A stretch of DNA of 32,000 bases from an uncultured archaeon. GTDB lineage: Archaea; Iainarchaeota; Iainarchaeia; Iainarchaeales; CSSED10-239. Every line of letters begins with the position of its first letter. The stretch's first letter is position 1. The stretch is taken from positions 30,001-62,000 of the forward strand of contig CAZQEL010000001.1 of assembly GCA_964591795.1 (NCBI GenBank). Reading direction: 5' to 3'. This document shows positions 1 to 32,000 of this stretch, piece by piece. A program made the translations under genes and the position numbers. The notes under the pieces were generated by a model, which made no database searches, had not been told where the DNA came from, and saw only the letters and a list, made by a program, of their open reading frames with translations.

Positions 1-256
1 TAAGTCTATTTTTAATATAGTCTTTAGATAATTTTAATTTATTTTTATCAAAATTACCATAACTTTTTTTCAATAATTTAATTGTTTTTTCTTTAATAGT
101 ATAGAAATCTAATTCTGCATATATTTTTTTTAATTCAGAATGCAAAACAGAATTATAAGTTTTATTTTTAATAATAGATTTTTTTAATTTAATTTTAGAA
201 TTACTAAATAAATTTAGTTCTAATTGCTTTATATTAACTTTTTTTTTAGCAACCAT
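1..256 (-). CDS. hypothetical Lys/Asn-rich protein, N-terminal fragment (gene runs off the left window edge)
   Basis: Absent from the ORF track because it has no stop inside the window. ATG at 254-256 (minus) is followed by 85 stop-free codons down to position 1: MVAKKKVNIKQLELNLFSNSKIKLKKSIIKNKTYNSVLHSELKKIYAELDFYTIKEKTIKLLKKSYGNFDKNKLKLSKDYIKNRL. An open frame this long is unlikely by chance in DNA this AT-rich. No family recognised. Confidence 0.45.
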   Translation of the reverse strand, partial: MVAKKKVNIKQLELNLFSNSKIKLKKSIIKNKTYNSVLHSELKKIYAELDFYTIKEKTIKLLKKSYGNFDKNKLKLSKDYIKNRL

Positions 257-286
257 ATAAATCAAATTTTATTGAAAATGAAAAAG

Positions 287-360
287 TGGGACTGCCCCGA
301 TTTGAACGGGGGTCGTAAGCTCCCAAAGCTTAAATGCTAACCAGGCTACACCACAGCCCC
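287..360 (-). tRNA. tRNA-Pro (anticodon UGG)
   Basis: Reverse complement reads GGGGCTGTGGTGTAGCCTGGTTAGCATTTAAGCTTTGGGAGCTTACGACCCCCGTTCAAATCGGGGCAGTCCCA. Acceptor GGGGCTG/CAGTCCC has 7 bp including one G-U. Anticodon stem is TAAGC/GCTTA with loop TTTGGGA, giving TGG. T arm is CCCCG-TTCAAAT-CGGGG. Discriminator is A and no CCA is encoded. Confidence 0.9.
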
Positions 361-374
361 AATATTTTCTGTAG

Positions 375-386
375 TATAAATATATA
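375..386 (-). promoter_or_regulatory. TATA-box-like element upstream of tRNA-Pro
   Basis: In the transcribed orientation TATATATTTATA lies about 15-26 nt upstream of the mature tRNA 5' end. This fits an archaeal TATA box only if the leader is short. TATA-like strings are common in this AT-rich DNA, so specificity is low. Confidence 0.25.
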
Positions 387-466
387 GAAACAATAGGTTT
401 ATAAATAAATATATTTTTATTCAAAATACATTACAAAATTAAAGTTTAATAAAATTAATTTGTACT

Positions 467-1600
467 TTAATTTAAATACCATAAATTCCAATATTTATTA
501 AAATAAGTTGAATATTTATTAGCAACATCTTTATCATAAACAATAACTAATGATTCATCATTGTTACTCACACCATTATTTGATAAGTTCATAGACCCAG
601 TAATAATTATTGAATTATCAATAACACAAAACTTATTATGCATACTATTTGGATTTTTATCTAAAATAACTGGAATGTTGTTATTTATAAAATTATTATA
701 CTGAGAATAAGTATTAATATTTCTTTTTTCTAAAATATATTTTTGATCTATTTTTTTATTTTTAATAATATCAAAAAATTCATTTAAGGTAAAACTAAAA
801 TACATGCATTCAAGTGAATAATTTGCATCATCAATAATATCTAACAAATGATATAAACAATTATCTTCAGGACAAAAATAACTTTCAACATTTCCAAAAG
901 TTTTAATATCAATTGAATTAATTAATTCTGGAGAAAAAATCCCATTGAAAAAAGAATCTATCTTTTTGGTATAATCTTTAGCAAGTTCTTTATCTTGGAA
1001 AACAATTACATTATTATTGTTTTTATAATTTCCATTTAAAGTAAAATTCATGGACCCAACCCAAACTATTTTTTCATCAAAAACACAAAATTTATTATGC
1101 ATATATGATGATTCTGAATCGTTTGTAATTACAGATACATTTGAGTCTTTTAAAACACCAATCATTGATTCTTTTGCTTGTAGTCTTCCATAGTCAGAAA
1201 CAAATCTAACCTTTAAACCTTCTTGTGATTTTAAAATTAAAGAATCAGTTACAGTTTGTAAAGAAAGATCGTAAACCGCACAATCAATTGTTTTTTTAGA
1301 ACTATCAATTAAAGTTATTAATTCATCCAGACAATTATCTTCAGGACAAAAGTAAACCTGGGAAGAAATATTTCTATCAGATGAACCATATAAAACTCTT
1401 GATTTAATTGAATCATAGGAATTTAAAGTACCATTTACAAAGTTACCATCTGTAACACTTTCATAGGTATTGTCTAACTTATCAACAGTTTTATCAGCAA
1501 GTCCATCAAGTCCAAGTTTATCTGTTGAAAAATAGGATGTTGCAACTAAAAATATTACAACTCCAATTAAAATTAAAGTAATTATTTTTGTAAAATTCAT
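467..1600 (-). CDS. membrane-anchored phospholipase D-like protein with two HKD motifs (PLD/cardiolipin-synthase/Nuc superfamily)
   Basis: There are two HxK(x4)D(x6)GSxN motifs, HNKFCVFDEKIVWVGSMNFTLNG and HNKFCVIDNSIIITGSMNLSNNG. Each half is preceded by a duplicated YFCPEDNC...LI..ID motif. An N-terminal hydrophobic anchor (IITLILIGVVIFLVATSYF) is present. An AGGTG Shine-Dalgarno lies upstream of the ATG. Confidence 0.85.
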   Translation of the reverse strand: MNFTKIITLILIGVVIFLVATSYFSTDKLGLDGLADKTVDKLDNTYESVTDGNFVNGTLNSYDSIKSRVLYGSSDRNISSQVYFCPEDNCLDELITLIDSSKKTIDCAVYDLSLQTVTDSLILKSQEGLKVRFVSDYGRLQAKESMIGVLKDSNVSVITNDSESSYMHNKFCVFDEKIVWVGSMNFTLNGNYKNNNNVIVFQDKELAKDYTKKIDSFFNGIFSPELINSIDIKTFGNVESYFCPEDNCLYHLLDIIDDANYSLECMYFSFTLNEFFDIIKNKKIDQKYILEKRNINTYSQYNNFINNNIPVILDKNPNSMHNKFCVIDNSIIITGSMNLSNNGVSNNDESLVIVYDKDVANKYSTYFNKYWNLWYLN

Positions 1601-1623
1601 ATTATTTATAGCACCTAATATTT

Positions 1624-4305
1624 TTAATTAATTTTACCTTGAAAAAGGAAATTTCCTCCACCCTTAATTGTTTTTTTAAGTTTTTGCTCAAGTTCTTTTT
1701 TTACATCATCAATTGTTTTCAGTGAATTTTCACCCTTGAAAATAAACACATTACCATTATTATTATATATTGCAATAGTTTTGTCTTTTACTTTTTCAAC
1801 AGTTTGTAATTTTTTAAATATTTTTAATATTTCTTGAGAATCTAAATTAAACTTAGCAATAACAACCTTATCATGAGTATTAATAATATGATTACTTTCA
1901 TAGTCAGCAATTCTTTCTCTTAAAGAATTAATTTCTTTTCTTTGTTCTTTCCATTCTTTAAAAAAGTTATTTGCAGTTTTAAAAAGTTCAACTTTTGAAA
2001 TTGAAAATATTTTAGTAGTTTCATTTAATATGTTTTCATTTTCACGTATACTTTTTAATGCTGATTTATAAGTTGTAAAGAATATTCTTTCAACACCATC
2101 TTGAACTGATGTTCTTTTTAAAATTTTAAAAATACCTGCCTGAGAAGTATTAGTTAAATGTAAACCAGCACATGCTTGTACATCAACATTTAAAATATCT
2201 AATATTCTTAAACTATTACCTGGTATTGCACCACCTTGATAAAGACGAAAACCATGTTTTTTTTCAGCATCATCTTTTGATAGTTCATAATTATTAATTG
2301 GTATTCTATCAAAGATCCATGCGTTAACCTGATCTTCAATAAGTTTTATTTCATCATCAGTTATTGATTTATAGTGAGTTATATCTAAATGAGCTTCATT
2401 GACATCCTTAAATGCACCTGCTTGCCAAATATGATTACCTAATATTTTTCTACATGCAGCATTAAGAAGATGAGTAGAGGAATGTTGCGATCTTAGTTGT
2501 CTTTGTCTATCTATATCAACTAAACAAATTACAGTTTGTCCTACTTTAAATGAATATTTAGAATTATCTAAAAGATGTAATATTTTTCCTTCAAAATTAT
2601 ATACTTCCTTAACCTCAAAAACACCATCAATTGTTCCTTGATCATAGTTTTGTCCTCCACCTTGAGGATAAAATACAGTTTTATCTAAAACTATAAAATT
2701 TTTTGCAGAAAATATAACCTTCGAAGTACATTCTGTTTTTCCATCATAATATATTTTTTCAGTATTTTTAATTGCTTTTATAATTTCTTTATTTTCTTTT
2801 TCTAAAATTTTATTTAAAAAACCATCTTTCTTTTCTTTATCTTGTTTATTATCAATTGCAATTTTTGTGAAATAATCAGATGGTATATCTATATTTTTAT
2901 TAAGTTTTTTTGAAACTTGCTTTATTTGCTCAGCAGTAATTCCATCACTCTTATATAAAGTAACAAGCTCATCAGTATTTATTTTTTTCTCAGAAGAAAT
3001 TAAACTATTTAATTTTGTATTTGCTTTTTCTTTACTAATATTATATTTTCTTTCTTCTTCTAAAAAAACTTCAATTGTTGTTTTAAGTCCATTTTTTAAA
3101 GTTGAATCAAAATCTTTTAAAGACAAAACATGTATTTCAAATATTTTTGGAAAATCTAAATTAAAATTAAATTCTTTGTTTAAATCAAGAATTCTTCTTG
3201 CTAAAATTCTTAAATTATAACCTCCTCCAGAATTAGAAGGTAAAAGACCATCTGTTGAAGTATAAAGTAAAGTTTTAGTATGATCACAAATAGCGTATAA
3301 AGCATGAACAGGAGATAACTTTTCTAAAAGTTCTTTTTTTGAAAATCCTAAACTTTTTGAAATTTCATCATATTTTTTATTAATATCATCAATTTCATCA
3401 ATATTTAATTGACCTGAAATTTTATAGAATTTTTCTAAAAGATTATTATCAAATTTAACTTTAGTATATTTTTTTAAATAATCTAAAAGATCTTTAAAAG
3501 TTACATCATAACTTGTAGGAGTACCATTAGTATACCAAGCTAATCTTTCAAAACCAGCACCCATATCAATTACTGGTTTTTTTAATTGTTCATATTGTTT
3601 GTTTCCAAGATCTTGAAATTGCATAAAAACACAATTACCTAATTCAACACCATTTGCAAAATATTCCATTGAAGGACCAAAATATCCTCCGCCTTCCCAT
3701 ACATCTTCAAAAAACACTAGATCTTTTTCTTTAACTCCAATAATTTTAGTTAAATATTCAAAATCTAAACTTAATGCTTCGTTTTTCCAATATGGTTTCT
3801 TTGGATCTGTATTAAATGCATGTTGTCCAAACATTACAAAAGTAGTATAATGAGTTCCAGTAATACCTACATTTGTAAGATCACCAAATCTTATTGAAGT
3901 TTGTGGAACAATTAAAGGATCTGCAGGAGGTTTAACTTCTCCATTTACAACATATGGTTGAAAATCAATAATTGATGCGTTTGTAAAATAAAGATCATTT
4001 CTCCATCTAGGAATAACTGGATATCTTGGAATTGAAGTATGTCCATTATCTTCAAAGAATTTCTCTGTTTTTTTCCAAGTTTCAGTATAAGTATATCCTT
4101 TTGTTTTTTTACCTATAAAATCTCTTGATTGACAAGTAGATTCTGCACAAACATCTCGATTTGTATTTGTCCAAAATGGTTTTTTACAATTAGTACAAAT
4201 TTTTCTTTCATATCCAAGTTTAGTCAAAGCATCTACTTGATAATGCTCTTTCCAGTTTTTTTCAAACATTGACCTTACTTGTTTTTTAAGTTCTGTTTCT
4301 GCCAT
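1624..4305 (-). CDS. alaS: alanine--tRNA ligase, archaeal type
   Basis: 893 aa. The N-terminus (LGYERKICTNCKKPFWT...RYPVIPRWRNDLYFTNASIIDFQPYV...PQTSIRFGDLTNVG) is the archaeal AlaRS signature. Editing-domain motifs HSSTHLL and CAGLH are present. Length is typical for archaeal AlaRS. Confidence 0.97.
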   Translation of the reverse strand: MAETELKKQVRSMFEKNWKEHYQVDALTKLGYERKICTNCKKPFWTNTNRDVCAESTCQSRDFIGKKTKGYTYTETWKKTEKFFEDNGHTSIPRYPVIPRWRNDLYFTNASIIDFQPYVVNGEVKPPADPLIVPQTSIRFGDLTNVGITGTHYTTFVMFGQHAFNTDPKKPYWKNEALSLDFEYLTKIIGVKEKDLVFFEDVWEGGGYFGPSMEYFANGVELGNCVFMQFQDLGNKQYEQLKKPVIDMGAGFERLAWYTNGTPTSYDVTFKDLLDYLKKYTKVKFDNNLLEKFYKISGQLNIDEIDDINKKYDEISKSLGFSKKELLEKLSPVHALYAICDHTKTLLYTSTDGLLPSNSGGGYNLRILARRILDLNKEFNFNLDFPKIFEIHVLSLKDFDSTLKNGLKTTIEVFLEEERKYNISKEKANTKLNSLISSEKKINTDELVTLYKSDGITAEQIKQVSKKLNKNIDIPSDYFTKIAIDNKQDKEKKDGFLNKILEKENKEIIKAIKNTEKIYYDGKTECTSKVIFSAKNFIVLDKTVFYPQGGGQNYDQGTIDGVFEVKEVYNFEGKILHLLDNSKYSFKVGQTVICLVDIDRQRQLRSQHSSTHLLNAACRKILGNHIWQAGAFKDVNEAHLDITHYKSITDDEIKLIEDQVNAWIFDRIPINNYELSKDDAEKKHGFRLYQGGAIPGNSLRILDILNVDVQACAGLHLTNTSQAGIFKILKRTSVQDGVERIFFTTYKSALKSIRENENILNETTKIFSISKVELFKTANNFFKEWKEQRKEINSLRERIADYESNHIINTHDKVVIAKFNLDSQEILKIFKKLQTVEKVKDKTIAIYNNNGNVFIFKGENSLKTIDDVKKELEQKLKKTIKGGGNFLFQGKIN

Positions 4306-4372
4306 ATTAAAACCTATAAATATTATATTATATAAGAAGCATTAGTTTTAAAGAGTTATTGCTTTTAAACTT

Positions 4373-5311
4373 TTAAACAATACACAATGCTAAACTATAA
4401 GTATTATTTTCATCTGTTGAAATTTTTACTTTTGTAAAAAAGTTTGCTAATATCTTTTTAAATTCAGTTTTAGTATATTTATAAGAAATCCCAACTAAAA
4501 CTTGATCACCTTTTTTAAATTCAATAGTTTTATCAATATGTTTAATTAATTTATCTTTTAATACTGTGAAATACATTTCCATTCTAGAATTTCCAAATTT
4601 CACACTATATTGAACTTCACTTTCTTTAAAACCCATAAGTAACATAGGTTGTATCCAAAAATTTATCATTGCTTTATTATAATACGCTTTAATTAAGTCT
4701 TCAGTAACAGAACTTATAATTCCATTTCCAATAAGTAAAAAATCACCTTTCTTCATACTTCTTCTAATTGCTTCTAAAATATGATTATGATTAAAATTAC
4801 CCATAGTATTTCCTAAAAATAACATTAGATGATGCTTATAATTTGGATTTCTAAAAAGAGAGGTTACATTTTCTAAATTTTCAAAATCAGAAATATTCCA
4901 ATTAAATTCCAACACATCACCAATATTTAAAGCTCTAATAGTATCAGACGCAGTTTTTACCATATATGAACTTATATCAATAGGACAATATCTAACATTA
5001 AGATGCTTTGATAGTTCACCAATAAATAAGGATGCTTTTTTACCATTTCCACAGCCAACATCAATAACATTATAGGATTTTGCTTTCATTTTTGAAAGTA
5101 CAAAATCAAGATTATTTCTAATTAAATTAACTTCTGTGTTAGTTAAATATTTTTTATATTCAGGATCTTCTTCAACATCAAGGAAATTTTGAGATTGTTT
5201 AGCAGTAAGATACCATAATTTAGAGTCAGATAAATCCCATATTCTAGTTCTTCCTTCAAGTTTATAACCCCTTTTTATAATTTCATTAAATATTATATTA
5301 TTTACATTCAT
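4373..5311 (-). CDS. SAM-dependent methyltransferase, EgtD-like (histidine-specific methyltransferase / Methyltransf_33-type architecture)
   Basis: SAM motif I is VIDVGCGNGKK, followed by YCPIDIS, FLGNTMGNF, RMEMYF and a C-terminal ...YSLALC. Order and spacing match my memory of EgtD-family proteins. I moved the start to the ATG at 5309-5311. The track's GTG at 5318-5320 sits inside a GTGAT Shine-Dalgarno-like motif 4 nt upstream of that ATG. Confidence 0.7.
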   Translation of the reverse strand: MNVNNIIFNEIIKRGYKLEGRTRIWDLSDSKLWYLTAKQSQNFLDVEEDPEYKKYLTNTEVNLIRNNLDFVLSKMKAKSYNVIDVGCGNGKKASLFIGELSKHLNVRYCPIDISSYMVKTASDTIRALNIGDVLEFNWNISDFENLENVTSLFRNPNYKHHLMLFLGNTMGNFNHNHILEAIRRSMKKGDFLLIGNGIISSVTEDLIKAYYNKAMINFWIQPMLLMGFKESEVQYSVKFGNSRMEMYFTVLKDKLIKHIDKTIEFKKGDQVLVGISYKYTKTEFKKILANFFTKVKISTDENNTYSLALCIV

Positions 5312-5404
5312 AATAATCACAAAATCTATTAATTACTAATATATAATTACTTAACAATCTTATTATAAAGATATATTTTACTTAAAAAATAAAATTTTAA
5401 GTTA

Positions 5405-5743
5405 ATGAATTAACTATATAAAATTAGATTTAAAAATATTTGATTTTAAAATAATTAAGTCAATTGAGTTATTTACCTGTTGAGTCAATGAATCACCAAC
5501 TAATTTTTCCAATTGTTTTTTAAGCTTATAAATTTCAACTCCAAATGAAGTTGAATTATTCTTAAGTTCAAGCATAGATATTTTTTTATTTAATTTTTCA
5601 ATTTGAATTAAATTTTTAAAAAGTAAATCAATATTTTTAACCTTATTATTTAAAAAACTTATAAATATCCTTCGTTCAAATTTAATTTTAAAACTATTTT
5701 TTTCATTTTTTAGATTATTATATAACTCAGCATAAAATTCTTT
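5405..5743 (-). other. 113-codon stop-free continuation in the same frame as the upstream 101-aa ORF, separated from it only by one TAA
   Basis: Hand translation directly after the TAA at 5744-5746 gives KEFYAELYNNLKNEKNSFKIKFERRIFISFLNNKVKNIDLLFKNLIQIEKLNKKISMLELKNNSTSFGVEIYKLKKQLEKLVGDSLTQQVNNSIDLIILKSNIFKSNFYIVIH, ending at a stop at 5402-5404. The first ATG is at 5573-5575, leaving only 57 aa. That is why nothing appears here in the ORF track. Confidence 0.5.
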
Positions 5744-6049
5744 TTATTTACTTAAACTATTTACAAATGAAAAAATTTGTTTCTGTTGAGTCAAACCACC
5801 TAACTTACTTAATATCTTCTCTTTAGTTTTAAATAAATATTCTTTTTTTGTAGTTCCTTGTTTAGAATAAAAAAAATCTATACTTTTTGTAAGTTTTTCT
5901 CTAAATGGTTTTCCAAGCTTTATATTTTTATTTATATATTCAATATTAAGTTCTTTTTTTAAATGAGGCATAAATCTATTAATAGCCCTACTTGTTTCAT
6001 ATGTAATACCATTAATAATTATTGGTTTAATATTTCCTTTTGGAGCCAT
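5744..6049 (-). CDS. hypothetical basic protein (101 aa), possibly the N-terminal half of an interrupted ~214-aa gene
   Basis: ORF-track ORF with an ATG start. Lys-rich and no recognisable family. See the in-frame continuation at 5405-5743. Confidence 0.6.
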   Translation of the reverse strand: MAPKGNIKPIIINGITYETSRAINRFMPHLKKELNIEYINKNIKLGKPFREKLTKSIDFFYSKQGTTKKEYLFKTKEKILSKLGGLTQQKQIFSFVNSLSK

Positions 6050-6085
6050 AATTTCTCAATTTATATATATTTTAAAGATTTTATT

Positions 6086-7387
6086 TTAAAATGATAAAAA
6101 AGTAATGTTTTCAAAAGATATTTTATCTTCTTTACCTGTTTTTATATTTTTTATTGAAATAATTTTTTCTTTAATTTCATTTTCTCCTAAAAAACCAACA
6201 TAGGTAATTCCTAATTTATCTGCATACTCAATATTCTTACCAATTGATCTTTTTAAAAGATCTATTGAAACATTCATACCATTCATTCTAAGTTTTTGAA
6301 CAATTTTTATTGAATCTTTAATTGTGTCCCCTATAGGAATTACAAAAAGATCAGCAGTTGTTTTTTTATCCATTCCATCTCTTTTCTTAATAATTTCCAT
6401 AATTGGCTCAAGACCGAATGCAACACCCACAGCAGGATAACTTTTTGAATCATCTTGTAAGTATTTACTAATCATTTCATCCCATCTACCACCACCAGCA
6501 ATTGAAGAAGACATAATTTTTTTATCTTTTAAAAATACTTCAAAAATAGGCCCTGTATAATACCCTAAACCTCTAGCAAGAGAAGGTAAAAACATATATG
6601 AAACATCATAATATTCTAAATATTTGAAAAGTTCTTGTAATGATTTGATTCCTTCAGTTTCCCCAATGGTTTTACCTATAGCTTCAAGCTTTTCTTGGTT
6701 AGTTCCTGATACTAATAGTAAATTTAACAACAAATCGATTGTTTTTTCATCAAGTCCTTTTGAATAAAGCTCGTTTTTAACCCCTTCAAAGCCTGTTTTC
6801 TTAAGCTTATCAATGGTTATTATTACTGATGTTTGTATTTCTTTATTAATTTTATAAAAATCAAGAATTTCCTCTAAAAGACGCCTATCATTGATTTCAA
6901 TATTTACTTCTAAATTAAGCTCTTTAAACACAAAATCAATTAATGAAATTATCTCTGAATCTGAAGAAACTTCCTTAACTCCAATAATATCTACATCACA
7001 TTGATAAAATTCTCTATATCTTCCAGCCTTTATAGGCCCATCTCTAAAAACCGGACCTATTTGATATCTTTTAAATGGAAGTCTTATTTGTGGGTTTTCA
7101 CCAATAAATCTTGCAAGAGCAAATGTAAATTCATACCTTAATCCTAGTGATCTTTCACCTTGGTCTTTAAATCTATATATTTCAGAAATTGCATCTGAAT
7201 TTTCTCCAGCTCCAAACTTTGCTTCTAAAATTTCTAATTTTTCAACAGTTGGTGTTTCCAAAGGAGAAAAACCATAATTTTCAAATATATTTTTAATTTT
7301 AAAAATAATCTTATCTCTAAGTATCTTTTCTTCAGGTGCAAAATCTCTAAATCCTTTTGCAGTTTCAAGTATCATTTTTTCAACCAT
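6086..7387 (-). CDS. hisS: histidine--tRNA ligase (class II)
   Basis: Class II motifs are present: GFRDFAPEE near the N-terminus, motif 2 (FRDGPIKAGRYREFYQCDVDIIG), motif 3 region (GGGRWDEMI...PAVGVAFGLE) and a C-terminal anticodon-binding domain. The start was trimmed to the ATG at 7385-7387 (MVEKMILETAKGFRDF). The first 48 codons of the track ORF (6086..7531, GTG start) are tRNA-His plus spacer read as protein. Confidence 0.95.
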   Translation of the reverse strand: MVEKMILETAKGFRDFAPEEKILRDKIIFKIKNIFENYGFSPLETPTVEKLEILEAKFGAGENSDAISEIYRFKDQGERSLGLRYEFTFALARFIGENPQIRLPFKRYQIGPVFRDGPIKAGRYREFYQCDVDIIGVKEVSSDSEIISLIDFVFKELNLEVNIEINDRRLLEEILDFYKINKEIQTSVIITIDKLKKTGFEGVKNELYSKGLDEKTIDLLLNLLLVSGTNQEKLEAIGKTIGETEGIKSLQELFKYLEYYDVSYMFLPSLARGLGYYTGPIFEVFLKDKKIMSSSIAGGGRWDEMISKYLQDDSKSYPAVGVAFGLEPIMEIIKKRDGMDKKTTADLFVIPIGDTIKDSIKIVQKLRMNGMNVSIDLLKRSIGKNIEYADKLGITYVGFLGENEIKEKIISIKNIKTGKEDKISFENITFLSF

Positions 7388-7473
7388 ATTTTCTCTTTTC
7401 CTATATTTATTTAGTTTATAATAATATATAAAAACTAATGCTTTTTTTAAAAAATAATAATTTATAATTAAAG

Positions 7474-7546
7474 GGTCAAAACCGGGATTCGAACCCGGGC
7501 CAGGAGCTCCACAGGCTCCTATGCTAACCACTACACTACAATGACC
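7474..7546 (-). tRNA. tRNA-His (anticodon GUG) with genome-encoded G-1
   Basis: Reverse complement reads G-GTCATTGTAGTGTAGTGGTTAGCATAGGAGCCTGTGGAGCTCCTGGCCCGGGTTCGAATCCCGGTTTTGAC-C. Anticodon stem is GGAGC/GCTCC with loop CTGTGGA, giving GTG. T arm is CCGGG-TTCGAAT-CCCGG. The extra 5' G opposite C73 is the His identity element. The acceptor stem contains two U-U oppositions (see findings). Confidence 0.85.
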
Positions 7547-7547
7547 A

Positions 7548-7712
7548 TTATATAAACTGTAATAATATATATTTTTTTTTAACTGTAATATCTACAAAAT
7601 CAGAAATACCAATAGATTTTCTAACACTTATAGGTATTAAAAGTCTGTTTTTCTTATCAGAAGAAACAATTATTTTAGAATTAGTAATGATGGGGAGAAT
7701 TAAAAACTGGAC
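7548..7712 (-). other. second SpoVT/AbrB-like half-domain, open frame without a canonical start, shifted +1 relative to the 7681..7821 ORF
   Basis: Hand translation gives VQFLILPIITNSKIIVSSDKKNRLLIPISVRKSIGISDFVDITVKKKYILLQFI, with its stop at 7548-7550. DKKNRLLIPISVRKSIGI resembles the D-x-x-G/N-R-hydrophobic-x-I-P...R...G core of AbrB/MazE/MraZ swapped-hairpin domains. There is no ATG, GTG or TTG in the frame. Confidence 0.3.
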
Positions 7713-7821
7713 TTAAAGTTATAGTTGACTCGTTTAAGTCATAGTTAAGTATATAGTTTTTGTTATTGAAAACTTTCTTTGAAAGAAAGAATCTTCCTCT
7801 ATCATCTATTTTTGTTATCAT
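7681..7821 (-). CDS. small SpoVT/AbrB-like DNA-binding protein (46 aa), below the ORF-track size cutoff
   Basis: The ATG at 7819-7821 opens MITKIDDRGRFFLSKKVFNNKNYILNYDLNESTITLSPVFNSPHHY. KIDDRGRFFLSKKVF followed by a short I-T-L-S-P strand resembles the AbrB/MraZ motif (compare LDSKGRLSVP in MraZ). The assignment is from motif memory only. Confidence 0.4.
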   Translation of the reverse strand: MITKIDDRGRFFLSKKVFNNKNYILNYDLNESTITLSPVFNSPHHY

Positions 7822-7913
7822 ATTAAATCACATTTTATTAATAAAGAACAGTTTTCTTGTTCTTCTATATATAATTTATATATACAAAACATTTTAAAAG
7901 AACATGTGGGGAG

Positions 7914-7924
7914 AAAAAAAAAAA
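7914..7924 (-). terminator. oligo-T tract (T11 on the transcribed strand) immediately after the serpin-1 stop codon
   Basis: The plus strand shows an A11 run at 7914-7924 abutting the TAA at 7925-7927. Oligo-T tracts are the usual archaeal termination signal. Confidence 0.4.
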
Positions 7925-9190
7925 TTAAGAAGAAGGATTAACTATTCTTCCTAAAAATAAGATTTCTCCTGTTTGTTTATCTTGAATTATAAAGATAAAA
8001 GGATGATCTGCAATAAACTCAAAAACTTCTTGTTGAGATCCTGGACCTACTGATGTCGCTATCATAGTAACTACTGTTGCAGCAGCTGCTTCAGTTCCAG
8101 ATTCATCTACAGAAATAAATGATTGATGAATTACTTTAGATATCATTAATGATTCATCAAACATTTTTGAAAAATTAGCAGAATCACTAAAAGCCAAAGA
8201 CATCCCTAAAGTACTTAAATTATTTGATAATGTCATTTTATCGTCAAATTCAAATTTAGGTAATGTGATTTTAGTTAAATATATATCTTTCATTTCAGAT
8301 TTCCATTCATTCAATTTATCAATAGTTAATATTTCATCTAAAGTATCTAAATTTTCTTTTGGTAAAAGAATAAGCATTGAAAGATCATTACCCAAATAGT
8401 TAAGTTCTAACATTTTAAGATAATCATTATTTAAATAATTAAATTTAGTTTTTTTAGGTAACATTACCATTGTTTCTATTTGAACTACATTTTCAGGAGT
8501 AATTTTAAAATCTAAATCAGTAGTATCTTTTTTATTAAATTCATAAATCCATTTACCTTTAAAATAAATTGCATTAGTTAAAATTAATTTTGTATCTGAA
8601 GATAAATCCTCAAGTATATTTTTTATTCTATTGTTTGTTTGTTTAGCAATAAAATCATTAATTGTTAATCTTGATTTTTCAGTTTCATTAACAAAATCTA
8701 AATTAACTGCTTTACCACCATAATATTTTTCAACATTTTGTGAATAGTTATCTAAAAGTTTTAAATCTTTTGAAACCCACAAAGCATTTCCTGTTCTAAT
8801 TTCATAATTTTTATTTTTAGTATTTAATTTATTATATATAACAGCAGAATTAGGTCTTAAAATATTATTTTCTGGAAAATAAAATACATTTTTCATTTCC
8901 TCTGCAGTAGCTCCATTTGCACCTTCATAAGTCATTGCAAGCGCACTATAAATACTATATGGTGAAAAAAATAAATTTTCAGTATTTGTTTTACTTAAAT
9001 CAAAATATAAATCCATTGCAAATTGATTATTAGCATTAACAACTTCTTGTATTCCTTCTAAACTAAATCCAGTATCATCTGCACTAGGTGGACTTAAAGG
9101 ATCATATGGAAATACAAATAATGCAACACCTGCAGATACAATACCAACAAATAAAATAACTAATATAATTGATAACCATTTTTTACTCAT
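7925..9190 (-). CDS. serpin (serine protease inhibitor), N-terminally membrane-anchored or secreted, paralogue 1
   Basis: 421 aa. Serpin landmarks include NLFFSPYSIYSALAMTYEGANG, TNAIYFKGKW and the inhibitory hinge EGTEAAAAT-type sequence (DESGTEAAAATVV). The C-terminal motif ADHPFIFIIQDKQTGEILFLGRIVNP is also present. N-terminal hydrophobic segment is WLSIILVILFVGIVSAGVALFVF. A GAGGT Shine-Dalgarno lies upstream. Confidence 0.9.
   Translation of the reverse strand: MSKKWLSIILVILFVGIVSAGVALFVFPYDPLSPPSADDTGFSLEGIQEVVNANNQFAMDLYFDLSKTNTENLFFSPYSIYSALAMTYEGANGATAEEMKNVFYFPENNILRPNSAVIYNKLNTKNKNYEIRTGNALWVSKDLKLLDNYSQNVEKYYGGKAVNLDFVNETEKSRLTINDFIAKQTNNRIKNILEDLSSDTKLILTNAIYFKGKWIYEFNKKDTTDLDFKITPENVVQIETMVMLPKKTKFNYLNNDYLKMLELNYLGNDLSMLILLPKENLDTLDEILTIDKLNEWKSEMKDIYLTKITLPKFEFDDKMTLSNNLSTLGMSLAFSDSANFSKMFDESLMISKVIHQSFISVDESGTEAAAATVVTMIATSVGPGSQQEVFEFIADHPFIFIIQDKQTGEILFLGRIVNPSS
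8844..9007. repeat. near-identical 164-nt tract shared with 10146-10309 (serpin paralogues)
   Basis: Aligned by hand, 8844-9007 and 10146-10309 differ at one position (8867 a versus 10169 g). The rest of the two genes is clearly more diverged. Confidence 0.85.
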
Positions 9191-9220
9191 ATTTAAAAAC
9201 CTCTCATATTTTAAAAAAAA

Positions 9221-10492
9221 TTAAGAAGAAGGATTAACCATTCTTCCTAAAAATAAAATTTCATTAGTTTCATTTTCTTGAATTATGAAAATAAAAGGAT
9301 GATCTGCATTGAAAATAATATTAGCTACTGGATTAGGCATAGATTTAGCTATCATTATAACAGCAGTAGCTGCTGCAGCTTCTGTTCCTTTTTCATCAAC
9401 TGAAACAAATGCTTGGTGAATAACTTTAGATATCATTAACCTTGTATCTCCATTCATTTTTGAAAAATCAGCAGCAGAACGTGAAAATGCAGTAGGCATA
9501 CCCATATCACTCAAATTATTCTGCAAGTAATATCTAGTATCAAATTTAAATTTAGGTAAATTTATTTTAGAAACTTCTTTTTGAGTCATACTTTTTTTCC
9601 ATTCATTTAGTTTTGCATAACTTAAAACTTTTTCTAATGAACTAACATTGTCTTTAGGTAAAAGAACTAACATTGAAAGTTCATTATCTTTATATGGTAA
9701 TTCTATTATTTGAAGTAAATCATTTTCAAAATAATTAAATTTTTTATCCTCTGGAGACATAATCATAGTTGGAATTTTAATAATATTGTTAGAATTAACT
9801 TTAAAATTTAAATCCATTGTATCTTTTTTATCAAATTGATATTTCCAATCTCCTTTAAAATAAATGGCATTTGTTAAAACTAATTTTGTATCATCTGTAA
9901 GATCATTTTGTTCTAAAAGATCGTTTATTTTATTATCTGTTTGCTGAAAAATAAAATCATTAATTGTAAGTCTTGATTTTTCAAGTTCATTAATAAAATC
10001 TAAATTAACTGCTTTACCACCATAATATTTTTCAATTAAATTAAAATATTCTGGTAAAAAAGAAAATTCTTTTTGAGCCCATAAAGCATTTCCTGTTCTT
10101 AATTCATAAGATTTTTCTTTTTTATTTATTATATTATATATAGCAGCAGAATTAGGTCTTAAAATATTGTTTTCTGGAAAATAAAATACATTTTTCATTT
10201 CCTCTGCAGTAGCTCCATTTGCACCTTCATAAGTCATTGCAAGCGCACTATAAATACTATATGGTGAAAAAAATAAATTTTCAGTATTTGTTTTACTTAA
10301 ATCAAAATACATATCCATTGCAAATTGATTATTTGCATTTGAAACTTCTTGGATACCTTCTAAAGTATACCCACTATCATTTACTTCTGGTGGACTTACA
10401 GGATCATATGGAAAAACAAATAATGCAATACCTGCACTTACAATTCCAATAAATACAAAAACAAATAAAATTGACAACCATTTTTTATTCAT
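9221..10492 (-). CDS. serpin (serine protease inhibitor), N-terminally membrane-anchored or secreted, paralogue 2
   Basis: 423 aa with the same landmarks as paralogue 1. The hinge is DEKGTEAAAATAVIMIAKSMP and the C-terminal motif is ADHPFIFIIQENETNEILFLGRMVNP. A GAGGT Shine-Dalgarno lies upstream. It sits 30 nt upstream of paralogue 1 on the same strand. Confidence 0.9.
   Translation of the reverse strand: MNKKWLSILFVFVFIGIVSAGIALFVFPYDPVSPPEVNDSGYTLEGIQEVSNANNQFAMDMYFDLSKTNTENLFFSPYSIYSALAMTYEGANGATAEEMKNVFYFPENNILRPNSAAIYNIINKKEKSYELRTGNALWAQKEFSFLPEYFNLIEKYYGGKAVNLDFINELEKSRLTINDFIFQQTDNKINDLLEQNDLTDDTKLVLTNAIYFKGDWKYQFDKKDTMDLNFKVNSNNIIKIPTMIMSPEDKKFNYFENDLLQIIELPYKDNELSMLVLLPKDNVSSLEKVLSYAKLNEWKKSMTQKEVSKINLPKFKFDTRYYLQNNLSDMGMPTAFSRSAADFSKMNGDTRLMISKVIHQAFVSVDEKGTEAAAATAVIMIAKSMPNPVANIIFNADHPFIFIIQENETNEILFLGRMVNPSS
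10146..10309. repeat. near-identical 164-nt tract shared with 8844-9007
   Basis: Partner of the repeat at 8844-9007, with 163 of 164 positions identical by hand alignment. Confidence 0.85.
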
Positions 10493-10608
10493 ATATTAAA
10501 AACCTCTTTTAATTATAATTTAAACTATATATATGAATTACAATAAAGTTTATAAACAGAAATAAATAGTTAGGTTTTTAACTAACTTAAGAAAAAGAGA
10601 TTATAATT

Positions 10609-10643
10609 TAAAAAAAATAAAAAAATAAAAAAAGAAAAGAAAG
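10609..10643 (-). terminator. series of oligo-T tracts directly downstream of the HU gene
   Basis: On the transcribed strand the HU stop codon is followed by CTTTCTTTTCTTTTTTTATTTTTTTATTTTTTTT. A weak hairpin (AGTTAG/CTAACT, 10568-10587) follows. Oligo-T runs are archaeal terminator signals. Confidence 0.4.
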
Positions 10644-10645
10644 AT

Positions 10646-10915
10646 TTATAATCTTCCTTTAAATTCTTTACCAACTTTGAATGAAACTGTTTTACTTGCA
10701 GAAATTTTCATAGCTTTTCCAGTTTGAGGATTTCTACCCATTCTAGCAGCTCTCTTCTTAACTTTGAAAGTACCAAAACCAACTAATTGTAATTTACCTT
10801 CTTTTTTAACAATTACTTTCATAGCTTCTAAAGTTGTATTAATAAACTCTTCTGCTTTTGCTTTTGAGAAATCTGTTTTTTTAACAACAGCTTCAACTAA
10901 TGTTTTTTTATTCAT
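10646..10915 (-). CDS. HU-family (bacterial-type histone-like) DNA-binding protein
   Basis: 89 aa. MNKKTLVEAV...LQLVGFGTFKVKKRAARMGRNPQTGKAMKISASKTVSFKVGK aligns along its full length with my memory of E. coli HU, including the GFGTF...R.GRNPQTG arm. Confidence 0.92.
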   Translation of the reverse strand: MNKKTLVEAVVKKTDFSKAKAEEFINTTLEAMKVIVKKEGKLQLVGFGTFKVKKRAARMGRNPQTGKAMKISASKTVSFKVGKEFKGRL

Positions 10916-10920
10916 TTATT

Positions 10921-10928
10921 CACTCCCC
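10921..10928 (-). promoter_or_regulatory. Shine-Dalgarno site of the HU gene (GGGGAGTG)
   Basis: The reverse complement of cactcccc lies 5 nt upstream of the ATG at 10913-10915. It is complementary to a GGAGGTGA-type anti-SD. Similar AGGTG, GAGGT or GGTGAT motifs precede most genes in this window. Confidence 0.6.
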
Positions 10929-11042
10929 TTTTTTCTATAAAAAATATAGATTATTAAATTATTATATATAGTAAAGCTTTTTAAATAGATGTGTTTTAAT
11001 CCCTATTTATAGGGCATCTAAGGAGTATTTATGGAAAAATAG

Positions 11043-11116
11043 CAGATCTATTGGGATTTGAACCCAAGTTTTAGGCTCCGCAAGCCTACGTACTATCCAG
11101 GCTATACTATAGATCT
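11043..11116 (-). tRNA. tRNA-Arg (anticodon GCG)
   Basis: Reverse complement reads AGATCTATAGTATAGCCTGGATAGTACGTAGGCTTGCGGAGCCTAAAACTTGGGTTCAAATCCCAATAGATCTG. The acceptor AGATCTA/TAGATCT is perfect. Anticodon stem is TAGGC/GCCTA with loop TTGCGGA, giving GCG. T arm is TTGGG-TTCAAAT-CCCAA. Discriminator is G and no CCA is encoded. A T5 run follows the 3' end. Confidence 0.9.
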
Positions 11117-11126
11117 TTTAAAATAA

Positions 11127-11480
11127 TTATTTTTTTCCGCCTTTACGAGAAATTGTAGAGGTTCCCCAAAAGAAAACAGATACAAGACCAAAGCCTAAAA
11201 ATAAATATCCCATCATAATAGCACTAGTTAAAAATAAATATTTATAAACTAAAAAATAAGCTAAAATACCAGTTACAATAAAAGTAAGAATATTTTTTTC
11301 TCCAAAAGCTTGAGAGGCATTTTCATAAATAAAGAAAACAATTAAAGCCATAATAATATATTTTACCCAAGGAAAAATCACCATAAATCCAGGTACAATT
11401 AATATAGCTACAACTGAAACAATTAATATTTTTACAAGTAATGGAACTGCTCCAAAAACGCCACCTTTATTATTAAGCAT
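11127..11480 (-). CDS. small polytopic membrane protein (about 4 predicted TM helices), last gene of the giant-protein cluster
   Basis: 117 aa, almost entirely hydrophobic helices with a basic C-terminal tail (RKGGKK). The ATG lies 3 nt after the stop of the preceding gene, suggesting translational coupling. An AGGT motif lies upstream. No family recognised. Confidence 0.7.
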   Translation of the reverse strand: MLNNKGGVFGAVPLLVKILIVSVVAILIVPGFMVIFPWVKYIIMALIVFFIYENASQAFGEKNILTFIVTGILAYFLVYKYLFLTSAIMMGYLFLGFGLVSVFFWGTSTISRKGGKK

Positions 11481-11483
11481 AAA

Positions 11484-11855
11484 TTATCTACCTGGAGGTT
11501 TCCCACCCATTCTTTTAACTAAATGATTTCTAGCTGCATGTTCTGTTGCTCCTGGAGTACCATGAGTATCCATTTTTTTACCCATCATTTCTTCAGCTGA
11601 ACCACCAGCACTAATAAAGAAGAAATCAACAAATATTCCAGCTACACCCACTGACAATAAAATATATAATATATATCCAGTTTTAAAAATAGGCCAAAAT
11701 AAAAAGATCATAACAATAACACCAATACTAATCATTACTAATGCAAGTGTATTATGAGTAACTCTTCTTTTGATAAAAGCTATGATTGTAAGTATTAAAA
11801 ATAATTGTAAGATAAAATCAAAATCTTGAAAAAAATTTAAATATATATTTAACAT
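11484..11855 (-). CDS. small membrane protein (about 3 TM helices) with a polar basic C-terminal tail
   Basis: 123 aa. It has hydrophobic helices followed by the tail GGSAEEMMGKKMDTHGTPGATEHAARNHLVKRMGGKPPGR. An AGGA motif lies upstream of the ATG. It starts 24 nt downstream of the 2111-aa gene. No family recognised. Confidence 0.7.
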   Translation of the reverse strand: MLNIYLNFFQDFDFILQLFLILTIIAFIKRRVTHNTLALVMISIGVIVMIFLFWPIFKTGYILYILLSVGVAGIFVDFFFISAGGSAEEMMGKKMDTHGTPGATEHAARNHLVKRMGGKPPGR

Positions 11856-11879
11856 TTTTATTTTTCCTTTATTATTAAT

Positions 11880-14800
11880 TTAAGTATTATTTATAACTGG
11901 ACAAATATAATCACTAGGAATATTAGAAATTATAATGTCAAGTTCATTTTGTGTAAAATTAACTTCACTATCAACCCATTTAATATATGTTCTTTGAGGT
12001 GATTTATGAATACATGCTTTTTCATTTTTTACAAATTCAAAAATTCCTTTAATTGTTTTTAAATTATTCAAATTATTTCCTAAATTATGATCCGAATTTT
12101 TAAACGTAATATCTTCAACATTACCAATTAAATTTGATTTAGAAAATATTTTTGTAAAATCACTATTAGATAACTGAGAAGTTTTAAATTTAAATTGACT
12201 TAAGTCTAAATCAGTAGGTATATATAACATAGTAGTTAAACTTATATTATTATCTGTAACTGTACTTGTGTCTAATATATATCTACCAATATCATCACTA
12301 GAATATAAATTATCAATAAATACAATATCATTACTAGTCCATTTTAAAAAGTTAGAACCAATTAATGGATCTAAAGAATTGTCACCACTATGTAATAAAT
12401 TATAAGATAACTTACTATTAAGTAAACATGCAGCATATGAATATAATGGAATTGGATATGATAAACTATATGTCATTTGAAGTTGTCCATCATTAAATTT
12501 TTTTAAATCTAATATATATCCTTCTGAATCAATAATATTATTTAAATTACCTAGACTATTATAATTATTTATTGCTAAAGTATTAATTGGGTTATTAACT
12601 AAAGAATAATTTAAATCTACAATTGAATCAGATCTTATTTGAATTATAGGGTCATAATTATTTGTTTGTATACCATATCCATCTCTAGTTCCATTTTGAT
12701 TTAATCTTCCGTCAAATGGCATATAATGAAAAGCACTAAGTTCTGATGAACTTAAGTTTTTTACAAATAATAATTGAATATCAATCTTAGTATCATCCAT
12801 AGAATTTTGATAATAATCATTATCATTACCATAAACATCAACCTTATATATTCCAGGCATAAATGTTTTTTGAGTACTATTATTATCAAAAGTAATTTTT
12901 AAGTCACCATCATTAACTGAACTTTCTGTAAATAAATTTGAATTATTAGGTTTAGAAAATTTTGAAAATTGACTAAAAGCATCATTATCTCTATAATCTA
13001 TAAAATCTTTTAAAAGATTGTCAGAAATTCCATCATTCATTAATTTAATATAAAATGGACCTTCAACACAATTTTGAATTTTATAAAATATAGATATTAG
13101 CATCTGTAAAGAATCACAAGCATATTTTTCATACATTTCAGAAACATTATTACCAATACATTTATTAGTCCAACCTCCTTCTTCATATTCTTCACCCCAA
13201 TTAAAAAACACTTTAGGCAAATACTCTAACCCAGTTTTACAAGAATCGGTTTGATCTTGACAATAACCTAAAATAAACATATCAGTGCCATCATTTTGAC
13301 CACCAACACCTATACAATAATCAAAATCAATGGTGCTCTGAGTTATTTCTGGGTCTAATTTAAAAATGGTATAATCAGCAAGAACATTCTTATTAAAGTC
13401 AGAATTAAGAATATCTAAAACTTTAAAGTTAAATAAAGTATTTTCAATTCCTGTTGTTTCATCTAAGGATAAATCACTAAAATTAGAATTATATGTTACA
13501 GAACGTGTTATATCTGTAGTTATTAAAGATAACTCTGAAGATAAATTATTAACTGATAAATTTTCATCAATAGGATTTAAGGATACTGGAGTTAAAAGTT
13601 TAACTTTATATAAATTTAAATTATTATTAAAACTATATATTTTAGATTGACTACATTCATCTTGAGAAATACAAAATATTTCTACTGAATTCCAAGTAAT
13701 ATGTGATATATTAACTATTGATTCACTATTATAAGCCTTAACATTAAATGTTTGTGTAAAATTTACATCATTACCATTAAGTAAAATATTAAATGTTAAA
13801 ACAATTGCTGAGTTGTTTGTAGGATAGTCACCAGTATATGCATCATTAAACTTAAAATTAATTGGAATTAACACTGATGACAAAATATTTTGATTATTTA
13901 AATTAATAGAATCATTAAATACACTATTATCAATAAACAAAGGTAAACTATCTACTATAATATTTTTTAAAACAGCATTAACATCTGAAGATAAATTATA
14001 ATCTATAACAATACTAGGGTTGATATCTTTTATAATTTCAATATCATAAACTTCATTTTCATCAGAATATCTAACACCTTTATTTGGATTAGGATAACTA
14101 GCACTATAATTTATAGAACCTAAATTTTGAACAACAATATTTGAGTTTACATCAAGTAACAAAGTAGTATCATCATTAAACTTTAAATGATTTGTATAAC
14201 TTTCATTAATATCAACACCAGTACTAATATCATCATTTAAAACTAAACTAGTCAAAACAAGAGTTTGAACTTGATTTATATCCTTAGGTAAATCATTAAC
14301 AGTAAAAAGATTAGATTTAATTTGATTTACATCAAATACACTAGATGCTCCTGTGAATGTAAGATCATTTAAATTTGCAACAACAGTTGATTGCTTTAAA
14401 ATATTATAATTTTCAAGATTAACATCTCCAAAAATAATTGAATCATTTAATCTATAAAAATATGTAGAAAGATTAATATTATTTTCTAAAATTGAATATC
14501 CAGATTCAATAGTTTTTGATCTTACAACAGTATTGTTTATAAAACCAGCTTCTGGAGTAAAAATAAAATAAAAATTAATTTTTTTAGACATATCTTCAAC
14601 AGGAAGATAAATATTTTGATCAGTTAACAATCCTTGTGCATCCGTATCACCTAAAGAGATTGCTTCTCCACCAGTTACTTGATATTTAATTAAAATATTT
14701 TCAATTGGTGCATTATAATTATCAACAACTTTAAATGAAACATTATTTTGTCCAATAAATATATCATTATTTAAATTACTAGTAATTTCAAACACAAAAT

Positions 14801-17800
14801 TAACATCTGAATAATATGAATATAATGAAGTATTAATTATAGGGAAATTGTTTAAAATATCTGTTGATAGGACAGGTTCTGAATATGCTGTATTTTCAAA
14901 AAAACCAGTTGGCTTAAATATTGTATAAGTATTAATGTTATAACCTCTGTTTGCATCTATTAAATTTATTGAATAATTATAATCATTAATAACTGTTTGA
15001 TAATAAACAATAGGATCCATATTACCATCAGGATCTCCTGAATCTAATAAATAACCATAGCTTGCATATTCTAAATTATTATTTGTATAACTTGAAGTTT
15101 GATCAATACTACCTTGTCTTAATAAATTTTTCAAATATAAATAATAAATATCATATTTATAATTTGTTTCAATAGATACTGAATAACCATCTACATATGG
15201 AGTTAGTACAGTACCATTAAAATCTTTAATTTTCTTTGAATATATATAATCTAAATTATTAAATGGAATTTGATATTTATTTGTTTTTGAATAGAAATAA
15301 CCATCAGGATAAATTGGAACTTCATTCCAAGAGATAGATTGAATTGGATCAAAATTATATATTTCACCATATTTTGTAGCCAAAGATCTATAACTTAGTT
15401 TGTAAAAATCAGTGGGTGCAACAGGAGCCTCTTTAAATTTAATATTTGCAGAAAATTCTAAAACATTTGGAGAAAGATCCATTACATTAACTTCAAACCA
15501 TTTATATTTATTTCCATTATAATCATAACCTTGATCAGTAGTATAATTTTGATTAAATAAAGTTATATTAAAATCAGGAATATGCTCTCCAGAAAATTTA
15601 TATCCTCTATCAATTTGAATTTCATCTGATAATATATCATCAGAAACAAAATAAATATAATCGTCATCTATAAATATTTCATTTCCTGCTCTTAAGTGTA
15701 AATATTTAATTTCAGAATCACTAAAGCATGAAGTGTATTTAAATTTAAGTCTATATTCATCATCAAGCCCATTATTATTATAATCAATATTGGTTACAAT
15801 TCTAGTTCCTGTTTTATTATATAAGCCAGTTAATTCAAGTTTAGAATCTGAACATGCAACTAAACTAGTTAAAGAAACTTCTTTAAAAATTTCTTGATCA
15901 GGTACAAGTGTTAAAACTTCTGTTTGATAAGTTGTATATCCTTGTGTACTAATAACAGCATAAACTCTATTTACTCCACCAATAAAATAATATTGAATAT
16001 TTGAATCAACATCAACAGACACATAATCAATTACTGAATTATGCTCAACATCATAGAAATTAATATCAAAATTTATATTTGGAGTTACTTTTAAATTTAA
16101 TATTTTTGGAATATCTTGTAAATTCACAAATAATGGTAAAAAAGCATTAACATCAAGCTCTTCAGTACTTGAAGTTCCTTCTCTATCAACAATACCATGT
16201 ACAGCATAAGCATAATAGTTCTTATGAGCCCTCTGTAGTTCAAAATTAACATCACCAAATTGATTAGTAAATTTAGAAACTGGGTTTGTAAGTACAAAAT
16301 TATTATCAACTTCCCTATAAAGATAAACTCTTGCGTTTGAAATATTTTGAATATTATCTTTTACATTAACACCAATTTTTCCAGAATTCAGTTCTGATGA
16401 AAATTCTAAAGGTATAATTATATTTCTATCTAAAGAAGTTACTAAAACTGGATCTGGTTGATTATAACCATTAATTTCAGTATTTATTATTCTAACTCTA
16501 TAATCATAAAAATTAATTACATTAAAAGAATAATAATTTGTATCTTCTGCTATGTATTCAGTAAATACATAACTTTCGTTTGTATCTTTTAATTTTGATT
16601 CAAGAGTAATGTCTCCAAAAACTGGTTCACTAGTATTTGCATCTTTTAAAGTCACAGAAATATAACCAGTAGTACCTAAAATACAAATTCCATCGCTATT
16701 TATATTTAAGAAAGGTTTTAAATGTTCATTATTACAATCAATAACCCCAGCTACACAAAAGTTAGAATACTTAGGTAAAGTACAATCAAAGTTAATTAAA
16801 TCATCTCTTGTAAATAAAACAAAAGAAGTATTAATAGTTTCTTCTTTAAAAACTGTTAAAGGTCCTTTTTTAGGATATGTTAAATATCCTTCTTTTGTAA
16901 CAGTTAAAAGATATTGTTTAGGATCAAGAGAAAATTCACCAAGTCCATAAATGTCAGTTTGTTTATTATCAAGAGGTAAAATAAAATTTGATTGTGAATA
17001 ATTATAAACAGTTACATCAGAACCTAAAAGAGCATCCCCAGAGATATTTTTCACACTAAAACCTAATTTACCAATATCTGAAGTGATTCTAGTTAAAACA
17101 ACTTTATTGTTAGAACCAATTACTTTATTTGTAATTGATGAAAATTTATTTGAAGTTACTGACACTCTTAAACGTCCACATGCAGCAGGAGTTTTAACTG
17201 TAATTCTACCATTAGCTATAAGTGTATTTTTTGGAGTAGGTATTTTTTCATTATTTGTACATGAAAATACAATATTTAATGTTGTATTTAAAATTAAAAT
17301 ATCATTATTTTCAACAAACATAATTTCTCTTTCTTCTTCTTCACCAACTGGTAAAAGAGGGGAATCAAGATCAATTAAAAGAGTTACAGTTTGTCTCAAA
17401 CTATTTTTACTAAGTTTAAATGAATGATTTAAAGTAGTATAATGTTCTTTAGATACAATTAAATTAACATTTTGTTTTTTAGATTTTAAATCTTTAAATA
17501 TTGCTTCTCCAAACACATTTGTAGTTAAAAATGAAATGTTTTCATCATTAATTTGGAAAGTTACTAATGCTCCATTTAAAGGAACACCAGCAGGATCATA
17601 AACATCAACACCTATAGTCCAAGATTTTGAAAAAGATAAAGTACCTGATAAAATTAAATATAATAATAATGCTAAAATTAATAAAAATAAAATAAAACTA
17701 GGAAATACTTTATCAATACGATCTGTTAGTTTATTAACTGGTATAACTTTACTAATTCCATCAATCATTTTATAATAATTATCCTCAAAAAAGAAATAAC

Positions 17801-18215
17801 CTTTTTTAAAAAAATTACCTGTCTTTTTAAAAAAACCAACTTTATTAACATTACTTAAATTCTTTTTAATTTCAGTTTTTGGTTTTTCTTCTTTAACATT
17901 TAGTTTATTTGAAGAACTAGTTTTATTAACAAGTTCTTTTTTTAAATTATTTTTAGCAGAATTTGTACTATTAATTGATTTTGACAATTCACTTAAAACA
18001 TACTCTTTTGTATTAGCTAAAGATGCAACTTTTTTTAATGGAAGTTTATTATTTTTAATAATTTTTAAAACAAGATAACCTACGTTATCATTATACCCTT
18101 GTAACTTTATTGTTTCTTTAATTTCTTTTTCAGTAAAATTCATTGTTTTGTCTGATAGTAGACTATAAAGCTTTTCTGCTTCGATTTTATCTTGAGATTT
18201 TTTAAACAATGACAT
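11880..18215 (-). CDS. giant surface protein (2111 aa): cytoplasmic Lys-rich N-terminus, one TM anchor, beta-sandwich repeat stalk, conserved Cys-containing C-terminal module
   Basis: Uninterrupted 6.3-kb ORF. The TM segment FPSFILFLLILALLLYLILSGTL is at about aa 171-192. There are several carboxypeptidase-regulatory/transthyretin-like units, for example GVDVYDPAGVPLNGALVTFQ...NVFGEAIFKDL and VKNISGDALLGSDVTVYN...DIYGLGEFSL...TKEGY. N-x-S/T sequons are abundant. The C-terminal ~480 aa is homologous to the C-termini of the 2505-aa and 973-aa proteins. Confidence 0.9.
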   Translation of the reverse strand: MSLFKKSQDKIEAEKLYSLLSDKTMNFTEKEIKETIKLQGYNDNVGYLVLKIIKNNKLPLKKVASLANTKEYVLSELSKSINSTNSAKNNLKKELVNKTSSSNKLNVKEEKPKTEIKKNLSNVNKVGFFKKTGNFFKKGYFFFEDNYYKMIDGISKVIPVNKLTDRIDKVFPSFILFLLILALLLYLILSGTLSFSKSWTIGVDVYDPAGVPLNGALVTFQINDENISFLTTNVFGEAIFKDLKSKKQNVNLIVSKEHYTTLNHSFKLSKNSLRQTVTLLIDLDSPLLPVGEEEEREIMFVENNDILILNTTLNIVFSCTNNEKIPTPKNTLIANGRITVKTPAACGRLRVSVTSNKFSSITNKVIGSNNKVVLTRITSDIGKLGFSVKNISGDALLGSDVTVYNYSQSNFILPLDNKQTDIYGLGEFSLDPKQYLLTVTKEGYLTYPKKGPLTVFKEETINTSFVLFTRDDLINFDCTLPKYSNFCVAGVIDCNNEHLKPFLNINSDGICILGTTGYISVTLKDANTSEPVFGDITLESKLKDTNESYVFTEYIAEDTNYYSFNVINFYDYRVRIINTEINGYNQPDPVLVTSLDRNIIIPLEFSSELNSGKIGVNVKDNIQNISNARVYLYREVDNNFVLTNPVSKFTNQFGDVNFELQRAHKNYYAYAVHGIVDREGTSSTEELDVNAFLPLFVNLQDIPKILNLKVTPNINFDINFYDVEHNSVIDYVSVDVDSNIQYYFIGGVNRVYAVISTQGYTTYQTEVLTLVPDQEIFKEVSLTSLVACSDSKLELTGLYNKTGTRIVTNIDYNNNGLDDEYRLKFKYTSCFSDSEIKYLHLRAGNEIFIDDDYIYFVSDDILSDEIQIDRGYKFSGEHIPDFNITLFNQNYTTDQGYDYNGNKYKWFEVNVMDLSPNVLEFSANIKFKEAPVAPTDFYKLSYRSLATKYGEIYNFDPIQSISWNEVPIYPDGYFYSKTNKYQIPFNNLDYIYSKKIKDFNGTVLTPYVDGYSVSIETNYKYDIYYLYLKNLLRQGSIDQTSSYTNNNLEYASYGYLLDSGDPDGNMDPIVYYQTVINDYNYSINLIDANRGYNINTYTIFKPTGFFENTAYSEPVLSTDILNNFPIINTSLYSYYSDVNFVFEITSNLNNDIFIGQNNVSFKVVDNYNAPIENILIKYQVTGGEAISLGDTDAQGLLTDQNIYLPVEDMSKKINFYFIFTPEAGFINNTVVRSKTIESGYSILENNINLSTYFYRLNDSIIFGDVNLENYNILKQSTVVANLNDLTFTGASSVFDVNQIKSNLFTVNDLPKDINQVQTLVLTSLVLNDDISTGVDINESYTNHLKFNDDTTLLLDVNSNIVVQNLGSINYSASYPNPNKGVRYSDENEVYDIEIIKDINPSIVIDYNLSSDVNAVLKNIIVDSLPLFIDNSVFNDSINLNNQNILSSVLIPINFKFNDAYTGDYPTNNSAIVLTFNILLNGNDVNFTQTFNVKAYNSESIVNISHITWNSVEIFCISQDECSQSKIYSFNNNLNLYKVKLLTPVSLNPIDENLSVNNLSSELSLITTDITRSVTYNSNFSDLSLDETTGIENTLFNFKVLDILNSDFNKNVLADYTIFKLDPEITQSTIDFDYCIGVGGQNDGTDMFILGYCQDQTDSCKTGLEYLPKVFFNWGEEYEEGGWTNKCIGNNVSEMYEKYACDSLQMLISIFYKIQNCVEGPFYIKLMNDGISDNLLKDFIDYRDNDAFSQFSKFSKPNNSNLFTESSVNDGDLKITFDNNSTQKTFMPGIYKVDVYGNDNDYYQNSMDDTKIDIQLLFVKNLSSSELSAFHYMPFDGRLNQNGTRDGYGIQTNNYDPIIQIRSDSIVDLNYSLVNNPINTLAINNYNSLGNLNNIIDSEGYILDLKKFNDGQLQMTYSLSYPIPLYSYAACLLNSKLSYNLLHSGDNSLDPLIGSNFLKWTSNDIVFIDNLYSSDDIGRYILDTSTVTDNNISLTTMLYIPTDLDLSQFKFKTSQLSNSDFTKIFSKSNLIGNVEDITFKNSDHNLGNNLNNLKTIKGIFEFVKNEKACIHKSPQRTYIKWVDSEVNFTQNELDIIISNIPSDYICPVINNT

Positions 18216-18238
18216 AATTTATCTTTTTTTTAATAATT

Positions 18239-20527
18239 TTATTTAAATATTGGAGTAAATGGAAAATCAAAACTTTTATTTCCAGTATCAGAAGTAATTG
18301 TTCCAACTAATCTATAATTTTGATAATAACAATAAATATCTTTTTCACTAAGATTCATTAAAGGATCATAATACCATTTTAAATTTGCAGGTTCTATTTT
18401 ATATTCATAAATTCCAAGTTTAGGATTTAACTCACCTATAATTATAAATTTATTAGTATACACCGGAAGTTCTTTTTTTAAAAAAGGATTATAATTTATA
18501 AATTTATTAAAATTAATATTATTTTTAGCATAATAAATATTTAAATCATTTGCATTAATTATACCTTCATTATTTGAATAAAGAGAATATGTTTTAGAAA
18601 ACTTAAGCTCAGTTGAAACTGGCATTATTTCATCAGTTAAATCATAATAATCACACAAAGAACATTCTTCATTCAAAGAAAATACACTAGGTATACTTTG
18701 AGAAATAAATGAACTAAAATCTTCTTTATTTGCAGAATTAATATTTATTTTTCCAGTATTATAATCGAAATTAGAATTTGGATTTTTTATATAACATCCA
18801 GAATTAATATTTATAGCTCTATTAGTTGTTGATATAATGGAATTATTATCTTCAGTTAAAGTTGAAATGGTTGAAACTTTTGATGGAAGATAACTACCAT
18901 TTTCTAAAACATTAATTTTTAAGTCAGAAGTATTTGCAGACACATTTTTTTTACTATTTAATATTAATTGTAACTTTTTAGATTTATTAATTAAGTAATC
19001 AATAAAAATATTTTGTGTATAACCAGGAATGCCGTCTACTCCATTATTTCCAACAACACCTTTTAAACCAGCTTTATTAGCTTCTAAATTTAAATTAAAA
19101 ATATTTGTGTTTTTTAAAATATCTACTTTGAAATTAGAATTATAACTTCCACCATTACCACCATTACCAACTTCACCAACCTCGTAATGATTATTTTTAG
19201 AACCACCATTATTTCCTTTACCAGTGAACGCATTAAAATTAAAAATACCATTATTATTTATTTGACTAAATTCATATTGTGGATTAATACAATCAAAACC
19301 ATCAGAACTCCATCCTACTTGACAAAAAAATATAGAACCACCAGCACCACCATCTCCACCTTTTGCATAATCACTAGCTCTACCACCATCAAAACCAGTG
19401 TTAGCACCCTTACCACCATTTCCTGCTAAAAGATTTACATTAAAATTATTATTATTTAATATTTTATTTATATAAAAAATAATATTTCCACCAGCACCAC
19501 CAAAACCACCAGGTCCAGGATGATGAGACCAGTACACAGTACAAGAAGTTCTTCCAGCATAAGATCCATCACCACCAAAACCACCATTTCCTGCAATTAA
19601 ATTTAAATCGAAATTCCCATTATTATCTAAATTATCTAAAATAAAAAATATATTTCCTGCAGGATTTGCATCAGATCCTTTTTGTCCATTACACATATAT
19701 GGAACTTGACCATTTTGACTATTTTGAGATTTTAAAGTTAAATCTAGCACACCATTATTTATAAGTGTATTTCCATTAAAATAAATACTTCCACTATATG
19801 GTGTATAAGGTAAATTTAATTCAGCACAAAAAGTTTGAGGTATATTCATATTAAAATTAAGTTTTGAATTTTTAAAAACATTTAATTGTTTAAATTTAAA
19901 AGTAATGTGATCATGAATATAATCATCAAAACCACTAGAACAAACAAATCTTGTTTTTGAAACCATATTAATTAAAGAAGTACCAGATATATTTACAATA
20001 GGAACATCCAAATCAAAAGTTGCAGAACCTAACTTATTATTATTATTCACAAAAATATCAATATCATGATTATTTGTATTTAAAGTATCAACTCCTGAAA
20101 GAGTAATATCTTTTGTATTATTTTTCATTTCAAAATTTAAATCAACATTTAAAACTAAATTTATTTTTTGATTAGTACAAGAAGATTGTTTAGTGAAAAC
20201 CAAATCAGAATAATAAAATATTTTTGATGGAGAAGGTATGTAAGATGTAATTGCTTGTTCAATACAGTCTCTATATTGCTCATAGGTTTCATAATAATTA
20301 CCAATTATATAATTAGTTTTACAAACAGATTCTGCATCTATAAATGCTGAAGTCTTATCAGTAGAATTAAAAAATGTAAAATAACACTCATCAGCAGTAG
20401 TACAACCTAAATCTACTTTAGTTAATTCAAATGGAGTATTTATAGAACATACTTCAGAAAAAACATATGATTGTATAAATAATAAAAAAACTATTAAAGT
20501 AATTGTTATTATTATTTTTTTAATCAT
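18239..20527 (-). CDS. secreted Cys- and Gly-rich repeat protein (762 aa), predicted beta-helix-like
   Basis: The signal peptide is MIKKIIITITLIVFLLFIQSYVFS. The central region has 4-5 degenerate ~45-55 aa units of the form GG(N/S)I(F/I)F...NN(G/N)xF(D/N)(L/V/F)N(L/A)xxG(N/K)GG... Examples are NNGNFDLNLIAGNGGFGGDG, NNNNFNVNLLAGNGGKGANTG, NNGIFNFNAFTGKGNNGG and NTNIFNLNLEANKAGLKG. Confidence 0.85.
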   Translation of the reverse strand: MIKKIIITITLIVFLLFIQSYVFSEVCSINTPFELTKVDLGCTTADECYFTFFNSTDKTSAFIDAESVCKTNYIIGNYYETYEQYRDCIEQAITSYIPSPSKIFYYSDLVFTKQSSCTNQKINLVLNVDLNFEMKNNTKDITLSGVDTLNTNNHDIDIFVNNNNKLGSATFDLDVPIVNISGTSLINMVSKTRFVCSSGFDDYIHDHITFKFKQLNVFKNSKLNFNMNIPQTFCAELNLPYTPYSGSIYFNGNTLINNGVLDLTLKSQNSQNGQVPYMCNGQKGSDANPAGNIFFILDNLDNNGNFDLNLIAGNGGFGGDGSYAGRTSCTVYWSHHPGPGGFGGAGGNIIFYINKILNNNNFNVNLLAGNGGKGANTGFDGGRASDYAKGGDGGAGGSIFFCQVGWSSDGFDCINPQYEFSQINNNGIFNFNAFTGKGNNGGSKNNHYEVGEVGNGGNGGSYNSNFKVDILKNTNIFNLNLEANKAGLKGVVGNNGVDGIPGYTQNIFIDYLINKSKKLQLILNSKKNVSANTSDLKINVLENGSYLPSKVSTISTLTEDNNSIISTTNRAININSGCYIKNPNSNFDYNTGKININSANKEDFSSFISQSIPSVFSLNEECSLCDYYDLTDEIMPVSTELKFSKTYSLYSNNEGIINANDLNIYYAKNNINFNKFINYNPFLKKELPVYTNKFIIIGELNPKLGIYEYKIEPANLKWYYDPLMNLSEKDIYCYYQNYRLVGTITSDTGNKSFDFPFTPIFK

Positions 20528-20556
20528 ATTTGACTTTCCTTTTTTTTTAAATAATT

Positions 20557-20931
20557 TTAAGATAATTTAAATAAAACATTAATGTTTTCATCAGAATATT
20601 CTATAGTTTGAAATTTAATAAAAAATTTGTGTAAATTATTATTTTGTTTAATTTTACTTGGAACTAGTATTTTAAAAATAACTAAGTTATTATTAAGCAC
20701 ACTAACATTTAAATCATAAATATCAGTAAAAACTGAATTATTAAATGTTTGAAATTTACCATTTGAAAAATTAGAAGAGTCTATTAAATTTAAAGGTATA
20801 CCATCATCTCCTTTTATAACCCCAAACACAAAAGGATTTACATATATTTCATCATCAAAACTATAACTAGCAGCAACTACAAATGAATAAAAAATTATTA
20901 TTGCAAAAAATAAATATAGAAATCTCTTCAT
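20557..20931 (-). CDS. small secreted protein (124 aa) inside the giant-protein cluster
   Basis: The N-terminal signal-like segment is MKRFLYLFFAIIIFYSFVVAASYS and the rest looks beta-rich. It is flanked at 29 and 71 nt by cluster genes on the same strand. No family recognised. Confidence 0.65.
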   Translation of the reverse strand: MKRFLYLFFAIIIFYSFVVAASYSFDDEIYVNPFVFGVIKGDDGIPLNLIDSSNFSNGKFQTFNNSVFTDIYDLNVSVLNNNLVIFKILVPSKIKQNNNLHKFFIKFQTIEYSDENINVLFKLS

Positions 20932-21002
20932 AAATAATTACACTTGAATATTATCCTTGAACTATAAAATATAGTTAAGCAATATATTTATATATATTAC
21001 TT

Positions 21003-24000
21003 TTAACTACATTTTAAAGCATCACGTTCAGCTATAAATTCTTCAGGATAAATTTCAGCAGGGTTATAGAAAAACTCAGAAGAAGAACCATCTGTTGAAT
21101 TTAGAACACAAATCTGATTTTCTGCAATTAAATCAAACACACTCTTTATAGAATTAATACTAGAAACTGCAGTTTGATATCCTAATGAAACATTTGGACT
21201 AAAGTCAGTTCCATTTAATGAAAATTTAACACCAACATCTTGATCTGACTTATTCTCAAGAGTATATGTTTCTTTTTCAGGAGCATAGAAAATAGTTCTT
21301 AAATAAATTTCACCTGTTTTAATAACTTGTGGCCAATCTAAAATATAGGATGATTGAGGACCATTAAGTGATGCATATCTATCATAGTAAGCCATGTTAA
21401 ATATACTATTTCCTGAAAAGTCACAGCCAGAACCAACACCAGTCCATCTTAAAAGAGAAGATGAGTCTGTAAGTGTATTATCTGACTTATCTTTCAACCT
21501 ATAAAACACATTTAATGGATTAGTATTATTTTTTGTAACTTCCATTAAAATTGGCACAGCTTCACTTTTGCTTAAAATTAAATCAATATTATTTGCATTA
21601 TATTTAACACTTAAAATATTACCTCTAGTTTCAAGAGAAGAATTAATTCTATAAAAATCACTTGAATTAGTAATATTTATATTTCTTAATGCATTTGAAC
21701 CATTATCTAAATCTGATTTTACATTATCTCCATCAATATTAATTATATCTCCAGTATAACTTACACCATATCCTTGTCTATTATAACCTGAATTTGTTTG
21801 ACCAACAAATCCATTGAATGGTATTCTATAAAATACACTATCTGTTTCTGGTGATTGTAAAAATCTAAATGTTACATAAGTATTTAAATCTACTTGATCA
21901 GCAACATCTGTAAATCTCCAACTACTATCATTAAATAAAAAATCAATTTTAATTTTATATTTACCAGGACTTGTTAGATTCACATTATTTTTTTCGCTTG
22001 AATATTGTTTTATAAAATATAAATTATTCTTAAAAAGTTCAGATAAATAACCATTACTAAATACTTCTGGTGAAGACATAAAAGTATAAATTCCTGTTCC
22101 AGAACCATCTTCTTTAGATGCTAAACCACCATATGCAACATCAAAATCATTTATAAAATTTTGATTATAGTTATCTGTTATTAAATACGCGTCAAACTCT
22201 AAAAGTTTTTTAAAATCTATAATATCCTGTTGACTCCAACCATTTCCATTAACATTATCAGGATACATATTTTTATTAAACCATAAATCAAGATAACTAA
22301 TTCCATTATAATTAGCTGTAGTTGAAGGAACCTTACAATCTGTTACTGGTGCTTCATCATATATATCTAAAGACACTATTGATTCAAATTTATTATTTTG
22401 CATATCAACAGATTCACCAGTAAGATTAATATTTAAAGATAAATCATCACCAATTATTGGTGAATTTGAACTTTCAGTAAATTCTAAAACTATTTCTGAA
22501 AAAGTATCATCTTCAGAAATATTTAAAGTTACAGGTATTAAATTTAAAGCTTCAGTAAAACCAACTAAATCTCCATCAGCATTTCTATAATAAGCAGCTG
22601 TAGGATATTCATTATTTAATTTAGCAACTATATTTCCAATTTTTATACTTCCAGATCTATTGTCTAAATAAATTTTAGAAATAAATTTATTTTCTGCAGT
22701 ACTTAATTCAACAGAATCAATACCAACTTTAGATACTGAAACATTATTATCAGCATTAATAGGTTCTGCATTTTTAATGTAATAAAAACCATTTAAACTT
22801 TGAATTACTTGTTCTTGAGGACTTAAAGGATATAATACTGTTCTTTGTGATATGAATTCTTCAGCTTTATTTATTCTGTTTAAAACAACTTGAGTTAATT
22901 GAGTTGAATCACAATATTTTTCAGAACATCTATTAATATCTTGAACTGACCAATCCCAATCTAATAATACATTTGGAACTGCACCAGAACCAGTTTTACC
23001 AGTTTTACCAGTATCTGTAACACAATCTTGAACTACCAAATTATAATTTTGTGTTTCTTCTGGTTTAGTAATAAAAAATCCAAATCTATAGTTTCCAATC
23101 TTTTCAGAATTTGCAAATGCAGGATCTTGTATTTCAACTGAATCTTCAAGTGTTGGATTAAATTCATAGTTTTTAAAATAATATTTCTTTGAATCATTAT
23201 TAATGTGACTATATATGTTATCAGTAAAACTAAATTGTAATGGTTTTATTCCAGATTGCTCTGGCCATAATGTTTCATTAACTTTACAAGTATAAAACAT
23301 TTCAGTTTCAAGTTGTATTCTATTTCTAGTTGGTTTTGCACCATAACATTTAATTGATTGAGATAAAACTCCATCTTCAATTGTTGGATTAAATGAATTA
23401 TCACAATTTCTATTTTTTATTATTTGAGAATAATAATCTTCAATACTTGAATTAGGATTATTACATAAAACATAATCTGTTAAAGATAAATCAGCGTCTT
23501 TTGTAAGTCTATCTTTAATTTTATTATAAATTTTATCTGAATCTTGTGTTCTTGTAATTAAATCATTATAAGTATAATATCTAGCACCAGTAATATCAAA
23601 AATATTTAAATAAGAAGATTCATCGGATACATCATCTACAGTGATTATTTTTAAAAATTCACCATTAGAAAGTGTATACTTTTGAGGAACATCTAAATAT
23701 TTATTATTTAAAACTGGATATGCAAATTCATTTTTCCAAGAAGTTGCTGCCCAAGAAACTAAAACAATCACAGCTAAAGTAATCCAACCATAAACAGGAA
23801 TAGCAGCTAAAACTGCAGCAAATCCAACAGATCCAGCTGCAGTAGCACTAGCAACTGCAATTTCAAGCGCTGCAGCAGTAGCAATACTTAAACCAACCGC
23901 AGTAACAGTTGCTGCAGCTAAAACAGTTATACCAATTGCAGCAGCAACAGGCATAGCACCTTCATCAGTAGTACCCATAAATTCTAAATTTTCTAAGGAT

Positions 24001-27000
24001 TTATAATTCATTTTTTGGAAAGCATCATCTTGTTTATTAAAAGTTGATGACAAATAATCAGAAAAGGTAGATGTAACAGTAACTCCATTTTGAGCAATTT
24101 GAGCTTTATATTGTTCAACATCCTGAACTGTAGGAATAGAATTAACATAATCCCAAGGAGTCTGTTCTAAATTATTATTATATAATCTTACACTTTCAGA
24201 AACTTTAGTAGTATCTGAAATTTCAATAAAAGGATCCTCCATCCATAAACCACTAGAATCTTTTGCATTTATTTTTAATAAAGCATAAGCTGAAGTAACT
24301 TCACGTCCAATATTATTAACAACAGATATTTTATTGTTTAAAACATAAGCACCAGGAGCAATAGTTGAATCTTTTCTTTTAATTGAAACAGTTTTTTCTG
24401 AGTCTAAAAGACTAAAATTTAAAATACCATTTTCTTCATCAGTATTATCAATAGATAAATCTCTACAGGAATAATCATTTCCTTCACAAAGATCCATTTT
24501 TAATGTTGCTTTACCAAAACATTCGTTTTTAATAGTTAGATCTTTAGCTACAGTATCCTCAAGAACAAAAAGACCACCAGAATTAATTTTTTCTCCACCA
24601 TCATAATAGGATAAACATTGTGTTAAATCCATAATTGATATATTTGCTTTTAATAAAATATCATTAGAACCTTTATTTACAAAAGTTAAACCCTCTTCTG
24701 TTTCTACTTGAGCATTTAAATAAATATCAGTTTTTACTTCTGCAAATTTAGCACCATTTGTGTTAAATGCAATTTCAACAGTATATTCTTCTTCAGGTCT
24801 CATTTCATTAATTAAAATTCTATAATAATTTTCTGATAATTGTATTTGATTAGAAGCACCTGAACCAATTAATTTTAAGAAATAAATACCATATCTATCT
24901 CCATTAGATTTAATTTTTGCTTGAACATTCTTAATTGTTATAGGTAAATTTCCTTCTTTAGAGATACAAGTGTTTTTTATTTTTAAAGTTGTAGATTGGG
25001 TTGTTGTTGAAACAACTGTATTCCATTCACCAGCACTTTGAGTAACAACTAAACAATCATCTTCTAAAACACCGTTTCCAACAGATAATTTTACATTAAC
25101 AGGAATATTAAATAAATATTTTTGATTATTTAATAAATAAGTGGCAGTTAAAGCACCTAAAATATTTTCACTTACAGAATGTGATTGAGCACTTTCAGAA
25201 GGTGCAAATTTAATTAAAATTTCTTTAGATTCGTTTGCAGGTATTACAAAACCATCAGGTGTACTAATTATTTGATTATTAAGATAATTAACAGTTTGTA
25301 AAAGATTTAATAAATAGGATTTATTAAAAGAAACATCCTGTTCATTAAATTGATTTAAAATTAATGGATATGCAGTTTTATTTTTAAGTTCTAAAGTATA
25401 TATCTCCCCATCCATATTTGTCTTATGAATAAATACTTCTAATGGTGAATTTGAATTAATTATTTCAGAATTATTAAAAATATCAATAATATCTCTAGTA
25501 ATTGAAAATTCAACTGGATCTGCAAAATATTTAGATTTAATAGATTCAATTATAAAAGTTTCTCCTGGTCTTAAAGATGGAAGACTAATTGTAGCTTTTC
25601 CTTCTGCATCAGTTGTTCTACCAGTTGAAACTATAGTTGTTCCAGTTATTGTTTTTTGTAAAATATTAATATTTGCACTCTCAACAGCATTTCCAGTAGT
25701 ATCTTTAACAATTACGGTTAATGTAAATGGAACACCAGGTACAATATTTTTAGGTTCATAATCAACTATCATTTTATCAAGATCTGATACAACAAAGTTA
25801 ATTGGTAAAGTATAAATTACTGATTGTTCAGAAACAATTCTAGTTTGAAGTTTTGATTGTCCTAAAATTAATGGGAATAATTTTAAATTAAAATTTATAT
25901 TTGAAAACGGATTTAAATTATCCTTTAAAAGTTCATTTTCATAAAATGGAAGTTTAAAATTAGTTTCTCCAGTTGCAGTTTCGCCCACTGATGAAAATTC
26001 ACCTGTAACATCATATGATTTAATACCAACCATAGCTGTAGGATTACCTTCAGAATTAACATTAACTGCTGAAAGTCTAGCATCAGGATAATTATTAGGT
26101 GATGAGTTTGTTATTTGATATTCTAAAGTATAATCAGAGTTAACAAGCATTGGAATATTTTTATTTCCTCCAATATCATATCTTAATCCTTCTGAAACAT
26201 CAACATATTGTCCTGAGAAACAAAATGTAGTATTACAAAGACTTGTTGCTTCTACAAAATATTGTAATTGAGTATAATTTTGAGTCATGTAGTTTATAGA
26301 TGTAATTGATGATGTATAAAAGAAAGATACTTTATCATTAGTTTGTGCATTTCTAATTCTTACAGGAATTGTAATTTCATGAACTGATGCTGGAAAATCA
26401 TTTACTTGTATATTTACAAGTTTTGATTCTAAATAATTACTTGAATTTGAAAAAGGTTCACTCTCATAATAAACAGCTACACCTAAAGAGTTATTTTCAG
26501 ACATTATAAAAATAATATCATCACTAACATTTATTTCACTTCCAGCTCTAAGTGTAAAATTAAAATTTGTACTTGAAGATGGCATTATAATTTTATATTT
26601 TAAATAAAATACTTGATTATTTTTTAAAGATTCAACTTCTTGATAGTCAGTATTATATAAACCTAAATATTCAGTAACAACATCTTCAGTTGTAAGCGCT
26701 CTTTCTAAAATAATATTTTTAATAATAGTTTTACTTTTATAAATTCTAAACATTTCAGTAAAATAAGGTAAATAACCATCAGTTTCTATTTTTATGAAAA
26801 CTTTTTTATCTGCTTTTATTTGATTTTGCAAAGTACCATTAGCTGAAGCCATTGCAGTTCCTAAAACAGCACCTGTTTCTGAATAAAAAGTTACTGTTGA
26901 ATTACCAACTATTTCTTCTAATTTATTTTTTACATTTAAATTAATTGTTCCTTTTCCAATAATAACAGGAAGAGTAATATTTGTATCTGTTGGTGGTAAA

Positions 27001-28511
27001 TTATGATATTCAGAAGAAATTTCTTCAATATAAAGATTCTTTGTCTTAACTGTAAAGTTTAAATCTGGAATATTTTTAAAAACTGCATTTCCATTTTCAT
27101 CAGAAATACTAAAATCAAATCTAGGATCAATATATTGCCCATCAGCATCATATAACCAAGATTTAATACCAATAATTGGTTTATCATCTTCGTCTTTTAT
27201 TGAAACAATAATATTTGAAACATTACTTATAGTTATTTTTTCTAAATTAAAAGTATATATGTTTAATGAATTAGATACTGACATTAAATTTCCAGGAATG
27301 TACCCTTCTGCTGCTACTTTAAGTGAATAATTTTTATTAGTATCTACATTAAAAATAAAACCTTCATGAAGTTGTCTATCTTCAACATTTTGATTTCCAT
27401 CTAAAAGTAAAGTAACAATAGGATTTGTAGAAGCATCTAAAACAATACCTGTATCTCTATCTTTTACAAAAACAGTTATTTCATTTAAAATAATTTCTTG
27501 ATTTGTATCTGGATCAATAACAGGACTAATTCCATCTCCAGTATCAATCATATTAATAGTAATTTCAGACATTGCATTTTTTATAACAATTACATCTTCT
27601 TGTGATGCTAAATATCTATTTTGAACATCTGTAGCTTTAACAACATAATCACCAATAGGAATAGAATCAAAAGATCCAACCCCAAAGTTTGATTGAATTG
27701 TTTTTATTGAACTAACAGGATCATCAACTGAGAATATTTTTAAAGTAATTGAGTCTTCAATATAATACTCTCCACTCATTAAAGAAACATAAGCAGATCC
27801 AACTTCTAAAGAAATTTCTTTTGGACTTAATCTAATGATTGAATCAGACATTTTTATTGGAATACTTGTAGCATTATATTTATCACTTACTACATTTGCA
27901 TAAAGAGTTTTACAGCTTGAAGGAACTTCTAAAGACACAGAACCATCAACTGTTTCTATTGATGAAGGTGTAATTACATCTCCATTATCACAAATAATAG
28001 TTACACTTAAAGCATCTTTAATTTTTTGTTCAGTTAAAGCATCTTGAAAATATACAATTTTTGGAAAATTAACTGGAATATTTAAAAGACCGATTATAAA
28101 ATTAAAAGTTTGTCTATCAAAAATTAGTTCTTGTTCATAATAGTCATAACCTTCTTGTTCAACAATAAACAAATAAGAATTATTTTTATTTAAGGTGATT
28201 TTAAAAGAACCAGCAACATTTGTAGTATAATTATTTGTAGTTCCGTCTGATATGTTTCTAAGTTTAAAATCAAAATTACTTAAAATATTATTTTCATTAT
28301 CAGCAAGCCTTAAAGTTACATCAATGTTATTTGATTTTAATGAACCTAAACTTGAACCAAAAATTAAATAAAGTACTATTAAAATAATTAAAATGAATAA
28401 AAAAAAAGAAGTTAAAGGATACTTTTTATCTAAAGGACCTGTTATTTTCTTAATTGGAATTCTATTATCTATCCCTGTAAGAATATTTTGCCATGTCTCT
28501 TTAAAACTCAT
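21003..28511 (-). CDS. giant surface protein (about 2502 aa): N-terminal TM anchor, beta-sandwich/Ig-like stalk, internal Ala/Gly-rich hydrophobic island, conserved C-terminal module
   Basis: Uninterrupted 7.5-kb ORF. I place the start at the ATG at 28509-28511 (MSFKETW...). The track's GTG (28518-28520) lies inside a GGGTGAT Shine-Dalgarno at 28516-28522. The TM anchor is LTSFFLFILIILIVLYLIF. Repeated carboxypeptidase-regulatory/Ig-like units include IKDEDDKPIIGIKSWLYDADG...DENGNAVFKNIP and VKDTTGNAVESANINILQ...TDAEGKATISLP. A hydrophobic island lies at track aa 1521-1595. The C-terminal ~900 aa is homologous to the 973-aa protein. Confidence 0.9.
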   Translation of the reverse strand: MSFKETWQNILTGIDNRIPIKKITGPLDKKYPLTSFFLFILIILIVLYLIFGSSLGSLKSNNIDVTLRLADNENNILSNFDFKLRNISDGTTNNYTTNVAGSFKITLNKNNSYLFIVEQEGYDYYEQELIFDRQTFNFIIGLLNIPVNFPKIVYFQDALTEQKIKDALSVTIICDNGDVITPSSIETVDGSVSLEVPSSCKTLYANVVSDKYNATSIPIKMSDSIIRLSPKEISLEVGSAYVSLMSGEYYIEDSITLKIFSVDDPVSSIKTIQSNFGVGSFDSIPIGDYVVKATDVQNRYLASQEDVIVIKNAMSEITINMIDTGDGISPVIDPDTNQEIILNEITVFVKDRDTGIVLDASTNPIVTLLLDGNQNVEDRQLHEGFIFNVDTNKNYSLKVAAEGYIPGNLMSVSNSLNIYTFNLEKITISNVSNIIVSIKDEDDKPIIGIKSWLYDADGQYIDPRFDFSISDENGNAVFKNIPDLNFTVKTKNLYIEEISSEYHNLPPTDTNITLPVIIGKGTINLNVKNKLEEIVGNSTVTFYSETGAVLGTAMASANGTLQNQIKADKKVFIKIETDGYLPYFTEMFRIYKSKTIIKNIILERALTTEDVVTEYLGLYNTDYQEVESLKNNQVFYLKYKIIMPSSSTNFNFTLRAGSEINVSDDIIFIMSENNSLGVAVYYESEPFSNSSNYLESKLVNIQVNDFPASVHEITIPVRIRNAQTNDKVSFFYTSSITSINYMTQNYTQLQYFVEATSLCNTTFCFSGQYVDVSEGLRYDIGGNKNIPMLVNSDYTLEYQITNSSPNNYPDARLSAVNVNSEGNPTAMVGIKSYDVTGEFSSVGETATGETNFKLPFYENELLKDNLNPFSNINFNLKLFPLILGQSKLQTRIVSEQSVIYTLPINFVVSDLDKMIVDYEPKNIVPGVPFTLTVIVKDTTGNAVESANINILQKTITGTTIVSTGRTTDAEGKATISLPSLRPGETFIIESIKSKYFADPVEFSITRDIIDIFNNSEIINSNSPLEVFIHKTNMDGEIYTLELKNKTAYPLILNQFNEQDVSFNKSYLLNLLQTVNYLNNQIISTPDGFVIPANESKEILIKFAPSESAQSHSVSENILGALTATYLLNNQKYLFNIPVNVKLSVGNGVLEDDCLVVTQSAGEWNTVVSTTTQSTTLKIKNTCISKEGNLPITIKNVQAKIKSNGDRYGIYFLKLIGSGASNQIQLSENYYRILINEMRPEEEYTVEIAFNTNGAKFAEVKTDIYLNAQVETEEGLTFVNKGSNDILLKANISIMDLTQCLSYYDGGEKINSGGLFVLEDTVAKDLTIKNECFGKATLKMDLCEGNDYSCRDLSIDNTDEENGILNFSLLDSEKTVSIKRKDSTIAPGAYVLNNKISVVNNIGREVTSAYALLKINAKDSSGLWMEDPFIEISDTTKVSESVRLYNNNLEQTPWDYVNSIPTVQDVEQYKAQIAQNGVTVTSTFSDYLSSTFNKQDDAFQKMNYKSLENLEFMGTTDEGAMPVAAAIGITVLAAATVTAVGLSIATAAALEIAVASATAAGSVGFAAVLAAIPVYGWITLAVIVLVSWAATSWKNEFAYPVLNNKYLDVPQKYTLSNGEFLKIITVDDVSDESSYLNIFDITGARYYTYNDLITRTQDSDKIYNKIKDRLTKDADLSLTDYVLCNNPNSSIEDYYSQIIKNRNCDNSFNPTIEDGVLSQSIKCYGAKPTRNRIQLETEMFYTCKVNETLWPEQSGIKPLQFSFTDNIYSHINNDSKKYYFKNYEFNPTLEDSVEIQDPAFANSEKIGNYRFGFFITKPEETQNYNLVVQDCVTDTGKTGKTGSGAVPNVLLDWDWSVQDINRCSEKYCDSTQLTQVVLNRINKAEEFISQRTVLYPLSPQEQVIQSLNGFYYIKNAEPINADNNVSVSKVGIDSVELSTAENKFISKIYLDNRSGSIKIGNIVAKLNNEYPTAAYYRNADGDLVGFTEALNLIPVTLNISEDDTFSEIVLEFTESSNSPIIGDDLSLNINLTGESVDMQNNKFESIVSLDIYDEAPVTDCKVPSTTANYNGISYLDLWFNKNMYPDNVNGNGWSQQDIIDFKKLLEFDAYLITDNYNQNFINDFDVAYGGLASKEDGSGTGIYTFMSSPEVFSNGYLSELFKNNLYFIKQYSSEKNNVNLTSPGKYKIKIDFLFNDSSWRFTDVADQVDLNTYVTFRFLQSPETDSVFYRIPFNGFVGQTNSGYNRQGYGVSYTGDIINIDGDNVKSDLDNGSNALRNINITNSSDFYRINSSLETRGNILSVKYNANNIDLILSKSEAVPILMEVTKNNTNPLNVFYRLKDKSDNTLTDSSSLLRWTGVGSGCDFSGNSIFNMAYYDRYASLNGPQSSYILDWPQVIKTGEIYLRTIFYAPEKETYTLENKSDQDVGVKFSLNGTDFSPNVSLGYQTAVSSINSIKSVFDLIAENQICVLNSTDGSSSEFFYNPAEIYPEEFIAERDALKCS

Positions 28512-28515
28512 AAAA

Positions 28516-28522
28516 ATCACCC
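28516..28522 (-). promoter_or_regulatory. Shine-Dalgarno site (GGGTGAT) of the 2505-aa gene
   Basis: The transcribed strand reads GGGTGAT-TTTT-ATG. This matches the archaeal or bacterial anti-SD complement GGAGGTGATC. Confidence 0.6.
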
Positions 28523-28533
28523 TGTGTTAATAA

Positions 28534-31455
28534 TTAATTTATTATACATCCATCGTTGTTTTCAATCCATATAGTTTGTGATTCACTTGATAGATCTCCA
28601 CCGAATAATGGTTCTGATACTGCAATAGGATTATAATATATTTTTAATGAATTACCAGTGTAATCAATACATGCTTTCTTTTCATTAACAAGATTAAAAA
28701 TCTCACTTACAAACTTAATATCATTTTCTAAAATATTATTAAGTATAACAGAGTTTGATCCACTTGTATTATCTTTTGTAAAAAACAATGCTGAATCATC
28801 AGCTGAATCTTGATATAATACACTTTTACCATTACCTGTTTTAAAATTACTTGGAGTGTATAAAACTGTTCTTAAATAAACATTTCCATGTCTTGTAATA
28901 TTCTTTGCTTCCCATTCAACACCATAAGACACTGCTTGACTTGGAGTAATTGGTGCAAGTCTTGATGAAAGTGCATGTACATCTGGTCTTTCAAGATAAG
29001 CTTCTTGTACTGATATTCCTGAAAAGTCAAGACAATTACCAATACCTGTCCATGGAACTAAAGTTCCTGAAGTAAGTGCTGGTTCTCCACCTTGATTTTG
29101 TGGTCCACCAATATCAAGTTTATAGAAACTATAAGCATCATTTGCTTGATTAGATACTTTTAAAGCAACTGGAGTTGCTCTTGATGGTATAAAATAAAGT
29201 TCTGGATTTGTTTTATTTTCAGATAAATTAATACTAAGTAACATACCTCTTGTTGAACCGTTATTTAAGAAAGAAAATTCATTTGGAAGACGTCCATATT
29301 CCTTTACACTTACAGTATTAATTGTATTTGATTGTGTAAAAGGTTCTGTTCTTAAATATTGACCAGTTGCAGTTTCAACAATTGTTACAATATCTCCAGT
29401 AAAATCAATACCATAACCTTGTCTTGCGTTATCTGAATCAACACCTACAAGTCCATCAAATGGCATATAATAAAGAGGAGAATCTCTTTCTGGTGAAATT
29501 TCTCTAGATAAAACTATATCTACATTTCCTGTAATATTGCCAGCATCATCAAACAATCTCCATTGATCGTCAAATGTTACATCTAATAAAACATTATATC
29601 TTCCAGGACCTTGTAAAATAAGTCTTCCTGATTCTGAATCCATTGTTGATTTAAAATTAAAATTATTAGATATAAAATATTTATAATATTTTTCAATATA
29701 ATCTGTTGGAGCTGCAGTTATTGTAAATCTATAATATCTATCAAAATCTGATTTAAAATCATCAGAATATCCATCTTTCATTAAATAAGATCTAAACTCA
29801 ACTAATGAAGTATCAATCTTTGTGTTCTTTGAATATAAATTTAAATTCCTTGAAATCTTTGGTAAATTACAAACTTCTGAATTTGGAGTAAATATGTTTT
29901 CTAAAATATTATCCAATTCTGAATCTACAATACTATATGGGGTATCCAATATTAAAACTGCAGAAACTTTTAAACTTGTAGTATCATCTAAAATTATTCC
30001 AACATCAAATGATTCATTTCCAACATAAACTTCATTATTAAAATCATTTATATTTAAAGTAATTAATTTTGATTCAACTTGAACATTATTTTTATAAACT
30101 GTTAAACTTAAATGACCATATGGAGAAGGAGATATATTTTTATCAGCATTATTAAAACCACCTTCTATTCTATAATCAACAGCAATATATCTATCATCAT
30201 AACTTGAATTTAAAATAGTTAGACCTAAGTTATCTGTTGCAGAAACTAAATTTTGAGTAACACCTGGTGTTGGACAAGTGAAATCTCCTTTATTTGTTTG
30301 AACAAAATCATCTATTTCTTTTAATTTATTTAAAAGTTCAATTGAGAACTGTGTTGAATCACAAAAGATTGATTGTTTATCAGCTTCTCCTGTTAAATCA
30401 GCATCACACCAATTAAGAGTATTTACATACTTATCTGAAATTAATTGTACCTCTTGATTATATCCAAAATCCCAATTAAATGCAATCTTTGGTAATATTT
30501 CTGAACCTGTTTGTCCTAAAAGCATTCCACTTTCAGTAACACAATTAACTTGATCAAGATTAGTATTATCAAGCACATCTCTTGTATAAGAATTAAATAT
30601 TAATTTAAATGGTTCAGTTACAATTTCATCTTTTCTATTATCATTTATTATTTTTAAAAAATTATCATTTCCACTTAAAACTCTACTAATTTTTATTAAT
30701 GGAGTACCTGTTGAAAAAGGTGAAGCTAAGAAAGTTAACCAATCTCCACTTAAAAATTTACCATTAAATATATCGTTTGGAGTTAAACTATAACTAATAT
30801 CATTTATATATGTTGATTTAGGATATTTAACAACAAAATTTCTATATTCGTATTCGTTTTCAATAGTTTTTGCAGGATCTTCAAATAATATTTCTCTTTT
30901 TTGAATATCTAAAACATCATTATTTGAATCTAAAACTTGTGTTAATTTTGTTTTGTCAGCAAGTCTAAATGTTGGTGAATTGCTACCATTATCTATTTCT
31001 ATTAAATTTTTAACTTTTATAAACTGTGCATCAAGAACATTTTTATCTGTTAATAAAATATTTTCATATGGTAAATAATCGGGTATATCCTTTGCATCCA
31101 ATTTATTAACATATACAAAATCTTCAACATGTTCAATTGTATAATCTTTAATGTCATTTGAAATATTTACTTTATCTCTATCAAGCGCAAAATTAATTTC
31201 AACTTTTGATAATGAACTAAAAGTTTTAAATGCTGAAAAAGCACCTACTAAAATTCCATGAACAACAGGACTTAATCCAAATACTTTGGTTAAAAGACCA
31301 CCTCCAGAACTAAATAGTGAATCTACTAATCCCTTTCCAACAGCTTCTGTAGCATCATCATTGCCGGGTGCAGCTACAGGCACGCTAATAAAAGAAAGCA
31401 TTAGAGTTATCATTAATATTATTCCTAGGAATTTAGTTTTATTTTCATATTTCAT
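28534..31455 (-). CDS. secreted 973-aa protein: signal peptide, Gly-rich hydrophobic segment, then a full copy of the module forming the C-terminal third of the 2505-aa protein
   Basis: The signal peptide is MKYENKTKFLGIILMITLMLSFISVPVAA. The hydrophobic Gly-rich segment AVGKGLVDSLFSSGGGLLTKVFGLSPVVHGILVGAFSAFKTF spans aa 38-79. Blocks shared with the 2505-aa C-terminus include CVTESG..G.TGS..P...FNWDF, FCDSTQ, YLMKDGYSDDFKSDFD, PGRYNV, YYMPFDG...RQGYGI.FTGDI, WTGIGNCLDFSG, YLRTVLYTP and YYNP. An AGGTG Shine-Dalgarno lies 8 nt upstream of the ATG. Confidence 0.9.
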   Translation of the reverse strand: MKYENKTKFLGIILMITLMLSFISVPVAAPGNDDATEAVGKGLVDSLFSSGGGLLTKVFGLSPVVHGILVGAFSAFKTFSSLSKVEINFALDRDKVNISNDIKDYTIEHVEDFVYVNKLDAKDIPDYLPYENILLTDKNVLDAQFIKVKNLIEIDNGSNSPTFRLADKTKLTQVLDSNNDVLDIQKREILFEDPAKTIENEYEYRNFVVKYPKSTYINDISYSLTPNDIFNGKFLSGDWLTFLASPFSTGTPLIKISRVLSGNDNFLKIINDNRKDEIVTEPFKLIFNSYTRDVLDNTNLDQVNCVTESGMLLGQTGSEILPKIAFNWDFGYNQEVQLISDKYVNTLNWCDADLTGEADKQSIFCDSTQFSIELLNKLKEIDDFVQTNKGDFTCPTPGVTQNLVSATDNLGLTILNSSYDDRYIAVDYRIEGGFNNADKNISPSPYGHLSLTVYKNNVQVESKLITLNINDFNNEVYVGNESFDVGIILDDTTSLKVSAVLILDTPYSIVDSELDNILENIFTPNSEVCNLPKISRNLNLYSKNTKIDTSLVEFRSYLMKDGYSDDFKSDFDRYYRFTITAAPTDYIEKYYKYFISNNFNFKSTMDSESGRLILQGPGRYNVLLDVTFDDQWRLFDDAGNITGNVDIVLSREISPERDSPLYYMPFDGLVGVDSDNARQGYGIDFTGDIVTIVETATGQYLRTEPFTQSNTINTVSVKEYGRLPNEFSFLNNGSTRGMLLSINLSENKTNPELYFIPSRATPVALKVSNQANDAYSFYKLDIGGPQNQGGEPALTSGTLVPWTGIGNCLDFSGISVQEAYLERPDVHALSSRLAPITPSQAVSYGVEWEAKNITRHGNVYLRTVLYTPSNFKTGNGKSVLYQDSADDSALFFTKDNTSGSNSVILNNILENDIKFVSEIFNLVNEKKACIDYTGNSLKIYYNPIAVSEPLFGGDLSSESQTIWIENNDGCIIN

Positions 31456-31502
31456 ATATTTTACACCTTTAATTTCATAAAAGTTTTTTTTAATAAATTT
31501 AA

Positions 31503-32000
31503 TTATTTATATGAACAACATGGTTCATAAACCCCATGACTTGTATTTGAACATGCATTAAAAGTTGCAAACACTTTTCCAGTTTCAATTTGACAACCTC
31601 TTGCTCTATCAGTTCCATCACATCTATAGACATATTTATCTCCATTTGGTTTAATACTAAATGAAGCATCACAAGTCTCACTTGTGTTATCCAGAACTTC
31701 TAATAAATTTAAAGCAACAGCAGCTTCATTTTTATAAACGTCTAAATTATCTTGTAATTTAGATGATGTATTAAATTTTGTTGCAGCATTGTTATATGCC
31801 CCCATAGCACTATTCCAAGAATTTTCAGTATATTCTGACGCACTATAATTAGTGCCTGAAAAAGACATACTTTCTGCGCTTGCAAGAACTATTTCAACAG
31901 CATCAAAAGTCTGAGCAGCAGGGGATTTACTCACAAGTTTTGCAATCAAACTATTTAATTCAGTATTCTCTGCAACAGTAATACTTTCTTTATCTTTTAA
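31503..32000 (-). CDS. C-terminal part of a larger protein with a six-Cys C-terminal domain (gene continues beyond the right window edge)
   Basis: The track ORF (31503..31949) begins at a TTG. The same frame stays open for the remaining 17 codons to position 32000 (LKDKESITVAENTELNSLIAKLV...), so the real start is probably outside the window. The last ~55 aa contain six Cys (ETCDASF...YRCDG...RGCQIE...NACSN...EPCCSYK). It ends 47 nt upstream of the 973-aa gene. Confidence 0.65.
   Translation of the reverse strand, partial: LKDKESITVAENTELNSLIAKLVSKSPAAQTFDAVEIVLASAESMSFSGTNYSASEYTENSWNSAMGAYNNAATKFNTSSKLQDNLDVYKNEAAVALNLLEVLDNTSETCDASFSIKPNGDKYVYRCDGTDRARGCQIETGKVFATFNACSNTSHGVYEPCCSYK

Follow-up and report, generated by a model that had tools for sequence, protein, structure and literature searches.

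Two-component S-layers are known from Crenarchaeota, such as the SlaB anchor/stalk with its SlaA canopy in Sulfolobales and the tetrabrachion of Staphylothermus. Among DPANN archaea, the nanohaloarchaeal SPEARE proteins are large surface proteins for which a role in contact with the host has been proposed. The same role has been proposed for large Cys-rich surface proteins of Ca. Huberarchaeum (PMC6792436). Classical S-layer proteins are 40–200 kDa in size and poor in sulfur-containing residues (bioRxiv 10.1101/2021.04.28.441871), and a putative archaeal secretion/membrane complex associated with arCOG01314 has also been described (Makarova et al. 2015, PMC5898192). Against this background, we analyzed a 32,000-nucleotide stretch (hereinafter the window) from an Iainarchaeota (Diapherotrites) archaeon, a DPANN lineage related to Ca. 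Forterrea, which codes for most of a cluster of giant surface proteins. With moderate confidence, we propose that this cluster is the Forterrea-clade version of an Iainarchaeota-specific cell-envelope operon that builds a stalk-and-head coat with a membrane platform.

Extent and Gene Content of the Cluster

All eight minus-strand genes of the original prediction, which had been made from the window alone, were found at their coordinates (Table 1), and the intergenic gaps (47, 13, 71, 29, 23, 24 and 3 nt) are exactly as given there. The cluster itself is not the ~20 kb proposed but ~33 kb (~10,880 codons in total): the locus L001, which matches the window at 100% identity across 3467 bp, continues past the right edge of the window with a full 1862-aa giant, u1862, preceded by a 2307-aa giant. 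What had been taken for a partial Cys-rich protein is a genuine ORF with a Cys-rich tail but belongs to u1862. Operon-like spacing had also been invoked; while the gaps hold, all window ORFs of at least 80 aa, barring those antisense inside the giants, share the minus strand, and short gaps of 23–67 nt separate the housekeeping genes as well. Hence, common strand and spacing alone are not distinctive, unlike the conserved synteny, which is the strong evidence for the cluster. The nearest relatives, Ca. Forterrea multitransposorum and other Iainarchaeota/Diapherotrites MAGs, bear out the surmise of a DPANN-type genome.

Table 1. Features of the cluster, in window coordinates.
Feature	Position	Strand	Basis
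Partial ORF: Cys-rich tail, last 166 codons of u1862	31503..32000, runs on past window	(-)	L001 identity
g973, secreted	28534..31455	(-)	ORF call, hydrophobicity profile, module HMM
g973 predicted signal peptide	31363-31455	(-)	hydrophobic residues 6-31
g973 conserved Gly-rich amphipathic helix	31213-31284	(-)	hydrophobic residues 58-76
g973 C-terminal module	28543-30639	(-)	module HMM
g2505, B-type giant	21003..28520	(-)	ORF call, Pfam, module HMM
g2505 cytoplasmic motif and anchor	28332-28520	(-)	
g2505 beta-sandwich stalk	about 24141-28331	(-)	
g2505 Ala/Gly-rich hydrophobic hairpin with acidic flanks	23739-23960	(-)	
g2505 C-terminal module	21015-23111	(-)	module HMM
g124, small secreted protein	20557..20931	(-)	N-terminal hydrophobic segment
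g762, secreted Cys- and Gly-rich repeat protein	18239..20527	(-)	ORF, composition, repeats
g2111, additional giant	11880..18215	(-)	ORF call, Pfam, module HMM
g2111 motif and anchor	17622-17798	(-)	
g2111 divergent C-terminal module	11898-13646	(-)	module HMM
g123, small membrane protein	11484..11855	(-)	hydrophobicity profile
g117, small membrane protein	11127..11480	(-)	hydrophobicity profile
tRNA-Arg(GCG), downstream boundary of the cluster	11042..11116	(-)	same position in L077 and L078

Architecture of the Giants

The giants of the cluster are paralogs with a common layout: behind a conserved ~40-aa cytoplasmic motif come a membrane anchor, a stalk of chained beta-sandwich domains (~1400 aa) and a ~700-aa C-terminal module. 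Their masses, estimated from length, are roughly 230–280 kDa, and they contain 19–21 Cys. The N-terminal anchors of g2505 and g2111 are apparent in hydrophobicity profiles, and across the fetched loci an HMM of the N-terminal motif matches giants or giant fragments only. The g2505 ORF starts at a GTG, with its orthologs starting at the ATG of codon 4 (2502 aa), while g2111 has a 165-aa cytoplasmic N-terminal extension. The suggestion that only generic beta-sandwich repeats are recognizable is borne out: in Pfam searches g2505 and g2111 match beta-sandwich families alone (CarboxypepD_reg, Big_1 and SpaA) and the other six proteins match none; in a set of 18 giants, bMG3 is found in 14 and MG4 in 9. 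An AF2 model of g2505 residues 560–1600 is all-beta to about residue 1450 (pLDDT mostly 65–93), and Foldseek relates this stalk to Ig/MG domain arrays, e.g., those of hydin, alpha-2-macroglobulins and PrgB, with E values of 1e-13 to 1e-17 for MG arrays; the TM-scores of 0.1–0.17 indicate a common domain type only.

The C-terminal module defines a family of 747 representative clusters, in each of which it lies at the extreme C-terminus of 2200–3250-aa proteins; the named members come from Diapherotrites and carry the annotation of a hypothetical or a CarboxypepD_reg-domain protein. The module contains Cys; searches of Pfam, NCBIfam and PDB sequences yielded no relative, and Foldseek gave no global match among PDB and viral models. 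Its HMM matches residues 273–971 of g973 (E 1e-172) and residues 1524–2106 of g2111 (E 1e-68). Within the giants, conservation is among the highest in the core of the module and in the N-terminal motif, whereas the hydrophobic-hairpin region and a beta-sandwich insert of the module evolve fastest (identity of 0.22–0.35 vs. 0.5–0.6). The giants include distinct A and B types, each of which is retained. The 55–75-aa hydrophobic hairpin is seen in the B-type, between stalk and head, and is flanked on both sides by acidic, Cys-bearing stretches, with a basic cytoplasmic loop being absent. Therefore, both of its ends probably lie outside the cell, and a location in the cell's own membrane is not required.

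The A-type giant appears to be split in this organism. The N-terminally anchored u1862 represents its stalk half, with residues 1–1500 aligning to the first 1500 aa of giants encoded as one chain in AR10 and other Iainarchaeota, while g973 aligns with the C-terminal ~700 aa of 2300–2700-aa giants in AR10 and other genomes. Thus, the 973-aa secreted protein of the original prediction retains its ORF and N-terminal signal-like segment, but we reject it as an independent gene family: by these alignments it likely corresponds to the detached C-terminal half of a giant encoded as a single protein in other Iainarchaeota. Its AF2 model has pLDDT values mostly of 80–93 over residues 300–970, with Foldseek recovering local CARDB/C2-like beta-sandwich matches only.

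Small Membrane Proteins and Accessories

Two small membrane proteins, g123 and g117, follow the giants. Hydrophobicity profiles indicate three TM segments and a polar tail in g123 and four TM segments in g117, and the two are paralogs (hhalign, family vs. family: probability 98%, E 1.9e-13, reproduced on repeat). The 284 homologs of g123 are all annotated as 'hypothetical', none having a Pfam domain. In 36 loci g123 lies directly 3′ of the last giant, and g117 comes after it in 24 loci by blastp and in 10 more via the c6 cluster. Both are core components across Iainarchaeota. By contrast, g124 and g762, each with an N-terminal hydrophobic segment consistent with a signal peptide, are accessories of the Forterrea clade, to which g124 is specific: g124 orthologs occupy the same position in L003, L007, L009, L011, L077 and L078, and those of g762 likewise keep its position at 41–42% identity. 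Searches of Pfam, NCBIfam and PHROG gave no family match for g124, and these databases and PDB gave none for g762, which has 16 Cys, 8.9% Gly and three internal repeat units at 19405–19797.

Conservation across Iainarchaeota

The core arrangement, two to four giants followed by g123 and g117, was recovered at 70 loci, which represent at least 61 species-level genomes, almost only among Iainarchaeota MAGs; those genomes that are complete (Forterrea, AR10 and an Iainarchaeum) have one locus each. Gene order is kept from 83% down to 35% g973 identity, and the succession from giants to g123 to g117 persists in dozens of genomes at 25–30% protein identity. The full order, including the housekeeping flanks, is retained in L077 and L078, where the giants are only 50–56% identical (g2505 56%, g2111 50%). 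In the same comparison g762 and g124 show 41% and 43% identity, as against 85% for g123, 83% for g117, 93% for HU and 80% for AlaRS, a pattern that fits exposed coat subunits atop a conserved membrane core. The cluster's genes thus co-occur in relatives, as the original prediction had asked to be checked, and a fortuitous neighborhood is not supported. Nor did the searches yield a full-length match to S-layer or pilin families. The claimed lack of enzymatic and secretion components also stands after Pfam, NCBIfam, PHROG and 18-giant HMM searches; within the cluster we found neither enzymes, ATPases or pilins nor classical S-layer domains, diversity-generating retroelements or signatures of mobile elements.

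A Proposed Envelope Coat and Its Alternatives

On these grounds, none of the cluster proteins appears to belong to a described family. We posit that the giants, anchored in the cytoplasmic membrane, would form an S-layer-like stalk-and-head surface coat in which the C-terminal modules of different paralogs bind each other outside the cell. As judged from co-occurrence, g123 and g117 might constitute a heteromeric membrane platform to which the giants dock by their conserved N-terminal motif and their anchor, or which aids the insertion and assembly of such long substrates once Sec has exported them. In the Forterrea clade one giant would have become two proteins, u1862 as the anchored stalk and g973 as the secreted head, for which the halves would have to remain associated, and g124, g762 and the fourth giant, g2111, may be later-added coat subunits. 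Some points go against a coat: the size and Cys content of the giants fall outside the classical S-layer criteria, three to five different giants exceed the one or two proteins usual for S-layers, and the B-type hairpin is superfluous in a simple canopy model.

A dedicated host-attachment or membrane-interaction apparatus would make use of that hairpin: the giants would reach a partner cell, the B-type hairpin and A-type Gly-zipper-like helices would insert into its membrane and the variable beta-sandwich of the C-terminal module would recognize the host surface. The small genome of this DPANN archaeon, the predicted symbiotic lifestyle of Forterrea, a hairpin not bound to lie in the membrane of its own cell, the rapid evolution of the hairpin region and the module's insert, and two adjoining genes for membrane-anchored or secreted serpins speak for such an apparatus. 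We nevertheless regard it as possible but doubtful, as the module core and N-terminal motif rank with the best-conserved regions of the giants and no lytic, pore-forming or transport domain was found by Pfam, Foldseek or giant HMM searches; moreover, the hairpin could equally insert in cis via Sec, and AF2 gives no confidence in this region of g2505. Conservation of the module is at least as compatible with a general role in the envelope as with attachment to a host. The data can be accounted for without a host-specific function; as the outermost layer, the coat would also be the surface meeting any partner cell.

A chance neighborhood of independent paralogous adhesin genes and two unrelated small membrane proteins is improbable; the paralogy of the giants could stem from tandem duplication, and close spacing on a common strand is general in the window, but the deep conservation of gene order, the retention of both giant types and the far stronger conservation of g123 and g117 than of their neighbors speak against it. 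The simpler alternative of a paralogous S-layer or adhesin set is partly right, as the large proteins are paralogs with a common motif, stalk and module. We consider it very improbable that the cluster is a known system (a classical S-layer glycoprotein of archaea, type IV pili, a protease trap resembling alpha-2-macroglobulin, the arCOG01314 system or a conjugation/Ced-type machinery): its MG3/MG4-type and Ig-like domain matches, Foldseek hits to alpha-2-macroglobulins and a weak TrbL_3 match of g123 (E 0.096) are offset by the lack of S-layer HMM matches in the window proteins or the 18 giants, of a thioester motif, and of matches in the window to pilins, ATPases (including MoxR and VirB4/HerA), vWA or DUF4350, with the low Foldseek TM-scores conveying domain type only. 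Least credible of all is a mobile element or virus-derived island integrated beside the tRNA-Arg, which lies 10 nt from the cluster end: integrases, phage protein family matches and repeats flanking the cluster are lacking, 2.9 million viral contigs hold no relative, composition is uniform, relatives retain the flanks and the operon occurs throughout the phylum.

Comparison with Known Systems

The proposed coat resembles SlaA/SlaB in that a membrane-anchored long stalk bears a large outer head, with u1862 and g973 mirroring SlaB and SlaA, respectively. Both systems are mainly beta-sandwich and probably glycosylated extracellular proteins, sequons being present. However, SlaA/SlaB show no sequence or fold match to the giants, whose anchor is N-terminal with a conserved cytoplasmic motif, which are Cys-rich and of 230–280 kDa, number three to five as opposed to one or two, include the hairpin-bearing B-type, and always share their operon with two small membrane proteins.

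Giant Ig-like adhesins (enterococcal PrgB, PDB 8beg; bacterial RTX/Bap-type) similarly project a terminal module on beta-sandwich strings, with fast-evolving surface-exposed parts, and the Ig-like domains of PrgB are matched by the giant stalk in Foldseek. The giants differ in having an archaeal N-terminal signal-anchor and no T1SS, sortase or autotransporter export signal, a terminal module that is conserved phylum-wide rather than variable, and several paralogs in fixed order with dedicated membrane partners. With MG arrays of the alpha-2-macroglobulin/complement type (A2ML1 7q1y, CD109 8s3o, E. coli ECAM 4ziq) they share bMG3/MG4 Pfam matches, but lack the CxEQ thioester motif and any match to the thioester domain or other non-beta-sandwich alpha-2-macroglobulin families, and their C-terminal module is unrelated. 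The arCOG01314 complex likewise combines predicted anchored and secreted Ig-like 'S-layer-like' proteins with small 2–5 TM membrane proteins (PMC5898192); its defining DUF4350 protein, MoxR-type AAA+ ATPase, vWA and pfam07760 proteins had no match in the window, and it is widespread in Euryarchaeota, whereas the present cluster was seen almost exclusively in Iainarchaeota MAGs. Finally, compared by description, the Huberarchaeum and SPEARE proteins are, like the giants, very large, membrane-anchored, Cys-containing extracellular proteins of genome-reduced DPANN with a proposed contact role; the giants differ in having no protease, nuclease, lectin or haemolysin-type domain and in belonging to a definite multi-gene unit whose order and partners are conserved.

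Extent and Gene Content of the Cluster

The eight consecutive minus-strand genes of the original prediction were all recovered with unchanged coordinates, as were the gaps of 47, 13, 71, 29, 23, 24 and 3 nt between them. Strand and spacing carry no distinction here because the housekeeping genes of the window are equally compact and co-directional. The predicted 20-kb cluster is real but larger, comprising ~10,880 codons or ~33 kb. Its first gene, originally described as encoding a partial Cys-rich protein, is indeed partial in the window, and an overlapping locus (L001), identical to the window over the shared 3467 bp, places it as the C-terminus of an N-terminally anchored giant surface protein of 1862 aa (u1862), with a 2307-aa giant lying further upstream. 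At the other end the cluster is closed by a tRNA-Arg(GCG) gene, whose position is kept in two related metagenome contigs (L077 and L078) and which is missing from the loci of archaeon AR10 and Iainarchaeum; neither an integrase nor an att-like repeat was found near it.

Hydrophobicity profiles of the N-terminal segments of g973, g124 and g762 (window proteins are named by their length in residues) are consistent with signal peptides, while g2505 and g2111 show N-terminal anchors and the small proteins g123 and g117 are polytopic. Pfam detects CarboxypepD_reg, Big_1 and SpaA-type β-sandwich domains, which are confined to g2505 and g2111, and no domain in the other six window proteins; searches of all eight with NCBIfam and PHROGs returned nothing beyond β-sandwich families. 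Together with AlphaFold2/Foldseek, these searches bear out the earlier impression that only generic β-sandwich repeats are recognizable.

The window has a GC content of 25%. All ORFs of at least 80 aa, except those antisense within the giants, are on the minus strand, as are the three tRNA genes, and GC skew is negative throughout (1-32000). Both observations are consistent with a single replichore with a strong gene-strand bias.

Features of the window discussed in the text (positions in the 32,000-nt stretch)
Feature	Position	Strand	Remarks
Two-HKD phospholipase-D-family protein	467-1600	-	N-terminal membrane anchor
EgtD-like histidine-specific methyltransferase	4373-5320	-	Methyltransf_33
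HisRS ORF	6086-7531	-	Mechanical call; GTG start at 7531
tRNA-His	7473-7545	-	Immediately upstream of histidyl-tRNA synthetase gene; also in L077, L078
Serpin	7925-9190	-	Tandem pair; Pfam Serpin E 1e-108
Serpin	9221-10492	-	Tandem pair; Pfam Serpin E 1e-113
HU/IHF DNA-binding protein, bacterial type	10646-10915	-	PF00216 E 5e-29; 93% identical in L077, L078
tRNA-Arg(GCG)	11042-11116	-	10 nt past g117 stop
g117	11127-11480	-	Small polytopic membrane protein
g123	11484-11855	-	Small polytopic membrane protein
g2111	11880-18215	-	Giant
g2111 N-terminal extension	17720-18215	-	Residues 1-165
g762	18239-20527	-	
g762 DNA repeat units	19405-19797	-	Three units, 135-168 nt spacing
g124	20557-20931	-	
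g2505	21003-28520	-	B-type giant
g2505 hydrophobic stretch	23739-23960	-	Residues 1521-1594, 74 aa
g973	28534-31455	-	Part of A-type giant
u1862, 3′ end	31503-32000	-	Last 166 codons; part of A-type giant

Common Architecture of the Giants

All-against-all BLAST and a dedicated HMM identify a C-terminal module of ~700 aa common to g973, g2505 and g2111, which is also present in degenerate form in the upstream 2307-aa giant. The N-terminal region is in turn common to g2505, g2111 and u1862. Most of 74 giants carry a ~40-aa cytoplasmic motif, LEDKYYxxLDKIDxKIPVYKVIDPIDKVVPSF, ahead of the anchor, and among the fetched loci the HMM of this motif matches only giants or giant fragments. We delineate the family by the motif (in the form LEDKYY..LDK...IPVYK.IDPIDK..PSF) with its anchor, a β-sandwich stalk and the C-terminal module; g2505 and g2111 each possess all three, and u1862 and g973 possess them jointly. 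End-to-end alignments of the giants with each other give 20-27% identity.

The stalk of g2505 was modelled with AlphaFold2 over residues 560-1600 as a chain of all-β sandwiches extending to about residue 1450, mostly at pLDDT 65-93. Foldseek relates this model to Ig/MG arrays such as those of hydin, α2-macroglobulins, complement C5 and PrgB with E-values down to 1e-20 at TM-scores of 0.1-0.17, indicating that the domain type alone is shared with them. When 18 full-length giants were searched singly against Pfam, only β-sandwich families were detected, and NCBIfam gave the same picture for these 18. A further peculiarity of g2111 is a Lys-rich cytoplasmic extension preceding the conserved motif and anchor; other giants do not have it, and the alignments to the L077 and L078 orthologs start at residue 1.

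The C-terminal Module, a Split Giant and a Putative Hydrophobic Hairpin

The C-terminal module is distinguished by the signature YCDATQF ... DGYSxDFxxDFDxY ... PFYYLPFDG ... GRQGYG. An AlphaFold2 model of g973 built from 30 sequences reaches pLDDT 80-93 over most of residues 300-970, and Foldseek searches of PDB and BFVD with this model recovered local β-sandwich matches of the CARDB, C2 and GH2 types and no global relative; likewise, the module profile had no significant match among PDB sequences. HMMER, run exhaustively on 1.84 billion representative proteins, recovered 747 clusters with the module, 495 of which reach E <= 1e-30. The best 150 of these 747 matches have the module running to the C-terminus, in proteins that mostly measure 2200-3250 aa. 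Those with named sources come from Diapherotrites, where their annotation reads "hypothetical" or "carboxypeptidase regulatory-like domain".

Residues 1-1500 of u1862 and 270-950 of g973 align respectively to the N- and C-terminal parts of one protein of 2300-2700 aa in AR10, as in the majority of the other Iainarchaeota. From these alignments, the A-type giant appears to have been split in the Forterrea clade just 5′ of a conserved Gly-rich helix, with the downstream half, g973, having apparently gained a predicted signal peptide. B-type giants (g2505 and its phylum-wide orthologs) display a hydrophobic Ala/Gly-rich stretch of 55-75 aa about 145 aa ahead of the module; at the equivalent position in A-type giants the segments are glycine-zipper-like and no more than weakly hydrophobic. 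Across the phylum the B-type stretch has acidic, Cys-bearing flanks on both sides and no basic residues between them, which implies a putative helical hairpin whose ends are both extracellular; AlphaFold2 has no confidence over this region of g2505. Among Forterrea-clade orthologs variation peaks in the region of this stretch and in a β-sandwich insert in the module, and conservation is highest in the N-terminal motif and the core of the module.

Small Membrane Proteins, Accessory and Flanking Genes

The g123 and g117 families are paralogous (hhalign probability 98%, E 1.9e-13). In the window (11127-11855), as in other loci of the family, the two follow the giants: g123 comes directly after the last giant in 36 loci, and g117 is found in 24 loci plus 10 more. 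All 284 detected members of the g123 family are unnamed and have no Pfam domain, with Diapherotrites as the named sources. Pfam searches with 26 g123-family and 20 g117-family members gave isolated chance matches only, and neither profile, nor that of g762, had a significant match among PDB sequences. In g762, three diverged DNA repeat units encode Gly-rich "NFNLNL.AGNGG.GG" coils, a pattern suggesting a β-helix-like repeat domain.

Iainarchaeota outside the Forterrea clade (loci L020-L075, e.g., L043 4625-9500 and L025 2874-11800) have a longer operon tail. This comprises a third paralog, c9, after g123 and g117 (hhalign 94% to g123); the small membrane proteins c1 (~106 aa, Gly-rich tail) and c3 (~128 aa, Lys-rich tail); on the other strand, coiled-coil proteins that are conserved; a conserved protein of ~505 aa, present in 14 loci and without a Pfam match; and a protein of ~810 aa which by eye looks like a family-B DNA polymerase. 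A search of the window for c1, c3, c4 and c9 found none of them.

Past the tRNA-Arg gene lies an HU/IHF gene of bacterial type inside an archaeal genome, followed by two serpin genes whose products each have a hydrophobic anchor or signal at the N-terminus. In DNA, the serpin pair is 87-92% identical over stretches, suggesting recent duplication or gene conversion. The equivalent position holds one serpin in L077 and none in L078. As secreted protease inhibitors beside a surface-protein operon, the serpins may be functionally linked to it. The mechanical call of the HisRS ORF overlaps tRNA-His, and hence the true start is probably Met49 (MVEKMILE...). The order of the phospholipase-D-family and EgtD-like genes is maintained in L077 and L078.

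Distribution and Synteny

A scan for the g973 family in one genome per GTDB species yielded 70 loci, including those of three complete genomes, namely Ca. Forterrea multitransposorum (64% identity; genome GC 25%), archaeon AR10 and an Iainarchaeum. The loci come almost entirely from Iainarchaeota/Diapherotrites MAGs, which supports the DPANN assignment of the original prediction. Co-occurrence of the genes is likewise conserved among relatives. The order upstream giant-u1862-g973-g2505-g124-g762 is retained from 83% down to about 43% g973 identity, and relatives at 35-38% retain it up to g2505 with insertions or losses. L077 and L078 hold g2505-g124-g762-g2111-g123-g117-tRNA-Arg-HU, followed by matching housekeeping genes. 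In these contigs g123 (85%), g117 (83%), HU (93%) and AlaRS (80%) evolve slowly, and g2505 (56%), g2111 (50%), g762 (41%) and g124 (43%) far faster. The phylum-wide invariant core consists of 2-4 giants followed by g123 and then g117, to which the Forterrea clade adds g124, g762 and g2111.

A Likely Surface Coat or a Possible Contact Apparatus

The data speak for an envelope system that is dedicated and lineage-specific, and not for a chance neighborhood or a mobile island. Its most likely function is that of a stalk-and-head surface coat, because the architecture is all-β-sandwich, because fission of stalk and head is tolerated in parallel to SlaB/SlaA, and because exposed subunits evolve at a different rate from the membrane core. 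In such a coat, the C-terminal modules of paralogous giants would associate outside the cell, with g123/g117 potentially serving the conserved N-terminal motif and its anchor as a platform in the membrane or as an assembly factor. Against this, the size, Cys content and diversity of the giants are atypical of S-layers, and the B-type hairpin is left without explanation.

Host attachment or membrane interaction by the giants is a live rival, which need not exclude a coat; the hairpin with its external acidic flanks, the fast-evolving insert of the module and the adjoining serpin genes would be compatible with it. A bolder version, which we regard as improbable, casts the giants as trans-membrane bridging machines: anchored at their N-termini, they would extend a ~50-nm stalk to a partner cell and insert into its membrane either, in the B-type, the acid-flanked Ala/Gly-rich hairpin or, in the A-type, the glycine-zipper helices; in that membrane the modules would assemble, with g123/g117 as platform or conduit. 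If true, it would amount to a novel cell-cell contact or fusion apparatus and explain how a DPANN lineage taps its host.

Significance

We know of no cultured member of the Iainarchaeota, and the searched literature identifies no envelope protein for them; to our knowledge, how DPANN archaea build their surfaces and touch other cells is largely unexplained. The cluster, which would take up roughly 4% of the genome if this is near the 0.84-Mb size of Forterrea, offers DPANN cell biology concrete, conserved targets. In kind it would be a giant-protein surface coat or adhesin system with three uncharacterized building blocks, each of them new and conserved throughout the phylum: a C-terminal domain family, an N-terminal motif with a putative role in sorting or docking, and a family of small membrane proteins that are paralogs. 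They lend themselves to metaproteome searches, to labelling as antigens and to docking into cryo-ET maps, and could mark the phylum in genomic data. If the giants form a coat, an unusual multi-giant architecture joins the archaeal envelopes; if they bridge cells, a host-contact machine has been identified.

Comparison with Known Systems

The tested mobile and diversity-generating systems do not account for the cluster. We found no long near-identical repeat involving it and no RT domain in the window, and a DGR target is therefore rejected for want of a TR/VR repeat pair. A virus or mobile element is likewise rejected, there being no viral-contig relatives, integrase, phage family or flanking repeat, and the flanks being conserved. 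With respect to conjugative T4SS/Ced-Ted systems, the window has no VirB4/HerA-type or other ATPase, and g123 alone gave a sub-threshold TrbL_3 match (E 0.096, 12 bits vs. a cut-off of 23). As for type IV pili and the archaellum, no pilin, PilB/FlaI ATPase or PilC/FlaJ platform was matched in the window, and the giants' N-termini carry their own conserved motif instead of the class III signal peptide of pilins. The arCOG01314-associated system (PMC5898192) has none of its DUF4350, MoxR AAA+ ATPase, vWA or pfam07760 proteins in the window, nor was any component matched among proteins sampled from the conserved neighbors of related loci.

The giants do share an MG array with α2-macroglobulins (bMG3 in 14/18 giants, MG4 in 9/18; Foldseek E 1e-13 to 1e-17 to A2ML1, CD109 and ECAM). 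However, the thioester motif C[GLAS]EQ is absent from the window giants and occurs by chance in 3/144 family members, and no thioester (TED) domain family matches any of the 18 giants; lacking the motif, they are not α2-macroglobulins.

Classical archaeal S-layer glycoproteins are 40-200 kDa in size with few sulfur-containing residues (as summarized in bioRxiv 10.1101/2021.04.28.441871), from which the giants depart on both counts (g2505, 2505 aa and 21 Cys; g2111, 2111 aa and 19 Cys; u1862 also has 21 Cys). The classical S-layer HMMs (S_layer_N/C PF05123/PF05124, TIGR01564; DUF1608/TIGR01567 of Methanosarcina) match neither the eight window proteins nor the 18 giants, and the other NCBIfam/TIGRFAM S-layer models do not match the latter. 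The top 50 PDB matches listed for each of the g973 and g2505 models are generic β-sandwiches with no S-layer entry, and hence no SlaA/SlaB fold, among them. The searches yielded no full-length match to an S-layer or pilin family, such as would have counted against the original prediction, whose interpretation is supported in part. Nor did the searched literature yield a description of the operon, be it on Forterrea, Diapherotrites S-layers, giant or large DPANN surface proteins, or arCOG02487.

Thus, the cluster stands outside all the families tested, be they classical S-layers, SlaA/SlaB, pili, α2-macroglobulins, arCOG01314, T4SS/Ced or DGR. Through gene fission, the anchored u1862 without a module and g973 with a predicted signal peptide and module would fit a SlaB/SlaA-like pattern of separate stalk and secreted canopy subunits if the two associate physically. 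In its working the system would come closest to two-component stalk-and-canopy S-layers or to giant Ig-repeat adhesins.

Follow-up and report, generated by a model that had tools for sequence, protein, structure and literature searches.

A putative second membrane anchor, a small-residue helical hairpin, between two large extracytoplasmic parts of a giant Iainarchaeota protein

The glycine-zipper families of Pfam (Gly-zipper_Omp PF13488, Gly-zipper_YMGG PF13441 and "Glycine zipper 2TM" PF05433) consist of uncharged, Gly/Ala-rich two-helix units of about 40-50 aa, and in these respects they resemble a hydrophobic island found in a giant archaeal protein, p2505. Known glycine zippers are small bacterial outer-membrane lipoproteins, and SlyB and YfgH are described as glycine-zipper transmembrane (TM) lipoproteins (bioRxiv 10.64898/2025.12.22.696046, 10.64898/2026.06.08.730324). 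In contrast, the island is located in the middle of an archaeal protein of about 2500 aa, between huge ectodomains. A small-residue apolar helical hairpin within a larger soluble protein is also known from colicins, from the T domain of diphtheria toxin and from glycine-zipper T7SS LXG toxins, and here again the island is similar; a glycine-zipper T7SS toxin has been reported to damage membranes (PMC12955049). Among archaea, the giant "membrane-anchored" proteins of Candidatus Forterrea multitransposorum (Probst and Banfield 2018) belong to the same family as p2505 and show the same gene order. According to that paper (PMC5905446), about 5% of the sub-megabase genome of Iainarchaeota/Diapherotrites is devoted to giant envelope proteins; a search of it by terms gave a one-sentence mention of the proteins, in which the hairpin, the shared C-terminal module and the paralogue classes do not figure.

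The window (the whole 32,000-nt stretch of DNA analysed here) contains an operon in which p2505 is accompanied by the short paralogue p973, the giant paralogue p2111 and two small polytopic membrane proteins (Table 1). Pfam matches in p2505 are CarboxypepD_reg, SpaA and Big_1, and its orthologues in the related loci L002-L013 are 2426-2560 aa long. The initial annotation had placed an N-terminal anchor upstream of the island, which was borne out by hydropathy (TM1). The tail in front of it is well conserved and, being Lys-rich, presumably cytoplasmic; residues 1-60 show 56% identity across orthologues, and residues 3-62 align with residues 140-197 of p2111. Hydropathy revealed no hydrophobic segment within the first ectodomain and none from residue 1596 to the C-terminus. 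The C-terminal module, with its invariant Cys columns in the alignments, is modelled by AF2 with pLDDT mostly >90, and no relatives of it were found with Pfam, by a PDB sequence-profile search (0 hits) or by Foldseek against PDB and BFVD. In p973 a weakly hydrophobic, Gly-rich helix (residues ~54-80) lies between the signal peptide or anchor and the C-terminal module; the AF2 helix at 63-80 has pLDDT <52 and is uninformative on docking to the module. The operon showed no dedicated secretion system.

Table 1. Features of the p2505 operon, with positions in the window
Feature	Position (nt)	Strand	Remarks
p2505, gene of the 2505-aa giant membrane protein	21003-28520	-	listed start GTG, ATG at codon 4
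TM1, N-terminal signal-anchor helix (residues 36-58)	28347-28415	-	KD maximum 3.05; biological-scale dG sum -4 to -6
First ectodomain (residues 59-1520), Ig-like and prealbumin-like domains	23961-28346	-	Pfam PF13620, PF17802, PF02369
Hydrophobic island (residues 1521-1595)	23736-23960	-	75 aa, 32% Ala, one charged residue (E1553)
Island segment 1, putative helix A (residues 1523-1545, MPVAAAIGITVLAAATVTAVGLSIA)	23886-23954	-	marginally hydrophobic
Island segment 2 (residues 1546-1572)	23805-23885	-	Ala-rich, contains E1553
Turn motif I-P-V-Y-G-W and putative helix B (residues 1573-1595)	23736-23804	-	Trp/Tyr at both ends
C-terminal module (residues ~1807-2505)	21006-23102	-	beta-rich, invariant Cys; common to p973 and p2111
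p973, short paralogue	28534-31455	-	signal peptide or anchor (9-29), then C-terminal module
p2111, giant paralogue	11880-18215	-	same N-terminal anchor motif and C-terminal module, no internal island
p117 and p123, two small polytopic membrane proteins	11127-11855	-	operon end; hydropathy

It had been claimed that the ~900 aa after the island must be extracytoplasmic, and this is supported by p973, where the C-terminal module stands behind a signal peptide. The homology to the 973-aa protein is sound (BLASTP E = 6e-38, hhalign 98.7%) but is detectable only from residue ~1807-1825 onward. The alleged richness in N-x-S/T sequons amounts to no enrichment over composition (z = 0.9), and N-glycosylation sequons were therefore rejected as proof of an outside location; the "corresponding segment" in p973 was aligned with the island in a three-sequence MAFFT alignment only, and neither in the 51-sequence alignment nor in the profile-profile comparison. 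In p2111 the C-terminal module directly continues the ectodomain, and no hydrophobic segment separates the two. Together with the island-less orthologues, acidic flanks and flanking Cys residues described below, p973 and p2111 support indirectly an extracytoplasmic position of both regions that flank the island. If both flanks are outside, the number of membrane crossings made by the island should be even or zero.

The sequence quoted for the island in the initial annotation matches the translation of the open reading frame exactly, and its odd composition and GC enrichment proved real as well. Ala is far more frequent than in the rest of p2505 (3.8%), Asn, Lys and Asp are absent and Glu occurs once. 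The 225 nt of the island have a GC content of 0.44, whereas the window averages 0.249 (z = 4.4), and no other stretch of this length in the 32 kb reaches so high a value. The excess is confined to codon positions 1 and 2 (0.60/0.63 vs 0.37/0.33), while GC3 is unchanged (0.09 vs 0.07). As Rfam and ARAGORN returned neither an Rfam family nor a tRNA beneath it, the GC spike is regarded as a product of amino-acid composition; an RNA gene or a foreign insert is out, given these empty searches and the unchanged GC3. Gly and Ala together account for 40% of the island, against 0-16% in each of the remaining TM and signal segments encoded by the operon; the GC content of the genome is ~25%. The small residues of the island are retained against this strong AT bias.

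Three segments can be distinguished in the p2505 island. Helix A has a dG sum of +0.6 to +0.8, an AF2 helix at 1526-1539 with pLDDT <50 and an identity among orthologues of 8%. Segment 2 (dG sum +1.7 to +2.2; AF2 helices 1550-1561 and 1565-1572) is the most length-variable part between orthologues, as seen from indels in their alignment. The turn and helix B (dG sum about 0 to -0.2; AF2 helix 1576-1605) are the best conserved part of the island, the motif (P/G)-P-x-G-W and the next helix being kept in L002-L013. On this crude summed hydrophobicity scale the island segments thus range from about -0.2 to +2.2, compared with -4 to -6 for TM1; cooperative insertion of marginal helices is a known phenomenon. 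AF2 pLDDT across the island is 33-58, with no confident hairpin geometry and no confident placement against the folded module. Packing of the AxxxA/GxxxG type, which had been read into the island, could not be substantiated, because pairs of small residues at spacing 4 show no excess (16 observed vs 15.3 +/- 2.3 in shuffled sequences).

An exhaustive profile search yielded 609 homologues of p2505, whereas a word-index search had returned only P0001, a near-identical fragment. The relatives of the host are Diapherotrites/Iainarchaeota MAGs, Forterrea among them. By a strict criterion an island is present in 47 of 101 giant members (~2300-2600 aa), and a looser criterion gave 120 distinct islands. 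Their length varies widely, from 36 to 105 aa; they are Gly/Ala-rich and nearly uncharged, with an average of 0.4 K/R and 1.2 D/E each, and they are always placed ~650-1000 aa ahead of the C-terminus, mostly 800-900 aa. Typically, a Gly/Ala-rich helix leads into a turn, P-x-x-G-W or C-P-x-C, after which comes a second, more hydrophobic helix; the flanks are acidic, with net charges of -0.8 upstream and -2.3 downstream. In 44 of the 120 islands (37%; chance ~4%) conserved Cys residues stand on both flanks, in the motifs V.A..C.W.EA and DPC, which suggests a disulfide staple at the base of the putative hairpin; the clade of p2505 itself has no flanking Cys residues. Helix B is strongly hydrophobic in many homologues (dG sums -2 to -4). 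Taking a summed scale value at or below 1.5 as the cut-off, no 19-mer passes in 57 of 120 islands and two pass in 8 of 120 only. Some paralogues have a single short Gly/aromatic hydrophobic segment before the DPC motif, so that a full hairpin is impossible there and an interfacial role is hinted at.

Conservation in homologues, named as a check in the initial annotation, turned out to be low: among 11 orthologues the island shows 16% identity, compared with 42-43% in both outside domains and 56% in the N-terminal anchor, and no part of the protein is less conserved. Orthologues L009 and L010 lack it and retain both halves, and it is also missing from p2111. Low sequence conservation with a kept character is as expected for membrane segments.

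The comparison with Pfam places part of the family close to the glycine zippers. The island of homologue P0088 is above the gathering threshold for two of the families (PF13488, 31.1 bits vs 25; PF13441, 29.4 vs 28.9), those of P0078 and P0066 also match glycine-zipper families, with scores of 28.1 (vs 28.9) and 25.9, and the p2505 island gave no match to PF13488, PF13441 or PF05433 even at E <= 10. By sequence score the islands of the family overlap the glycine-zipper class, and the p2505 copy does not qualify. It differs from glycine zippers in being Ala-rich and not Gly-rich, in its length of 75 aa and in its three helical segments, and many family islands carry a C-P-x-C turn and flanking Cys that are extra to them. 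The likeness to glycine-zipper hairpins would include both ends on the same membrane side. Homologue islands also show weak, sub-threshold Pfam similarity to MccV (microcin V), Bacteriocin_IIc, P22 gp7, Diphtheria_T and RTX; compared with the toxin hairpins, no significant similarity of sequence or fold was found, and p2505 has a classical N-terminal anchor.

With moderate confidence, the island is regarded as a membrane-embedded helical hairpin of small residues (a Gly/Ala "zipper"), which would form a second anchor between two extracytoplasmic parts. A helical hairpin re-entering the cell's own membrane had been one of two options considered at the outset, and it fits the family-wide anatomy. 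The p2505 island itself shows the generic pattern of a TM hairpin (1523-1545, 1546-1572, I-P-V-Y-G-W, 1576-1595), with AF2 helices of low confidence. TM1 would start the export, probably of Sec type, of the Ig-like ectodomain (1465 aa), transfer would be stopped by the first part of the island and helix B, after the tight P-x-x-G-W turn, would re-initiate export of the ~900-aa C-terminal module. With three helical segments and an even number of crossings, two segments should span the membrane and one should be interfacial. In this way residues 36-58 and 1521-1595 may both pin p2505 to the membrane of the archaeon itself, the first ectodomain would become a giant loop and the C-terminal module would be held at the membrane surface, where it could meet the same module of p973 and p2111. 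The small residues would allow tight helix-helix packing; TM1 or the operon's small polytopic proteins are possible further packing partners.

Several observations speak against a hairpin. The presumed cytoplasmic turn carries no positive charge, the segments are marginally hydrophobic, AF2 pLDDT lies at 33-58 and islands with two passing 19-mers are few. Some paralogues, with their single short segment, cannot form a full hairpin at all. The p2505 island has, moreover, neither a Pfam glycine-zipper match nor an excess of small-xxx-small pairs, and its clade is devoid of the Cys flanks.

Topology, cleavage and lipid activity of this element of 40-80 aa bear on the way in which DPANN cells interact with other membranes. 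Should the ordinary hairpin reading hold, the outcome is the annotation of a second membrane anchor, and the idea of a fusion peptide can go. Class I viral fusion peptides are apolar segments of ~15-25 aa, which cleavage at a basic site places at the N-terminus of the fusion subunit or close to it, and they are among the most conserved segments of their proteins. Downstream of them come a coiled coil of heptad repeats (HR1), a further repeat (HR2) and a membrane anchor at the C-terminus. Those of paramyxovirus F, HIV gp41 and filovirus GP2 are, like the island, Ala/Gly/Thr-rich, apolar and marginally hydrophobic, and disulfide-closed internal fusion loops are Cys-flanked, as is part of the island family. 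Nevertheless, the analogy with class I fusion peptides drawn in the initial annotation failed in every feature that can be tested. The island is 3-4 times longer (75 aa; family 36-105) and is the least conserved, not the most conserved, segment of its protein. No polybasic cleavage site is visible upstream, where the sequence (...NLEFMGTTDEG) is acidic and without a K/R cluster. After the island the AF2 model shows beta-rich domains, with no heptad repeats, helical bundle or C-terminal anchor, and the longest helix downstream of helix B has 20 residues. With the AF2 model as query (mean pLDDT 78.8), Foldseek searches of PDB and BFVD retrieved no fusion glycoprotein of class I, II or III and no fusexin/HAP2; TM-scores over the whole query (TMq) were 0.09 or less. 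The island does not look like a viral-type fusion peptide.

A broader proposal is that the island acts in trans: a shielded or loosely embedded hairpin would enter the membrane of a neighbour or host on contact and would tether, perforate or fuse it, its analogues being internal fusion loops and the glycine-zipper hairpins of pore-forming toxins. It is consistent with the marginal hydrophobicity of the island relative to TM1, the Gly/Ala-rich composition with its weak similarities to toxins and bacteriocins, and the Cys flanks of 37% of islands, which recall the disulfide-closed loops. Membrane damage by glycine-zipper T7SS toxins (PMC12955049) also points this way, as do the membrane fusion or cytoplasmic bridges proposed between DPANN archaea and their hosts, the molecular basis of which is unknown (PMC11329633), and the cell-cell interaction proposed for the giant proteins (PMC5905446); the same paper, however, quotes authors who consider Diapherotrites free-living. 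Against this, no other part of the protein is so poorly conserved or varies so much in length as the island, and two orthologues and p2111 do without it; neither heptad repeats nor helical-bundle machinery follow it, and the fold searches retrieved no fusogen or pore-former. Furthermore, the strongly hydrophobic helix B of many homologues would be expected to integrate via Sec into the producer's membrane. Action in trans is held to be unlikely. Its more specific form, in which the hairpin, in many relatives with a C-P-x-C turn and Cys flanks that are possibly disulfide-bonded, is a stored device that would detach or protrude from the archaeon's envelope and enter a partner membrane on cell contact, is rated as decidedly improbable. 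If it were true, p973, p2505 and p2111 would be the first candidate machinery for membrane bridging or fusion between DPANN archaea and hosts.

Equally improbable, in our estimation, is a polyprotein-like arrangement, in which the island would combine a stop-transfer sequence with an internal signal peptide and signal peptidase would cut after helix B (candidate A-T-S|W-K), releasing a p973-like protein of 910 aa from an N-terminal fragment anchored at both ends. p973 is indeed a separately encoded protein in which the same module follows a signal peptide of its own, the residues after helix B are small (SWAATSW-KNEF) and are kept in P0003 and L002, and in the three-sequence MAFFT alignment the island was paired with the N-terminus of p973. 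However, L003-L013 (e.g. PSFFSDY, PIFISDY, DTFENDY) and the DPC clade do not keep the pattern of small residues at -3/-1, and profile-profile comparison does not pair the island with the signal peptide of p973. In 73 related loci, judged by ORF sizes and with fragments at locus edges left unresolved, no split orthologue was noticed, and the sole apparent split gene, in L075, is an artefact of a scaffold gap: there P0027 appears as proteins of 1448 aa and 974 aa, the latter starting with the island, and the junction is a run of Ns. P0001 (991 aa, starting at M1515) does not represent an internal start either, because its gene starts at base 3 of a contig of 3.3 kb and is therefore truncated. 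The idea that two genes fused recently and left the island as a signal-peptide relic is out, since the position of the island is conserved across hundreds of distant homologues. The three-sequence MAFFT alignment had matched M1504 (MNYKSLENLEF) to the start of p973, but hhalign aligns the proteins only from residue ~1807 onward and the conserved Met is a hydrophobic position occupied by I or A in other orthologues.

A non-membrane element, i.e. a low-complexity Ala/Gly/Thr linker or a buried hydrophobic bundle of oligomerisation helices without lipid contact, would agree with the great variation in length (about 40 to >100 aa) and sequence, with versions that are low-complexity Ala/Thr/Ser runs (e.g. 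L013, P0068), with loss of the island in some orthologues and with the low AF2 confidence, but it is hardly probable, given that charge is almost fully excluded over 36-105 residues, that the last helix is Ile/Val/Leu-rich with Trp/Tyr at its ends, that some islands exceed the threshold for Pfam glycine-zipper membrane families and that such an island, on leaving the Sec channel, should partition into lipid.

Returning to the membrane hairpin as the preferred reading, the present analysis adds to the picture of the giant Iainarchaeota proteins a putative, positionally conserved small-residue hairpin between two ectodomains, in one paralogue class. Two further elements are new: all paralogue classes share, as judged from alignments, a C-terminal module of ~700 aa, and the order of genes in the operon has been kept from Forterrea through to Iainarchaeum. 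The results offer a concrete architecture for a likely cell-surface or cell-contact apparatus of Iainarchaeota. In the Forterrea locus, CP045477 (L003), the genes encode, in order, proteins of 964, 2466, 120, 809, 2147 and 123 aa, and small hydrophobic ORFs come after the giant genes in most related loci, p117 and p123 being candidate membrane partners of the giant proteins in the window.

The Ala-rich hydrophobic island of the giant protein p2505 (operon proteins are named by their length in aa) was translated from the window exactly as quoted in the initial annotation, and the GC spike reported there was confirmed as the richest of all 225-nt stretches in the 32 kb (GC 0.44 vs a window mean of 0.249, z = 4.4). 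The excess is confined to codon positions 1 and 2 (0.60/0.63 vs about 0.37/0.33), with GC3 remaining steady (0.09 vs 0.07), and because neither Rfam nor ARAGORN found an RNA gene under the island, the spike is explained by the codons for Ala, Gly, Val and Thr that the island uses. Ala makes up 32% of the island vs 3.8% of the remaining p2505; Asn, Lys and Asp do not occur and Glu occurs once. Gly and Ala together reach 40% vs 0-16% in all other membrane or signal segments of the operon, which are Ile/Leu/Phe-rich, and such a value in a genome of about 25% GC argues for selection on small residues. The second and the fifth most GC-rich 225-nt stretches belong to p973 (see the table).

Features of the window discussed in the text
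Feature	Position (nt)	Strand	Remarks
HisRS ORF	6086-7531	minus	listed GTG start
tRNA-His(GTG)	7473-7545	minus	
Serpin gene	7925-9190	minus	Pfam E = 1e-108
Serpin gene, tandem copy	9221-10492	minus	Pfam E = 1e-113; hydrophobic segment at the N-terminus (sequence of this copy read)
HU/IHF-like DNA-binding protein	10646-10915	minus	bacterial type
Eight-gene operon	11127-32000	minus	p117, p123, p2111, p762, p124, p2505, p973, upstream ORF leaving the window end
p2111 residues 1-196	17628-18215	minus	includes extra Lys-rich N-terminal extension (~170 aa) ahead of the anchor
p762	18239-20527	minus	signal peptide, then glycine-rich G-N-G-G-x-G-G-type repeats
p2505 ORF	21003-28520	minus	2505 aa, translation
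Island, p2505 residues 1521-1595	23736-23960	minus	translation
Second most GC-rich stretch	28885-29109	minus	Gly/Pro/Ala-containing conserved portion of the p973 module
Fifth most GC-rich stretch	31182-31406	minus	signal and Gly-rich helix at the N-terminus of p973

Three operon proteins have in common a Cys-bearing C-terminal module of ~700 aa with invariant Cys columns, predicted by AF2 as beta-rich domains (pLDDT mostly >90). No meaningful relatives of it were found by Foldseek (PDB, BFVD) or by PDB sequence-profile search, and none in Pfam. In p2505 a Lys-rich tail and a strongly hydrophobic anchor (residues 36-58) are followed by ~1465 aa with CarboxypepD_reg, SpaA and Big_1 matches, the island and a C-terminus of ~900 aa. 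The same conserved tail and anchor are present in p2111 (p2505 3-290 aligns to p2111 140-432), where an uninterrupted ectodomain lacking any internal hydrophobic segment leads to the same module; the juxtamembrane motif (..GI...IP..K.T...DK..P) with the anchor is the best conserved part of both proteins. The additional N-terminal extension of p2111 is presumably cytoplasmic. In p973 a signal peptide or anchor and a short middle precede the module (p2505 1825-2490 vs p973 297-946, E = 6e-38; hhalign 98.7%, from about residue 1807).

What we infer for the island, with slightly better than even confidence as to topology and site of insertion, is a small-residue helical hairpin embedded in the cell's own membrane. 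In p973 the module comes after a signal peptide, in p2111 it continues directly from the ectodomain, and orthologues keep it whether or not they have the island; the number of membrane crossings made by the island should therefore be even or zero. With a single out-to-in span, an acidic flank and the disulfide-type module would end up in the cytoplasm, and this in only some of the orthologues. Such a hairpin could be formed by stop-transfer and subsequent re-initiation during export, and it may pin the junction between two ectodomains, holding the C-terminal module at the surface.

A word-index search returned only one near-identical fragment at a contig edge; an exhaustive profile search gave 609 homologues, 329 of them with E <= 1e-30. 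Uncharged hydrophobic stretches that reach 40 aa or more are present in 47 of the 101 listed proteins >1800 aa. Islands of the listed giant proteins were pooled with those of ORFs from 73 related loci, giving 120 distinct islands with a median of 53 aa (range 36-105 aa; G 18%, A 18%; mean of 0.4 K/R per island), all situated about 650-1000 aa, mostly 800-900, from the C-terminus. Typically a Gly/Ala-rich helix is followed by a turn, P-x-x-G-W or C-P-x-C (I-P-V-Y-G-W in the window copy), an Ile/Val/Leu-rich helix and an acidic stretch, often (D/E)-D-P-C and then L-P-D-Y-V-I-N-L; the net charge of the 15-aa flanks is -0.8 upstream and -2.3 downstream. Conserved Cys on both flanks, scored within 25 aa upstream (V.A..C.W.EA) and just past the island (DPC), occur in 44 of the 120 (chance ~4%), and Cys within islands number mostly zero (83 cases) or two (31 cases). 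This pattern suggests a hairpin with neighbouring ends, stapled on the oxidising side; the flanking Cys are absent from the window's own clade. Pfam glycine-zipper families matched the islands of homologues P0088, P0078 and P0066, the first above both gathering thresholds, and did not match the Ala-rich island of the window. In the Iainarchaeum-type clade (L014-L074, P0023-P0150; e.g. P0057, P0125, L018, L026) the turn is often C-P-(P/V/A)-C and the conserved Cys bracket the island as V.A..C.W.EA and D-P-C....T..L-P-D-Y-V-I-N-L; ahead of D-P-C its "island-less" giant paralogues retain a single short hydrophobic segment of Gly/aromatic type (e.g. IMGAYTLGGFFIGGIY).

When biological hydrophobicity values were summed, a crude measure, the three island segments of the window gave about -0.2 to +2.2 and the N-terminal anchor -4 to -6. 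In about half of the family islands one 19-mer, usually in the last helix, is clearly hydrophobic, and few islands have two; such a "one strong, one weak" pairing would fit cooperative hairpin insertion without being proof of it. AF2 helices (1526-1539, 1550-1561, 1565-1572, 1576-1605) are of uninformative geometry at pLDDT 33-58. The marginal hydrophobicity would also suit insertion of the island into a partner's membrane, for which weak toxin-like Pfam matches, the existence of glycine-zipper toxins (PMC12955049) and the still unexplained membrane bridges of DPANN (PMC11329633) likewise leave some room; this is considered improbable. Processing by signal peptidase after helix B is quite unlikely, as the site between A-T-S and W is not conserved and the sole apparent split gene is an artefact: at L075 5860-5880 (NPIE01004308.1) a scaffold gap filled with Ns breaks the p2505 orthologue into two genes of 1448 aa and 974 aa, which makes the database protein P0027 a fragment. 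Equally unlikely is a linker or bundle outside the membrane.

The proposal that the island is a class I viral fusion peptide is not supported, every testable hallmark having failed. Fusion peptides are far shorter than the island. Upstream of it there is no basic cleavage site, and downstream there are neither heptad-repeat helices nor a C-terminal anchor (hydropathy, AF2); Foldseek against PDB and BFVD found no fusogen-like fold. Instead of being the most conserved segment it is the least: identity to the window p2505 across 11 close orthologues (L002-L013) is 56% in the N-terminal anchor region (residues 1-60), 42-43% in the ectodomains and 16% in the island (helix A, residues 1523-1545, 8%; middle segment 17%; helix B, residues 1573-1595 including the turn, 24%). 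Island length varies there from about 40 to >100 aa, the hairpin is wholly missing from L009 and L010, and only the (P/G)-P-x-G-W turn, the next helix and the aromatic/acidic tail are well kept. The AxxxA/GxxxG periodicity claimed initially does not exceed that of shuffles in the window island, and the N-x-S/T sequon richness is accounted for by composition. A "corresponding segment" of p973 did align with the island in a three-sequence MAFFT alignment but not in a larger one or in hhalign, and is at best positionally analogous. A G..P..HG...GA.SGF.TY helix, common to p973-like proteins in the hhalign output, may loosely recall the start of helix B; AF2 places p973 helices at 6-23, 35-50 and 63-80 with low confidence.

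It can be said that the Gly/Ala-zipper hairpin is an element of an already known kind. Judging from the sources searched, what is new is its placement: mid-protein in an archaeal surface protein of ~2500 aa, with a P-x-x-G-W or C-P-x-C turn and often flanking Cys, and in one paralogue class out of the three encoded by a phylum-wide operon. The island is real and, as a way into the envelope of Iainarchaeota, moderately interesting.

The 73 loci, obtained by scanning GTDB genomes with the C-terminal module, lie nearly all in Diapherotrites/Iainarchaeota MAGs, among them AR10 and the complete genome of Candidatus Forterrea multitransposorum; the searched text of the Forterrea paper (PMC5905446) proposes a part in cell-cell interaction for the giant proteins and gives no further description of them. 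Three loci (L054, L065, L068) sit inside MAGs labelled Chloroflexi or Thaumarchaeota, probably through binning contamination. The order upstream ORF, p973, p2505, p124, p762, p2111, p123, p117 is identical in Forterrea CP045477 (L003) and in L004; in remoter Iainarchaeum loci the giant genes still stand in tandem, with small hydrophobic ORFs after them. p762 has no match in Pfam or NCBIfam, and a similar-sized ORF (809/816 aa) occupies its position in L003 and L004. The window AlaRS scores 827 bits against the archaeal equivalog TIGR03683 (cut-off 745) and co-occurs in one genome with the HU/IHF-like protein, which reaches ~81 bits to the HU-alpha model, under the equivalog cut-off. The tRNA-His gene stands immediately upstream of its own synthetase gene and overlaps the listed hisS start, so the true start must be further inside the ORF.

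Follow-up and report, generated by a model that had tools for sequence, protein, structure and literature searches.

A secreted 973-aa head protein of the giant surface proteins of Iainarchaeota, probably derived by splitting of a type A giant gene

DPANN archaea depend on contact with other cells, and the proteins that make this contact are almost unknown. The closest described systems are the SPEARE/giant surface proteins of Nanohaloarchaeota (PMC6642349; PMC10266531), which, like the proteins described here, are very large, mostly extracytoplasmic, and membrane-anchored, and occur in host-dependent DPANN archaea. SPEARE proteins contain domains of the adhesion type, a role in host contact is assumed for them, and proteomics hints at their processing (PMC6642349). 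However, there was no sequence or domain relationship between SPEARE and the giant proteins of Iainarchaeota. SPEARE carries domains of serine protease, laminin-G, toxin-like, and restriction-endonuclease type, and its anchor is mostly C-terminal; in the giants described here the anchor is N-terminal and is followed by an Ig-like stalk, an internal segment that is hydrophobic or rich in Gly, and, at the C-terminus, a unique head. Searches of Pfam and NCBIfam detected none of the SPEARE serine protease, laminin-G/adhesion, or type III restriction endonuclease domains in the giants encoded in the window, the whole 32,000-nucleotide stretch of DNA that was analyzed. Giant1–5 of Apilactobacillus kunkeei (PMC12863079) are likewise encoded by consecutive paralogous giant surface genes that fill a large share of a small genome, and each protein has a long stalk of repeats and a terminal binding domain common to all. 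However, they are bacterial, and their binding domain is an N-terminal β-solenoid akin to serine-rich-repeat adhesins, whereas the shared terminal domain here is C-terminal and has no known relative. Within the phylum, host dependence was inferred in the Forterrea genome paper, which proposed "large extracellular proteins" for interaction with other organisms (PMC5905446); literature searches found this sole mention, and no description, of the family reported here. The giants also resemble bacterial adhesins with Ig-like repeats (Big_1/invasin-intimin, SpaA, CarboxypepD_reg) in having a β-sandwich rod that would display a distal binding domain, but they have an N-terminal transmembrane helix instead of an outer-membrane barrel or LPXTG, and their tip is neither a C-type lectin nor a known adhesin tip.

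The window originates from a tiny symbiotic archaeon (DPANN), a Forterrea-like member of the Iainarchaeota; all features given below are on the minus strand. The coordinates and ORFs of the 973-aa head gene (28534..31455) and the 2505-aa giant gene (21003..28520) were correct as given in the original prediction. The giant gene was indeed located downstream of the head gene, but the spacer is likely 22 nt, not 13 nt, because the giant most likely starts at ATG 28511 (MSFKETW...; giant of 2502 aa), which has GGGTGA ahead of it and is the start used by all orthologs. A 47-nt spacer separated the head gene from a stalk-only giant gene encoding 1862 aa, of which the 3′ end (31503..32000) lies in the window and the remainder beyond its edge (full gene in locus L001). 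A fourth gene encoded a 2111-aa giant with a shorter head (aa ~1628–2111, 11883..13334).

Homologs of the 973-aa protein were searched in GTDB genomes. There were 139 related stretches, almost all from Iainarchaeota/Diapherotrites and including Ca. Forterrea multitransposorum (64% identity), and all inspected cases of the giant family were in Iainarchaeota. The profile of the 973-aa protein matched 589 representative clusters, of which 10 matched it over the full length; full-length matches were confined to proteins of ~960–1090 aa. The other clusters matched profile positions ~255–966, mostly at the C-terminus of proteins of 2200–3250 aa, in addition to shorter proteins and fragments. The match of the 973-aa protein was collinear over the whole ~690-aa head module, a span common to hundreds of proteins; several hundred giants of 2000–3250 aa, arranged in tandem, terminate in this module. 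The examined loci contained 137 matching ORFs, typically with two to three giants in tandem. A homolog search with a word pre-filter returned only one fragment for the C-terminal third of the 2505-aa giant and only known members of the 973 family for alignment A2. Twelve close homologs of the 973-aa protein had 962–1023 aa, and synteny was kept in loci L003–L014.

The 973-aa protein begins with a predicted Sec-type signal peptide (aa 1–29, 31369..31455; hydrophobic segment 6–31, KD 2.46), for which the putative cleavage site is between KFLGIILMITLMLSFISVPVAA and PG. The position of the signal peptide was conserved across the family, with A-x-A-like ends. It is followed by a Gly-zipper amphipathic segment, GZ2 (aa 42–82, LLTKVFGLSPVVHGILVGAFSAFKTFSSL, 31210..31332), in which G60, H66, G67, G71, and S74 were invariant in the family alignment; AF2 predicted a helix at 64–82 with low pLDDT. 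The description of the protein as a free-standing head with a signal peptide and a Gly-rich segment near its mature N-terminus was therefore upheld. A linker domain (aa 83–279, 30619..31209), including QKREILFED...YEYRNFVVKYPKSTY, was modeled with pLDDT of ~30–75. Sub-module 1 of the head (aa 280–397, 30265..30618; pLDDT 89–97) starts with the strand FKLIFNS and has Cys-rich loops (C305, C350, and C365) and a long helix (367–391) with C394 at its end. Sub-module 2 is an Ig/CARDB-like β-sandwich insert (aa 398–525, 29881..30264), with AF2 strands at 410–522. The β-rich head core (aa 526–973, 28537..29880; pLDDT 90.2) contains the motifs LMKDGYSxDFxxDFD and PLYYMPFDGLVG...RQGYG and the cysteines C529, C808, C929, and C970. 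Residues D561, G618, Y620, P665, R678, and Y681 were invariant across 51 diverse sequences. All eight cysteines of the protein are at family-conserved head positions, and the conserved cysteines and the motifs DGYSxDFxxDFD and PFYYMPFDGxVG...RQGYG were invariant or nearly so in alignments A1, A2, and A3. The AF2 secondary structure was mostly β, with one helix of 25 residues. A hydrophobicity scan revealed neither a strong membrane anchor nor a C-terminal hydrophobic segment, and the protein, which ends in ...NDGCIIN, had no C-terminal sorting signal of the sortase/archaeosortase type (LPXTG, PGF-CTERM). Members of the family would be extracellular, judging by their export signal (a signal peptide or anchor), the Ig-like domains of the stalk, and the eight conserved cysteines of the head.

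Searches of Pfam, NCBIfam, and PDB sequences returned nothing for the 973-aa protein or its head. When the whole model was compared with PDB and BFVD by Foldseek, there was no global match, only local Ig/CARDB matches and noise-level jelly-roll matches; the core-only model had no structural match in PDB (best E 0.09). The local matches were to CARDB (3idu; E 4.5e-4, prob 1.0, ~127 columns) and to β-sandwich domains of GH2 enzymes (prob 1.0, ~125 columns). The output had no query coordinates, and these matches most plausibly belong to the head insert at aa ~398–525. The likeness to CARDB is thus limited to a small dispensable insert, absent from the 2111-aa giant, and has no bearing on the head core. 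The class II fold of Fusexin/HAP2, including archaeal Fsx1, was not matched in PDB by Foldseek with either the whole protein or the core.

The heads of the 973-aa protein and of the 2505-aa giant (aa 1808–2505, 21006..23099) were clearly homologous. BLASTP aligned 537–946 with 2091–2490 of the giant (29% identity, E 4e-38) and 297–385 with 1825–1890 (E 2e-7), and hhalign of the two ortholog sets gave one collinear alignment of 280–954 with 1808–2498 (E 9.6e-55); seven of the eight conserved cysteines are kept in the giant head. The predicted match to the giant C-terminus was therefore real and collinear, but its extent was ~690 aa rather than ~950 aa. A 27-mer pairing proposed earlier was attributable to chance, since 22% of shuffles and 243 other windows of the giant reached its score of 21; the profile alignment contradicted it and paired IGNYRFGFFITKPEE of the giant with TEPFKLIFNSYTRD (aa 280–293) of the 973-aa protein. 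Ahead of the head, comparison of aa 1–279 with aa 1500–1807 of the giant gave nothing significant (hhalign E 0.35; Smith-Waterman z 0.56), and the linker had no significant match to aa 1595–1807 of the giant by profile comparison. The head of the 2111-aa giant was matched by BLASTP (315–379 with 1660–1714, E 0.01; 558–725 with 1725–1890, E 8e-8), and the β-sandwich insert was absent from it.

The 2505-aa giant has an N-terminal membrane anchor (aa 32–63, 28332..28427; KD 3.05), which is kept in all giants, and a stalk with Pfam matches to CarboxypepD_reg, Big_1, and SpaA (1.5e-9 to 4.7e-9). Its Gly/Ala-rich hydrophobic island (aa 1521–1594, 23739..23960) is transmembrane-grade over 74 aa, with KD up to 2.44, whereas its counterpart in the 973-aa protein, a Gly-zipper helix, is weakly hydrophobic (KD 1.75, with most family members below 1.6). 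A hydrophobic segment thus precedes both heads, as predicted, and each ends ~200–215 aa before the head start, so the layout is common to the two but neither the sequence nor the kind of segment is. In orthologs of the giant the island is present yet variable, and it is missing in a 59%-identical ortholog (L007). Comparable islands are found 120–250 aa ahead of the head in giants of type B, the paralogous group of the 2505-aa giant. More generally, the pre-head segment is a Gly-zipper helix in the 973-aa protein and in type A giants, the first head-bearing giants of the tandem pairs in other Iainarchaeota, and an island of 30–90 aa and transmembrane grade in type B. The hydrophobicity scan of the 2111-aa giant showed an N-terminal transmembrane segment only and no island. 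The original prediction of a common modular design, in which a stalk is joined to the head through a hydrophobic or Gly-rich segment and a linker, was supported.

Comparison with the paralogs indicated that the 973-aa head belongs with type A. The HMM of the 973 family scored type A heads, which are from other orders, at 310 bits (272–353), type B heads at 262 bits, and the neighboring 2505 clade at 188 bits (148–215). Reciprocally, the type A HMM gave 398 bits with 973 heads vs 278 bits with the 2505 clade, and the 973 heads scored only 347 bits with the type B HMM. Mean head identity was 30% with type A and 26% with the 2505 clade. In an NJ tree of the heads, the 973 family grouped with type A in 71/100 bootstraps and with the 2505 clade in 28/100, a moderate support from a simple method applied to very divergent and compositionally biased (25% GC) sequences. 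The region ahead of the head pointed in the same direction. Residues 46–222 aligned with the pre-head region of type A giants by hhalign (E 1.8e-5 without the start of the module and 1.8e-8 when it was kept), whereas profile comparison of aa 1–279 found no significant similarity to this region in type B giants or in the 2505 clade (E 0.2–0.36 for the latter). The protein also has the type A arrangement upstream of the head, namely the Gly-zipper ..G..NP...G.L.G...G....Y followed by the linker domain E.L.F.N...YR.L.V. GZ2 matched unsplit type A giants at an internal position (L056, iE 4.6e-4), and an HMM of the Gly motif made from giants alone recovered members of the 973 family (1e-7 to 2e-4). 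The one variant feature was that stalk and head, a single polypeptide in type A, are separate here. The 973-aa protein is accordingly not a copy or fragment of the downstream giant, as had been claimed, the HMM scores, the NJ tree, and the Gly motif placing it with type A and the 2505 clade with type B. Judged from these sequences, the orthology pattern indicates that the two heads are ancient paralogs and not recent copies of each other.

The probable stalk partner of this head is the 1862-aa protein encoded upstream. Its aa 1–1500 were collinear with aa 1–1450 of unsplit type A giants, with scores of 380–430 bits vs at most 264 bits with other giants, and it keeps the Gly helix at the end of the stalk, GZ1. 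Together, the two proteins have 2835 aa, and unsplit type A giants mostly have 2200–2800 aa (one has 2056 aa). BLAST gave mixed scores for the stalk of the 2505-aa giant, which was too divergent for a placement in type A or type B by itself. In all 13 informative loci a stalk-only gene was located upstream of the head gene, directly adjoining it in 12; in L012 two ORFs lie between them. Orthologs of the 2505-aa giant (2392–2525 aa) were located downstream of every 973 ortholog in the loci compared, and in every genome carrying a 973 ortholog this gene was intact with its own head.

Taken together, the evidence makes it reasonably likely that the 973-aa protein is a secreted head subunit of the Iainarchaeota giant surface proteins, arising from a type A giant that was split into the 1862-aa stalk gene and the head gene. 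Of the events originally offered, partial duplication, fission, or fusion, fission thus fits, but with the upstream stalk gene and not the 2505-aa giant as the partner. A full-length member of the family would have a short cytoplasmic N-terminus, one membrane anchor, and a ~1450-aa stalk of Ig-like β-sandwich domains, then a linker of variable sequence, a helix segment that is Gly-rich or hydrophobic, a linker domain of ~100–210 aa, and a disulfide-bonded head of ~690 aa. Several paralogs lie in tandem, and in the Forterrea-like lineage the type A paralog was probably split inside the variable linker, the head gene gaining its own signal peptide, while the downstream gene would be a different, older, unsplit paralog of type B. 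The exported head might be held non-covalently to the membrane-anchored stalk at the distal end of the apparatus, binding a ligand on a partner or host cell. The most plausible tether would be the packing of GZ2 against GZ1 of the stalk or against the hydrophobic island of the neighboring giant. Since no relative of the head was found in Pfam, NCBIfam, or PDB sequences or by Foldseek, a role in host contact or adhesion is suggested by architecture and analogy.

A similar split was found elsewhere in the phylum. Locus L078 (47% GC) has a stalk-only gene of 1840 aa and, after it, a gene for a 983-aa head that carries a signal peptide. This head was 41–45% identical to unsplit giants and scored 803 bits with the type A HMM. 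The split therefore arose independently in at least this one other lineage, and probably in a third, L079, which has another free-standing A-like head with a signal peptide. The L078 protein keeps a Cys-rich piece and an ITGL motif, both of which are lacking in the 973 family; independent fissions would be expected to differ in this way in their break points. In L039 and L032, giants that looked split were assembly gaps (runs of X), and L069 was not counted as a fission because it had no signal peptide.

Among the alternatives, proteolysis survived best, although we consider it unlikely. Intact giants, including the 2505-aa protein, would be cut just upstream of the hydrophobic or Gly-rich segment to free a fragment similar to the 973-aa protein. 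On at least two occasions, natural gene fissions have hit this very linker, upstream of the Gly-rich segment, and proteomic evidence of separation of extracellular and membrane parts exists for the nanohaloarchaeal giant SPEARE (PMC6642349). Furthermore, in the 80 aa ending roughly 25 aa before the Gly motif, TG[FLYMIVW] was present in 34/50 unsplit type A giants vs 15% expected (p 3e-17). Upstream of the island in the 2505 clade, however, neither the TG motif nor any other conserved motif was present, and the lack of the island in the L007 ortholog argues against a cleavage of this kind in the 2505-aa giant. In type B giants of other orders, conserved cysteines flank the island (C.W.EA ... 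DPC), which suggests a tied hairpin and not a new N-terminus. A reading of TG[FLY] as a sortase signal was rejected, since the motif is internal in unsplit type A giants and absent from the proteins of the window, and the literature gave no support.

It is somewhat more doubtful that the 973-aa protein acts apart from the stalk, as a soluble effector (toxin, enzyme, or decoy) that is released, with the giants as anchored "warhead" versions. The signal peptide and lack of a strong anchor are consistent with this, the architecture fits the idea of one anchored and one soluble version, and the cluster of the invariant D561, R678, Y681, and Y620 is a candidate active or binding site. Nevertheless, searches with Pfam, NCBIfam, and Foldseek linked the protein to no family or fold of enzymes or toxins. 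The Gly-zipper segment, which is internal in unsplit giants, is strictly kept in the 973 family, and the stalk-only gene is invariably co-located upstream, which argues that the head still works with the stalk.

Improbable to a further degree is the reverse direction, in which stalk and head genes were originally separate and were fused to give the unsplit type A giants found in other Iainarchaeota. The Forterrea-like clade may be a deep branch of the phylum, which bears on outgroup polarity, and heads encoded apart from a stalk, with their own signal peptide, are present in at least three lineages. However, the other paralogs (type B and the 2111-aa type) are single genes for stalk and head, with both parts homologous to those of type A, and so the gene whose duplication gave rise to the paralogs was already fused. 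The split head of L078 has a nested position within unsplit giants, and the break points differ between lineages. Fission was thus preferred over fusion by parsimony.

Equally speculative is a role of the Gly-rich or hydrophobic pre-head segment as a membrane-active element, freed at an N-terminus by fission or proteolysis and inserting into the host membrane, the giants then being a DPANN-specific membrane-contact or cytoplasmic-bridge apparatus with a head of unseen fold. In class I viral fusion glycoproteins, cleavage places a Gly-rich fusion peptide at a new N-terminus; somewhat similarly, the mature 973-aa protein has a Gly-rich, moderately hydrophobic segment near its N-terminus, which is internal in unsplit relatives. 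The 973-aa protein has no heptad-repeat coiled coils and no C-terminal transmembrane anchor, and no fusion proteins were matched in PDB/BFVD; the resemblance is one of layout only.

Finally, origin of the 973 gene as a partial duplicate or fission product of the C-terminal third of the downstream giant is very improbable, for although the genes adjoin, the heads are collinear, the hydrophobic segments are similarly spaced, and a minority of bootstraps join the two clades, the 973 head is least like this neighbor in score and identity, its N-terminal 280 aa match type A instead, the giant gene retains its own head at every such locus, and a head-less type A stalk gene lies upstream of every head gene of the 973 type.

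These results correct the evolutionary reading of the locus, in that the 2505-aa neighbor is an old paralog and not the parent of the 973 gene. They also define a large uncharacterized family of giant surface proteins, with several hundred sequence clusters and a common ~690-aa head that has no Pfam or PDB relative. The 973-aa form is naturally soluble and would be tractable for structure determination, ligand screening, and membrane-binding tests. That giants have been cut between the stalk and the Gly-rich helix preceding the head at least twice suggests that the head together with this helix is an autonomous functional unit.

The window (GC ~25%) came from a Forterrea-like archaeon of the Iainarchaeota/Diapherotrites (DPANN), as placed by a GTDB genome scan, and the complete genome of Ca. 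Forterrea multitransposorum encoded an ortholog of the 973-aa protein at 64% identity. All genes lay on the minus strand. Taken in that direction, starting at high coordinates, a giant gene truncated by the window edge (3' end, 31503–32000) was followed by the 973-aa ORF (28534–31455), the 2505-aa ORF (21003–28520), genes for a secreted 124-aa protein (20557–20931) and a secreted 762-aa protein with long Gly-rich repeats (GNGGxGGxG...; 18239–20527), and a 2111-aa ORF (11880–18215). The 124-aa and 762-aa proteins had no family match; genes of ~120–130 aa and ~750–835 aa occupied their position in the related loci L004–L007. A contig with an identical 973-aa protein (L001) showed that the complete product of the truncated gene has 1862 aa and that another giant, of at least 2307 aa, precedes it. 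Next after the 2111-aa ORF came two small membrane proteins, an HU DNA-binding protein (10646–10915; PF00216, E 5e-29) of bacterial type in this archaeal genome, two serpins (7925–9190 and 9221–10492; Pfam Serpin, E 1e-108 and 4e-113), tRNA-His(GTG) (7473–7545), HisRS (6086–7531), a methyltransferase, an archaeal-type AlaRS, and a two-domain PLD-family protein with an N-terminal membrane anchor (467–1600; PLDc_2, E 6.5e-41). The tRNA-His gene was directly upstream of HisRS, and the HisRS ORF, when started mechanically at GTG, read through the tRNA and so gained a GC-rich "MVSIGACGAPGPGSNPG" extension; the true HisRS start is probably the internal MVEKMILETAKGF.

The original prediction described the 973-aa protein as a free-standing copy of the C-terminal third of the 2505-aa giant, with the similarity starting just behind a hydrophobic segment. 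Both ORFs were as described, and the 13-nt spacer between them is probably 22 nt, since an ATG at 28511 (MSFKETW) is preceded by GGGTGA and is used as the start by all orthologs. BLASTP aligned aa 537–946 of the 973-aa protein with aa 2091–2490 of the giant (29% identity, E 4e-38) and aa 297–385 with aa 1825–1890 (E 2e-7), with no significant match N-terminal of aa 297. A profile-profile alignment between 12 orthologs of the 973-aa protein (alignment A1) and five orthologs of the giant out of syntenic loci gave a single collinear match, 280–954 to 1808–2498 (E 9.6e-55), and comparison of the N-terminal 279 aa with giant aa 1500–1807 was not significant (hhalign E 0.35; Smith-Waterman z 0.56). 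A 27-mer pairing put forward for the upstream similarity scored 21, a value that 22% of shuffles and 243 other stretches of the giant also reached, and it conflicted with the profile alignment, in which giant IGNYRFGFFITKPEE pairs with TEPFKLIFNSYTRD (aa 280–293) of the 973-aa protein. Hydrophobic segments were indeed present in both proteins, ending ~200–215 aa ahead of the head start; that of the giant was a 74-aa transmembrane-grade island (aa 1521–1594), and that of the 973-aa protein was a weakly hydrophobic Gly-rich helix (GZ2, aa 42–82) with invariant G60, H66, G67, G71, and S74. These results indicated ~690 aa of homology, with nothing but the layout in common farther upstream; the claimed similarity held as a collinear match of that length, and its greater extent and motif evidence did not.

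An exhaustive HMM search with A1 matched 589 representative clusters, 302 at E<1e-30. Full-length matches occurred only in ~960–1090-aa proteins; the others covered profile positions ~255–966, mostly at the C-terminus of 2200–3250-aa proteins, and the shorter matching proteins included contig-end fragments and a few free-standing heads. The head was carried by 137 ORFs in 70 genome loci, most often in tandem runs of two or three giants, and had no match in Pfam, NCBIfam, or PDB sequences. AlphaFold2 with a 51-sequence alignment modeled aa 300–973 at pLDDT mostly above 90, and a core-only model (aa 535–973) reached 90.2. The only Foldseek match was local, to a CARDB/Ig-like beta-sandwich, and from output without query coordinates it best fits the predicted beta-sandwich insert at aa ~398–525; the head core gave nothing in the PDB (best E 0.09), and the whole protein had no global match in the PDB or BFVD. 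All eight cysteines of the 973-aa protein fell inside the head and were conserved across the family, and D561, G618, Y620, P665, R678, and Y681 were invariant among 51 diverse sequences. Stalks matched CarboxypepD_reg, Big_1, and SpaA in Pfam, and each giant had one N-terminal membrane anchor; the architecture is that of a membrane-anchored rod presenting a distal disulfide-stabilised domain. In the 2505-aa giant the equivalent of the conserved head cysteine C394 was lost (aa ~1890–1900, RTVLYPLSP; ortholog consensus v.cP), leaving an odd count of conserved head cysteines. The first ORF of L004–L010, a ~2300-aa giant upstream of the stalk gene, had no significant head-profile match and ended in the pattern seen in heads (..VF.EI....VCFN.......LWHNP..), which suggests from its sequence a highly degenerate head.

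Head-bearing giants of other Iainarchaeota fell into two paralog groups, type A and type B, type A being the class in distant Iainarchaeota that forms the upstream one of two adjacent head-bearing giants in the fetched loci. With the A1 profile, type A giants gave E-values between 1e-98 and 1e-83, and the giant adjoining the 973 gene in its own clade gave only 1e-35 to 1e-56. Reciprocal group HMMs confirmed this closeness of the 973 head to type A over the clade of its own neighbour (the 2505 clade): the 973 HMM scored type A at 310 bits (272–353), type B at 262, and the 2505 clade at 188 (148–215); the type A HMM gave 398 bits for 973 heads and 278 for the 2505 clade; and the type B HMM slightly preferred the 2505 clade (358 vs 347 bits for 973 heads). 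Of 100 bootstraps of a neighbor-joining tree, 71 paired the 973 heads with type A and the 2505 clade with type B, and 28 joined the 973 heads to the 2505 clade; the former figure is probably conservative, because their common extreme AT bias would favour the latter grouping. Evidence independent of the head came from aa 46–222 of the 973-aa protein, which matched the type A pre-head region at E 1.8e-5 (1.8e-8 with the first head strand) in an alignment spanning the Gly-rich motif, VEIDF..DKVNIS, and QKREILFED..YEYRNFV.KYPKSTY. A Gly-motif HMM built from giants only found 973-family proteins (1e-7 to 2e-4), and the pre-head region had no match in either type B set.

The stalk belonging to this head appeared to lie upstream. 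Residues 1–~1500 of the 1862-aa protein were collinear with aa 1–~1450 of the same type A giants at 380–430 bits, as against 264 bits or less with other giants. Unsplit type A giants had the order GZ1 (the Gly-rich helix closing the stalk), a variable low-complexity or Cys-rich linker, GZ2, a linker domain, and the head; in the window lineage, the 1862-aa protein retained GZ1 (KWQMAFVSFLRDGLLSGTLSALLQG) followed by a variable tail, and GZ2 was found in the 973-aa protein behind the signal peptide. The two proteins sum to 2835 aa, compared with mostly 2200–2800 aa for unsplit type A giants (one of 2056 aa). All 13 informative loci had a stalk-only gene upstream of the head gene, directly adjacent to it in 12 (two ORFs intervened in L012), and an intact 2392–2525-aa giant lay downstream wherever the sequence reached, with two extra genes between in L014. 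The 1862- and 2505-aa proteins had stalks homologous to each other over 1431 aa (E 1.5e-20), indicating that whole stalk-plus-head genes were duplicated; a fused ancestor and later fission is therefore the parsimonious reading, in which a type A gene would have split in the window lineage, its head half gaining a new signal peptide, and the upstream 1862-aa gene would be the missing stalk of the 973 head. The modular design and gene fission of the original prediction were thus borne out, its observation partly confirmed, and its interpretation partly supported, but the 2505-aa giant was replaced as parent gene, the head and pre-head aligning with type A and the probable stalk partner being the 1862-aa gene. 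In L012 (15–12871), the Cys-rich stalk tail was a separate 279-aa gene with a signal peptide, matching aa 1755–1860 of the 1862-aa protein (E 3e-10), and a 1325-aa secreted ORF without a match to the window's cluster proteins lay between stalk and head; the linker region is broken up still more in this relative.

Splits were also found in other lineages. In L078 (47% GC), the order was an 1840-aa stalk-only gene, a gap of 16 nt, the gene for a 983-aa protein (signal peptide, Cys-rich piece, Gly motif, head), and a type B giant of 2392 aa. The head of the 983-aa protein reached 803 bits against the type A HMM and was 41–45% identical to unsplit 2401–2651-aa giants but only 28% identical to the 973-aa protein, indicating a separate fission event at a slightly shifted position in the same linker. 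In L079 there was a third head encoded by itself, again with a signal peptide and closest to type A. What looked like splits in L039 and L032 proved to be assembly gaps and were discarded.

The gene fissions fall at the same stalk/head joint at which giants, including the 2505-aa one, might be cleaved as proteins, just upstream of the hydrophobic island or Gly-rich segment. This putative processing, put forward in the original prediction, is favored by that position of the fissions, by TG[FLYMIVW], strongly over-represented a little upstream of GZ2 in unsplit type A giants (34 of 50 vs 15% expected, p 3e-17; counted in the 80 aa ending roughly 25 aa before the Gly-zipper motif, loci L017–L077 and further sequences P0024–P0155), and by proteomic signs of separated parts in the nanohaloarchaeal SPEARE giant (PMC6642349). 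The motif, (P)xTG[FLY] plus hydrophobic residues (e.g. PVTGFAILFQ, ATGFVVLQ, SITGLQFF), may be a cleavage site, a sorting site, or simply a domain-edge strand, and was absent from the window's proteins. However, the 2505-aa giant had no conserved motif ahead of its island, and an ortholog in L007 (12971–20149; 2392 aa, 59% identical overall) had no island at the equivalent position, so the island is dispensable or replaceable in the 2505 clade. In type B giants of other orders, conserved cysteines bracketed the island (C.W.EA before, G[ED]DPC..T..L.DYVINL after; L018, L028, L034, L046, L054–L056, L064, and others), more like a tied hairpin, often with C.PC within the hydrophobic stretch; the 2505 clade of the window had neither. 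The tandem serpin paralogs each had an N-terminal hydrophobic anchor and lay ~1.4 kb or less from the giant-protein cluster, and membrane-tethered protease inhibitors so close to the surface proteins could be relevant to such processing.

We regard the evolutionary correction as solid; the functional reading is one that we infer. The signal peptide indicated that the 973-aa protein is exported; close to the N-terminus of the mature protein it carries a conserved Gly-zipper helix, and most of its length is the head common to the tips of membrane-anchored giants. The head would be the tip by which a surface apparatus binds a ligand or a host. Even after the split it may cooperate with an anchored stalk, to which GZ2 would hold it by packing against another helix, either GZ1 of the 1862-aa protein or the hydrophobic island of the giant next to it. 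The authors of the Forterrea genome suggested that contact with other organisms runs through "large extracellular proteins", and reported Forterrea to be without lipid synthesis, its genome being devoid of lipid, nucleotide, and most central metabolic pathways (PMC5905446); the membrane-anchored PLD-family protein may matter for scavenging lipids of a host. The nearest known systems, namely SPEARE and other nanohaloarchaeal giant proteins, clusters of giant adhesins in tandem (e.g. Giant1–5 of Apilactobacillus; PMC12863079), and Ig-repeat adhesins, are functional analogues and not relatives. Class I viral fusion proteins are alike in layout only, with a Gly-rich segment at a new N-terminus; heptad repeats and a C-terminal anchor were missing from the 973-aa protein, and it matched none of them in structure. 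In the searchable literature we came across no account of this protein family. Giant modular surface proteins are an already known kind; those described here are unusual in that their head has no detectable relatives, that a hydrophobic or Gly-zipper element lies inside the protein, and that their genes have split repeatedly at one joint.
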